This document shows, piece after piece, positions 1 to 64,000 of a DNA stretch of 64,000 nucleotides (position 1 is its first letter; each line of letters opens with the position of its first letter). The stretch lies in the NCBI GenBank assembly GCA_951406725.2, contig OX597823.1, forward strand, positions 23,374,001 to 23,438,000, given 5' to 3'. The position numbers and the translations under genes were made by a program. The notes under the pieces are model-generated. The model was not told the DNA's origin. It was given only the letters and a program-made list of their open reading frames with translations, and did not search any database. This DNA comes from Octopus vulgaris (taxonomy: Eukaryota).

Positions 1-530
1 ATCACAACATGGTAGAGCTGACCATGTATGGGCCAAGGAAAAGCATGGACATGCAGCCTACAAGAAACTCTCAGAATCTTTCCAGTTCGAACTTCCATAA
101 GGCAAACTGGAAACAAATTGAGAAAGAGATCCTCAAACAAAACTGGCCTGAATGTCTCTCCTCATCAGACATTGACATGAAACTTCAACAATTCAGGTCT
201 GTAATGCAAGCCATATGCTACAAATGTGTCCCAGAGAGAAAGGCCACTGTACACAAGAGCAAAATCCCCAGAGAGAGGAAAATTCTAAGGAGACGGCGTA
301 CAAAAGTTTCAAATCGCCTAAACAAATAAATTGAAAGCAGTGAAAAGTCCTGCTTGAAAATAAAACTGTTGGAAATTGAAAAATGTCTGCAACTCTCCCA
401 TGAAAAAGAAAGAGCAGACAAAGAAGCCTGGGCTATAGACAACATAAAATCTAAACCCAGAGCTTTCTACAGGTATGCCAAAGAAACAGCTACGGTGCAC
501 TGTAGGATACGGCCACTCCTTGAAGAGGAC
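1..530 (+). mobile_element. LINE ORF2 fragment (EN-RT linker region), disrupted
   Basis: NFHKANWKQI... and IKSKPRAFYRYAK motifs typical of the linker in CR1/Jockey-type ORF2; stop at 327-329. Confidence 0.6.
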
Positions 531-1486
531 TTCAGCTTCTTTCGCACCGCCTAACATGATGGTGTTGCATCAATTGGTCTCACTTCTCAAAAACAAACTG
601 AAAAAAGGGTGTGACAATCATGAGTTGTCGATGAAAAGTAGGCCTCCCTTTGCAAATATATATCCTTTTTCCAGTGACGAAAAGTCACTGATATCGAAAA
701 AGTGTAAACAAGCAATAATAAATCTCTGAGCAAGGTATAAACAGTAGCTGCAACACATCGTGAAGTATATTTGCCACTTAAATGTGGCTAAACCCTAAGA
801 GTGGATGCTAATGTAGCTTGTAGCCCCAGGAGGACACCTCCTCCAGCTGGCTATTGACACACTTTCTGTGCCCTATCAGTATTTGCAAAAGGAAGCCATT
901 CTTCCCATCTTCAATCTATGATACACATGGACTCATATAGATAACCCCTCGATTTCCCAAAAAAATTTTTGCTATATTTCACCCCAATAGTCAAAAAGAT
1001 TTTCTTATATTCCCAATTACTACTATCCATTCTTGCGTTGCCTCTCACCTCGCCCGATTCTTTCTCCCTTTCGCTATCTACTTGCCTTTCTCTACAGTAA
1101 ACATAATCGAACACACGGACACAGACCTCTCACCTCACAGCTGTCAGTTTTCTGACATCTACCCATCCACAAACACAATCACGCATTCAGACACACACAT
1201 ACACACATTAAGACAGTTATGTGCAGTCACACACACAGGCACTCATTCATAAAAGAAATCATTTAAACCCACCATTCTTTTGACCTGCACTCTCTCACCT
1301 TACTATTCTTATGCCTCCCTCCTCCTACTTTGTTTGAACCCTTGAACCTTTAGAACCTTCTAGATTCTTCTGCATTCAGCCACTCTGACGTCACTCCTTA
1401 TAAAGAGACACTCATTATCGCCATGGGCTCCTTGAGAGCGGTCAGCTAAAAGTTTTTGTGCATTTTGATGTCGACATAAGTTCCTT

Positions 1487-1572
1487 GATTTTCCTGATGA
1501 GAAATCTGCATAATGTACTCCTTATTCCTTTAGAATTAGGAATATGCAGCCTTCGAAACATATGTCAAGAAT
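1487..1572 (+). ncRNA. Type I hammerhead ribozyme-like motif (Penelope-associated type)
   Basis: CTGATGA (1494-1500); stem II GAA..CTGCATA / TATGCAG..TTC; GAAA (1555-1558); palindromic ACATATGT; GTC triplet (1564-1566); stem I ATTTTC/AAGAAT with one mismatch. Confidence 0.55.
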
Positions 1573-1774
1573 GGAGGATATTTGTTAACTAGTCGTTCAG
1601 CTCCATTCTTTCATATACTTATAATTTTAAAATAAACATACAAATTTCCGCATGAAGACACGTAGTCTATGCCCTAGGGATGAGCTTCAACCGTGTTCTT
1701 TCTGATGTGAATTTGCTACCCAGGTATCGGTTATCTTTCGAATTATCCTTAATAAGATAATTCATTCAACTACT

Positions 1775-1811
<37 letters not shown>

Positions 1812-1813
<2 letters not shown>

Positions 1814-2105
1814 TATAGTTTCAGGCCAACCAAACCCTTGTGAGTGGATTTCATACATGGAAACTGAAAGAAGACTGTTGTACATATTTGTATATTTGCA
1901 TGTGTGGGGCTGTATTTGTACACTCAACATCACTTGTCAACTGATGTTGCTGTGTCTACATCCCTGTAACTTAGCAGTTAGGTAAAAGACACTGATAGAA
2001 TAACTACTAGGCTTACAAAAAATATATACTGTGGTTGATTTATTTGACTAAAGGCAGTGCTTCAGTATGGCCACTGTCACATGGCTGAAACAAGTAAAAC
2101 GATAA
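1812..2105 (+). mobile_element. 5'-truncated SINE, same family as 39557-40030
   Basis: Shares ccttgtgagtggattt...ctgaaagaag and the ...gaaacaagtaaaa tail with 39557-40030 and 14790-14980. Confidence 0.7.
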
Positions 2106-3149
2106 AAAAACTATAATCCCAAGCAACGCCGGGTATATCTGCTAGTATAATATAAAAGAATAAATAAAATACACCAAAAAATAAAATGGCAAAAAACATT
2201 TATATAAAATTTCAATAAGGGATTTATAAAATGAAAAAAATAGACACAAGGTTAATTTTTTTTTCATTTTTGAAGCCATAAGGTACATACAGGATATAAA
2301 GAGACATAAAGAATAAAAAATAAAAATAATAAAAAATAATAATGCATAAATTAATAATAAATATAGGTTGAAATATTCTTAACAAAGCAAATTAAAAGAT
2401 AAATAAAGTAAGATGAGGAGACCTTTGGATGTGGTTTTATAAAATAAGATGTAATATTACAGGCACTGATGTATGTAGAATCATATAGTTCCTAGGAGGT
2501 ATAGAGTATCCCTAAGAGGCGTACAATCTGATAATTCATTATAAATATACCAATTATGACTGATAAGGAAGAAAGTCTTAGAACTGAAGAAAAAAAGCAG
2601 TGAAATTATTGTATAGGATGAATGCAGACTAAACTGGTAGGGGTTATAAGAGGGGCAATATTATATATAATATATAATGTACTACATTAGAGGGTATGTT
2701 ATGAAAAATATGAAAGATCTGACACCCCAGATAATTTCTGCTATCAAATCATAGCATGATGATTATAATATTATTTGTTTTCAAAATATTTAAATGTGTG
2801 GGTGATGCTATGTACACAGGATACCCTAAGGTCTAATCTTAGATTATATGATGCCAATCACCCAGTCCAAGTCTCTATCTCACCTCACCTATTCTCACCA
2901 CCCCAATGTCCCTTGAGGTCGTATCCCAACACATCTTTGCCATCATCTCTCTCACTATCACTTTCTTTATCTCGCTCTCTAACTCACCCACCTTTTTTTC
3001 AGACTGGGGTATCCATGTCTCTATTTTGCAGCAAGACGCCTATTTTTGTCACTCTATACCTTTAATCTCTCAACTGGCATTGAGCCACATGCCCTCAGTA
3101 CTACTACCCACTTCCAGATGAGTGTTTTTGTCTTGCAATGTACATAGCG

Positions 3150-3447
3150 ACCCTGTTGATGCTGGTGCCACATAGAAAGCAGTAGTGCTGGTGTTATGTA
3201 AACAATACTAGTGCTGGTTCCACATAAACACCATTGGTGCCGGTGCCACATAAAAAGCACAGGTGCTGGTATCATGTAAAAAGCACTAGGGCTGGTGGAA
3301 TATAAAATGCATCCAGTACACTTTGTAAAGTGGTTGGCATTAGGAAGAGTATCCAGCTGTAGAAACCATGCCAAAACAGAGAATGGAACCTGATGTGGGT
3401 CTCAGCCTTGCCAGCTCCTATCTAAATGATGATGATGATGATGATGA
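3150..3447 (+). mobile_element. Old RTE LINE 3' end fragment
   Basis: gtggttggcattaggaag..atccagctgtagaaac motif followed by a (gat)n tail; tail-to-tail with the young RTE. Confidence 0.65.
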
Positions 3448-3459
3448 TACATATATATA

Positions 3460-6400
3460 TCATCATCATCATCATCATCGTTTAGCGTCCGTTTTCCATG
3501 CTAGAATGGGTTGGATGGTTCTACTGGGGTCTGTGAAGCCAGAAGGCTTCATTAGGCCCAGTCAAATCTGGCAGTGTTTCTACGGCTGGATGCCCTTCCT
3601 AACGCCAACCACTCCGAGAGTGTAGTGGGTGCTTTTTACATGCCACCCGCACAGGTGCCAGACAGAGCTGGCAAACGGCCACGAACGAATGGTGCTTTTT
3701 ATGTGCCACCAGCACGAGGGCCAGGCGAGGCTGGCAACGGACACGAAACGGGGCGGTGCTGGCAACGGTTGCGAAACGGAAGGTTCTCTTACATGCCACC
3801 GGCACTGGTAACACATCTGCAATTTCCATTGATCGATTTCGATTGATCGATTTCGATTCTGATCCTCACTTGCCTCAACGGGTCTTCACAAGTAGAGTTT
3901 CGACATGCCACCGGCACTGGTAACACATCTGCAATTTCCATTGATCGATTTCGATTCTGATCCTCACTTGCCTCAACAGGTCTTCACAAGTAGAGTTTTG
4001 TGTCCCAAGAAGGGAAGGTATGCATACGTAGGCTGGCTCCATCCCATGTAGAAGGCCATGGGTTATGGACTCACTTGTCCTGCCGGGTCTTCTCGCGCAC
4101 AGCACACTTCCAGAGGACTCGGTCTCTAGTCATTTCCTCAGTGAAACCTAAAGTTCGAAGGTCGTGCTTCACCACCCCGTCCCAGGTTTTCCTGGGTCTG
4201 CCTCTTCCACAGGTTCCCTCAACCGCTAGGGTGTGGCACTTTTTCACACAACTATCTTCATCCATTCTTGCCACATGACCATACCAGCGCAAACGTCTCT
4301 CTTGCACACCACAACTGATGCTTCTTAGGTCCAGCTTTTCTCTCAAGATACTTACACTCTGCCGAGTATGAGTACTGACATTACACATCCATCGGAGCAT
4401 ACTGGCTTCATTTCTTGCGAGCTTACGCATATCCTCAGCAGTCAAGGCCCATGTTTCACTGCCATGTAGCATGGCTGTTCGTACACATGCATCGTACAGT
4501 CTGCCTTTCACTCTGTGCGAGAGGCCTTTTGTCACCAGCAGAGGTAAGAGCTCTCTGAACTTTGCCCAAGCTATTCTTACTCTAGCAGTTACACTTTCAG
4601 CACACCCGCCCCCGCTGCTGACTTGGTCACCTAGGTAACGGAAACTATCAACTATTTCTAGTTTTTCTCCCTGGAAAGTGACGGAAGTTGGTCTCAGAGC
4701 ATTTTCAGTGTTTATTGTTCCTGAGCATCTGCCACATACAAAAACCATCTTCCTAGTTAGCCTTCCTTTGACATTGCTGCACCTCTTATGTGTCCATAGC
4801 TTACACTTGGTGCATCTTATAGAGTTTCTATCTACACCTTTTCTACAGATCGAGCAGGGCCATCTACCTGAAGGCGTTTGTGATTTGTCTACCTTCCTAC
4901 TGATTACGACTTTGGTTTTAGCTAGATTGACTTTGAGGCCCTTCGATTCTAATCCTTGTTTCCACACCTGAAACTTCTCCTCCAGTTCTGATAGCGACTC
5001 AGCAATTAGAGCAAGGTCATCAGCATAGAGGAGCTCCCAAGGGCATCCTGTCTTGAATTCCCCCGTTATTGCCTGGAGGACTATGATAAATAGGAGGGGG
5101 CTGAGTACTGAGCCTTGGTGGACCCCTACCTCTACCCGGAATTCTTCACTGTACTCGTTTCCAACCCTCACCCTACTAGCAGCGTCCCTATACATGGCCC
5201 GCACAGCTCTCTCTAACCATTCATCTATCCCTATTTTCCTCATTGCCCACCAGATAAGGGATCGGGGGACCCTGTCGAAGGCTTTCTCCATGTCAACAAA
5301 AGCCAGGTACAGGGGCTTATCTTTGGCTAGGTATTTCTCCTGCAGCTGCCTTACCGGGAATATAGCATCAGTAGTACTTTTCCCTGGCACAAACCCAAAC
5401 TGCATCTCATCTAAACTAACTCTCTCTCTAATTAGTTGGGCTATGACACTCTCCGTAACCTTCATCACCTGATCTAACAGCTTGATACCTCTGTAGTTAT
5501 TTGTATCTAGGGCGTCACCTTTACCTTTGTAGCAGTTGACTATTATGCTGCTACACCAGTCATTGGGTATGACTCCTTTGTGTATCACCTGATTAACTAT
5601 ACGGGTGACTAAGCTATAGCCGACACTACCAGACATTTTGAGCATCTCTGCAGTGATTCCTGATGGGCCTGGGGCTTTCCCTGTCTTCATGCTTCTAATT
5701 GCCTTAGCTACCACGGAACTATCAACTCGGATAGCTGGTCCCTCTGTTGGGTCAACATTCGGCAGACTCTCTTTATCCCATTCATTTTCTTTATTCAGCA
5801 ACCTTTCATAGTGGCGTCTCCAAACCTCTCTCTTTGCATCCTCATTTAGCGCAAGTGAACCATCTTCCATGCGAACACACTTCTCTCCTACCACATCACG
5901 ATTCTCTCTCACACACTGTCTTGCAACGCGAAACACCTCCAGTCTTTGGTCCTCACGGCGCAGAACATTGGCAAATTTTTTCTTATCTGCTTCCCCTCTG
6001 GCTAAATAAACCTGTCTCCTAGCTTCTCTTTTGGCAGTCTGATACAATTCCCTGCTACCCCCATTTTTCCAGACCTTCCAAGCCTGTCTCTTTTCTCTAA
6101 TAGCCCTGTCTACAATATTGTTCCACCACCACGTTATTCTAGGTCGAGAGGGGACTTTGCACCAGCCACAGATCTGGTCAGTGGCTCTCATCAGGTTGTC
6201 CCTTAGAAACGTCCAGCTGTCTTCTACCCCCTGTGATGCTCTATCCCCTTCTACTTCGTCAGAGGCTTCAAGTAATATGTCCCTAAATCTCTGTCCATTT
6301 GCAGGATCTTTAAGCTTCCAGATCCTTCTTCTCCATATTGGTCGTCTTCTGGTTGTCCTCTTAGTCCTGATCCTAAAGTCACTAACTACCAGTCTATGTT

Positions 6401-7125
6401 GTGGGGTACGTTCTTCACCTGGGAAGGTTTTGGCATTTATAAGCAGCCATCTCTCCCTTTGCCTTGCAAGGATGTAGTTAATTTGGCTGGTATGTTGGCC
6501 CGATCGGTAAGTGACTAGGTGGCTGGTAGGTTTCCTGAAGTTAGTGTTGCAAATCATAAGATTATTTGCATTGCAGAACTCCAGCAGCCTGGTTCCCTCC
6601 TCGTTGCGGGAGCCATAGCCATAGCCTCCATGTACGCCATGGAAGCCCCCAGCATGTCGTCCAACGTGACCATTGAAGTCACCAGCCACAAAGATAAGGT
6701 CTCTGTCGTTCGTCAACGAGGTAGTCTGCAGTAGAGTGTCATAGAATCGGTCTTTCTGTCCATCGGGTAGCCCCGACTGAGGAGCATAGGCTGATATAAT
6801 GGTTGCTAAACTATGATGAAGCACTAATCTAATCTTAAGTATTCTGTCACATACTCTGATTACCTCAATTACTTTATCTACCCATTTCTCAGCGATAAGT
6901 ATACCCACGCCACCAACCCCGTCAGTGTTCCCTGCCCAGAAAATCTTGTACCTGTGTTCCTTGCCTGTGAGGAACCTAGCTGATCCTCCTCTCCACCTTA
7001 TTTCTTGCATGCAACATATATCCACACATCTCCGTTCAAGCATCTCGACTATCTCACCAGACCTACCTTTCAGAGTGCCAACGTTGAGGGTGCCAACCCT
7101 GAGGGTATGGGAGGCATGGGCTCTA
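3460..7125 (-). mobile_element. Young RTE-clade LINE with uninterrupted APE endonuclease + reverse transcriptase ORF (stop at 4071) and ~600-nt 3' UTR ending in (ATG)n
   Basis: EN motifs TLNVGTL, MQEIR, SAYAPQ, GDFNGH; RT motifs [38 protein letters not shown]; C-terminal RLRWYGHV...RGRPRKTW; (cat)n at 3461-3478. Confidence 0.95.
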
Positions 7126-7462
7126 ATGTCTATATAAACACACACACATGCACATGACACACACACACACACACATTTCAATTTTGTATTTGGTTTGCAA
7201 GATGCTTGATGTGAATCCATGTTGAAACACATTTTGTTGCATCTCAGGAGAGTCATTATGTTAGAAACAAACTCACTGATTCCCTCTACACTCTGTGAAG
7301 ACAGTGTTTAGAAACATCTAACTAAAAAAATCCTTCCAAATAAAATACACAAGTGAGAAATGGTGCCCCATCCACGGTTTAAAGGAGTGTAAATCTAAAT
7401 AGGAGATGACTCAGGTCGCATGAATGTATCCAATTTGCACTGTCATCATAAAATGATGATAA

Positions 7463-8700
7463 TATGAGGGGTCCTAAAAAGTTCATAGGCTGACTATGAA
7501 AGGAATGATGCCAGAGCTGTGAAATTTTGCATGCATTAACTTTAAACTTCTTATTAAAAACTGCATTGTTTCTTTTGTTTCTTTCCAGCTAAACTCACAT
7601 CTGACTGTTCAAAGAAGACATCAAAAGTAACTGGTGTTATCAAGTACCTACAGAAAAAAAGGATTTAACCCCCCAAGGACATTCATGATGACATGGTTAC
7701 GATATTAGGGGATGATGCTCCAATTTTTTCAACAGTGCAAAGTGGGCAGCTGAATTTAGTAGGGGAAAGAAGTGTCTTGAAGATGACCCAAGGTCTTGAC
7801 AATCTGCAACTGCCACCATTGAGGAAAACATTGATTGTGTTCACCACATAATGATGGATGACAGGCAACAAGAAATCAAATAGCCAGTGCTATTAGCATA
7901 TCCTGTGAGAGAGTTGAAAATATTCTGCACAATGAATTTGGCATGATGAAGTTTTGTATTTGGTGGGCTCCATGTCTTCTAAGGCCTGATCAAAAGTGTA
8001 CCAGGATGATCACATCATGGGAAAATCTGACATTGTTTGAGGCTGATTCAGCTGGTTTTCTTGAACATTTCCTAAGCCAGGATAAGTGTTGGGTTCATCA
8101 CTTTGAGTCAGAAACGAAGAGACAGTCCATGTAGTGGAAAAACTCCCCTTACCTGCTCCAAAGAAGGCCAAAGCCTTTTCAACTGCAAGGAAGATGATGG
8201 CCTCAGATTTTTTGGATGCAAAAAACATTGTGTTTATTGACTATCTTAAAAAGAGCCACACCATCAATGGAGAGTGTTATGGTAACATGCTGAAGCAGTT
8301 ATGAAAGGTTATCAAGACCAAATGCCTAGGAAAACTGACATAGCAGGTCTTGTTTCATCAGGACAATGCTCCAGCACACAAATCTTTGGTTTCAAAAGCT
8401 GCTGTGTGTGACCATCGCTTTGAACCAGTTGATTTGGCTCCATCTCACTGTCATCTGTTCCCCGACATGAAAAAACACTTGACTGGGAACCAGTGATGCA
8501 GTGATAATGATGTCATATCTGCTGTTGATGTTTTTAACCAACAGGATGAAAGACTCTTCACCAATTGTATTCAAGCACAGCAACACCAATGGAAAAAGTA
8601 TCTAAACCACAAGAGGAATTATGTCGAAAATAAACCTCATTTGATCATATTCCATGAGAGTGTCTTGGTCAGCTTATAAACTTTTCAGTTAACCCTAATA
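7463..8700 (+). mobile_element. Decayed full-length mariner transposon
   Basis: Imperfect TIRs tatgaggggtcctaaaaagttcataggctgac / gtcagcttataaacttttcagttaaccctaata; remnants WAPCLL, DKCWVHHFESETKRQS, HQDNAPAH; many stops and frameshifts. Confidence 0.85.
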
Positions 8701-8940
8701 CTGAAATATGTATATACATCAATACACACACATGCACACACACACACACATGCATAAATGTTTGTGTGTGTATGTGAGTGTGTGCATGTGTGTGTGTGTG
8801 AATGTAATTGTATATGTGTGCAAGTTTTCCTAATTTATTTCACTCAATATATTTCAATCAAATTTTCTCATTATCTCCTCATTCTTGCCTTCCTCTTAAT
8901 ATACATTTACATTAATGTCAATTTTTCTCGTAAATTTCAG

Positions 8941-9114
8941 CTTATAAGAATATTGATTGTGGAAGTCCCAAAAAAACTGACGGAACATCTCTGTCCTACT
9001 CTATCACCAACTACAGATCTAAAGTGACCTATACTTGTAATGATGGAAGAAGATCTTTTAAGTCAGTATGTGGAAAATACAATAAATGGTTACCAGCATT
9101 TACTAGTTGTAAAG
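8941..9114 (+). CDS. Exon: Sushi/CCP domain copy 1
   Basis: tttcag|CT...AAAG|gtaatg, 174 nt; [57 protein letters not shown] (4 Cys + Trp CCP pattern). Not captured in this frame by the ORF track. Confidence 0.88.
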
Positions 9115-12100
9115 GTAATGTAAATAGGTTCTCTGTTTTTGATTTTGTCTGGGAATTTTTTAATAGTTTTTATCAGAAGTAGATAGTGTTTACAAAAATT
9201 TCCATAGCGTTTATGACTGGAAGGAAGAGGTTATCCTCAGACCAGTGACCTCCCCAAATGTTTACAACAGACTAGACTGCATTAAAGCTCCCCAAGAACC
9301 AGGTAATACTGTTAAATTGGGTGATGAAGTAAGTCTATCACCTAAGAAATAGAAGTGTAGTAGCTTGTTTCCTCCAGCAGGCTTCCACATAGTTTCCATC
9401 TATCAGATTTCATCCTGATTTGCAAAGCAAATTTTTAACCCTGCAGCCAAAACCCAAAACAATACCATATTGTTCGGAAATGAATTTATTAACCCCACAA
9501 CTATACCTGAGACCATCTTGGCGGTTTTCTTCTGAATTTCTAACCTGACTTTCTCATCTGGCCTTTGCGTCATTATTCGAAACTCATACAATATAATGTA
9601 CTAATTCTCTTACAGCAATTCTTTGAAACAGCTGTCCGATGCTCAAGTAATCTTCCAATTTGTCATGCTCAGTTACTAACGAGAATAATGGTTTCTGAAT
9701 AGGACATAAATGTTGATGAGAAGGGTTTAGTTTCATCATCATCATCATCGTTTAGCGTCCGTTTTCCATGCTAGCATGGGTTGGACGGTTCAACTGGGGT
9801 CTGTGAAGCTGGAAGGCTTCATCAGGCCTTGTCAGATCTGGCAGTGTTTCTACGGCTGGATGCCCTTCCTAACGCCAACCACTCCGTGAGTGTAGTGGGT
9901 GCTTTTTATGTGCCACCCGCACAGGTGCCAGACAGAGCTGGCAAACGGCCATGAACGGATGGTGCTTTTTATGTGCCACCGGCACGGGGGCCAGGCAAGG
10001 CTGGCAACGAACATGAACGGATGGTGCTTTTTACGTGCCACTGGCACGAGGCCAGTCGGGGCGGCACTAGCAACGGTCACGAATGGATGGTTCTCTTACA
10101 TTCGTGACCGTTTATAACATCAAAACCAGCACTTGATTAGTACTTTATGTCATCAACCCACACAAGTGTGAAACAAAAAGACTGACCATGGCTGGAAAAT
10201 GAAAGCATCCAAATACCTACTGTAAAGTATTTCTTCTCTTGCTGTATTGATTCTTCCATTCAGCCATACTTAATTATAGAAATAATAAGAAGGATTAGCT
10301 TTACTTGCCACTAGGATATCAGACGGAGGTGATGGTGCAAAGACAGGCATAAAGCATGGTGGTTGACAGCGTTAAATGAATAATAAGAAACATTAGTATT
10401 TATGTATACAATTAAAATAAAGATGAGGATGATGATGCAATGCTCTTGAATGTAGTGGGATCTGCATCTGGGGTGGTGGTGGGGGAAACTGAAAAAAACC
10501 TCACCATCCAAGATCACCCTAAATCCAAGGAAAACTGTTCCCTCCAATTATTGTTCTCTTGCACAGTTTTCTGCACCCACCCTTACCATATTCTCCACTT
10601 TCACCAGCTGTCAATTTCATTTGAGGACAGTATCTCCCTCTGTTTATTCACCTTTACAAGTGAAACATTTAAAAGTCAGTGAAGGAGTGATGAAAGAAGA
10701 AAGTCTCTGCCATCAGACCTTTCATGCTCATCCAACAATCAACCTCTTTTACCGTTGCTACCAGACAGGAAAACTGCCTTCTCTGATTGGCTAAAGGAGG
10801 AGGTAGAGCAATCTTCAAGGGCACAAGTCACATGCACAAGAGTAGCTATTTGACATAACTCCAGTAATGCCTAGACACTGAACAAGTGCATGCAAAATGA
10901 TTTTGTTGTAGTGTGCTCATCTTAGACTGGCCTGTCTGACAGTGCTTGCATGACTGTAACAGCTATCTTGGATCAGTATAATGCTATGGTGGCATTGCTT
11001 AGCCAAGGACTTCACAAAATTCTCTATAGTATTCCTTGAGCAAAAATATGTTTGAAACAAACATGCCCTGGACATTTCTGAGAATATCAGTGCCCTTCCC
11101 TTTCATTGATTTTCAATAGATTGCTATAGAACATCTACTAATCCCATATTATCTTATGTAATTCTTGTGATTACATTAAATAATGAGGCATTTTCTTTTT
11201 CCAGATGATGAGTTGTAATTAAGGGAAATTTTGTTAATATTTCTGAAGTGTTGAGCAATCACACAGGGGCTGCCACAGTGGCTGGTCCCCAGCAATTGTT
11301 GAACTTAATATCGTGATTTAAAAAACCTGACATAGCTTATCCCTTTGGCATAATCTATCGTGTGGTTGCAACCACCACCTGATCCTTCAGGTGCTCATGG
11401 TTATGGTGGATGCTCAGGCTGGACATGGACCACATTAATCTTACTGTAAAAGGGAGGGTTGCTCAGAATTTCATAGTGTCACTATTTTTGCCGTGACTAG
11501 CTTCTTAAAAAAATAAACATACCTCCTCATTGCAATCAATTACAGTATTTGTTGGTGTATAAGATGTGCCAGTACTATGTAAATGCACCGGTGCCAGTGG
11601 CACAGAAAAAGCACCCAGCACACTCTGTAAAGTGGTTGGTGTTAGGAAGTGCATCCAGCTTTAGAAGCCAGGCCACAACCGACAATTTGGAGTCTGACAG
11701 CTCCCCAGCTGGCCAGCTCTTGTCAAACAGTCCAACCCAACCAACATGGAAAATGGATGTTAAATGATGATGATGATAATGATGATTTCAAAAATTTACC
11801 CTATGTATAATATGGTAATATTATGGATAGAAGACTGAGTGTTGTACACTAAGGATTTGGATTAGTGTAAGCCCATCATGCGCAATAATTGTTACAAATT
11901 ATAAAATATTGAAAGCAAACCAAAATATCAGAGTGTGTTTTCAGAAACTTTGGAAAAGTTGTTTACACTACATCAGCAGTTATATGGAAAAGTCACATAA
12001 TCTGATTATACATCCTTCCACAACATATAAATCTACATCTGATATATGTATGATGAAACACTAAATTTGTTTTTTCAAAAAAATATACTTATTAGAATGG

Positions 12101-14628
12101 GTGCACCCTCATCATCATCATCATCATCATTTAGCATCCGCTTTCCATGCTAGCATGGGTTGGACGGTTCAACTGGGGTCTGTGAAGCCAGAAGACTGCA
12201 TCAGGCCCAGTCTGATCTGGCAGTGTTTCTACGGCTGGATGCCCTTCCTAACGCCAACCACTCCGTGAGTGTAGTGGGTGCTTTTTACGAGCCACCCGCA
12301 CAGGTGCCAGATGGAGCTGGCAAATAGCCATGGACGGATGGTGCTTTTTACATGCCACCGGCACGGGGGCCAGGCGAGGCTGGCAACGGCCACGATTGGA
12401 TGGTACTTTTTACGTGCCACCGGCACGGGGGCCAGGCGAGGCTGGCAACGGCCACAAACGGATGGTGCTTTTTACGTGCCACCAGCACGGAGGCCAGTCG
12501 GGGCGGCACTGGCAACGGCCACGATTGGATGGTTCGCTTACTTTTCACCGGCACTGGTATCACAGCTGCAATTTCCATTGATGTTGATCGACTTCGATTT
12601 TGGTTCTGCTTTCTGATATCTGATTTGGTTTGATTTTGATTTTGATTTATACACTAATAAATAAGGTAGGTATTCCTTATCAAGGCACATGGCCAAACAC
12701 TAACAGAAAAAAAAAACAATGTTTTTCTCAATGGCTTTAATCATATATGCAAAATACATAAGGCAGTGAACTGGCAGAATGGTTAGCACAACAGGTGAAA
12801 TGCTTAGTAGTGTTTCATCTACCGCAACATTCTGAGTTTAAATTCCGCCAAGGTCGACTTTACCTTTCATCCTTTTGGGGTCAATAAAATAAGTACCAGT
12901 TGAGTGATCGACTGTCCCCCTCCCCACAAAATCCAGGCTTTGTGCCTATAGTAGAAAGGATTAATTATGTATGTAAAATAAACTGTCTCAGACTGAGAAT
13001 CAAATCCAGAACATTTACTAACTCCTACTTCAAAGTTTAGGCCTTCTGTCTATGTGAGAAATTATTATAGTTGTTGTTATTCTTCATTGATCTAAATTTT
13101 ACTTTAATTCTAGATATTCACAACTATTTTGTGAAAGTACAGAATGCAATTTTGTTTGAACCTGGGAAAAAAATGTGGGTTAATAAAGCTGTAACAGAAG
13201 AAGCTTGTGCGAAAAAGTGTTTGTCTGATGTCAAGTGTTTATCATTTGAAATGACTAAAAAAGGTAAAAGATGTTACTTATCAAGGAAAACTGCAGTTTA
13301 CTCCAATAAAATGAGACACGACAAAGACAGAGATTACTACCAACTAGTAAAACGTAATTATTCTTTGTATTTTATAATTGGATTCTCTTTTTCTTTTTTT
13401 CTGATGCTTCTAATTCACTATTCTGCAATCCATCACTGAGTTTTGCCTTTTATCCAGATTTATGCTTGTTAGAACTGGTTTCACCATGATTTTGGAATGT
13501 CAATATGATTTAAGATATCATGCCTCTTAAAACATTAAACAATTTAACAGTTTAAGTCACTGAAATCCCAGCCAACTATGCTCCATCAAATTGTCCTCTT
13601 TGGAAATCAGATAGGTTATGCAATTTAAATAATTTAAAGATAAATACCTGGGAAAAAAATGAAAAGAGGGGTTGTATCATGAAATACAAGGCATACATAA
13701 TGCATATGAACACATATATACAAACTAGAATAGTTCTGAATTTGTACTATTGCCATGATAATCTAAACAACAGGGTACAATTTAATACCATAAAGAAAAA
13801 AATTCCCTCATCACTAAATGTGACTAAAGGTGATGTGATACCTACATTGCTAGAAATAGGAATAAAATACTCCTGGTGCTGTATACACTCTTTCATGCAT
13901 CTCAACCACTGCAGGCCCCTCCACATCTCTCATATGCCTGTCTGTACACTTTCCATGCCCTCACATATCTACTTTACCCACATCCTAACCACTCCAATTT
14001 CTCTCACCGTCACTTGCTATAGTCAAATCTTCCCAATCTCTAAACATACCCACTTAAACTCTTATCGAACATCTCCCTCTATTCCCTCTGTACTACTTAT
14101 ATTCCCCCACCCCACAGTTCCAATGTCATCTATTTCTATCACTCTCTCTCTCTCTCACTCTGACTGTCTCTCTATCTTTCTCCCTAGCACTCTCCCACTT
14201 TTTGTCTCCTTCCTTGTACTTCTGGGTAGCCAAATATCTCCTCTATTGTAAGACAATTATCTCAGTCCTTCTATAATGCTCTAACCACTTGCCAGGCACA
14301 CAACCACTTTTCTTGGTTCCATTCCCTATCTCAACTAAGTGGTCTTTGTCTTGCAAGCTTCTTGGTAATCCGCTGGTGCTGGTGTCTTGTCTTGTAAAAA
14401 AAAAAAGTACCCAGTACACTCTGTAAAGTGGTTGGTGCTAGGAAGGGCATCCAGCCAGAGAAACTATGTGAAAACAGACAATTGGAGTCTGGTTCAACCT
14501 TCTGGCTTTCCAGCTTCTGTGAAAACGTCCTATCCATGCCAACATGGAAAACAGACATTAAATGATGACAATAATGATAATGATGATATCTATATATATA
14601 TAAAAAACATACATACACACATACACAT

Positions 14629-14688
<60 letters not shown>

Positions 14689-14713
14689 ATACATACATAC
14701 ATACATACATACA

Positions 14714-14747
<34 letters not shown>

Positions 14748-16217
14748 CACACACACACATATATATATGCATATGTATGTATATGTGTGTGTGTGTGCTT
14801 GTCCCCACCACTATTTGACAACCAGTTTTGGTTCGTTTACATCCCTGTAACTTATTGGTTCAGCAAACAGAAACTGATAGAATAAGGTTTAAAAGATAAG
14901 TACTGTGTTGATTCATTCGACTAAACCCTCCCAGCTGGTGCTCCAGCATGGATGCAGTCTATGATTGAAACAAATAAATAAATGATATAAATGTATTAAT
15001 AGGAAAAGTAGAAGAGTTAAAAACCTGACATAAGCACAAACAGAAATATTTTGAAGAATGTGTAGGAATCAGTATGGTATGCAAGAAGAGGAAGATGCTA
15101 TGAAAAGGTAGAAGTAATCTGCTTTAATGAAGACGAGGTTATAAAAATGTCTAGAAGACAGGAGGCCAGGTGTTACTCTTATCAGAGCACAGAACGCTAG
15201 AAAGCTTTCTATCCTTTTGTAAAATGAATTAAAACCCCTCTGCTGACTACATCACAAACACAACATCAAAATCTCAAACACCAAAACAATAGTGTACAAG
15301 TGTGTATCACTGAGAAACTTACATGTGTGGAAATGGCCACACATATCCAAGTGAAGAAGTGCTTGTGTGAAATATAGGTAGATACAGACTTCATTACTAT
15401 AGGCCATCGATTCAAACACTTGAGAACCTTCTACTCACAACAGAAAGTGAAAGTAGGGACACCCTCACCTAAATTCTTCTGACTCCACAAATCCAATAGC
15501 AATGGCAACAAAAGCAACAAAGTCCCTCAATCTCAACGCATCACCATATGACATACCTCTCACTACTCAGATCATTCAGACATGTTTTGTAATGAGAGCA
15601 AGTAGTGCAAAAAGGGGAAAACTGTTCCAATAAGAGAACAGAGTAAAAGGAAAAGGCACAAAACAAATCTAACATCACAAAAAAAAAGAGACTTAAAAGT
15701 GCAACACCAGTGCTATATTCTCCTTCATTACTACCATCAGAACTGATAGAGACAAAATTTACAATCCAACAACCACTCAAAAAAAAAAAAAAACTAAATC
15801 TACACACAAACCAACATCATGTGTTCACAAACACAGATAAAAACAAAAAGAATTGATGAAAGGCTTACATCAACACCCAAACATTACACAAAACTTACCC
15901 ACAATAATGAATAGCATGCCAACATATATGAAAAGCATAAAAACAACACAAAACATTTGTAACCTTTTAAAAAGTAAATACCATAATGGAGTAGAAGACT
16001 TTGCAGGGAATATTAACAAAAGACTATTCAAAAAACTACCCATGGAAACAACACATCAAAGTAGAGAGACAGAACACCTATTGCCTCTACAGAAATAAGG
16101 TTAAGTAGGTATTTCATCCCTTTGGGGTTGATAAATTAAGTACCTGTTGAGTACTGGGGTCAATGTAATTGACTAGTCCTCTCCCTCCAAATTTCAGGCC
16201 TTGTGCCTTCAGTAGAA

Positions 16218-16265
<48 letters not shown>

Positions 16266-16833
16266 TTTAACATTATTATTGAGTGAGAGAGTAGTGCATG
16301 CCATCAAAGTGACACTGGAGTAAAATATACAAAGCCCAGTATACCCATCATGACTACCCATCTGATGAGGGTACACTAGGCACATGCATCACAACCATTT
16401 GTGCATGACATGGTGATCTCATATCAAGATAAACAACACATGACCTTGCAGGTTGGGCCCAGTTTGAATTTTCTTCTGGTCGAGTAAACCATCCCACTCA
16501 AAAGGTCCCTGAATAAAGGTTGTTTAACGATGTTGAATGAAACACCCATGTTTTCAGAGGTGAATTATTCAAACCCCAAAGAATCCCTCTCAACACATGG
16601 CTATGATGCTCCCCCACTACTTCTGCTCATGATCAGAGATGCACATATCGCCAGCCACAAAGGGACATGCTCAACTGGTTAAGGTCAAACAACTGACAGG
16701 CAAGTCTGGGGTATTGAGCAGAATATTTGCTGTAGCCCATCTTTTATACCAAGGCAAAACAATGTACATGATAACACTTCTAATCAGTTAAGATCAGAAG
16801 CCATGTGAGCCACTGCCTGGTATTGCATCAGGG

Positions 16834-16871
<38 letters not shown>

Positions 16872-18224
16872 GAAAGCAGCGCATGCCATCAAAGTGACAC
16901 TAGGGTACAAATATACAAATCCTAGTATACCCATCATGACTAGTTGAGCACTGGGGTCAATGTTATTGACTAGTCCTCTCCCTCCAAATTTCAGGCCTTG
17001 TGCCTTTAGTAGAAATTATTATTATTATTATTATTATTTTTGTATTTTTTTTAAAGATATTTTCAAAATAGTAGATAACTGATATTTTAAAATTAAACAC
17101 CAGTTATCCATCTGGTACATGATTTTATAAATATATTATAAAAACACAGTCCCTCTACAAAATTATATTTCATCAGACACACTTCATAGAATTCAAGTGA
17201 ATTCCAGAACATCATAAAGATGTACTCGAAGCCTTGCCTAATAGTTATGATGTAGATAATCCATTTGTACATCTCTCTCCTCATACTTTGCTTTTGTTTA
17301 ACATTGAATAGCTGTAACAATACTTGACATGTTGATTGGTTGGCTGATATCCATTTAAGTGAGTTTTGACCCTACAAAGGGACACCATCGGAGGAGAGTT
17401 GATCTAATGGAATATCTGTAATTTAAATATTGAAACAATGTTTCAATTTCCAATATGTTCTACAACTCACAGGAATGCCAACTAGATTTTCATGTTGTGG
17501 ATCAAATATTTGTTAATGATAAATATCCTATTAACAAAATTATGTGCTACATGCTTTATGATATTTAATCTATTGTTTGGTGTGTGTGTGTGTCTGTCTG
17601 TTTGTGTGTGTTTGAGTATACAATTTATTTCCCGTTTTCTTTTTTTTCCAGCCACTGATCATGTTTTTCAATTAAAAAAAGTTACCATAAGGGGGTATGA
17701 TAATATTGGACGGCTTAAAAACATAGACCTAATGCAGTGTCATCAAGCATGTCATGCATACTCAGGATGTTCATCTTATGAGTACAGTGAGACAACTAAG
17801 CAATGCGATCTGAGTAATGTGACTCACCTGACTCAAAAACTTGAACCCAGCAGTAAAGGTTGGGATATTTACATATTTAATCCAGGTCAGTAGGTTTCAT
17901 TTTACTAATTTTGTGTGTATCAGTGCATTTACGTGTGTGTGTGTTTGTGTGTGTATTTCATCATCATCATCATCATCATCTTTTAACGTCCGTTTTCTAT
18001 GCTAGCATGGGTTGGATGGTTTGACCAGGATCTGGGAAGCCAGAAGGCTGCTCCAGTCTCCAGTCTGATCTGGCAGAGTTTCTACAGCTGGATGCTCTTC
18101 CTAACGCGAACTACTTTTTACTCTCACGGAGTGGTTGGCATTAGGAAGGGCATCCAGCTGTAGAAACACTGTCAGATCAGACTAGCATGGAAAATGGATG
18201 TTAAACGATGATGATGATGATGAA

Positions 18225-18288
<64 letters not shown>

Positions 18289-20145
18289 TAATATATTGGG
18301 TCATCCCATAAATAATGTGGTTTTTTATATACTTCTTTCATTTTTCAAAATTAAAATAAACAAAGATATTTTAAATCTAAAATATACTCTCCTTCATTTT
18401 CTACAATGCTCTTCCATCTATCTGGCTGCAAGGCCTCTCTTCCAAAATTCACTTGTCTGTTCTGACCTCATCTACAGAATTCATATTTTTTCCATCCAAA
18501 TGATTGTGAAGACTGTGGGATAAATGATAATTAGATGGGGCAATATCCAGCAAATATGGTGAGTAGGGCATCGTTTCCAATTCAAACTGTTCCAGCCTTT
18601 GGAGAGTCATCCTCACTGTATGTGGCTGAGTATTATCCTGATGGAAGAACACCTTTTGTCTTGAAGCCATGGTTGTTTTTCTTCTGGTGCTGACTTGAAC
18701 GACTTGTTGAATGACCAAATCCAAGCTTCTCTGCTAGTTCCTCAACAGTTATGATGGGATTTTTTTCCACGAGGATTTATAGGACATCCTTGTTGAGCTC
18801 TGCAGATCTTCCAGGATGAGGCACATCTTGTAGGCTGTAGTTTCTGGCTCAGAATTTCTAGAACCACCACTGACACTGGCTTACACTTATTGTCCAATCT
18901 CCATATACTGTATTAATATTCCTTGTACTTTCCATTGTGCTGTTGCCTTTATTGAATTCATAAAGTAAAATATGCCAAATATGCTTGTTTGTCACTTCCA
19001 TTATAGCTTCTACAACTTTTTTGTTCCATCAGTAAAATGTCATTATTATCAAAAAATTTGTACATCTTTTCTACAATCCCTTCTGACAGTAACTTCCATA
19101 TTGATGGAAGGCAAGAGATTGGCCTGTAATTTTTGGCAGCATTTCCTTTTGATACATCCTTCAAGTACAACACTGTTCATCCTTTGGTCAACTACCCTGG
19201 GGTTTCTTTTTCTCCATCAATCAATGTATTAATTGCTCTGCAATCAATTTATCAAAACTACTGAACTTTTTTTTTTATCTAAAATCCCTGTACACCATCA
19301 GGACCTCTTGTTTTCCAGTTGCTTATCTTTTTGCTCATACTGTTTTTGTAAAGAGGAAAGCTTCTTGCTGAGGATAAGAAGCTGTTTGCTCCAGGCAATT
19401 GTGGGCAATTGTCCATTTCTTCCATTACACCACTTTCATTTCTTGTATACCCAGCATTACATGATAACCTTCTTTTGATAGTTTCTAACTCCAATTCTGA
19501 TAACCATTCATTCTTTCACATTGTTCTTGCTTGATCACATAATCTCTGTTCAGTAATTTCAAACAGGTCCATTGCCCTCCATTCTTTGTGCATTTGTTGT
19601 ATGTATCCTCTGGCTGGCACGCCAATTGCATCTACTAGACTGCTGCAATAGTAACACTCCATAACCATCATGTTTACCTGTTTACTCTACTTTTGACGCA
19701 CAGCATGGCAAGCAGTGGCTGGATTATAACTAGGCCCACCCTGCTGCACAATGAGACACCTGCTTGGTGTAGCACCTTCACCACTGGTTCCAGTCCCATT
19801 CATACCATTATTGTTAGCTATTTTGCTTGACATTTTCACTCATAAAAGAGGTGCACTTTTAGGCTACCACCAACCAGTATTTTTATTGAGACTATCTCTA
19901 GCAAGGTTGTCTGCCAGAGTGGTCCTTCTCCTAAGCTGATTGCCATTCAAGGCTGACGAGCTCAGCTGGGGCAGTGGTTATTTGAAGGCACCGGACACTC
20001 ACCTTTTTACTCCCTTCTGCTAGTTTGGCAAAAGCCTTGATTTGGGCTTTGACAGTCAGAGGCTATGTTTTGTACAGGCCGTTGGGGCATTTTATTAGTG
20101 AAGGGTGCCCAAATCTCTTCACTACACCCCAGCATTAAAGTTTTA

Positions 20146-20190
<45 letters not shown>

Positions 20191-20226
20191 TACTATTATT
20201 ATTATTATTACTATTATTATCATTAC

Positions 20227-20265
<39 letters not shown>

Positions 20266-20715
20266 TCAGTAGTTTTATTTTTATAGCGTGCTTTCACTTC
20301 ACTACTGAGCGCAGCTCTGTGTGCCTTGGGTATGTGCTGTGATTTGTTGTGATGCTCTGATGGTTATTGTATGGAAAGTGTTCTGCGTAGGATGTGTGCA
20401 GTGCCTAGTAGTGCAATTTTCTGTATGTTATATGTGTTTGTAAGTCCTGGTGTTTTTGTTATGTATTTGTCTGAATATTTTTTTATCATGCCTAATGCAC
20501 CTACTATGATAGGAATTGTTTCTGTTTTCAGATTCCACATTCTAGTTACCTCTATTTCCAGGTCTTTGTATTTTGAGAGTTTCTCCATTTCTTTTAGAGA
20601 CACGTTGTCATCAGCCGGTATTGATACATCAATTAGAAAGCATTTTTTTCTTCATGATCTCTGACAACTATATCTGGTCTGTTGGCCTTAATTTCTCTAT
20701 CTGTGTGTATCGGCA

Positions 20716-20769
<54 letters not shown>

Positions 20770-20778
20770 TATTATTAC

Positions 20779-20829
<51 letters not shown>

Positions 20830-23800
20830 TGTTATTATTATTTTGGTTTGGCTCAGGTTTAGTCTTATTCATGGTGGGATTTATGTGGGTAGCAGGTTAC
20901 TACCTGTAACCTTCGGTATCCACAAGTTATCAGCAGTCTTTCAAGTGCTTAGAACCCTCCTGATCATCCTTGTTGTCCCTAAGAGACAAATTTTCTGTAG
21001 AAGCTCTACTGGGCATTCTATTTCAATCTCCTTCAGCTATTTATCTATATCTTTGCTTACTGTTCCCAGTTCACCAATTATAGGTATATATTTACTGTTC
21101 TCATCCTCCAAATTCTTCCTATTTCAAATTGTAAGGGACTGTATTTTTCTGTTTTTTGTCCTCTCGCTTTACAATCATGAAATCAAATGAGCATGATTGG
21201 TCGATCAGTAAGCAACTTTGCTTTTCCTTATCTATAATTGTTATTTTTGGTCTATCATTTTCTAATTTCTTGTCCATCTGAATAGGAAAGTCCCACAAAA
21301 TTTTACATTTCTCTAACAGACAAACATGTATGTATGTATGTATGTATGTATGTACGTATGTATGTATGTATGTACGTACGTACGGACGGACGGACGGACG
21401 GACGGATGGACGGACGGATGGACGGATGGATGGATGGACAGATGGATGGATGGGTGGATGGCCGGATCTATGCATGTATGCCTGTATGTATGTATACACA
21501 TATATCTGTATAAACCATATGTTCATGTAGATATATATTTGTATACTTTCATATGCATGAGAGTGAAGCCCTGGTAGAATGATCTAGCAGGAGATAGAGG
21601 ACATGTCTGCACCAGTGCATGTAATGGATAGCTATGAGGTGGGAAACTGTGGATCAATGTGTGTGCACATGCAGTTCTTTGTTGGGAACATGATGTTCTC
21701 GATGGTTTTCAGGGCTCTGGTATTGAAGCTGTTGATGCTCTTTGCCAGAGTTTTCAAGAGGGGCCATGTTTCTGCTTGACAGATGGCGGGATATGACTAA
21801 GGAATATCTTTGGAGGCCTGGAGGATGCAGAGGGGCTGACATGGGACTACCAACAATGGAGAGCACTGGTGGACCTGGTCAGCTCTATGCATGATGATGG
21901 CTTTGGGATCACTAACCTGGGATGACTCCAGACCCATCAAACAAGATCATGAAGCAAGCAAGCGACATATGCACGTATGTATTTGTGTAAATATGTATGT
22001 GCAAATTTCTTAAATTTGTTTCATTCAATATCTTTTATTACAAATTGTCATTATCTCTTCATTTTCATATAAGGCCATTTTTATGAACTTCTATCAATTT
22101 CAGCTTATTTACATATTCACTGTGGAAGTCCAAAATATGTTGAAGGTGCATTGAAGTCCTACACGACCACCAACTACAAATCAGTAGTGGAATATTCTTG
22201 CCCAGGGGGTGAAAAATTTAAAGCAAGATGTGAACAAGGAGGTAAATGGACTCCAGTAATAGCTACTTGTAAAGGTAACATAAATCACATCTTTCTTGTT
22301 GCTACTGTATTGATAACTTTATTTAATTTTTTAATGAAATATTTTAGTCAGAGAAAAAATGGCTGACTCCATGGCAATTTCCACAGTATCTGTGGTTGGT
22401 CGGAGAGAGAGAGGACATTATCCTCAGACCTAAGACCCCTCCAAATGTTTGAAAATGTGGAAGCTTGTCTTCTCTGCCATGATTCCAAATAGTTCCAATC
22501 TACCAGATTTCAACCTTAGTTGTGAAGCAAATGTTTAATCACATAACCAAGACTCCACACAATACCTCATTGTTGTGACATGAACTTATTAATCCCAAGC
22601 TATATTTGACCCATTTCTCTTTATTTCTGACTTAAGTTGTCCCACCCATAATTTGTTTCATCATCCATCTCTCTGTACAATATAATGTACTGAATCCTTC
22701 ATTACTAGATTTTGGCTATCCTCTGAAACAGCTATTTGATGATCCATTGATCTTTTAATCCACTGCCCTTAATTAAAATAATACTGCAAATAATTATAAT
22801 GGTCTCTGATTTTGGCTTATGGCCATCAAATTTTGATGAGAGTGGTTTAGTAAATACCATTGACCCCAGTACTTGACTATTACTTCATGTTTTAGACTGC
22901 TGCTAGGATGATAGATGGAGTTAACCTTGGTTGAATTTGAACTGAAAATAAAAAGAGCCTGAATATATAGTGTAAATAATTTCTTTGAAAACATCAATGA
23001 TTCTTCCACTCAGCCACTTATAATTGTATAATTGATAATAGTAATGATTTTTTTTTATTTGTCTCTAGGACATGATATTAGGCAGATGATACAAAGATAA
23101 GCATAAAATATAATTGTTTATAGAGAATCAAACAAGTAAAAGAAAAATATTAGTTTACATGTATACGTTTAAAAGAAAGATGAGAATGATGATACAGTCT
23201 TCCTAAATATAGAAGGATCTTTATCTAGGGCCAGCTGAAGAACTCCATCATTGAAGATCATCCTTAACTCCAAGGACAAATGTCCACCCCAGTTATACAG
23301 GCCTGCTACCAAAAAATTGTTTCACATATATTGGGTGAAGCTGTTCAACTTTTACCTGCTGATTTCGAAAATTACAAAGAAATTATCCTATCATGTACAG
23401 TTTCTTCCAAAAATTGATCATTGCATTTTACCATTATGCCTGATTTTGACTATTGCCTTTATCATTACTATTGATTGCTATATTTAAATAGACATTAACA
23501 GTATAATAGGTGTAATTTTGTAAAATAAGCATCTAGCAATGTTTAGATTGCTTCAACTACACAGAGAGGTACCTGCATCATGGTAGCTTCAGTTGCCTAC
23601 AAGCAGTGAGGAAAGAAAGACATGCATTACAAGGTCATGTTATTCAAGTATCTTTTTATATTTCAGTTATTTCCTCATGCCTTTTTCAATATACATATGC
23701 TATGGTGCATTGTTTTATTATATCATATATTTTAAAGCATCTTTAATGATATTATGTATATACTTAGATGATAAATCAAATATAAAAACTAGAAAAGCAC

Positions 23801-26800
23801 TCAGAGAGTGTAGACCTCTGCCAAGCAGCTCATTTCCACCCATATACACACATGCTAAAAATCACCCAATTTCCCAAACCAACGCCAGCAAAAACATAAC
23901 CTCATTGGCAAGGTTTAAAAAAAATAACACAGCCATATGAATTTTAAAAAAACCCCTTAAAAACAGGAATCATCTGAAGCAGTTATAATACATCAATGAC
24001 AACAGCAAGCTAGTTTCACCATACAACTAAAAAGAAACAACAATTACCTAAAACTTGAGTGATACACACACAACGCAAGTAAAATTACTAATAGAGAAAC
24101 GAAAATAAACTTTGGAAACAGCAACGCCACCATAGGTTACGTTGAAACAATGAACGTGTTTTCAAGGGAGATAATCAAAGAACGTAACAATACTTCATGT
24201 AAAGTAAATATAACAAATGAAAAATCTTTCAAGAATCCATAAAAATTCCTGGATCACTACCAAATTTTCATCATCTGTTCCTTGTGTCATTACCAACTTT
24301 TTCTGCAAGTTTCATCAAATATTGTTCACAATGTTTTGAGTTATTTTGCACACAGACGGAAAACCAATACTGATGAAAACATGACCTTCCTTGGTGGAAT
24401 TAAAAATGTCCCCTTTCCCTTTCCTTACAGACTTCCTCATAATTTGAAGTAAGGATGTGTTCTTGAAGATGTACAGCAATCTTGGATAATTTTTTATTAC
24501 ATTTGTAATGAGTTTATGACTAAAATACATAAAAAAACATTACAAAATTTGTCAAAAATGTTACTATGCTTACATTGGTGTGAAATTAGGAGACCAAGAT
24601 AAGAAGTGGGTTCCTCATAAGGCTTGCTCAATTTGTGTTGAAGAACAAAGACGATGGACAAAAATATACAGGGAAGTCATTTCCTTTTGGGGTTCTAATG
24701 ATATGGAAAGAGCCTAAAAATCAGTGAAGAGTGTTACTTTTTGCTCATGTAAGGTGTAGGAATACAATTTGAAGGGTGAGAAAAACATTGTTTATCCAAA
24801 TCTTCCATCTGTACTGTGACCTGTTGCTTATTGACCAGATGCTTGAGTCTTATCACTACCAGGAAATCTTGAAGACATACGCTTGAGTTATGAGTCAGAA
24901 GATAGAAATAGTAATGATGATGAAAGCTTCAATTGCAGTGAAGGTAAAGAGTCTCAACTATTCAACCAATGTGAGTTAGATAATCTAATCAGGGACTTGG
25001 GGCTCACAAGCTTTTAGGTTCCAGACTTAGATCCAAGAATCTTTTAGCTCCTCACACATAATTCTATTGGTATTATAATTGCGAAAGGGAATTTGTTCCT
25101 TATTTTTCACAAGAAGATGATTTGGTTTATTGTACTGAGCCATCAGGGCTAATAAGAAAATTTGGGATAAATTACAGTCCTGATGAATGAAGACTCTTTA
25201 TTGACTTTTCGAAGAGAAGTATTAAAGCTGTTCTACTACATATGCTTTCATACCTGTTCAACACTCAGTGATCATGAAGGAAGCATATGAAAATTTGGTG
25301 TCACTATTACCCAACAATAAATTTAATGATTACAACTGGATAATTTGTGGTAACTTGAAAATAATTTGCTTGGACAAAAGTTAGGCTACACAAAGCTCCT
25401 TTGTTTCTTGTGTAAATTGGACAGTAGAAGTAGGAACCTCCATAAGTCTAAAAAAGAATGACCAGCTTGTATATGCTTAGACTAGGAACAAAGAATATCT
25501 TTTGAGAAAATTTGGCTGACCTGAAAAGGGTTCTTTTACCGCCTCTACATGTAAAACTTGGCCTCATGATATAATTCATAAAAGATTTGCTACAGGATGG
25601 AGAGGGCTTTGGGTAGTTGCATAGCAAATTTCCTGTGTTGTCAGATACCAAAGTTGAAGAGGGTGTATTTGTAGGACCAGATATAAGGAAACTTGCCAAG
25701 GATGAAAATTTTTTAAATTCTCTTAGTGATTCTGAAAAGATGCATGAATTAGTTTTAAAGATGTGAAGAAGAACTTCTTGCATAATTACAAGGATCAAAA
25801 CTAAAGAGATACTGTGGGAAGAATGCTGGAAAATTTTTAGGTCTTAGGATGTAAAAGGAACATCAAAATTCATTTCCTATATGCCCATTTTGGATTTCTT
25901 TTGAGAAAATCAGGGGGATCTGAGCAAAGAACAGGGGGAAAAGTTTCATCAAGACATAATGGAAATGGATAGAAGATATCAGGGAATATGGAATGTCAAT
26001 ATGATGGCCGACTACTACTGGATGTTGCATTGTGAATGTCTGTCAAATAATCACAAGTGAAAGAGTTTCAGACATAGTTTCCAAATGAAAAAGAAATGAA
26101 AAGAAGGAGTTAACCTTCTAAAGATGATGACTTCTTTTTATTGCTCACTAAAATTATAATGTTGATGAATAAAATTTCTTAGCTTGTTACATTAAATTGT
26201 TGACATCTACTCCAAATTTAAATGAATTCACTAGATGATGATAAAAGTGAAATTAATTTAGTTCACCAAGGTAAAACATTGCAAAATCAGTAAAGCAATG
26301 GGTTATAAGGCCTTGCCACGACAAAACATATTTAGTTACTTTCTTTTACATTCTGGGTGTGCTTAGCTTTTTATTCTTATGAGGTTGATAAACTCTAATC
26401 AAGTCTGAGATGGATTTATTCTTTAGTATTCTTACCGCAGAATGTCTGTAGTTGTATTTAAGCTATCAAAAATTATTATTAATTTTGTTAACGTCAACAG
26501 CAATTATCAACTTTGTTAATGGATTGACCATTTGACATTAGACAAAATGTATTGTGGTATTTGTTCTGGCTCTTTACCTTCTGGTTTCAAATCCTGCTGA
26601 GGTTAACTTTGTCTTTCTTTCTTTGGCTGTCAATGTAAATATATCAATCAAGGGTAGAAACCAATTTAATTGACAAACTCCAACTCAAAGTTTTGGCCTT
26701 CCATGTTAGAAATTATTATTGTGGTGGTTATCATTTTTCATTGGCCTAAATTTTACTTTAATCCTAGATATTGACATCTATTTTGTGAAGATAAAGCAGG

Positions 26801-29800
26801 CAATTCTGGATGTATCAGGGAAATCAATGTGGTCTCCTAGAAGGAAAGGAGCAGAAAGCTGTGCAGAAAAATGTTTGAATAATGACGAATGTTCATCATT
26901 TGAAGACTCAGAGGAGATGGGATATTGTTACCGATCAAAGGAAAGTGCAGCTACCTCCACGAAAATAGTGGAATTTGATGACAGAGATTACTATCAAAAA
27001 ATAGATCGTAATTATTCTTTGTATTTTATTATTAAACTCTTTTTTTTTTCTGAAATTTGTGATTACGTTTGTATTTCATTTTATGTAGACCTACACTTCT
27101 GTAAAGACATTGTTAAGTTTACCTATAAGGACAGACATAGTTACTGGAATATGACATGGTCCTTGGACCCTATAAGATCCTATCAAATTGTCCAAGCCAT
27201 GTAAGCTTGAAACATAGACATTCAAAAATGATGATGGTGATGATGATATCAGGGCAATCTTATACAGCATTTGTTCACCCTAAATACTTTTTTTGCATCT
27301 TTTCAAATGTTTTTTGATGTAAGAAAGGCAAGTTTTGTTGTCTTTGTTAAACCTGAATAGTAGCAATAATAGAAGAAACAATAACTTTATGTTCATTTTC
27401 CCATGTTAGCATTGTTTAAACTGTACTGTTACAAAACTGTCTCAAACCTAGTTGCTAGCCTTCAAAATCTAATATATATTATACATACATACATACATAC
27501 ATACATACATACATACATGTATCCAATAAATCTAATTGGTGATGATTATTTGTATAAAACATAAGGAGAAGAGGTAAAAAATGGAAAAAAATTATCTTAT
27601 ACCACCTCTCTTTCTTTATATTTTATACACTCCTAATGAAATAATGTCTAACAAGTGGATTTATTGGATGGATACATACATACATACATACAAAACAAAC
27701 AAACAAAATATAAAGAAAGAAAGGAGATATAAGATGAAAATAATTATTTCACCAATTGACATCCATACAACTACGATCGTTAAAAAAAAAAAGTGAAATG
27801 ATCGTAGTTGTATGGATGTCAATTGGTGATATAAATTTTAAAAATCTTATACACTCCCAATGAAATAATCATTACGAATAGGATTTATTGGATTTCAACT
27901 GCATTGGACTACAGATTACATCCCTTTATTTTGTTTTGGTTTACTATGTGGTTTGTAGCCTGATCCATTAAGAAGTTTTTTTTATGAGTATCACTAGATT
28001 AGTTAAATCCATATATTTTATAGTTTAAAAGTTTAATTTCTCTATCCTTAGAAAAAAATTTGTCTAACCTTAGAAAATTTTTTTTAATGATCATAATAAT
28101 CAAATAGTATTATCTGATACGACCCTCCCATTTATCACTGTATCCAAGATGTAGGAGGGAGCAACAGACTGTGACATCCCATATATTGTCCATTAAATTT
28201 ATGTGTATATATATATATATATATATATACTAGCAGTATTGCCTGGCGTTGCTCGGGTTTGTTTCGACCCTTTAGAATTGGAATTTTTGAAAAGTAAAAC
28301 TGTTGTATTATGTAGCTCTTTAAGTGAACATTTTTCTGGTTGAAATACACCGAAAAATGGCGACACAGCAGTAAAAAATCGTAAAAAATAGGGATTTTCA
28401 TAGAAAAAAAGCACCTTTTTGATGTAAATAATTTTTGGTGTTAACATGGTCCAATTTGAATTTTTTCTTCTACGGAAGGAAGAGCAAGCCTTCTTCTATT
28501 ATACTTTCAATTTTGGTCAGCTTGTGCTGCAGGGTCTCGGAGGAGATAGTGTTAGTTGAAGGCTACCAAACCTGCCATACACAGACAACTACAGCTTTAT
28601 ATATATATATATATATAAAGGGAAAGTTTGCGAAAATAAACAAAAGACGAAGGCAGGTGGTGTACAAACAAACAAATGTATTAGTATAGCGCTCAGGAAT
28701 AGAAAAAGTCTTTTACGTTTCGAGCCTATGCTCTTCGACAGAAAGATACACAGAAAAAAACAAGGAGAGAAAAAATTGTGTGTAATAGCTAACGATCTGT
28801 CATGGCATCTGACATCAGATGGAATGGTCAGCCGCGAGAGGGACAGTAGGGGAGATAACAGGGTCAAGTGACTCCCAATACGAAGGAGCCCCCAACACAA
28901 AGGTGGGTGTGTGTATAAGAGATTATGTATGTGTGTGTGAAAGAGGGCTGGTGGTCTGGACGTGTGTGTGTATGTATGTGTGGGTTTAATATTATGATAT
29001 ATATATATACACACACACATACATATAATAGTTGGTTTTACAGCATAATTAGTTCGCTAACCCTTTTGTTACCAACCCAACCAAAACCGGCTCTGGCTCT
29101 GTAGTACAAATGTCTCGTTTTTATAAATTTTTCATTAAAATATACCACCAAACCTTAGTCGCAATTTATGTTCCTAACACTAGCTTAATGATAATTAAAT
29201 TATTTTACTAAATTCTTTGTTATATTTAAAATAATTGAAAGAAACACAGAGCATCTCAAAATAAATATAGTAATAAAAGGGTTAAAATGTCTGACATGTG
29301 TCTCTGTTGCAAAGAGTATGTGCAGTTGTATATGCAACCCAGCATATTCTGCTGTGCACCTTCATTAAGGGTCTTTCTACAAGCATGGTTTGAAGCAATC
29401 TGAGTTAATTAATTTTTTTTGTGGCTAGTTTATTTCCTTATTCTGCCCTGTTTAAAATAGAAAAGGTAGTGATGGGGGATATACTGAAATCTGATTTGTC
29501 TATCCAGTTTATTTCTTAGCTGCCCGCAAATCAACTCTAGTTCCAGGGTGAAATTAGGAGTTTTATATATATTAAATTAGGTCAAAGTATATCAGAGTAT
29601 TCTGTAGTGGATCTTGCAGTGGTGTGGATTCAATCCTAGATAGCCAAATTTAAATTAACAGTTCAACAGAACTTTTCTCATGGTAAAACAATAATTTTTC
29701 TGTGACAGTAGTTACATTTGCCACATGCCTTAGCTAAGCAAAATAATGTCTTCGCCACTTGACCCTTCTAACCTCTTCTATTTCACCAATAGCTAGAACA

Positions 29801-30237
29801 GAGATATCACAGACCTGCTTGTGGCCATAACTAGTTGTCCATTCACTAACTGACGGTCGGTCGCTCTTACTAACCCTGTTCTCACTAATTCCTTTTGCTT
29901 GGGGGTTCTTGTTTTTATAACTATCCAGAAGGATAGACATATCGTTGAGAACAATAGATTTTGTTGGAGGTCTGTGATATCTCTATTCTAGCTATTGGTG
30001 AAATAGAAGAGGTTAGAAGGGTCAAGTGGCAAAAACATTATTTTGCTTAGCTAAGGCATCTGGCAAATGTAATTACTGTCAAGGAAAAACTATTGTATTA
30101 CTGCAAGAAAAGTGCTGTTGAAGTGTTAATTTAAATTTGGCTATCTAGGATTGAATCTACACCAATAACTTTGTCTTTGTGTTAAAAGAGATTGAATAAA
30201 CATAATATTAAACTTAATTACATCGATAGATTTGAAT

Positions 30238-30284
<47 letters not shown>

Positions 30285-32186
30285 TTGTGTAAAGGATTGT
30301 TACATATGGACAAGGATAGATGTGCTGATCTCTCATTGTGTAAGAAGTAGATCCAAGAAGACATGGGATGAAGTGGTGAAACATGATCTTTGAGCTTTGG
30401 GTCATATGGAGACGATGACTAGTGACCAAAATCTTAGGTGATATGGTGTGCTTGAGAAGACCCATCAAGCCAAGTGAAATCATAATCACATAACTGGCAC
30501 CCATGCCAGTGGCACATAAAAAACACCCTTTGGGCCTTGGGGCTCACAGATGCTATATGGTTGATGCCTGCTTTGCACAATTGTGCCAGTGCTGGTGCAT
30601 GTAAAAAAGCACCTTTCGAGTGTTGGGCCTCACAGAGGCAATGACAAATGACCAAAACCTTCAGCAATATGCTATGCTTGAGTAGAAGACCTATCAAGCC
30701 AAGTGAAATCATAGTTGTAGCAGATACTGGTGTCATGTGAATGACACCCATGCCAGTGGCATGTAACAGTACCCATTACACTCTTGGAGTGGTTGGTGTT
30801 TGGAAGGTCATCCAGCTGTAGAAACCAAGCCAAATCAGACTGGAATCTTGAGCTGCTTCTCAGCTTGTTAGCTCTAGTTGAACCGTCCAACCCATGCCAG
30901 TATGGACAATGAATGTTAAATGATGATGATGATGATTTCTTTTTTAAGATGTCTATAAAGAGAGTGTACTACTAAGTTGATGAGAAGTTAACATACCTGT
31001 ATGTGTTGTGATGAATTATACAAAACAAAAAAGATATTTTAAGCTAGTGATGATAATGATATCTGATTGAAAGTTAAGCCAGATAATGTCCCAACAAATA
31101 CCTCCACTATTTGCACCTCCCCTTTGTGAGCGGATACTATTCTATCCCATACCTGTATGGAAATGCTTAAAGGTTTTCCCATGTAGGTGTAAACATCTTA
31201 AGCCACTTCTAGTCTACTGTTAAGTAACTGGTGTTTCAATGTAAAAATCTGATACATTTCTTCTATGCACAAGTTACATCTCTTTTACCCCAGGGTCTAG
31301 TGACTCCATCCAGCAAACCAACCCAGTAGAGATGCACATTCTATTCTATGTCAATAGGGAGTTTCCACTAATAGAGGGTGGATTATGCTGCTTAGTATCA
31401 ATGTAAGAAGCACTGTTGGCCCAGCTGTGATCTTCTGCTGCTTCTTCACAATCTTCCATGTTGTAGTCTCATGACTTCACTGTATCCCTGGCAGGGTGGC
31501 TGAACGGTTGCTATACCTTGCTAAAGGTCTGCCCATAACTATGCAGAGCATGGCCATCACTCTGTGAGGTATTTTCGGGCAATGATTGAAACAGGTTGCT
31601 TGGCATCAAGAAAGTCATTAGGTTCTCACAGCCCGTTACCCATTCAGTTATTTAGTCAATAGAAGTTCTATGCTGGTATTGTATAAAGAGTTAGGGGAAT
31701 CTGCTGACTTTTGCAAAAGAGAATGTGTGATAAATGAGATTGAAAGGGCTGAAGACAGATGTGATCCTCATCAACTTTTTCAAGTTTCTGTTGAAAAGGA
31801 AATTGAGGGTGGAGAGGTAAGTGTTGCCTCCCAGAAAATTTTCAAAAAGGTTTATGTGAGTGGTTTGTCAACTGATCAAACCTACCCCAAGAATGAGCCT
31901 GTAGACAGGGAAAAGATAATCAAGAGTATACATTTGTCTTCACTGTCAGGGTAACCATGGTTTCATGAGGTTTCTGTTAGTAATGCTTAGAGTTTTCCTT
32001 TCTTTTGAGGAACTATTTTTTGTTATAATTCTTTTCTTTGTTTCTGTTACATCACATTATACATGTTCTTTTTATTGAAATCCTACACTGTATCTCTTGT
32101 GCTCTGTTTTTGTCTACCATTTGTGCTTAATAAAGAAAACCTCCTCCTCCTTCTTTTTCTTCTTTTTTAGTAGTAGTAGTAAAAAG

Positions 32187-32219
<33 letters not shown>

Positions 32220-35200
32220 AGGGGGGATGGGGAGGAGTTCATAGCCATACGCCTGTGCTTCTGATCTGGCGACAAGTGAGTTGTGGACCGGAGCGTTGTC
32301 CTGCAGGAGGAGGATGCCTTTGCTGATCTTGCCCCACCTCTTGATTTTGATAACTTCTCTTAATTTCCTCAAAAGTGAAGCATAATAGGCTCCTGCAATT
32401 GTGGTACCCTTTGCCAGGAAATCTGTCATCACTACTCCGTCCTGGTCCCAGAAGACTGTGAGCATGACCTTGCCAGCGGAGGGCTGCACCCTTGCCTTCT
32501 TTGGAGGGGGTGAGTCACGGTGCTTCCACTGCATTGACTGGGCTTTGGTCTCTGGATCATCGTGATGGACCCAGGTTTCATCCTGTGTAATCAGTCTTTT
32601 GAAAAATTTGACTCATCTTCTTGGCACATCTCCAAATTCACCCTCAAGCACTCGACGCGTTCTTGCTTCTGGAAAGGCGTGAGCAACCTGGGAATCCATC
32701 TGGCAGACACCTTTTGCATATGCAAATGGTCATGAATGATAGTTTCCACAGACCCGGTACTAATCTTGACCTCATGGGCTATTTGGCGAATAATTATGCG
32801 TCGATCTTCGAAAATGGCAGCCTCAACTTGACGGACAGATGCCTCATCAATGGCAGAAGGGGGCGACCAGATCTGGGAGCTGTTTCCACAGAGTTCCGAC
32901 CATGTTTGAATTCACTATGTCAGCGTTTTACAAGGTCATATGATGGGGCATCATCACCATAAGTTACTTTCATTTCATCAAAAGTCTCCCGTGGTGTGCG
33001 TCCTTTCAAATACAAAAACCGGATCACTGCTCGACACTCAACAGGCTCCATTTCACACTTGACTCGGTTCAAACACCTGTAAATCAGAAACCACAATTAA
33101 TTCAGAGCTGTAATTTGTCACTTACTCTATAAAGATATAAATGATTGCACATGCAAAATTTCAGCTAGATCAAACAACTGCAAGTGGATCAGAGGCATTA
33201 CTTATTGAACGTCCCTCGTATTCTTAAGAGATTTTCTCTCTCATTTCTTGTTCATTATCCTATTATCATGCAACACTCCTAGGTATTTGTATCCCTCATT
33301 ATTCCACAGCAATCTAATGATGCTGTGACAATTTTATGCTGTCTGATTTGGCATGGTTTCTACAGCTGGATACCCTTATCAACCACTCCAGAAGTGTATT
33401 GGGTACTTTCACATACCACCGGCATGGGCGCCATTTACATGACACCGGCAACAATCACGACTATGATTCTTGGGTAATTTTTACATGGCACTGGCAACGA
33501 CCATGACTATGATGCACAAGTGCCATTAAAATGGCAATGACCACGATGATTCACAGGTGCTCTTTACATGGTACTGGCAACAACCATGACTACTATTCGT
33601 AGGTGCCATTTCCATGGCATGGTCATTGACCCCAACTCCAATTCATGGGTGCCATTTACAAGGCACCAGAGATGGCCTGACTCCAATTCCATGGGTACAA
33701 TTTACATGGCACTGGCAATGGCCACAATTACGATTTCACTTGGCCTGACAAGTTTTCTCATGCACAGCATATTGCCAGAGGTCTCTTTTCCTTTGCTTCA
33801 TCCCTTGCTTAGGAATTTTATCTTTTTTGCTCATTCCATCAATCTCTCCTTTGAATTCTTCTCATAACGTGCCAAATTATTATTATTATCATTATTATTA
33901 TTATCATTATTATTATTATTATTATTATTATTACGAATATTTTTTAAATATTAAAAATAATTATCAAGCAGTGCCATTTAATTGAAATTATAAATAAAAT
34001 GTTTGAAAGCCATCTGGTTTAATTTTTTTTAATGGACAGTTTTTTTTTATAAAAGCACAGTCCATCCACAACGTTATTTTTTGGCATGAGACACTCTTCT
34101 CAGAATTCTTGTGAACTCTGCTAAGTCATGAGACATACTCAAAACTTCACATAAATGTTTAGGCTGCAGTTAATCCATCAGAAGAGAAATTTATTCTGAT
34201 GGTGTGCTTTGGTTTAAAACTGAATAATGGCACTTGACATGTTGGTTGATCACAAGTATAAGGGACATTTTACCTTACAAAAGCATACCCTCAGAGGAAG
34301 AAGTACAAAAGGATTATTTACAATCTAAATATTGAAATAAAGTTTTGAGTAAGTCTCAAGATGTACTATTACTCACATGAATGCTGATGAGGATATGATT
34401 TTGCTGATCAAATATTTGTTTATAAAAAATTGTCCATTATTCTCCATGTGTGGTATAATACTTAATATATGTTTGTAGAGTTTCTTTTGTGTGTGAGTGT
34501 GTGTGTGTGTATGTGTCTGACTGCCAGTCTTTCTGTTTTTATATGCATGTATGAGTATAATATGTATTTCTTGATTTTTTTCCAGCCTATGGTGAGGTTT
34601 TTGTATTTAAAAGAGTTCATATACCAGGGCAGGATAATTTTGAACAGTTTAAGAACGTGGACTTAAAGAAGTGTCATGAAGAGTGCTTGAAACGTCCGCA
34701 ATGTTTTTCTTATGAGTACCATGAAAGAACGAAGGCCTGTGATCTGAGTAATGCAAATCATTTGAGTCATGATCTTAAGCCCAATGAAAAAGGTTGGGAT
34801 ATTTACATACTTAATCCAGGTCAGTTGCTTGTTTTCATTTTATTAATGATGTGTCCATTGTGTGTATTTATGTTTGTATACATCTGTGTGTGTGTGTATC
34901 AAATATATGCATATCTATGTATCTGTGTGTATATACATATGTGTATGTATATATATAAACACATATGCCAGAATGGACAATGGATGTTAAATGATGATGA
35001 TGACATTTATCTTCTTTAAATATAAAACTGAGAATGTGTGTCTGTCTGTCTGTCTGTCTATCTGTCTGTCTGTCTGTCTATCTGTCTGTCTGTGTGTTTC
35101 CCTAAAACTTGAGAACTGCACAACCAATTTCATTCAAATTTTACACATGCCTTACCTAGGGTCCATGTAGTTTCATGGGCAAAAAAAATGTTCAACTTCT

Positions 35201-38200
35201 TGCCTAGAGCGAGCCCATAGCAATATCATATCTTCTCCACTATTTCAGTATTACGTGTTAAAAGTGAAACAAAAACATTTCTCTATTTCATGTCAGATAC
35301 TTTCACTTTAACAATAAAAATAATAATAACAATTGAATTATATGCAGTAAGTAATAATTAAAATCAAACTAAAGTATAATATAATCATAACATAACAAAA
35401 GTAAAAATAGCAATTGGTATAAAATTGCATCAATGACTTGAACTTGAATGGAAATAAATTAAAAATAAAAGTGGTTTCACATGAATGGAAATAAATTAAA
35501 AATAAAATTAGCATGCAGAAATGGAATAGTCCAGATGGATAATAAAAAATTAAATTAAAGAAAAGACTATTGTCTATAAAGTATACAATGTAGAGAAAAA
35601 AGAAGATTTGAAAACATGGAGGAAAGCACCTTCGAAAAGTGTCTTGGTGCGACTATGAAAGATATCTAATCAGAGGCGGTAAATTCGCCACAATAGAAGC
35701 AAGGTTCGAGTCAACGGAGCGTGCAAGGGAGTACTCGACTCGAACTTGCCAAGTGGAAATACTTTATTTTTACCTTTATATCTGGGACGTAGGACGTCCC
35801 GGAAAAAAATTTAAAATGCCCCCCCCCCCCAGAAGTAGAGGTAGGCTGGATTGTAGCCGCACTTCTATACAAGAGGGAGAACAAGATACAATTGATTGAA
35901 ATTACAAGAGATGGGCTAACAATTCCAGTCTGTTATATATTTTGAGTATTGATATCACTGGCGATATCAAGATATAACTTTGTATTTTGTATTTTATGCG
36001 TAGATGTATATATATATAGATGTACATGTAATATGTACACATATATATACACATATATACATGCACTAGCACTATGACCCGGCAACGATGGGTCTTTAAT
36101 GCTAGTAATATATAATACAGGTGTGTGTGTGTGTGTGTGTGTGATGACCATTACTTGATCCCACGTAAAATCAATATTTTTCATCTAATTTCGTTCACAC
36201 TTGGCAAATACATCACTTATGTTCCACAGATGGCTCTACACTATTTAGAGTTTTCACTTATGGAGTAATATGGAATAATAGCGCTTCTAAGGTCAGAAGG
36301 TCTGTACTTTGCGAAATAACAGTCAGAAATTGATTGTTTCCCTTACACAGCAATAATCAAAAAAAAAAAAAAGGCCAGAAGGTCTGTACTCTGTGAAATA
36401 ACAGTCAGAAATTGATTGTTTCCCTTACACAGCAATCATCAAAAAAGGTCGTAACCAGGAATTTTTGGTTGACAATTGGTGGATCGTAGCCCACAAAAAG
36501 ATGCTCTGCAAACCATTTCATGCACACATCAACATAGAATTCAATGACGAAAACCAGGCTAGCCTACACAGTTGGATCCAGCCATGTACAAAGGCGACAC
36601 AATCAGATGCGTCTAGAGAGTTCAGCCCCTGAACTCCAAATGCTTCCATCTGCATCTCTTACTTCATGTCATTAAGGGATCAATCTCCTTCAACAACCTT
36701 CGCACAATGGACGGCCACTTATGCGGCACTTATCCTGCTTCAAACTGATACAGATAATCAATATGATAATGCACTTGAAGAGGCCTCTCTGTGTCGTCCT
36801 CTGCACAAGCTCTGACACCTTTTCGCAATAATGCTGGTTTTCTGCAACCTGACAAATGCACATTCACTTTGGAATAAACACAAAGACTCAATGTGCCATG
36901 ACATTTTGCTGTAGACTTGACAAATCACAGATACCCTTGACACTCCCACTATCCCTGTCATTTACAACAGGAGACTTCTCCACTTGGAAGACTTTGTTTT
37001 ATCATTGTTAGGTCAATGATTGGGCACTTATTCTCTCAACACTTCAGACAGAAATGAAGATGCCTGTTCCAATCATCTCATTCTTAGAGAAACATCCTAC
37101 AACATCTACAAAGTCAAAGTTGACATTACTGACAATGAGCCCCTTCTGAATTCCAATCAAGCTGATGTATACAATTTCGTCCTCAGAAACACCTACACAC
37201 ACTCCGGTGGAGTCAGCTTCTTAGATGCACCTGTTGGAACTGGGAAAACTTTCATCCTGAATATTCTTCTTGCGAAGTTGCAGCATAATGGTGACCTTGT
37301 TATTGCTGTTGCTTTCTCAGAAATAGCCTCAACTCTTCTCACTCTAGCTTCAAATTGCCTTTCAATGTAGCACGTAAAGAAAACCGAATGAGCCACATAA
37401 TGTATTCCTTGGATTAAGTGACAATTTAAAAAAATTGCCAACTCATTGTTTGGGATGAAGCAACTATGTCCCATAAATGTTCCCTACAACCACTTGATAC
37501 CACAATGAGAGACCTTAGACCAAACAACAAGATCCTTGAAGGTGTGACTCTACTTCTTGCAGGAGATTTTCAACAAACTCTGCCTATTACACTCAAAGGA
37601 ACACCCACTGATGAACTTAATGCCTGCCTTAAAAAATCTCTCCTTTAGTCACATGTCCAATCAAACAACTCACCATCAACATGAGATCACCCCTACAGAC
37701 TGGTTAGCCTAGAACCCAGTTTTTTGGAAATGTTCCTTATAATCGGCAATGGACAGATTATGTCCAACAGCAATTGATACACTAACACTACCACCATTGG
37801 TCACACTGTCTCCAGCCCTGATGACTTATGTACTGCCGTTTACTCAAATCTTGCAACAGAATAAATAAAAACAGATTGGCTTCGTGACAGGGCTGTTCTT
37901 GCACCTGCAAATGCAGCTGTCAATACTCTTAACTATGACTTGCTCAGTCAGCTACCTTCTCAAGAATGTTGTTACAGATCAGTTGATACCATTACTGACC
38001 TCAATCAAGTTATACACTTTCCTACAGAATTTTTCAACTCTCAAGATCTTCCAAGACTCTCCCCATGAACTACACTTAAAAGTCAGTTGTCCTGTCATCC
38101 TCCTATGTAATCTAAACTGAAACACACTATGCAATGGAACTCACCATGTTGCCAAACAAATGATGGACTACACCATTGAAGCCCAAATTATCATGGGACA

Positions 38201-39740
38201 TGGCAAAAACAATACTGTTTTCATGCCGAAAGTTCTGCTAACTGCAACAGATAGCTCCTACCCTATGCAGAGACTTCAGTTCCCTCTCAAGCTCAGCTTT
38301 ACCATGACAATTAACAAAGCACAAGATCAGTCGCTGAAAGTTATCTGATTGGACTTTTGAATATCGTACTTTTCACATGGACATTTCTATGGTGGTTGTT
38401 TCAGAGTTGGCCATCCAGACAACTTATTCATCTATGATCCTGAAGGAAAAACAAAAAATGTCATCTACAAAGCAGCCCTACAGTAGTTATTCGTCTACTG
38501 CATTCTTCACATCTATGCCAAACTGTAGCCGTTAGCAATCAGACTTCCTGAAAGCATTTCATTGATATTTTGTTTCATTTCCCTGATTGCTGTTAACAGT
38601 ACGTTACCTTCAACGACCCTCCTTACTTCATGCACACCGTTTGCTCATAAGCATGCTGTCACATTTATTTTTGTGCTTGCTGTTATTTTATTTGCGTGCT
38701 TGCTATAAATGTTTGCTTTTCTTTATCATACATGACTTCCATTGAAAAAAGCTTCAATATGGTTGTGCCAGGCATTACAAGAAAAATAAAAAAATAAGTA
38801 CATGATACAAAACACTTCAAGTAAGATATAGGATCCCTAATGCCTACTGAAACTGTGATCTCATTTCATGGACTTTCATTTATTACTAACAGCCAAATTT
38901 GTGTTAAAAAAAATTTATTCCTTACCTAAATTTCTTAATGCCATATCATTAACTGCTAACAAAAAATGGGAATTATACATTTTATGTTTATCAGCTTGAA
39001 AGTGACAGCAAGTGGCTTAGTGGTTAGGGCATTCGACTCATGTTCATAAGGTTGTGAGTTCAATTCCCAGCAACGCGTTGTATCCTTGAGCAAGACACTT
39101 TATTTCATGTTACTCCAGTCCACTAAGCTGGCAAAAATGAGTAGTTTCTGTATTTCAAAGGGCCAGCCTTGTCACACTCTGTGTCATGCTGAATCTCCCT
39201 GAGAACTGCTTTAAGGGTGCACGTGTCTGTGGAGTGCTCAGCTACTTGCATGTTAATTTCACGAGCAAGCTGTTCCGTTGAAAGTATCAGCTGGGACCGC
39301 CATCGTTGTAACAGACGGAGTGATCCTCCATGTGTCTGTGGAGTGCTCGGCCACATGCACATTAATTTCATGAGCAGGCTGTTCCATTGATCGGATCAAC
39401 TGGAATTCTCGTTGTTGTAACTGATGGAGTGCCACGACGATGATCAACTTGAAATGACCTCTTATTGCTAATTCAACTTAAACTGTCCATAGGGGTGCAC
39501 CATTATAATAAATTACACCATCTGAAGGACAGGTGCATTTGCTAGTATATATATATAGGCATAGGAGTGGCTGTGTGGTAAGTAGCTTGCTTACCAACCA
39601 CATGGTTCCGAGTTCAGTCCTACTGCATGGTACCTTGGGCAAGTGTCTTCTACTATAGCCTCAGGCTGACCAAAGCCTTGTGAGTGGATTTGGTAGAGGG
39701 AAGCTGAAAGAAGCCCATTATATATATGTATATATATATA

Positions 39741-39785
<45 letters not shown>

Positions 39786-41286
39786 GTATATGTATGCGTG
39801 TGTATATGTTTGTGTGTCTGTGTTTGTCCCCTCAACATTGCTTGACATCCGATGCTGGTGTGTTTATGTGCTCATAACTTAGTGATTCGGCGAAAGAAAC
39901 TGATAGAATTAGTACTAGGCTTACAAAAAATGAGTTCTGGGGTCGATTTGCTCAACAAAAAGGCAGTGCTCCAGCATGGCCACAGTCAAATGACTGAAAC
40001 AAGTAAAAGAATAAAAGAGTAAAGTGTAAGAGTATATATTTGTCCAGCCAGAATTGGATTGCTTCTATTCCATAATTGTGGTGTATATTAGTGCATAGGT
40101 TTATCCCATCAAATGAAACCATGAGTGTTTCTTCTCTGACCCCTTCTGGTTGGTGATATTAACATATCTAAGTCATCTCTAATATAACTTTTGATGTAGT
40201 TTAGAAATAGTTCCAGGAGGATGTCCATGTGGCATCTTAGTCAATATGTTTCACAAGATGGTCTATCTATAATGGGCTGTAATTTTAGGTCATTCTGGTG
40301 CATGTATGTATGTATGCTTTTGGTGATTTTTGGTGGCTTAAAAAGTTATATTAGAGATGACTTAGATATGTTACATCACCTACCAGAAGAGGTCAAGGAA
40401 GAAACACTCATTGTTTCATTTGATGGGATAAACCTATACACTAATATACCCCACAATTATGGAATAGAAGCAATCCAGTTCTGGCTGGACAAATATCCAG
40501 AAGAAATGCCAGAATGAATCAACAAAGATTTCATAATTGAATCAATAAAATTCATCCTTCAAAACAACCATTTCATGTTTGACACCACTGTTTATTGCCA
40601 AAAATCCAGAATTGCCATGGGGACCAGGGCAGCACTGACCATTGCCAACCTAACAATAGACTATCTGGAAATAACAATATATCAGGAGTCATTTTCAAAA
40701 TTTTGTAACCTTCTCTCCCAATACATAAAAGAAAATTGGAAAAGATTTCTGGATGACTGCTTCATCTTCTAGAATGAAAACATAGATAAACTCCTGGAAT
40801 TCAAAAGACTCCTTAATAACATTAACACCAACATACAATTTACAATGGAATACAACTAAGAACTCCTATTCCTAGACATACTAGTTTAAAAAATAAACCA
40901 AAAATAGAAATGGACCTCAACTCAAGTGCGACTAAATAAAGGTCTCAATTATCAAAAGATATATACCAGAATTAAATATAAACCCATATTGAAAAGTAAA
41001 GATTTATCCAATTTATTGAATATAATATTGATATAAGCCAGAATCAAATACAAATCTATATTAAAAATTACATATTTACCTTCCCGTTACTCAAAAATAC
41101 TTTGGTTACCAATTATCCCCCCCTAGCAAACAAAAAATCTCTAACTCCAAATTGTACCCAACACCCAAACTTTGAAAAGCATTTGCAAAACCTATTATAT
41201 TATGTTGGAAGAAAAAATCTTATTTTGAATAATACTTATATTAAATAATTCTTTTACCATGTGGAATTAACAACCATATACCTTGT

Positions 41287-41365
<79 letters not shown>

Positions 41366-41979
41366 GCACACATATATAGCAGGAAATGTGGGCCCTGAAT
41401 GTGACAGGCATGTAAAGGTTGGAGAACAACAAAGCTGGTATGCTTTACCAGATGTGCAATGTCAATGTGCATGTGTAACAGAACACTGGTATATTGAGAG
41501 AGAAGTTGGACATAAGAAGAATTAAATACGGTGTGCAAGAGAGGAGACTGTGCTGGTTTGATTATGTGATGCAGATGAATGAGAACACGTACATAAAGAA
41601 ATGCCAATCACTTAAAGTTGAGGGAAGTTGTAGATGAGGGAGACACAGGAAGATATGGGACAAAGTACTGAAGGCCAATCTCAAAATGCTGAGCCTTATG
41701 AAAGAGGTGATAGAAGATCGAGGTACATGGCACAATGCTGTACTCAAGGAGACCCAACCACTACAACAGAGTTGAGATTCTAAAATCAAGGTGCCATGTA
41801 AAAAGCACCTGGTACACCCTGTAAAGTGATTGGCATTAGGAAGGGCATCCAATCATAGCAACCATGCCAAAACAGACGATGAAATCTAGTGCAATTCCTG
41901 GTCTTGTCAGTTCCTATCAACCCGTCCAACTCATGGAACATGGACATTAAAAGCTGCTGCTGCTGATATGTGCATATCA

Positions 41980-42016
<37 letters not shown>

Positions 42017-42180
42017 CCTTTAATTTTGTTTACAGAAAATGTTTTGAATATACATGTAAAAGTTCCTATTTTATAATACTGGCTATAGTCTAATGATGTC
42101 AACTGGCCATACCAGCTTTTTGGGGTTGTACTGAGTTGTGCTGATATGATGTAGGATAAACTCCATCTAAGGATTATTAC

Positions 42181-42233
<53 letters not shown>

Positions 42234-43315
42234 TAGTGAATAGATAGGGATACAATTTCCAGGTGCGCACCATTCAAACATTTAATTATAATCCATGTTA
42301 AGGCTAACCTCATCAGGTTATAATGAGCACCAAGAATTACTTGTGGTAAGCAATCCCACAGTTGGCAATAATGTTCATATCTTCAGCCTTGGTTTTGTAC
42401 AGTCTATATTTGTTGTCTGTCAATGTTTACTGCCTATTACATTGCAAGTATTTGGTGGGGATCTCTTGTTCATGAATTGTTTGGCAATAGCCTTCAAAAT
42501 GGGATGTCATAGACTTCTCAATACTCTATGTCAAACTCATTTTATAAGCAAATCCTTCTATAGCTTGTCTCTTTTGGGCCAAATACCCATGTACTACTTG
42601 CTCAGTGAACTGGTTCATTTTTTAATTTCTTTTTTTTCTTTTTTTTTTTGATAAATATAATTTACCAGTGCTCATTGGAGAGAGATCTGTATCAGCTCTT
42701 ATTTCCTGCCTTTCCTCAAGCTCATTAGCTATTCTAGTTATGCTGTTGATCCTTGGTTAGAAACTTGGGCATCACAGTTACTCTGCTGCAGCTGTTGCTT
42801 CAGTGTCACAGTAAGGGTTTCATATAACATCAATACAAATTTAAGATCATAGCCATCATCCTGTCTACCTCTCCACTGATGTTGGAGTCTCTAACAGCAT
42901 GGAGCAGCTTGTGAGTTTGTACATCTATCTCACTGATTTCTTGTAATGACCAGTTCAGAAGGCCAAATGAAGACATGAAATCAGGCACTGCAAAGGTGTT
43001 GTGGATGATATGTTGAGAGTTCAGATGGCCTTATTTTTTTTTCTCTAACTTGAGGTACTCATTCCTTGTCCTTTCCTTATTGATGGATCTGTCTTGGCTG
43101 ATATACTCTTCCTGTCCACATATCTGTAACTTTTCCCAGAGACCATGTTGTTTATATTCTAGGCTATTTAGTGCTTTGGATCAGGGCGCAAGCTTGCTAT
43201 ATGCTTTACCACCAAAAATGCACAGTAGGACACACAAAATTTCATTTCAAAATCTTTGGAAAATTGGGTTATGTCATCTAGTTGCTTTTTGGTGTGAATA
43301 GTACTTGGCCTATAC

Positions 43316-43349
<34 letters not shown>

Positions 43350-46300
43350 TTGTCTATGCATGCATATCTAGGTAGAAATTTCTTCAATCTGTTCTACACA
43401 GTATCTTTTATTGTAACATTATCATAATTTCCTTGTTCTCACATTTCTCCTCCTGACATACACACACACCATTCATGTCAATTTCTCTTGTTAATCCCAG
43501 GTTATGCACTAATTGACTGTGGACATCCAAAAGAAGTTTTTGGTGCAGAGATGTTTTACAAAAGTGCCTCCTATAAATCTGAAGTGACCTACACTTGCCC
43601 AGAGGGAGAAACAATAAAGGCAGTATGTGGAAAGGATAACAAATGGACAAGGGTACCACCTGTTTGTAAAGGTAAAGTAAATAAACTTTCTCTTGTTGCT
43701 TCTAAGTAATATAGTTTTATTTTTTTATGAAATGTCTAAGTCAGAGGAAGCATGGTTGACTCCATGACAATTTCTACATAGTATTTTTGACTAGTGGGTG
43801 GAGAAGCAGATCTCTCCATATGTTTGCAATAGAGTGAACTCCAGTAATTCTATCCCGAGGCCAGGTAATGGTATTCTATTGGGTGATGTATTACATCTAA
43901 CAACAAAGAACTAGAAGAATGGAAGCTTGTTCCGTCTGACAGGCTTCCATATAGTTTCTATCTTCCAGATTTCGTCCTTAGTTATAAAGCTAAGATTTCA
44001 TTCAATGCCACATTGTTGTGTAGTGAACTTATTAGACCCAATCTATGCTTGACCCATATCTAGGTAGTTTTCCTCTTTATTTCAGACTTGCTCTGTTTCA
44101 CTCATACTTTTTGCCATCATCCAAATCCTTGTATAACATAATGGGCTGAGTCCTTCATTACTAGATTTTAGCTAACATCTGAAACAGCCTTTCGATGCTG
44201 TAATGGTCTTCTAATCCCAAATATCAATAACAATAATGGTTTCTGATGTAGCCTCACATTTAAATTTTGATGTGACGGGTTAGTAAATACTATTGATCCC
44301 AATACTTGACTAGTACTTTATGTTTTTGACCCCTGCAAGTGTGAAAGATAAAGTTTTTCTTGGTTGGATTTTAACTGAAAAATATAAAGAGCTTCAATAC
44401 ATAGCATGAAGAATTTCTTCCAATTCTTTAATGATTCTTTCACTTGACAACACTTCTGAGATAATAATAATAATGACTTCATTTATTTGTTTCTAGGACA
44501 TCACACTGGATTGATAATACAAAGACAGACCCACATAACTTCTTCAATACAAATTAATTCATAATACATGTATTTGAAAATCTGTAAATAGCCAAAGTAC
44601 TTACACAGTGCGAATGCTTCTTCCCCATCCATTCACCTATATATACATACTTACACACATATACACACACACACACACATGCACACTCACACACACACAC
44701 ACACACATAGATACATACACATATGCCTAATCACTGCTTTGCTTTGGTACTGTTGAATTTCTCCTGACTGAGGGAGGTCCAACAGTGCAACTTAGTCAAT
44801 GTTGTTGACCGTGTTTTAGTTAAAGCTACAACCCTAAATCTGCTCAGGTTTACCTCTCTTCAGTATTTTCCATCGAGGAAGGGTAAAGAGCCAGAAATGC
44901 AGCATCAGAAAATCCAATAGTGGGCAACACTCGGCAGATATGGTGTTTTTACACCTTTTACCATTGAAGAGAATTTTTTCTCCATGGTAACTGCAGTGAA
45001 TTTGCCTTGAGAAGTTGAAATATGTCACAAACATATTTTAACTGACCTAAAGTTTACATATGCCTAATCACTGCTTGGTGCTCTTGCTATTGAATGTGTG
45101 TGTCTGTGTGTGTGTATTGGATTGGAGCAAAAGTGTGTACTGTTTTTTAAGTAAAATGAAAAACCATCTTTTAGTTACTTGTATATACCTTTATTAAATT
45201 ACACAAGTCCTTTTTGTTCCACTATCTTTTGCCAACCTTGAGACAGCTTCATGCTCCCATCCTCTCAGAACTTGGCATGTTTCTGGATCTAAGTAGTTTA
45301 AGAACTGGTCTACATGGTTTTTATAGTCATTCACAGAACTGAAGTTCTTCCCATTAAGAGAATTTTCTAGAGATCAAGATAAACAATAATCCAAGGGTAC
45401 AAGGTCAAGTGAGTATGGTAGGTATGGTAGGACATTCAAATCAAGTAGTACCAATTTCTATCAGGTGAGCAAAGAAACATGAGCATTGTTTTGAAGGAAG
45501 ATGTTACTTTTCCAGCTGGTCAGTTCTGGATGTTTTTCATTGATTTCTTCCTTGAATTAGTCTTATTGGGAACAATAGTTGTCTGAATTCAACAGCTGAT
45601 TTCGCAAAAGGAGTTTGTACTACTCTACTCAATTCTCTTTCAATCTCACCAGATACAAAGCATCACCTATTTTAGATGCTGACTGGCCTTTAGAGTGATT
45701 AATGGTGGTTTATTTCGCTTTCTCATTCTTTAAAAAAAAAAATGAGTCCTTTTTTTTACTGTGCTTGGGCAAGGAATTGCAAATGGAAATGTGGTCCATT
45801 AAATTTTCTTCTGTTAAATTATGAGGCACCCAAACAAAGCAATTCCCATTTTCAAGTGTTTCTAAATACCTTATAATGTTTATATGAAATATGTAAAGTA
45901 TCCCTGCAAAATCTTGTTTTGTGTAACCTGGATTATGGTTGAATAGCCTTTTGATTTGGTCGTCATGAATGACTAAAGGCCTTCTGGAATGTTCAGAGTA
46001 TTTCAAATCAAAATATTATTCATAGGCCTAACAAACCATTCCTGAACAGTTCTCTCAGTGATGACACCACCCTCATAAGCAGCACATATCTTTTTTGTTG
46101 TTTGTGTAATGTCCTTTTTCTCTTTCTGGAAATGAAAGAGCATCAAATGATGAACATGTATCTCATTTTCTTCCATGTTTACTTTTTAATGTAGAAACTG
46201 TAGAAATAAGCTATCCACACAGTAATTGTATAGAAAGATGTATTGAAATTACACCTTTAAGAAAAAATATTTTTGTCATATGCTTTACTCACATGAGAAA

Positions 46301-49300
46301 TGAAATCATGTGTTTAAATGCCACTGAAAATCATGTGTTTAAATGCCACTGAAAATCAGAAAATTGTATGAACTTTCATTCAATCTCCAAAGCTTTAAGG
46401 TTGCCTTTCATGACATCCTTAAACCACTTCCTTGGTTTATGCTGAGGCTTTTTCTTGTTGGCCAGCTCCCATTAGCTTGCCTTCTATCTTCTATCCTGAC
46501 AACTTTAGAAGCTTTATCTAAAGATGAACAAGACCAGTAACAGAGTTAAGCTCATGGACCACCGAGTCGGAATAAAAATATTGACATCAGTACCAAGCAG
46601 TGATGAAAAATAAATGAACTGTAAATTAGTTGATACAGCTATTTTTATTCCAACCAGGTGATCCATGAGTGCTACTAAGTTACTGGTGTTGATTGTTTTT
46701 AGATTAAAGCTATGGATTTGAATCTGCCCAGGGTTATCTCACTTTGGTATTTTTGTATTGAGGAAGGTTAAAATGCCAGGAATAGGCAGCTGGGATTCTG
46801 CTAGAGGGAGACACTGGGTAGGTATGGTGTTTTTACACCTTTTGCCATAAGAAAGAATTTTTTCTATTCAGTAACTGAAGTCAATCTGCCTTTAGAAGTT
46901 AAAATATGTCATAAGCATTTAGATTTTTTACAAACAACTTGCAGATGCAAGTACTATTGGATTTTAGCAAGCTCATGTGGTTATGAGGAGTGAATGTGCA
47001 CTGTTTTAGGGCCTTCCTCTCACCGGCATCATTGCACACCAGCCCTCCTTCCCCCTCACTGAAATGAGGCCCTGCTTGCTAGATTAACTGGTTATATATT
47101 TGAACTAACTTAAAATTCATTTCTTCTTCATTACAGCTTGATACTGATACTTTTAAAATCTAAGTACTGGTGTTGTCTGTCTCTTTTCAATATATATTTC
47201 TTTACTACCCACAAGGGGCTAAACACAGAGGGAACAAACAAGGACAGATAAACGGATTAAGTCGATTATATCGACTCCAGTGCGTAACTGGTACTTAATT
47301 TATCGACCCCGAAAGGATGAAAGGCAAAGTCGACCTTGGCGAAATTTGAACCCAGAATGTAACGCCAGACGAAATACGGCTATGCATTTCTCCCGGCATG
47401 CTAACGTTTCTGTCAGCTCGCCGCCTTTTCAATATAGATTAGTTGTAACAATTTCTTTCCTTTAATTACTAGAATGTTCAAAATAGGAAGTTCTCTTTCA
47501 CTCATGTTCATAGAGAATTGGACCAATGATTGCTATTTATCAATTTAAGGAATCTTATAAGTTCTGTTGCGAAAGATAGAGTAAGCACTCAAGAATCTTT
47601 TCTAGTTTTCTTTTAAATGGAATCAGAAATAATGATCCAAAGCAATCATAGAACAGGCATTAATTTTTTCTTTTTACCTTCAAGGAATCGCATTACCAGT
47701 GTATGTATGAATTTATACCTGTGTGCATGTTGCTTCAATCTGTTTCACTAAATATCTTTTATTGTAGCATTATTATCAATTCTTTTTTCTTAACCACCTC
47801 CAAACATACATGTACAACTGATATCAATTTCTGTTACCAATTTCAGCTTATGAAAAAGTTAACTGTGGACCCCCAATGTATGTTGTTGGGGCACTTCAGT
47901 CTTCCAAAACCAGCACCTATAAATCAAAAGTTTACTATACTTGCCTAAACGAAGACAAGTTGATCTCAGTATGTGAAAAGGACAGCAAATGGGTACCGGT
48001 GGCTGGTTGTAAAGGTAAAGTAAATAAACTTTCTCTTGTTGCTTCTAAGTAATATAGTTTTATTTTTTTATGAAATGTCTAAGTCAGAGGAAGCATGGTT
48101 GACTCCATGACAATTTCTACATAGTATTTTTGACTAGTGGGGGGAGAAGCAGTTATTCTCAGACCTGAGACCTCTCCAAATGTTTGCAATAGAGTGAACT
48201 CCAGTAATTCTATCCCGAGGCCAGGTAATGGTATTCTATTGGGTGATGTATTACATCTAACAACAAAGAACTAGAAGAATGGAAGCTTATTCCTTCTGAC
48301 AGGCTTCCATATAGTTTCTATCTTCCAGATTTCGTCCTTAGTTATAAAGCTAAGATTTCATTCAATGCCACATTGTTGTGTAGTGAACTTATTAGACCCA
48401 ATCTATGCTTGACCCATATCTAGGTAGTTTTCCTCTTTATTTCAGACTTGCTCTGTTTCACTCATACTTTATGTCATCATCCAAATCTCTGTATAACGTA
48501 ATGGGCTGAATCCTTCATTACTAGATTTTGGCTAACATCTGAAACAGCCTTTCAATGCATGCACTGAAGTCCCCATTCACTCTTGCCCTTTTTGACATGT
48601 ACACCCAGCTGTCAATAATTTCACTTTGGGACAGTACTGCCATCTCCATCTTCACCGTCTTCACAAGTGAAGTCTAAAGATGCTGAACCAAAGAGGAAAG
48701 TATCTATCACCATATCTTTCAACCTGATCCATGACACAAATTCTTTTGAAAACAGAAGAAAGCTGCATTCTCTTTCCTATTAAAGCAGGGTGTAGGACAA
48801 TCATCATGATGAACTTGGTTGACAACAAGATCCCTCCCTACACAGCAGCGTCTCTTTGACATAACTCTACAGGGTGTCTCAAAATTAAGGCAACCAAGGC
48901 TTTAATAATTATCAATAAATATGATAAGATATGAAAGTTATACATCATTATAAAAGCTTAGTGTGTCTTCTTTTGTTTCAGACTAAATAAATTCAGATTT
49001 ATAAATTAGATAATGGCTATAGACCGAAATACAATCATAATCCTTCACAAAAGAGGTGAAAGTAATAGAGCTATAGCAAAACAGCTTAAAATTAACTGAA
49101 CAACAGTCTGAAAAATTGTCAAGAAATTTCAAGAGACTGTCCAAGCACTGTTCATCCTAGATGTGGCTGAAAAGGAAGTGTGCAGATCCCTCTGCTTATT
49201 AAAATACCAGAGAAAAAATACAGCAAAATCCTTGTCTTGCAACACAAAACTGGCTGCCACAGCAAAAATAAGCCAAACATCGATGTATCAAGTGCTGAAG

Positions 49301-51906
49301 GAGGATATCAGAACCCACCCCTACAAGATGATCTGCCGTCATGAGCTCATGCAAATTTATAAGGCCATGAAACTAGAAAGAATCGTCTTATCCTGCATTA
49401 GATTGCTGAAGGCATGCTACCCAATCTAGTGTTCACTGACAAAAAGAAATTTGACATCAATCAGACAGCAAATTACCTGAATTACTGACTTTGGAGTGTA
49501 TCTGACTCTGTCAAAGGTAGACTTGTAAATTGATGTCAAAATCCACCGTCAGTTATAATTTGGGCAGCTGTCACAGTCACTGGAAGGTCTTCCCTTGTTT
49601 TTGTGCCCTTGGGTGTTAAAATTAACACCAAGTGATAGATTAGTGACATTCTGGAAGCTGACCTGCTTCCATGGGTGAATGAGCACTTTCAAGGTGCACC
49701 CGGGAGCCTGCAGCAGGATTCAGCATCATCCCACTGCTACAAACACAGACACAACACTGGATTCAGAAAAACATTTTGTCGCTCATAGGCAAGAATGTAT
49801 GGCTCTCAAGAAGCCCCAATTTCAATCTGTTGGATTTTCCTGTTTGGTTCATTTTGGAGACGAGGGTCTTGAGCACTCCTTATGCTTCTCTCAATGCTCT
49901 TAAGGCAAAACTGTGCCAGAAATGGGCTTCAATTTCACAAGAACAGTTGCGTACCACATGTGAAGCATTTGCACCTAGACTTAAGGCTATGATTCAAAAT
50001 AGAGAAGGTCATATCAAATAAATGTGGTAGTGTCATAATTGTATTTCCTTTACTATTGCATTGCAATGCTTGGACCCAAAATATAACAATATTTTGATTT
50101 GATAAAATTGAAAAAAGTTGGTTGCCTTAATTTTGGGACACCCTGTATTTGTCAGCAATGCACAAACAATGAATGAGTGCATTAAAAAGGATTTTGGTGT
50201 CCTCTGTGTATTTCAAACAGACCTGACTGATGGTATTCCAATGATTGAAGAGTTTATCTTGGACTGGTGGAGTGCTTTAGTAGCAATGATAAGCCAATGA
50301 CTTCAGAAAGTTGTCCATAATATTGTCAAAAGATCCTTTGAAACAAACTTGCTTGTTCATTTCCATGAATTCCCAAAGGGCTTTTTTGAGAATGTCAGTG
50401 CTTTTTCCCTTCACTAACCCTGAACAGGTTCTTTGATTGGGACATTCACCAGTTCCATTACCCATTTCAGGTTTGATCCAGCATACGTTATATGTAATCC
50501 TTAGGCTTACTTTAGATAATATGGTCTTCCCTTTTTTAAGAATGTGGTAAGGCAATTGAAGAAGATTTTGTTAATATTTATGATATGTTGGGTGAATTCA
50601 TAGGGGCTTCCACAGTGGCTGATCCACTGTGAATTTTGAACTTCATATTGCAAGCAGATCTGACGTAGCTTATCTTCTGGTATAATTTGTTGCCTTGTTC
50701 AACATCACCACCTGGCCTTTAGATGGTCATGGCAATGGTGCTGGATAGTATTTAGTCAATATCACTATAATTATTACAATAACAAACACTCAAATTGACC
50801 CACAGTTGCTCATCTTGGGCATGGATAACATGAATCTCACAAGTATAGGAGGGAGGATGGCCTGAAAATGTCATGGCATTGATGTTTCTCCCAGTACTAG
50901 CTTATTAATAAAATCAAAAATCCTACCTCATTGTAATTACTAATGTATTCATTGTTTAGGCACATGGCCAAATACTATGAGAGAGAGGGAAATGGGACTA
51001 TGTAATAACCATGTCATTCTGAAGAACATTATTGTCTATGTAAAGTAAACTGACTTAGATGAGAGTCAAACCTAGATTTTTGACGCCACATTTATACTAA
51101 AGAAAAACTAGGGAAAAAATACTGAGAGTCACATACTGCATGGAAAGCAAATAGTAAACTGGTTACTTATTGAATGAAGATAATAAGATTGATTAATATT
51201 TTTCCCTCAGTGTATGTTAAAATCATTATGTTGGTGAGTTATTCGGATTAATAATTTCAGAGGAGATAACAGCATAAAGATAATCACTTTTCTTTTTCAT
51301 CTCACTAAAAGTATAATTTTGATGAGCAATATTCCTTAGCTTACTATTTCAAGTTTTGACTGATCACCTTTATTACATATTATATTAATTCCCTAGATAA
51401 TGGTGTTAAGTTAAGTTATTTTAATTTTTCCCTGCCAAAATCAGTAAAGGGATGGGTTATAGTCCTTGCTGCGACTAGACATATTTTATTACATCTGTTT
51501 ACATTCTGGGTCCAAATCATTCCTCAATGCACTTCACCACTCATATTTCTTTGGTTGATAAAATAAGCATTACTCAAGTAGTGAGAATGATATATTTTCA
51601 TGTTTCCTCACTGCAGAATCTGTGGCCTTGTGTTTAAGTTAGGAACAATTATCATTAAAATTGTTAGCTTCAACAATAATTATAATTATTCTTGTTAAGA
51701 AGAGTGATAGACTGACAGAATCATTCATGGATCAGGAAATAAAATGTGTTGTGGTATTTGTACTGGCTCATTGACTTCTGCTTATGATGATTTTCTCTTT
51801 CCAGGGATCCAGTTTAATTAATTGACATGTACCTCAAACTTTGCCCTACTGTCTATGTTAGACATTATCGTTGTTGTTGTTGTTGTTGTTGTTATTGTTG
51901 TTGTTG

Positions 51907-51937
<31 letters not shown>

Positions 51938-54900
51938 TGTTGTTGTTGTTGTTGTTAATCTTCATTAGTCTAAATCTTATTTTAAATGTAGGTGCTCTGG
52001 TCAATTTCGTGAGAGTAAAAAATGGAGCTCTGAATGTAAAAAATAAAAAATTGTGGCATAATAAAAATGGAACAGCAGAAGACTGTGCAAAGAAATGTTG
52101 GTCTGACAAAAGTTGTTTGTCATTTGAAGTGATTAGAAAATCTACAAAATGTTACCTATTAAAAGAAAGTGCACTTTCCACGAGGAGAATGACAACAGAC
52201 ATAAACAGAGATTACTATCAACGAGTAGAACGTAATTATTCTTTATGTTATATAATTGGACTCGCCTTCTTTTTCTGAAATTTGTGATTATATTTATGTA
52301 TCTTAGTAGACAGACAAACACTCTTGTAAAAATATTGACAGGTTTACCTATAAGGACAGATATAGACATGTTCCAGAAAAAGAGGAAGCGATGCTTAGGG
52401 AATTCTCAAACAGCATTTGTTGATTTTGAACAATTTATGTATATTTTCAATTGCACTTTTTCTATGTAAGAATGGCAACACTTGTTTTTGTTAAACCTGA
52501 CTAGAAACAGTAGTAGTAATAACAACATTTGTCTTTTCTGGCATGACTTAGGGCTATTAGAGCACAGTGTCTCACCCACTAGATACAGTTCTTCCTAATT
52601 TGATACACAAAATAACTAAAAAAAAAAAAATATCGTTATATGGAGTCATGTATCACTGATATTTTGGCATGGTTATTAGGGATGGATGCCCTTCCAGCCA
52701 ATATACCACTTAAAGAGAGTACATTTTTCAATGCTACTGGAGTGAGAGAAATTTTCTATTGGGGTTAAAGAATCTTCTCAACATAAAATAAGTTCTCATT
52801 CAGAATAGTTCCATGGTATTTAAGAATAGAACAGTCAACAACTGTATTTATTTTGATCTCAAGAACTTTGTCTTTTATTATCAAAATCCTTCTTTCTTGA
52901 AATCTTGAACTTCAGAGGAAATTCACTAGGTTTAATGAACTCAATATCAAAAAAATCCTGAAAGCTAGGATGTCATTGCTATTGTGATGAATTTTTGGGG
53001 GCCACTTTTGAAGACCTCACTGTAATATTTAACCTGAGCACTTTCAATAACTTCATGCACATTCACAGCTCAGATTTATACAGAGACAAAAGCTTAGCAA
53101 TTTGAAAGAAATGAAGCTAGCTTGATCCACTGGATGTGTAATGTCATAGTGTAAGCGCCCTGAGAGAAATGTTGGAAGCATCAGATGTGGCTTACAAGAG
53201 AGATGACTGTGCTGGTATGGTCATGTACTACAGATAAATGAGGAGAGCTATGTGAAGAAGTGCCACTCCCAAACAGTAGAAGGAACCTGTGGTAGAGGGA
53301 GACCCAGGTAAACATGGGATGAGGTGGTAAAGCATGACCTTCAAAGGTTGGGCCCCACAGAGGCAATGACAAAAGACTGAGACCTCTGGAGATATGCTGT
53401 GTCTGAGAAGACCTGGTAGGTAAAGTGAGATCACAGTTGTAGCCTACACCAGTGTTACATAACCAGCCTATTTAAAAAGTGCCTTTGGATTGTCAGTCGA
53501 CATGCCGTGCTTGAGGAGACCTATTGTATCAAGTACATCAAAATTAAAATCAAAATCAAAATCAAATCAAACTACAATCAAATGGAAATTGTAGTTGTAG
53601 CTGATACTAGTGCCGCCTGACTGGCTTCCCATGCCAGTGGCACATAAAATTACCATTCGAACAGGGTCAATGCCAGCCCCCTTGCACTGAAATTACTAAA
53701 AGCATCTACAATTTATCCTCAAATAGAGATATTTTTGGCAGTATACTTACAATATGTTTGCTAGGATTGGCTCTACTATAAAAAAAAGAATATCCTCCAT
53801 CTCTAAAACTGAAGAAAATTAGAAAAATAAGAAAAGTTTGGTCCAACCCTCTCTTCAATTTAAATGTCTACAACCAGAAAAGTTTTATCCTGTGTTAGAT
53901 TCCATTTCTTGGTCACATGGAAGTATCACAAGCTTATTAATATGCCTAGTGTCAAGGTTTGCTACTCCTGTCTGCTACAATAGGATTACTTTATTCAGTC
54001 TTTTTATCAGACATCCATCTTCAATTACCAAAATCAACCCATCTCTCCACTGAGAAACTTTCTAAGATAGAGGTTTATAGGGCAACTCTCACTCCTCTTG
54101 ATGATTTCCCAATGAATTACATGGGACTCACAGTCAATGACTTCATTGAAAGTTTCACTCAGCATATACACTCATTTTTATGTGAAAACTTCAGGAACAG
54201 GGAAATGATCTGCCCAGCATAATCTTGAGCTTATGCAACACACCACACACACAAACACACACACACACTCTCTCTCACGCACACACACATACACACACAC
54301 ACACGTATACATAATGTAAACAATATCACACATCAATATAAATTAAGATACAAATATAAAAATATATATTTATTTTTTTCTTACATTATTGTTCTAAATT
54401 TCATTCAGTTTGATATTGTAAACAAATTTATTAAGTTTTTTTAGTTTTTCCACAAGTATTTATCCTCATATTTGAGAAATATTTGCTATTAGGAATGCTG
54501 TGAAAAGCAATTGCAGCTAATGAAGTGGTGTATATGTTAAGTCATTGTATGGGGGATAAATCAACAGGAGTAAATCTGCCCTAAGAGTTATATTACCACA
54601 AGCCAGATGTGTTCATTCCTCTCTTTGTAGCCATTTACTCCAGTTGGCAGCAGACTAGGAACATTCCTGGGGAGTGCTGATACAGCTGAGGAGAATCTAA
54701 AAAATGGGAACTGACAGAAGTTTTCAGACCCAGAAATCTGCCCAACATTGAATTAAAGACTTTAGTAAAGGTGCTTGCCAAGGGGCTGGCACATGTTGAT
54801 AGTATAGATGGAGGTAAGCAACTCTGCGTGATCCTTGGCAGATCTATCCATGACAACCTCCACCTCATGTGATAAATCATACACCAGGTCCAAATGAATC

Positions 54901-55996
54901 TTGCTTTGGTGAGTACTGATCAGTTAGTATGAGTCCTAAGCATTTAACAAGGTAGACCATTATTTACTGGAGACTGTCTTAAGAACTGCCATATTTTGTC
55001 TATCCTTTGGAGGCTTGAAGGTCACAATGTACAGTAGAATGTGGTCAGTATCAATGACTGCACCCAGAACTGAGCATTGAAAGCTTGGTCTGTTCAGGTG
55101 CCTCCCATCTGTCTACTGCATGTTTTTATTCAGGAGCCATTGCTACTGAGTATGGAGAGTTTGAGTGGTATCCCATTCTAACTAGGACACAGGAGAGTTG
55201 TGTCAGTTTACATAAACAATGTCATTGTTTGCCAACAGTGATTGCTATTACTGTATTGAGGGCACAGTGGAAGTGCTCAAAATCTTTTTTGGACTAGATT
55301 TCTGAGTGGATCAGAAGTTGTTTGGTAGATAATCAATCTTACTCAGAAAGGTACCAACTTGTTGCCTCCCCCAAACTTTCAGGCCTTGTGCCTATAATAG
55401 AAAGAATTATTATTACCTATTCTTTTTATCTCGGGTTTTGTTGTAACTCCTGAAGTCTTGCATGTGCAGTGGACTTGCTGCTTGCTGCCTGTTCTTTTCA
55501 ACTATCTAGTACTTCCCTGATTATTCTGGGTGTATATCTTTGATGAAGCACAAACTGAAGTTTCCCCAGTGTAAGCTGAACTGTGCTTCAAAAGCATATG
55601 TGGAGGTATAGGTTCTAACATGTGTACCTGTTTGAGATGCATGGAAAGTGACAAAAATGTTCTGCAAACACTTGTGTAGTACCCAAGCATTTCTGACTTG
55701 TGGAGTTATTGGAGCTATGTCAATCACCTGCTGCCACATGTAGGATTGATCAGGCTGTTTGCTGTGTCCATTGTGAAGATTGTCTCACTACCTTGTTTTG
55801 GCTGAGAAGGTCTTTAACTGTCTGGTAACTTTGATAATAAAAGGTTGTGTAGTGGACCAGATTGAAAGGGTTGAAGGCAGATTTCTTCATCTTTGGTCAA
55901 GCCTGCATTTATTTTTCCAAGTTTCATTTGAAAAGGAAAGTCAGGTTGGAGAGGAAAGTGCTGCCTTCTCACAAATTTTTTGTATTTCCTGTTCTC

Positions 55997-56077
<81 letters not shown>

Positions 56078-56108
56078 CGTTATTATTACGTTATTATTAT
56101 TGTTATTA

Positions 56109-56169
<61 letters not shown>

Positions 56170-56755
56170 TACTACTACTATTACTATTTATATGTTGTTT
56201 AAAAGTTTAGATAATAATGTAGAAGCATCATGTAATTGAAATTTTGAATAAAATATTAGAAAGCCACCTGGTGCACAATTTTTTTAAATGGATAATTTAT
56301 CATAAAAACACAATCCATCCACAAAATTATTCTTTGGTATAAAACACCTTCATCAGAATTCATGGAATTTCTGTTGCATCATAAAACATACTTGAAAATT
56401 TGCCTTAAAGTTGCAGATAATCCCAAGCTTGGTGTGCTTTGGCCTAAGATTTAATAGTCATAACAACACTTAAGTCATTAGTTTAAGGAAGTTTTGACTC
56501 TGCAAAAGTACACCATCAGAAAAGGGATGCATAAATAAATTATTTGCAATATATTTGTTAAAACGAGGTTTCAAGTAGATCTCAAAATGAACTACAACTG
56601 ACATGAATACTGACTAGGATTACATATTGATCAAATATTCATTTGATCTATATTCAATTACAATAACTTGTCTATTTAAAAGATTATGCACCACATGATT
56701 TATAATATTTAGGATATATAAGTGGTGTGTATATATATATATAATATGTCTCTAA

Positions 56756-56822
<67 letters not shown>

Positions 56823-56961
56823 CGATTGTAGTGTTATACTCATTATCTTTTTTTAATAATTTTGATATATATTTAAAATAATATTAATTAATTGATCTTA
56901 TGTATTGGCTTAAGTTTTTCATTGTATGATTTACCCAATAGTGGCCTTTATCTCTAATTTA

Positions 56962-57055
<94 letters not shown>

Positions 57056-57576
57056 TATATGTATGTGTGTGTGTGTGTATATGTGTGAAAGCATGAGTGT
57101 GTGTGCACATGCATGTGTGTGGATGTGTATGAGTATAAAATGTATTTCTTTCCTTTTTGTTTTTCCAGCTGATGCTAACATGATTGCATTAAAAGCAGTA
57201 GGCATACCAGGACAGGATAATATTGGACGGCATGATAGTGTGGACGTAAAGGCATGCAATAAAGCTTGCCTTGAATATACAGGATGTACTTCTTATGAGT
57301 ACAATGATAAATCTCAATACTGTGATTTAAGTAATGTGACTCATGCAACTCATGAACTTAAACCCAACACTGCAGGTTGGGATATTTACATCTTAAATCC
57401 AGGTTAGTAGAATATTTTCTCATTTTATCCTTTGCATGTCTGTTTGTATTTACATACCTGAATATGTATATAATACATATGAATATAATATATATGTATA
57501 TATACATATATGTATGTATATGTGTATATATGTGTGTATGTGTATGTATGTATGAATATATATATATATATGTATA

Positions 57577-57635
<59 letters not shown>

Positions 57636-60600
57636 CCCATGCTAGCATGGAAAATGGACGCTAAACGATGATGATGATGATGATGATGATGATATATAGT
57701 AAATCCCAAAAGGAAGAAGAACAAACACAAAAACACAACAACACGAGCACGTGGTACATGTAAAGTATTAGCAGATGCTCAAGGAAGGAAAGAAAGATGG
57801 TTTAAGGTTTCGGGCAATGCTCTTCTTCAGGAACAGAGGAAAGTTCAGTAGAAAGGAAGACAGAGGAAGACAATCGCCAGTGATTCACATGTGGTTAAAT
57901 TTTGAATATATATATATATATATATAAAGGTATGTGTGTTCTTAGTTCATGGGTCAGCTGCTGTCTTTAGGTGTAAGAGAATATATTCTTTATGTGCTTG
58001 GTGTAAAAAATACTTGAAAGTAAGTTACAGTCAAGTGAGACAACTCACATCAGGTCATTTCTCAGAGCAACAGACATCGATGTTTCATTACTGTTTCGAC
58101 TTATCAACAAGGCCTGCTGCTAGCCATATCACCGACTATGACTATATGCCAAATAGTTTAGACACCATCTGCTGGTATGTCCCAACGTTTGCTACTTAGG
58201 TGACATAATGAGCAGTGGAGGAGGTTGTACAGAAAGTGTAATAGCTAGAATAAGAATAGAATAGAGAAAGTTCAGAGAGCTTTTACCTTTGTGTGAAGGG
58301 AAAATTGTACAATGTGTATGAACTATGATACTGCATGATAGTGAGACCTGAGCCCTGAATGTGGGGGACATGCAAAGACTGGAGAAGAATGAAGCTGGTA
58401 TGCTCTGCTGGATGTGTGATGTCAGTGTGCATGTGTGACAGAGCACTGGTGTGCTGAGAGAGAAACTGGGAATAATAGGAATTATATGTAGTGTATAAGA
58501 AGAGACTGCACTGGTTTGGCCATAAGATGTGGATGGATAAGGACAGTTGCATAAAGAAGTACCAATCAGAAGATTGGGAAGAGGGAGATCCAGGAAGACA
58601 TGGGATGAAGTACTGAAGGCCAATCTCAAAATGCTGAACCTTATGAAGGAGATGACAGAGGACTGAGATATGTGGCACATTGCTGTACTTGTGAAGATCT
58701 GCCCACAACAGAATCAAAATCTTAAAACCAAGGTGCCACATAAAAAGCACTGGTGATGGTACCACATAAAAAGCACATAAAAAAGCACCAGTACACTCTG
58801 TGGGGTGGTTGGTGTTAGGATGGGCATTCTATGGAGCTTGGTGCAACCTCTGGCCTTATCTGTTCCTGTCAAGCCATCCAACTCATGCCAGCATGTAAAA
58901 TAGATGTTAAATGATGATGATGATGATGATGATGATGATAATGATGATGATGATAATGATGATGAATTTGTGTATTGAAACAAATTTTGTTGTGTTTTGG
59001 CAGAGTCATTACACTAATAATTATAACACATGTACAGATTCCGTTCCACTTCTCTATTGTTAGTCAATTTGTTAAATATCTAACCAACTTAACTAAGCAA
59101 TTATTTGTTTAATGTGTTGATTAAACAATCAATAGGTTGTTTGTTAGTCAAAGTTCTTTCATTATTGTTAACAACCTCTTCAGTGACTTAATGACTTCTC
59201 ATCTTACTCCAAGGTCTGTTCTGAGTCTATCTGAGAATTATTCTTATGTTTGTATATATGCATGCTTGTATGTGTGTGTGTTTCTAAACAAAAGAGTGCG
59301 TATGGATGGATGATAGTACACTTAGCCTTTGTGATCCTGAAATAAAAGAGGTATGGAAGAACTACTAGGAAAGGCTATTAAAGGTAGAGAATGAATTGGA
59401 GAGAGGGAATCTCCCCATGTGAACCCAACAGAGGGATAAGCTACTCTAGTCAACAGCTGCATGACAGATAAGGCAAATGAAGATATGAAGACAGGGAAAG
59501 ATCCTAGTCCATTAAGAGTTACTGCTGAGATGCATTAGATATCTAGTAAGGTACAATGCAGATTAGTCACCTGCTTAGTTAATCAGGTTATTCAGTAAAT
59601 AGTATTGCTCAGTGACTATCATAGTAAGCAGCTATGAGGGCAAAAGAAATGCTTTAGATAGCAGTAATTATATAGGGATCAAATTGCTGGACTAGGTGAT
59701 GAAAGTTGTGGAGAAAGTTAATTAGGAACAGAATTAGAACTAAATGAAATGCTGTTTGGCTTTATCCTGGGGAGAAGCATCGCAGATGCTATTTTTACAG
59801 TCAAGAAACTGTGAGCAGTATTTAGCTAAGATCAAACGGTTGTACTTGGCATTTGTTTTTCTAAAGAAAGCCTTCAATAGAATACTTTGCTTTGTGATAT
59901 GGTGGTCTCTGATGATGGTAGGAATAAATGAATGACTTGTGAAAGCAGAACAATCCATGTACAGAGGTTCTGTCCATAAGGTAAGAGTTGGTTAGGGGTG
60001 TACAGGTGGGTGTTCACCAAGGCTCAGTTCTTAGCCACCTCCTACTCATCATCGTCTACCAGGCCATACCAAAGGAATTCAAGACTGGTAGCCCATGGGA
60101 ACTGTTATATGCTGATGATCTTGCTCTTATATCAGGTTCTGTTACAGAACTAGAAATGAAATTCCAGGCTTGAATGTAACACCAGAAATCAAAGGGCCTT
60201 AAGATTAACTTAGCAAAGACTAAGGTGCTAGTAAGCAAGAAAACAGACAGGATCCTTCTCCTATCAGGTAAATAGCCCTGCTCAATATGTAGAGATGGTG
60301 TAAGCAGGAATTCCATACAGTGTACCAGTGCAAGCTATGGACTCAAGAGATGCAGTGGAATAGTAGGAAGTTTTGTATGTGAAAGATGTAGAGGAGCCAT
60401 AAAAACTACAGATTCTTGGGATACTGATTTCTCAAATGACCTGAAGGCACTTCAGGGGTAGTGAATAGTGTCTGCAACCTAGAGAACCTAATTAGCCATG
60501 GGAGAGGATGCATAGAAATTGTAATTTCTAGAATAAGAATAGGATGGACAAAATTCAGAGAGCTTTTACCTTTGCTGGCAACCAAAGATCTCTCTCAGAG

Positions 60601-61028
60601 TGAAAGGAAGATTGTGTGATACATGTATAGAGCAGCAATGCCACATGGAAGTGAGACATGGGCCCTGAATGCAGAAGACATGTGAAGGCGAGAGAAATGA
60701 AGCTTATATGCTCTGCTAGATGTGCAATGCCAGTGTGAAAAAGAACACTAGTATTTTGAGGGAAAAGTTGGACATAAGAAAAATCAGCTGAAATATTGAA
60801 GGCTGATCTCAAGACACTGAGCCTTACAAAGGAGATGATTAAGGGTGAATTGCTGTACTCAGAGCAAATTTGATGCCAGTACTGGTGCCACATAAAAAGC
60901 ACCCTGTACACTCTATGGAGTGGTTGGCTTTAGGAAGGGCATCCAGCTGGAGAAACCATGCCAGAACCAGCTCCAGTCAAACCGTCCTATCGAAACAGAA
61001 GTGAAATGATGATAGTGATGAAGAAGAT

Positions 61029-61112
<84 letters not shown>

Positions 61113-63760
61113 TGTGTATGTGTGTGTGAGTGTGTGTGTGTGTGTGTGTATGGCCATTCCTCATTGGAAAGGAGTCCAGTCGATTAGATTGACTCCAGTA
61201 TGCAACTGGTACTTAATTTATCGACCCCAAAAAGATGAAAGGTAAAGTCGACCTCAGTGGAATTTGAACTCAGAATGTAAAGACAGATGAAATACCACTA
61301 AGCATTTCACTTGGCGTGTGAGCGTTTTTGCCAGCTCGCCACCTTTAAATATATTGAGTATATTATGAAAAACCTGTCCTGTTTTGTTTTCCACACTATG
61401 TTTGTTTGTGTGAATGTATTTTTGTGTTTTCTTCAATATGAAGTAGGGCAGCATAAAATTTTAGAGAATATTATGTAGCGTGATTTTGATTGCAGGAAAT
61501 ATCTATATGAGAAAGAGTAGTTGGTATCTTTCATTTAAATAACAAAGAATTTTGTTCATTGAACTATTGAGGATATGAAGATGTGGGAAACATTTGTGTA
61601 TGAAAAATTGACTCTGATATGCTTAAAATATCTAGCAGAGTAGACTAGAATCTAGTTCCTCAATTATTTAACTAAATAATATGGGAATGTTATATGCAAG
61701 GACTAGAAATGCAGTGTCATTATAAAGGGTAATAAAGGCAATGGAAATACATAGAATAAGGAGACTACAAGAGCATCAAATTTTCAAACATAGCCAACTG
61801 CTACAAAGGTAAAGGTGATGCTTTAGACTGGTATAGCAGCACCATAGTCAACTGCTACAAAGGTAAAGGTGACGCTTTAGGTACAAATAATTACAGAGGT
61901 ATCAAGTTGTTGGATCAGGTAATGAAGGTCACGGCAAGATCATAGCCCAACTATTTAGGGAGAGAGTCAGTTTAGACGAGATGCAGTTTGGGTTCATGCC
62001 AGGGAATTGCACCACTAATGCTATATTTCTGGTAAGACAGCTGCAGGAGAAATACCTAACCAAAAATAAACCTCTGTACCTGGCTTTCATTCACATGAAG
62101 AAAGCCTTTGACAGGGTCCCCCCGATCCCTTATCTAGTGGTCAATGAGGAACCTAGGGTTAAGGCAACCTGTGGAAGCTATCCTCATCCATTCTCACCAC
62201 ATCACCACAGCTATCTCTCTTTCACACCACATCTGATACTTCTATGGTCCAACTTTTCTCTCAAGGTACTTAAACTCTGTCGAGTATGCACACTGACATT
62301 ACACATCCAGCGGAGCATACTGGCTTCATTCCTTGCAAGCTTACGCATGTCCTCAGCAGTCACGGTCCATGTTTCACTGCCATATGGTGGTTTAGGGAAC
62401 CTGTGGATGAGGTGGTGAAGCACGACTTTCAAACATTAGGCCTCAGTGAGGCAATGACTATTGACCGAAATATGCTGTGCTTGAGAAGACCAGGCAAGCT
62501 AAGTGAGACCATAACCTGTGGTCTATTCCAGGGGTTTAACCAGCCCTCTTATCTGTACCTTTCCTTCATTAGACACTAAACTTTGCTTGCAAAGACCTGT
62601 TGAGGTAAGTGAAATCGAAATCGAAATCAAATTTGATGACTGGCATCTGTGCTAGTGGAGCACTAAAAGCATCATCCTAGCATGATCGTTGCCAGAGCAG
62701 CTGACTGGCTTCCGTGCCAGTGGCACATAAAAAGCACCATTCAAGCATGATTGTTACCAGCGTCGCCTTACTGGCACTTGTGCCAGTGACATGTGAAAAA
62801 ATATTTGAGCAAGGTCATTGCCAGTGCCGCTGGACTGGCTCCTGTGCAGGTGGCATGTAAAAAACACCATTTGAGCATGGCCGCTGCCAGTACCGCCTGA
62901 CTTGCCCTCGTGCTGGTGGCACGTAAAAGCACCCACTACACTCTCGGAGTGGTTGGCGTTAAGGAAGGGCATCCAGCTGTAGAAACTCTGCCAGATCAGA
63001 TTGGGGCCTGGCGCTGCCATATGGTTCGCCAGTCTTCAGTCAAATCGTCCAACCCATGCCAGCATGGAAAGCGGACATTAAACGATGATGATGATGATGT
63101 TTGAAGTGTATCAAAGACTAGAGAGAGGATTTGCAATCATTCTCTGATGATTATGTAATGTTAGTGTGCATGAATAGAAGAGTAAAAACGAGCAAAGGAA
63201 AAGCTATATATAATAGAATCTAATATGATGTGAAGAAAAAAAAAAACTTCTATGGTTCAGGCATATGATGCATATAGAGAATGATTGCTATATAAGAAAT
63301 TGTCAAGTGATCAAACTGAACAAAATTTGCAGAAAAGGGAGACTGAGGAAGACTCAAGACAAAACAGAGAAGACAAAAGATGATGATAATTGGTGTTATG
63401 TAGAGCTGCAGTAACCTGATGAAATGTACATTAGAAACGGCTGTGTTGAACAATGTGTGTGGGTGTATTTATATCTCTGTGCAACTTGCTTCACTCAATA
63501 AATTTCATTGTAAACCTGTTATGTTCTCATTCTCATCCTCCTCCTAACATACTTTCACCATTAGTGTCAATTTCTGTCATCAATTCCAGCTTATGTGCAA
63601 GTTAAATGTGGACCTCCAAAAGATGTTGCTCTTGGCAAAAAGGCCTACACTACCACCAGATACAAATCTGAGGTGACTTATACTTGTGATGATGGAAATC
63701 AATATAAGTTGACATGTGAAAAGGACAATAAATGGAGTCCCATAACATTTTCTTGCAAAG
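8941..63760 (+). CDS. Partial multi-exon gene (11 exons in window, open at both ends) encoding a repetitive Sushi/CCP + PAN/apple extracellular protein
   Basis: Exons 8941-9114, 13114-13353, 17652-17885, 22104-22274, 26768-27007, 34586-34819, 43501-43671, 47847-48014, 51992-52231, 57169-57402, 63590-63760. All are AG/GT-bounded, phase 1-1 and stop-free, and they join in one frame (759 codons). Confidence 0.88.
9734..10100 (-). mobile_element. RTE LINE 3' end (5'-truncated copy)
   Basis: Very similar to 3460-3800, with a (cat)n tail. Confidence 0.9.
11570..11785 (+). mobile_element. Older RTE 3' end fragment
   Basis: cacactctgtaaagtggttggt...catggaaaatggatgttaaatgatgatg; a similar copy lies at 14370-14588. 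Confidence 0.65.
12109..12648 (-). mobile_element. RTE LINE 3' end with expanded ~60-bp tandem units
   Basis: Matches the 3' UTR of 3460-4070; repeated unit ggtgctttttacgtgccaccggcacgggggccaggcgaggctggcaacggccacga. Confidence 0.9.
12761..12965 (+). mobile_element. tRNA-head SINE
   Basis: tggcagaatgg (A-box-like), gagtttaaattcc (B-box-like), aaggtcgactttacctttcatcc...aagtaccagttg; reverse-strand copies at 47195-47428 and 61178-61345. Confidence 0.75.
13114..13353 (+). CDS. Exon: PAN/apple domain type A copy 1
   Basis: ttctag|AT...AAAC|gtaatt, 240 nt; [25 protein letters not shown] (C-x3-C-x5-C-x11-C PAN core) ...DRDYYQ. Confidence 0.88.
16278..16945. repeat. Interspersed repeat embedded in (TTA)n arrays, with its left part re-duplicated
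   Basis: catgccatcaaagtgacact...cccatcatgacta at ~16297 and ~16882; SINE tail fragments duplicated at 16150-16220 and 16945-17015. Confidence 0.55.
17652..17885 (+). CDS. Exon: PAN/apple domain type B copy 1
   Basis: ttccag|CC...CCAG|gtcagt, 234 nt; [30 protein letters not shown]...GWDIYIFNP. Confidence 0.88.
17945..18235. repeat. Foldback (inverted pair) of RTE 3' ends
   Basis: 18063-18113 is the near-perfect reverse complement of 18130-18182; outer (cat)n/(atg)n and gtgtgtattt/aaatacacac are also mirrored. Confidence 0.85.
18293..18960 (-). mobile_element. Decayed, internally deleted mariner transposon
   Basis: HQDNTQPHT...[16 protein letters not shown]; terminal tattgggtcatcccataaataa. 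Confidence 0.8.
18975..20140 (-). mobile_element. R4/Dong-like non-LTR retrotransposon, 5'/RT fragment
   Basis: [13 protein letters not shown] and [16 protein letters not shown]; abuts the (TTA)n array at 20148. Confidence 0.65.
20265..20716 (-). mobile_element. R4/Dong-like 3' end with restriction-like endonuclease
   Basis: [59 protein letters not shown]; flanked on both sides by (TAA)n. Confidence 0.85.
20845..21315 (-). mobile_element. Second, older R4/Dong-like RLE 3' end
   Basis: [35 protein letters not shown] and [17 protein letters not shown]; ends in (TAA)n. Confidence 0.75.
21325..21500. repeat. Compound tetranucleotide microsatellite (ATGT/ACGT/ACGG/ATGG)n
   Basis: Read directly from the sequence. 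Confidence 0.95.
22104..22274 (+). CDS. Exon: Sushi/CCP domain copy 2
   Basis: tttcag|CT...AAAG|gtaaca, 171 nt; [56 protein letters not shown]. Confidence 0.88.
24520..26100 (+). mobile_element. Decayed DNA transposase, probably CMC/Chapaev3-like
   Basis: Remnants [71 protein letters not shown]...[17 protein letters not shown]; many stops. The family label is from my recall of these motifs. Confidence 0.6.
26768..27007 (+). CDS. Exon: PAN/apple domain type A copy 2
   Basis: tcctag|AT...GATC|gtaatt, 240 nt; [25 protein letters not shown]...DRDYYQ. Confidence 0.88.
27749..27829. repeat. Perfect 30-bp inverted repeat with 21-nt loop
   Basis: tcaccaattgacatccatacaactacgatc (27749-27778) / gatcgtagttgtatggatgtcaattggtga (27800-27829). 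Confidence 0.95.
28229..28615 (-). mobile_element. Non-autonomous Helitron-like element in (TA)n
   Basis: Minus strand ends ...cccgagcaacgccaggcaatactgCTAGt; a similar 3' end is on + at 2118-2146. Confidence 0.6.
28618..28800 (-). mobile_element. Penelope-like terminal fragment with minimal hammerhead variant
   Basis: Minus strand: tcttt CTGTCGA a gagc atag gctc GAAAC GTA aaaga (28709-28746). Confidence 0.6.
29058..29285. mobile_element. piggyBac-like MITE
   Basis: taaCCCttttgttac...gtaataaaaGGGttaa terminal inverted repeats; TTAA on the right, ctaa on the left. Confidence 0.55.
29620..30164. repeat. ~197-bp inverted repeat with ~150-bp spacer
   Basis: 29620-29816 is the reverse complement of 29968-30164, with scattered mismatches. 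Confidence 0.9.
30290..30936 (+). mobile_element. Decayed RTE 3' portion
   Basis: ccaagaagacatgggatgaagtggtgaaacatgatc ([13 protein letters not shown]-like), 3' UTR and (gat)n tail. Confidence 0.75.
31480..31985 (-). mobile_element. Decayed Penelope-like fragment; paralogous piece at ~55500-55985
   Basis: 31715-31840 resembles 55840-55980; minus strand shows YGQT / YTGET-like GIY-YIG remnants. Confidence 0.45.
32221..33220 (-). mobile_element. Mariner transposon, fairly young, 3'-truncated at an (ATC)n tract
   Basis: TIR tacgagggacgttcaataagtaatg; [29 protein letters not shown]. Confidence 0.9.
33340..33785 (-). mobile_element. Old RTE-type 3' UTR with degenerate ~45-bp tandem units
   Basis: tttctacagctggata.. 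followed by repeated catggcactggcaac..gactatgat units. Confidence 0.6.
34586..34819 (+). CDS. Exon: PAN/apple domain type B copy 2
   Basis: ttccag|CC...CCAG|gtcagt, 234 nt; [30 protein letters not shown]...GWDIYILNP. Confidence 0.88.
35010..39545 (+). mobile_element. Helitron complex with decayed PIF1-like helicase (36440-38490)
   Basis: 5' TC plus (gtct)n tract; [61 protein letters not shown]; hairpin+CTAG at ~36075-36105 and terminal CTAG at 39542-39545. Confidence 0.8.
39005..39440 (+). mobile_element. tRNA-head SINE nested in the Helitron, with ~108-bp internal tandem duplication
   Basis: tggcttagtgg A box, gagttcaattcc B box, ccttgagcaagacact; unit gtgtctgtggagtgctc... at 39223 and 39332. 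Confidence 0.75.
39557..40030 (+). mobile_element. Full-length tRNA-head SINE with internal (TA/TG)n
   Basis: tggctgtgtgg A box, gagttcagtcc B box, ccttgggcaagtgtctt, A-rich tail aagtaaaagaataaaagag. Confidence 0.8.
40340..40915 (+). mobile_element. Penelope-like element RT fragment
   Basis: [44 protein letters not shown]; stops present. Confidence 0.85.
41375..41955 (+). mobile_element. Decayed RTE 3' portion
   Basis: Homologous to the RTE C-terminus and 3' UTR; similar copies at 53085-53690 and 58190-58965. Confidence 0.7.
42290..43310 (-). mobile_element. Decayed R4/Dong-like RT C-terminal region
   Basis: [11 protein letters not shown] and [30 protein letters not shown] on the minus strand. 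Confidence 0.6.
43501..43671 (+). CDS. Exon: Sushi/CCP domain copy 3
   Basis: tcccag|GT...AAAG|gtaaag, 171 nt; [56 protein letters not shown]. Confidence 0.88.
45115..46390 (-). mobile_element. Decayed mariner transposon
   Basis: [31 protein letters not shown] (YSPDL-like); tattggattggagcaaaagt terminus. Confidence 0.75.
46511..46710. repeat. Imperfect inverted repeat (MITE-like)
   Basis: gctttatctaaa..accagtaac..ctcatgga..ggaataaaaata mirrored by tatttttattcc..tccatgag..gttactggt..tttagattaaagc. Confidence 0.6.
47847..48014 (+). CDS. Exon: Sushi/CCP domain copy 4
   Basis: tttcag|CT...AAAG|gtaaag, 168 nt; [55 protein letters not shown]. Not captured in this frame by the ORF track. Confidence 0.85.
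48868..50147 (+). mobile_element. Full-length decayed Tc1/mariner element, probably maT (DD37D) type
   Basis: TA TSDs; TIR cagggtgtctcaaaattaaggcaacc / ggttgccttaattttgggacaccctg; [36 protein letters not shown]. Confidence 0.85.
51992..52231 (+). CDS. Exon: PAN/apple domain type A copy 3
   Basis: atgtag|GT...GAAC|gtaatt, 240 nt; [25 protein letters not shown]...NRDYYQ. Confidence 0.88.
55998..56190. repeat. (TTA)n microsatellite
   Basis: Read directly; similar arrays at 16219-16264, 20148-20262, 20716-20842, 33877-33933. Confidence 0.95.
57169..57402 (+). CDS. Exon: PAN/apple domain type B copy 3
   Basis: ttccag|CT...CCAG|gttagt, 234 nt; [30 protein letters not shown]...GWDIYILNP. Confidence 0.88.
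57712..57905 (-). mobile_element. Penelope-like terminal fragment with degenerate hammerhead core
   Basis: Minus strand: gttc CTGAAGA a gagc att gccc GAAAC ctt aaac (57798-57835). Confidence 0.45.
59285..61020 (+). mobile_element. Old decayed RTE LINE (RT region to 3' tail)
   Basis: [21 protein letters not shown]; colinear with the reverse complement of 4071-5900. Confidence 0.85.
61790..63099 (+). mobile_element. Rearranged RTE copy with internal deletion and inversion
   Basis: + strand RT piece 61790-62158 ([15 protein letters not shown]); - strand piece 62177-62384 ([27 protein letters not shown]); + strand 3' end 62388-63099 with (atg)n tail. Confidence 0.85.
63590..63760 (+). CDS. Exon: Sushi/CCP domain copy 5
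   Basis: ttccag|CT...AAAG|gtaacg, 171 nt; [56 protein letters not shown]. Confidence 0.88.
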
Positions 63761-64000
63761 GTAACGTAAACAGCTTTTCTCTATTTGCCTCTGTCTATGT
63801 GACTTTTTTAAAAAAGTTTAAATTATGTGTTTTTGTCAGAAGAAAGTTGACTCTTCATATATACATCTTCTTTGCCCATTTAATGCCAGAATGGGAGAGG
63901 GGAAAGAATCCTCAAGCATACCTTTCATGAGATCCTGTCAGAAGCAACTGTCTTCTGTTAGACCCCAAGACTAGCCAAGCACATGCATGTTATCCAAGCA

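Follow-up and report, generated by a model that had tools for sequence, protein, structure and literature searches.

Octopus vulgaris carries on C10 a real, conserved and apparently unrecognised giant gene, the giant form of a small, uncharacterised coleoid gland-protein family. The full reading proposed here, which we hold at about an even chance, is that the animal secretes a 2.75-MDa, lectin-like filament roughly 1.1 micrometres long, conserved and amplified 105-fold from a small venom-gland protein, the length of which may be tuned by exon skipping. The gene has escaped recognition because annotation fragments it. That the whole locus is one gene is very probable, and that a long isoform (more than half-length) is really made is rather likely; a single secreted giant, with one frame, one ~73-kb mRNA and a 24,352-residue filament predicted to cross-link glycans or polyanions, is favoured a little less strongly.

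The exon array on C10

The window (the whole 64,000-nt stretch analysed, C10:23,374,001-23,438,000) was initially annotated as holding eleven stop-free, one-domain exons in the order S-A-B-S-A-B-S-S-A-B-S, where S, A and B denote the Sushi, PAN-A and PAN-B classes. All eleven are present (Table 1), bounded by AG acceptors and GT donors in phase 1-1, with uniform lengths in all three PAN-A and all three PAN-B exons, and they sum to 2277 nt, the 759 codons of the spliced translation proposed. All six PAN exons pass the Pfam PAN_1 cut-off (E 4e-8 to 9e-11), and the Sushi calls are upheld by Pfam for three of five exons, the other two falling below the cut-off (19.7 and 16.4 against 20.7 bits). 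An unnamed ORF of one exon, taken from a public sequencing run, best matches the PAN-A exon of cassette 3 (79%).

The window represents domains 3-13 of 343, predicted residues 187-945, or about 3% of the gene. The same exon classes continue upstream and downstream on C10, as had been anticipated, and the genome bears out the view of a lineage-specific, long, beads-on-a-string extracellular protein of symmetric one-domain exons. A long chain was thus correctly foreseen, with its scale underestimated 30-fold. The cassette register had been read as Sushi-PAN-PAN, and needs correction: both a small paralog and the first cassette of the giant gene run PAN-PAN-Sushi instead.

Table 1. Exons of the giant gene in locus order; plain positions are those of the window, and C10 positions are given for exons outside it.
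Feature	Cassette	Position	Strand	Length	Remarks
Signal-like first exon		C10:23362495-23362549	+		11.5 kb before window; maps to GON-Abd-1 terminus
Linker exon		C10:23363457-23363486	+	30 nt	Homology to small gene
PAN-A exon	1	C10:23364742 (start)	+		Upstream of window
PAN-B exon	1	C10:23370575 (start)	+		Upstream of window
Sushi exon	1	8941..9114	+	174 nt	Predicted residues 187-244
PAN-A exon	2	13114..13353	+	240 nt	Pfam PAN_1
PAN-B exon	2	17652..17885	+	234 nt	Pfam PAN_1
Sushi exon	2	22104..22274	+	171 nt	
PAN-A exon	3	26768..27007	+	240 nt	Pfam PAN_1
PAN-B exon	3	34586..34819	+	234 nt	Pfam PAN_1
Sushi exon, first of two	3	43501..43671	+	171 nt	
Sushi exon, second of two	3	47847..48014	+	168 nt	
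PAN-A exon	4	51992..52231	+	240 nt	Pfam PAN_1
PAN-B exon	4	57169..57402	+	234 nt	Pfam PAN_1
Sushi exon	4	63590..63760	+	171 nt	Predicted residues 889-945
330 further domain exons		C10:23442940-24983168	+		Downstream of window
Four GON exons		C10:24990060-25003050	+		End in stop, AATAAA 42 nt later

A 1.864-Mb region of C10 around the window, free of N, was taken for the census. With a PAN-A exon as query, 106 of 150 scored candidates matched; every match lies on the + strand of C10 at 23.27-24.97 Mb and is free of stops. A PAN-B exon gave 106 in the same span together with 10 weaker matches on C13, C17 and C18. Profile searches located 349 places, of which three belong to a small gene upstream and 346 to the main span; from the latter we left out three, namely one weak Sushi-like hit whose donor is GC and two partial copies that lack splice sites. 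The 343 exons kept, 105 PAN-A, 105 PAN-B and 133 Sushi, extend gap-free over 1.62 Mb. All are stop-free, carry four to five cysteines (exactly four in 340) and have AG/GT ends in phase 1-1, a fit that is partly by construction, because phase-1 AG..GT boundaries were sought near the profile ends and those of one divergent PAN-B exon were set by eye.

The exons form 105 cassettes: 73 ABS, 27 ABSS, 2 ABSSS and 3 AB. Donors are class-specific, with GTAATT following 96 of 105 PAN-A and GTCAGT 84 of 105 PAN-B exons. Four Cys columns are invariant across the 105 PAN-A and 105 PAN-B exons, as in the PAN/apple domain (PF00024), and four Cys and a Trp across the 133 Sushi exons, as in Sushi/CCP (PF00084). 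Deeper profiles and a profile-free scan of the 1.64-Mb span revealed no missed exon and no fourth exon class; the latter scan, for Cys-rich phase-1 exons, returned seven on the coding strand (none domain-like) and five on the opposite strand, against the 343 classed. The three-class array is not a product of chance.

Several local features accompany the array. One PAN-B exon that appeared broken proved to be an intact, divergent exon of 201 nt (C10:24093506-24093706) with an acidic start, its phase and four Cys kept; cassettes about 38-58 are among the most diverged. Partial PAN-A and PAN-B pseudo-exons without splice sites stand beside intact copies at C10:24195914 and 24207895, likely as decayed by-products of local duplication. 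On the minus strand at window positions 4074-7307 lies an intact LINE-type ORF of 1,078 codons with a YADD motif, which we take to be the reverse transcriptase motif of the RTE class. The element was likely active recently, because a copy 97.8% identical over 3.7 kb sits in another intron of the locus, at C10:23,617,956.

A small neighbour and the ends of the gene

Adjoining the giant gene, at C10:23,269,851-23,294,199, is a small paralog of 465 aa with the architecture SP-PAN-PAN-Sushi-GON, the ortholog of GON-Abd-1 (UniProt R4G2C1, Abdopus aculeatus). The two octopus genes share 73-83% DNA identity in their signal, linker and GON exons, and the giant gene displays the full GON-Abd-1 series of signal, PAN-A, PAN-B, Sushi and GON with homologous terminal exons. 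The initial annotation had recognised this architecture from no named gene, but it has named small relatives in GON-Abd-1 and its squid counterpart GON-SepT-1 (R4G2C9, Sepioteuthis australis). A homolog search over 312 candidates yielded six, namely Octopus bimaculoides fragments and GON-Abd-1 itself. Both named proteins reportedly come from venom glands, as Ruder et al. are said to have described in 2013, and no function is on record for either in accessible sources.

The one-cassette gene is old in coleoids, because GON-SepT-1 has the small architecture (41% identity), and among the best 150 of 295 matches in a 1.84-billion library (49 mapped, 17 looked up) multi-cassette forms occurred under Octopus names only. 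Together these observations suggest that the giant most likely arose by tandem duplication, followed by a 105-fold amplification of its cassette. A squid query for longer GON relatives, limited to 2,255 aa and hence weak evidence on squid giants, gave one among 316 candidates, a turtle ADAMTS20. The ESM Atlas (best 0.87) offered leads only: mollusc GON+PAN and PAN+Sushi clusters and cnidarian PAN+COLFI clusters.

Within the O. vulgaris genome the pair of PAN-A and PAN-B exons is a mobile unit, which heads two VWD (mucin/zonadhesin-type) genes on C18. These are near-identical tandem genes at 43.14 and 43.22 Mb in which the pair is followed by VWD exons, and they match a 'zonadhesin-like' salivary transcript (PMC7693380 Table S3; one peptide only). 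On C13 there is a four-PAN gene resembling Argonauta P0030, plus other A-B pairs, and on C17 PAN-B-type exons face each other. Eleven tandem VWD domains spaced 6-13 kb apart on the + strand of C3 (25.31-25.41 Mb) are possibly another long modular secreted gene.

At the ends of the giant gene lie an N-terminal signal-like exon and a C-terminal GON domain. The signal, the linker, the first GON exon and the last exon each occur exactly twice in 1.86 Mb at protein and DNA level, once per gene, and protein and DNA searches, which could not detect a non-homologous internal promoter or terminal exon, found no second copy of any of them inside the array. Two weak hits there (E 0.002) resemble the signal exon but do not represent one. 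Genome-wide, GON gave five matches, two in the C10 region and three on C1. Joined together, the 349 coding exons (73,059 nt) form a single frame of 24,352 aa with its sole stop at codon 24,353. The predicted product has a mass of 2.75 MDa, a pI of 8.9, 1,390 Cys and 272 N-glycan sequons; its signal peptide is modest (Kyte-Doolittle 1.49) and assigned by homology, and no membrane span was detected, with no 19-residue window exceeding a Kyte-Doolittle value of 1.6.

Selection and conservation between species

If decay were neutral, 0.05 substitutions per site would spare frame and splice sites in 45% of exons, and in all 343 together with a probability of 1e-119, whereas the nearest duplicate exons have already reached a dS of 0.24-0.35. 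The array is real and under selection. Nearest pairs have a dN/dS of 0.47-0.63, and pairs at a fixed lag of four one of 0.69-0.78; together with the invariant Cys, these values mean that the core is fixed while surfaces drift or diversify, and such loosely constrained or diversifying surfaces also fit a recognition repertoire. Mean identity between cassettes is 46-58%, with peaks at lags of 4, 8 and 12 that define a four-cassette super-repeat.

Exon order recurs in two further octopuses. In O. bimaculoides, six models with 82-87% identity account for 87 of the 343 exons, 80 of their 81 junctions being consecutive, and in O. sinensis three models cover 50 exons with 47 of 47 junctions consecutive; the chaining of models to exons favours colinearity, unconstrained best hits agreeing for most, and ab initio prediction may lie behind the consecutive junctions of database models. 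The O. bimaculoides model P0002 jumps 18 exons at array exons 298-317, either a lineage-specific block duplication or a model gap.

Alternative readings of the locus

If the long transcript were not the main product, the array might serve for cassette choice, in which one promoter and one GON tail serve every mRNA while skipping retains only one or a few cassettes, so that, as with Dscam or the clustered protocadherins, many small recognition proteins of the form SP-PAN-PAN-Sushi-GON result. We consider this unlikely. All exons are in phase 1-1, and a stop would be created in only 53 of 58,653 possible forward skips; the small relative carries exactly one cassette; and the divergence and dN/dS of the cassettes would suit such a repertoire. 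Variable exons of Dscam are, however, grouped by type, whereas those of the octopus gene are interleaved A-B-S, and no first-exon copy accompanies each cassette, unlike in protocadherins. Neither a Dscam-type block arrangement nor docking/selector complementarity was found, the latter by a 10-mer test only, in which the best complement to the first, second or last intron occurs in no more than 26 of 133 or 21 of 105 flanks. Splice-site strength is also even along the gene, and the double-Sushi positions and the exon order are kept across species where models exist.

Public annotations divide the locus into several shorter genes or transcription units, with models of 279-4,470 aa under separate locus names in O. 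vulgaris, O. sinensis and O. bimaculoides. That this division is correct is improbable, since the ends of the models vary by species and lie mostly inside a domain exon or in unrelated residues, neither an internal copy of the signal, linker, GON or last exon nor a fourth exon class was found, and no gap of intergenic size interrupts the array, the largest intron being 19 kb and the median 4 kb.

It is quite improbable that a long chain is made only as a polyprotein and cut into short lectin-like units after secretion. A lysine content of 14% supplies many trypsin-type sites, and the listed salivary enzymes of cephalopods include S1 peptidases (PMC5554399), but only three furin-type sites occur in 24,352 aa, and across the short linkers no cleavage motif is evident in alignments.

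A venom metalloprotease or toxin, as suggested by the label 'ADAMTS20-like', by the GON domain common to ADAMTS9/20 and by the paralog's place in the posterior salivary gland proteome, is very improbable: protease, prodomain, disintegrin and TSP1 domains are all missing from Pfam scans of three fragments and the paralog, none of the 349 exons is left without an assignment, and a single HExxH occurs in the whole product. A false tandem expansion in the assembly or a decayed pseudogene array can hardly be entertained, despite three exon pairs per class that are at least 95% identical, given that the sequence contains no N, that none of the exon-bearing blocks among the 25 longest duplicated ones (72 in all) exceeds 94% identity or 3.1 kb, that the same order in independent assemblies and the cross-species colinearity already contradict it, that a stretch in mid-array, with its introns, is covered in 28 of 30 bins by one sequencing run, and that no exon along the path is broken.

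Database models and expression data

Three models labelled O. vulgaris match the locus at ~100% over 137 of the 343 exons, with some exons skipped, and are named 'ADAMTS20-like', 'vWA/EGF/pentraxin-like' and hypothetical; the first of these labels is attached to the 3' part of the locus in database models, where a protease domain is absent. In three species NCBI annotates the locus as several genes, and none of the 12 mapped database models covers the window. No description of the giant gene was found in a literature search of papers outside subscription. GON did not turn up in the main text of four cephalopod gland papers, and term look-ups in PMC12607849 and in the main text of PMC7693380 gave no matches.

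For the small paralog, a contig from a presumed-RNA run carries linker, PAN-A and PAN-B joined intron-free, and an O. vulgaris proteome of the posterior salivary gland lists 18 of its peptides at 43% coverage (PMC7693380 Tables S1, S5). For the giant gene, no exon-joining contig occurred among the matches listed for a 2.15-kb mid-array stretch with three exons in three presumed-RNA runs, a negative that is given no weight here; for a PAN-A exon of the window no RNA run was listed, the share of its 16 words present in one presumed-RNA run being 0.44. Accession and motif searches did not find it in the partial file of the salivary gland supplement (PMC7693380), where identifiers may differ, and no match was obtained in the supplements on skin mucus (PMC10138644) and ink (PMC10142993), where identifiers may differ and sequences may be absent. 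The single mRNA, its splicing and its protein are predictions from genome sequence.

Proposed product and mechanism

The preferred reading of a single secreted giant would work as follows. The 349 exons are likely spliced into a single ~73-kb mRNA encoding signal-(PAN-A, PAN-B, Sushi x0-3)x105-GON, in which each domain exon would fold as one disulfide-bonded bead. The product would be a secreted filament with no anchor, roughly 1.1 micrometres in length (about 1.05-1.2 on assumed domain sizes), along which the 210 PAN domains may provide weak binding sites acting by avidity as a tether or gel-former, with the Sushi domains as spacers between PAN pairs. In a gland secretion or in extracellular matrix, the filament would cross-link polymers that bear sugars or negative charge, so that acidic glycoproteins or polysaccharides might be turned into a gel, coat or adhesive. 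Provided that the long isoform is made, such cross-linking of glycans or polyanions seems moderately likely.

The avidity model is proposed because PAN-B resembles parasite glycan-binding apples and PAN-A has a net charge of +7. Mean net charges are +7.4 for PAN-A, +2.7 for Sushi and -0.6 for PAN-B, which carries 1.3 N-glycan sequons on average; the net charge is positive in 99 of 105 cassettes, and linkers between domains are of a few residues. The best solved relatives of the PAN-B profile are Toxoplasma MIC4 and Sarcocystis SML-2 (E 1e-8 to 4e-4), the structure of the latter being titled a lectin with galactose complex. PAN-A is weakly similar to MIC4, SML-2 and the N domain of HGF, which binds heparin.

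An AlphaFold model of a 1,037-aa ortholog fragment contains separate apple and CCP domains (mean pLDDT 67, pTM 0.31), the Sushi beta strands in models reaching a pLDDT of about 55-80. The folds match factor XI/kallikrein apples, SML-2, MIC4, CR1 and factor H, with 10-25% identity for the apples. GON was not folded reliably in two models (pLDDT mostly below 50), and its first 55 residues match collagen C-propeptides (E 1e-5), a likeness that hints at chain joining. GON might join chains or aid ER export, the domain being described as supporting ER-to-Golgi transport (PMC3338439).

If the preferred reading holds, the product would exceed Dumpy, and so be the longest secreted animal protein known to us, and its export would pose a secretion problem of about 690 disulfides and 272 N-glycan sites per chain. 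Symmetric exons may let cells tune both filament length and binding repertoire by skipping. The giant may have a structural role in an octopus secretion or matrix, and may yield a principle for bio-adhesives or gels. The locus would also record the path from a 465-aa relative to a giant through duplication of symmetric exons and a four-cassette super-repeat; that relative still adjoins it, and the growth of titin-like genes thereby becomes directly testable. At a practical level, octopus annotations can break up a 1.6-Mb gene and name it a protease.

Comparison with known systems

Proteins of more than 20,000 residues make up a very short list, to which the octopus giant, if real as a protein, would add an extracellular entry with a module set new there. 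PKZILLA-1 is a larger, intracellular algal enzyme. Titin is built of super-repeats of domains, and resembles the giant in size class and in this higher-order arrangement; it is intracellular and composed of Ig/Fn3 domains, whereas the octopus protein is disulfide-rich with a signal-like start, and no homology was seen. Titin comprises 27,000-33,000 aa and 364 exons (PMC12580133). Drosophila Dumpy is membrane-anchored, with some isoforms as long as 23,000 aa (2.5 MDa; PMC8520396), and has 78 coding exons (PMC2930355). Dumpy is likewise a giant extracellular chain of small Cys-rich modules, again with no homology seen; it is made of EGF/DPY modules, whereas the octopus giant has PAN/Sushi modules, is unanchored, is encoded by 349 mostly one-domain exons and is about 1,350 residues longer.

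At the level of modules, the PAN/apple fold and its four-Cys core are shared with MIC4, SML-2, the apples of factor XI/prekallikrein and the HGF N domain. Apple proteins such as MIC4, SML-2 and factor XI have few apples each, against the 210 that alternate with CCP in the giant. SVEP1/polydom, CR1 and factor H share the CCP modules, and two database fragments are labelled SVEP1-like; the vWA, EGF and pentraxin domains of SVEP1 are nevertheless absent (no fourth exon class, and Pfam of the fragments), and the CCPs stand as singles, pairs or triples between PAN pairs, unlike the CCP arrays of CR1, factor H and SVEP1. The VWD domains and PTS-rich repeats of gel-forming mucins and zonadhesin are lacking, with 0 of 92 VWD matches in C10:23.2-25.0 Mb and a Pro content of 3.9%.

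ADAMTS9/20 and GON-1 share the C-terminal GON domain (Pfam E 6e-33), but the protease and TSP1 domains of ADAMTS9/20 are missing from the giant, and the genome's other GON matches are those on C1. The closest likeness in modules and order (signal, PAN-A, PAN-B, Sushi, GON) is to GON-Abd-1 and GON-SepT-1, which contain one cassette in 451-465 aa where the giant has 105 cassettes in 24,352 aa.

Follow-up and report, generated by a model that had tools for sequence, protein, structure and literature searches.

The window analyzed here (64,000 nucleotides of Octopus vulgaris contig OX597823.1) is the 5' part of a single 1.64-Mb locus with 349 intact exons. No N characters were present in the window or in the surrounding 1.864 Mb. 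The initial annotation had described an array of Sushi exons. Sushi exons are present, and all five in the window matched Pfam Sushi (PF00084), but the array is not Sushi only, and a predicted giant gene with the architecture (PAN-PAN-Sushi[-Sushi])n-GON had been missed. The exons of the window and the tracts discussed below are as follows.

8941..9114, + strand, Sushi exon S5
13114..13353, + strand, PAN/Apple type-A exon A6
17652..17885, + strand, PAN/Apple type-B exon B7
22104..22274, + strand, Sushi exon S8
26768..27007, + strand, PAN type-A exon A9
34586..34819, + strand, PAN type-B exon B10
43501..43671, + strand, Sushi exon S11 (phase 1-1, 56 codons; AG/GT ends, open frame, Pfam Sushi match)
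43664..44198, + strand, putative converted tract, copy A (535 nt, i.e., the final 8 nt of exon S11 and 527 nt of intron)
47847..48014, + strand, Sushi exon S12 (phase 1-1, 55 codons; AG/GT ends, open frame, Pfam Sushi match)
48007..48558, + strand, putative converted tract, copy B (552 nt, downstream of exon S12)
51992..52231, + strand, PAN type-A exon A13
57169..57402, + strand, PAN type-B exon B14
63590..63760, + strand, Sushi exon S15
63722..64000, + strand, first part of a second such tract (S15 versus S16), which extends beyond the window end

A SINE was also observed at 47.2 to 47.4 kb of the window.

The whole locus comprises a signal-like start, 133 Sushi exons, 105 + 105 PAN/Apple exons, and a GON end. 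The start exon and the GON end each occur once, not counting those of a small adjacent paralogue. An automatic scan for signal exons found nothing; the start exon was placed through alignment with the small paralogue, and the signal peptide was judged from hydropathy and paralogue conservation only. The 343 module exons have AG/GT ends, are all in phase 1-1, and encode 4 or 5 cysteines each (for Sushi exons, 4 in 131 of 133 and 5 in the other 2). Joined together, the exons form a stop-free frame of 24,352 amino acids (~2.75 MDa). The predicted protein is basic (pI 8.9; 13.9% Lys), and the joined frame contained no transmembrane stretch (i.e., no 19-residue window above 1.6). Exon order is colinear in the gene models of three Octopus species. 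In the RNA-like run X23, in which SINE matches swamped the output, no splice joint was found, and one 156-nt piece lay over the acceptor of exon A13 with intron sequence included, a result neutral with regard to expression.

Fragments of this locus are present in databases for O. vulgaris (CAI9728790.1, "SVEP1-like"; CAI9728792.1; and CAI9728796.1, "ADAMTS20-like"), O. bimaculoides (LOC106869390, LOC106869402, and LOC128248837-40), and O. sinensis (LOC118764741 and LOC118764742). Their exons and exon order match the joined frame, but each of those retrieved is at most 4,470 amino acids long, compared with 24,352 for the frame. Pfam searches of five fragments gave strong matches to PAN, Sushi, and GON. 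Members of the SVEP1 family carry vWA, EGF, and pentraxin domains, and those of the ADAMTS20 family carry a metalloprotease domain. No vWA, EGF, pentraxin, or protease exons were found in the joined frame (the direct search covered the PAN, Sushi, and GON modules). With these three module types only in the frame, membership in either family is not supported. The names stem from single shared domains, and the annotation of the locus is corrected in this respect.

The initial annotation had pointed to two adjacent Sushi exons that are ~42% identical in protein, followed by ~530 bp of nearly identical intron. Both observations were reproduced. S11 and S12 share 24 of 55 aligned residues (43.6%), with a nucleotide identity of 66.7% (55 differences in 165), whereas tract copies A and B are 97.5% identical over 535 nt, with 13 substitutions and a single indel of 17 nt between them (about a dozen and ~17 nt in the annotation). 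The contrast between exon (55/165) and tract (13/535) is strong (Fisher test, P = 3e-26). High identity begins 8 nt ahead of the exon end. The indel lies at 48151 to 48167 (present in copy B and absent from copy A), and the 17-nt piece is retained by other Sushi introns. The substitutions are unevenly spread: the first 447 nt contain 5, and the other 8 lie in the final 88 nt (P = 2.5e-4, for a split picked post hoc). The upstream intron flanks, described earlier as much less alike, are 75 to 76% identical, close to the array median of ~72%. Identity is 67 to 76% on the 5' side of the tract, and past its 3' end homology is absent. There, copy A continues into ancestral intron sequence, and the intron following copy B aligns with other Sushi introns chiefly around their positions +900 to +1100, which indicates that about 400 to 500 nt of ancestral intron are missing at that point.

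The closest relatives of the two units change along their length. Among 133 partners, S11 and S12 rank first for each other in the downstream intron (98.3%; median, 74%), only 28th and 30th in the upstream intron, and 115th and 74th in the exon. The exon pair has a pN of 0.33 and a pS of 0.35 (ratio, about 0.95; 34.5 synonymous sites, uncorrected), and its synonymous divergence (35%) does not differ from that of the upstream intron (P = 0.39). Orthologue retrieval was unsuccessful for both S11 and S12; for S12, longer proteins yielded three candidates, none of which scored, and this negative result is weak evidence.

Such a pattern might in principle come from misassembly, from collapsed haplotypes, or from a young, high-copy transposon, all raised in the initial annotation. 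A genome search with the block returned at least 39 matches, at least 34 of them on the + strand within the array. Among the matches listed, five were short pieces (35 to 140 nt) on other contigs, and only copies A and B were full-length matches at 94% or more. The homologues elsewhere follow other Sushi exons and are about 64 to 80% identical, a distribution at odds with a young transposon. Regarding assembly, copies A and B differ at 14 places, and in run X4 (organism B) short-read contigs bridge the 3' junctions of both copy A (44164 to 44634) and copy B (48524 to 48936), each reaching 35 nt inside the tract. At the 5' junctions, record 12 of X2 covers copy B but extends just 30 nt into the tract, below the 31-nt rule, and no bridging contig for copy A was among those listed. 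One contig in each of X2 and X4 begins exactly at 43664, with depths of 26.9 and 75.3 versus 11 to 18 and 42 to 54 for neighboring unique contigs, respectively; these are short-read contigs with popped bubbles, for which depth is not equal to copy number. An assembly artefact is therefore unlikely, and we consider it highly improbable that either an artefact or a young transposon is the source of the block.

We propose that the 535-base block is probably an ectopic gene-conversion tract. The exchange, probably repeated, would have taken place between two Sushi repeats that are old, are not sisters, and lie 4.3 kb from each other in a locus of 349 exons, predicted from its sequence to encode one secreted 24,352-residue protein. 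Conversion is favored because identity drops to background at each of the tract's two ends and because the closest relative switches along the unit. The initial annotation had suggested gene conversion or unequal crossover with a breakpoint at the exon 3' end; the former explanation is retained, and the latter, as a single event, is at odds with a tract that has two ends. The concentration of substitutions in the last 88 nt suggests repeated rounds. Gene conversion is a known process, of which this tract is a clean example. Counting against the proposal, conversion between introns with a background identity of about 74% should be rare.

Under the conversion model, a germline break in one intron would have been repaired from the homologous intron of the neighboring repeat, with copying limited to sequence still able to pair. 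The tract would accordingly begin at the end of the 33%-diverged exon and halt where copy B lost 400 to 500 nt. Homogenization would then make the stretch more prone to a further round, and successive rounds would leave an older, more diverged layer at the 3' end of the tract. Along the whole array, patchwork exchange together with 13-exon higher-order duplications would take exons as readily as introns. If so, the sharp exon edge at S11/S12 needs no special selection; selection may still have contributed to it.

Of the 31 Sushi-Sushi pairs that are adjacent, only 2 carry the pattern, which also counts against the proposal. Beyond S11/S12, the pattern recurs in S15/S16 and S280/S285. In S15/S16, 627 nt of downstream intron are 96.2% identical beside exon proteins that are 59% identical, and the S15 tract terminates at a repeat insertion. 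In S280/S285, 705 nt were scored at 97.0%, with exons 62.5% identical in amino acids. Array-wide scoring gave 120 raw segments, of which 32 were dropped (length of <200 nt, repeat share of >0.3, or >4% differences). The 88 tracts kept (at least 200 nt at 96% identity or more) fall in 74 pairs; many lie in young 13-exon duplicates, and their identity may be left over from duplication. Among 17 old pairs (background of <85%), there were 8 whole-exon, 7 intron-only, and 2 part-exon tracts, and the 8 pairs with near-identical whole exons carry 0 to 3 synonymous differences. Exons made up 19.6% of tract columns versus 14.8% of aligned columns, an array-wide share that is inflated by purifying selection and makes no statement on the S11/S12 pair itself. 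Of 160 internal tract ends, 21 fell 25 nt or less from an exon edge, versus 11.4 expected (nominal P = 0.005; the tracts are not independent), an enrichment that selection could explain; near the exon 3' edge alone, there were 9 versus 5.7 expected (P = 0.12). These results support the earlier view that the array is still recombining. The accompanying idea that coding variants are kept distinct did not hold as a rule of the array, given that exons are overrepresented in tracts and whole exons are homogenized as often as introns.

As the alternative, the initial annotation had named accelerated evolution of exons beside conserved introns, known from snake-venom genes, and had proposed a dN/dS comparison; here we consider such evolution as the sequel of a recent duplication. 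The pN/pS of S11/S12 is near 1 and above that of most adjacent pairs, and the available part of PMC2474615, on snake-venom ASSET, describes near-identical introns beside divergent exon segments; over the block, the octopus introns are likewise more alike than the exons. However, the likeness is confined to one flank of 535 nt, and the upstream intron and synonymous sites, unlike those in that part of the venom study, have diverged as much as replacement sites. Compared with O. bimaculoides models, Sushi exons from other parts of the array show 85.6% identity (n = 21), the same level as GON (85.5%). With the upstream intron at background (75%), pN ≈ pS, and exons that are neither sister copies nor each other's closest relatives, we rejected this alternative, which has almost no chance of being correct. 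Only slightly less improbable is constraint on the downstream intron as a splicing or RNA-pairing element (i.e., a docking site like those of Dscam, or a sequence complementary to an editing target). For several hundred nucleotides past Sushi exons, sequence can be aligned across the array (51% of partners at +201 to +300), compared with 3% upstream at -201 to -300; a fold z score of -2.5 (crude shuffle) was obtained for one 200-nt window, and the shared 1-1 phase means that skipping a module exon preserves the frame. Yet other copies of the block are just about 64 to 80% identical. A 14-nt antisense scan of 343 module exon regions found no docking or selector complementarity to the tract (0/343) and no editing-type pairing, and in 25 random modules foreign introns paired with exons as well as the exons' own introns did (mean rank, 0.55). 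Upstream introns of PAN-A are equally alignable and downstream introns of PAN-B are not, a pattern that fits duplication history. As regards a Dscam-like mutually exclusive cluster, run X23 gave no splice joints, and the three exon types alternate along the array rather than cluster.

Selection deserves more consideration. In primate L/M opsins (OPN1LW/OPN1MW), the accessible parts of PMC3213168 and PMC3924837 describe intron-restricted gene conversion: tandem paralogues whose exons clearly differ have nearly the same DNA in their introns, and the conversion tracts lie in introns. The arrangement at S11/S12 resembles this. By analogy, conversion at S11/S12 would be frequent, and tracts entering the exon would be purged to keep two Sushi surfaces different. 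The start of identity 8 nt before the exon end, the layered substitutions suggestive of repeated rounds, the overrepresentation of tract ends close to exon edges, and a pN that is the second highest among the 31 adjacent Sushi pairs are consistent with this scenario. A weak hint of independent homogenization came from organism E, in which one contig over 48075 to 48440 (depth, 28.9 versus 10 to 21 for other listed contigs) had 13 differences in 366 nt, where copies A and B differ by 5 substitutions; this contig is known by its difference count rather than its sequence. Against the opsin analogy, the octopus units are exons of one predicted gene, and only the downstream intron is homogenized, whereas in the portions of the opsin studies considered both flanking introns are (the S11/S12 upstream intron is at background, 75.5% versus a median of 72%). 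The octopus exons are also 33% diverged with pN close to pS, and whole exons are homogenized elsewhere in the array, as in the eight old pairs above; on this account, opsin-like selection is a candidate rather than a demonstrated cause. Heterology alone suffices to stop tracts. We thus regard purging selection as unlikely, though well ahead of the other alternatives, and favor gene conversion limited by heterology.

At the level of the locus, it is possible, at slightly less than even chance, that a 349-exon gene of 1.64 Mb in Octopus produces one ~2.75-MDa secreted protein of 24,352 residues, among the largest known animal proteins. Starting from a four-domain ancestor (PAN-PAN-Sushi-GON), such a gene would have expanded through higher-order duplications of 13 exons and would still be patched by conversion, with the downstream intron hit repeatedly and the exons staying distinct in a few Sushi pairs. 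A single transcript, secretion, and a structural extracellular role are predictions. Among giant modular proteins, internal exon arrays that evolve in concert are known from Drosophila Dumpy (~23,000 amino acids), titin (~34,000 amino acids), and the LPA kringle IV-2 array. The octopus locus shares with these a frame of great length built from symmetric module exons, together with higher-order repeats and exchange between repeats, and its predicted protein is similar in size to Dumpy; it differs in its PAN, Sushi, and GON architecture, basic composition, and lack of any transmembrane stretch found. A literature search, with most subscription journals outside its coverage, found neither a paper on this gene nor this domain order. 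If spliced through, the locus would encode a Dumpy-sized extracellular protein that is greatly expanded in Octopus and a candidate octopus-specific structural material. Its 343 paralogous modules, with their order conserved between species, would allow a test of selection (the opsin model) versus heterology alone. The small adjacent paralogue (PAN-PAN-Sushi-GON) shares its domain order, GON end, and start exons with the giant locus, and a cuttlefish protein (CAE1175485.1; 359 amino acids; domains read by eye) shares the domain order and GON end. Both have one repeat unit, compared with about 105 in the giant locus; this one-unit size is likely ancestral, and the cuttlefish model may be partial.

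The unexpected outcome of this analysis was the host locus, not the tract. The 134 matches to a Sushi query all fell between 23.28 and 24.97 Mb on the + strand of the contig (G000:C10 in whole-contig coordinates). Exon calling on 1.864 Mb of sequence, which included the window and was without N, yielded 133 Sushi (S), 105 PAN/Apple type-A (PAN-A; A), and 105 PAN/Apple type-B (PAN-B; B) exons, numbered consecutively along the array whatever their class and arranged as (A-B-S[-S])n. All called module exons were phase 1-1 with GT donors. The frame begins with two short start exons, which are common with a small upstream paralogue, and ends with four GON exons; one set of start exons and GON end was present in the giant locus and one in the paralogue. 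Two partial exon remnants were found in the array.

G000:C10:23362495-25003053, + strand: whole locus, 349 exons, (PAN-PAN-Sushi[-Sushi])n-GON
G000:C10:about 23269850-23294700: small paralogue; shares the start exons and carries single PAN-A, PAN-B, and Sushi exons plus GON exons
G000:C10:24195911-24196042: PAN-A piece in an intron, 98% identical over 123 nt to A161, 1.8 kb downstream
G000:C10:24207898-24207969: PAN-B piece in an intron

The joined 349-exon frame stayed open over 24,352 residues, for a predicted mass of 2.75 MDa, a pI of 8.9, and 272 N-glycosylation sequons. The N terminus of the predicted product was hydrophobic, and no membrane-length stretch was found in the joined frame. 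We infer full-length splicing of a predicted transcript; the symmetric exons would also allow skipping. The locus is probably a single intact 1.64-Mb exon array with a predicted product among the largest animal proteins; Dumpy, titin, LPA, Dscam1, SVEP1, and ADAMTS20 served as known systems for comparison. Judging from the architecture, this product would be secreted, basic, and rich in disulfides, with its domains lined up like beads on a string, and would most likely have a structural or adhesive role outside the cell.

Among the 147 modules with a paralogue of ≥80% identity, the paralogue was 13 exons away in 62 and 26 exons away in 26. The 13-exon spacing, a higher-order repeat, was seen in the middle of the locus, and offsets of 8, 12, 18, and 20 exons were seen elsewhere. 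Module B140 (G000:C10:24093506-24093706) was short (201 nt as called) and divergent, and was matched at 82% by an O. bimaculoides model ending there; the exon end as called may be wrong, or it may mark an alternative end.

Database relatives were Octopus proteins of PAN/Apple and Sushi domains, one of them with a GON end. Part of one O. vulgaris protein matched the genome exactly, and the three O. vulgaris models examined at the locus ranged from 857 to 4,470 aa. O. bimaculoides models were colinear with modules 48-59, 108-125, 130-140, and 335-345 (mean identity per class, 83 to 86% over 51 modules; GON, 85.5%), and O. sinensis models mapped mostly at 90 to 100% identity. A cuttlefish protein of 359 aa had the order PAN-Sushi-Sushi-GON (domains read by eye). 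The small paralogue, which also has a homologous 3' region, is likely an ancestral-size gene. No description of the giant gene was found in a literature search that was thin on subscription journals and had supplements (with possible gene lists) outside it.

The initial annotation had described two diverged Sushi exons followed by a near-identical intron block and preceded by less similar flanks, and this description was confirmed.

Window 43501-43671, + strand: Sushi exon S11, AG/GT ends, phase 1-1, open frame, Pfam Sushi
Window 47847-48014, + strand: Sushi exon S12, AG/GT ends, phase 1-1, open frame, Pfam Sushi

The exons shared 24/55 residues and 66.7% of bases. The tracts after S11 (copy A, window 43664-44198) and S12 (copy B, 48007-48558) were 13 substitutions and one 17-nt indel apart, with near-identity starting 8 nt inside the exon 3' ends. 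The upstream flanks were 75 to 76% identical (array median, 72%). Past the tract 3' end, copy A continues in ancestral intron; beyond copy B lies sequence that other Sushi introns carry mostly around +900 to +1100, and the end of copy B falls at a deletion that may predate or postdate the tract.

Searching the genome with the block returned at least 39 matches including both copies; the further matches comprised at least 32 on the same strand of C10, at 64 to 81% identity, and at least 5 short pieces elsewhere. With two near-identical copies among these matches, a genome-wide young transposon, raised in the initial annotation as a finding that would refute its reading, was rejected; the block is the ordinary start of a Sushi-repeat intron. 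Such starts were alignable across several hundred bases, as might be expected of an RNA element, but neither an antisense match to the block nor a preferred exon-intron pairing was found when looked for. An assembly artefact is also improbable. We checked contigs from 4 of 24 runs, leaving out the closest-matching run as a possible assembly source. Contigs of short-read run X4 (from sampled organism B) spanned the 3' junctions of both copies; at the 5' junctions, no firm bridging contig was found for either copy in the four short-read runs. In X4 and a second run, X2, a contig started exactly at 43664 with a depth (a weak measure for short-read contigs) about 1.5 to 2 times that of neighboring unique contigs, which is the level that collapse of the two copies into one contig would give. 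X2 also carried three alleles absent from both reference copies.

For the downstream intron, S11 and S12 were each other's best partner of 133; the partner ranked 28 and 30 of 133 upstream and 115 and 74 of 133 in the exon. Between the exons, pS was 0.35 and pN 0.33, and synonymous divergence, compared with intron divergence as the initial annotation had proposed, did not differ from that of the upstream intron (p = 0.39). Together, these results point to old exons and one bounded, young intron stretch, and rule against accelerated exon evolution, the alternative offered with the original gene-conversion reading. We therefore regard gene conversion, an already known process, as the probable origin of the tract, and as highly probable when a variant with selection is counted in. 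Selection at this pair is possible, but heterology suffices for the exon edge. The differences were concentrated 3' (5/447 versus 8/88; post hoc p = 2.5e-4), which suggests two or more rounds of conversion. One contig from organism E, another sampled organism, differed from copy B at 13/366 positions, with raised depth; over these 366 nt, copies A and B differed at 5 positions plus the indel. This is a weak hint that the conversion is younger than the organism-E split and occurs there as well.

Conversion limited to introns beside divergent exons is established in primate L/M opsins (PMC3213168, PMC3924837), and PMC2474615 describes divergent exon segments with near-identical introns in viper three-finger toxin genes. 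Concerted evolution in repeat genes appears to be the topic of PMC9779670 and 10.1101/282418.

Along the array, the pattern was present in just 2 of 31 adjacent Sushi pairs. A like tract at S15/S16 starts at window 63722 and continues past the window end at 64000 (partner, G000:C10:23443066-23443730); it stops at a repeat insertion within the S15 intron. Another was found at S280/S285; one database protein had an S285-like module at 86%, whereas S280 and S285 themselves share 62.5%. Filters removed 32 of 120 raw segments array-wide and left 88 tracts, which involve 74 pairs and in many cases lie in young duplicates. At a background of <85% (17 pairs), 8 tracts were whole-exon, 7 intron-only, and 2 part-exon. 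Across the array, exons made up 19.6% of tract columns versus 14.8% of aligned columns. A70/A109 was homogenized over the exon nearly to the base (241 nt, 97.9%; flanks, 83 to 88%; G000:C10:23706803-23707042 versus A109 near 23932090). Tract ends lay ≤25 nt from an exon edge in 21/160 cases (11.4 expected; nominal p = 0.005), with p = 0.12 for exon 3' edges alone. The proposal that the array keeps coding variants distinct thus did not hold as a rule: there is no general shielding of coding variants.

Pieces of the post-S5 intron (window 9381-9733 and 10110-10551) were 96 to 98% identical, at differing offsets, to S16-intron sequence (G000:C10:23445010-23445800; cheap-gap scoring). Upstream of S12, window 47195-47430 is a very high-copy, SINE-like short repeat. 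A multi-copy element at window 48868-50147, which we take to resemble a Tc1/mariner-type transposon, had 30-nt inverted ends and high depth in all DNA runs examined. A stop-free stretch of 1,078 codons (window 4074-7307, - strand) lies within a multi-copy repeat that is probably a LINE.
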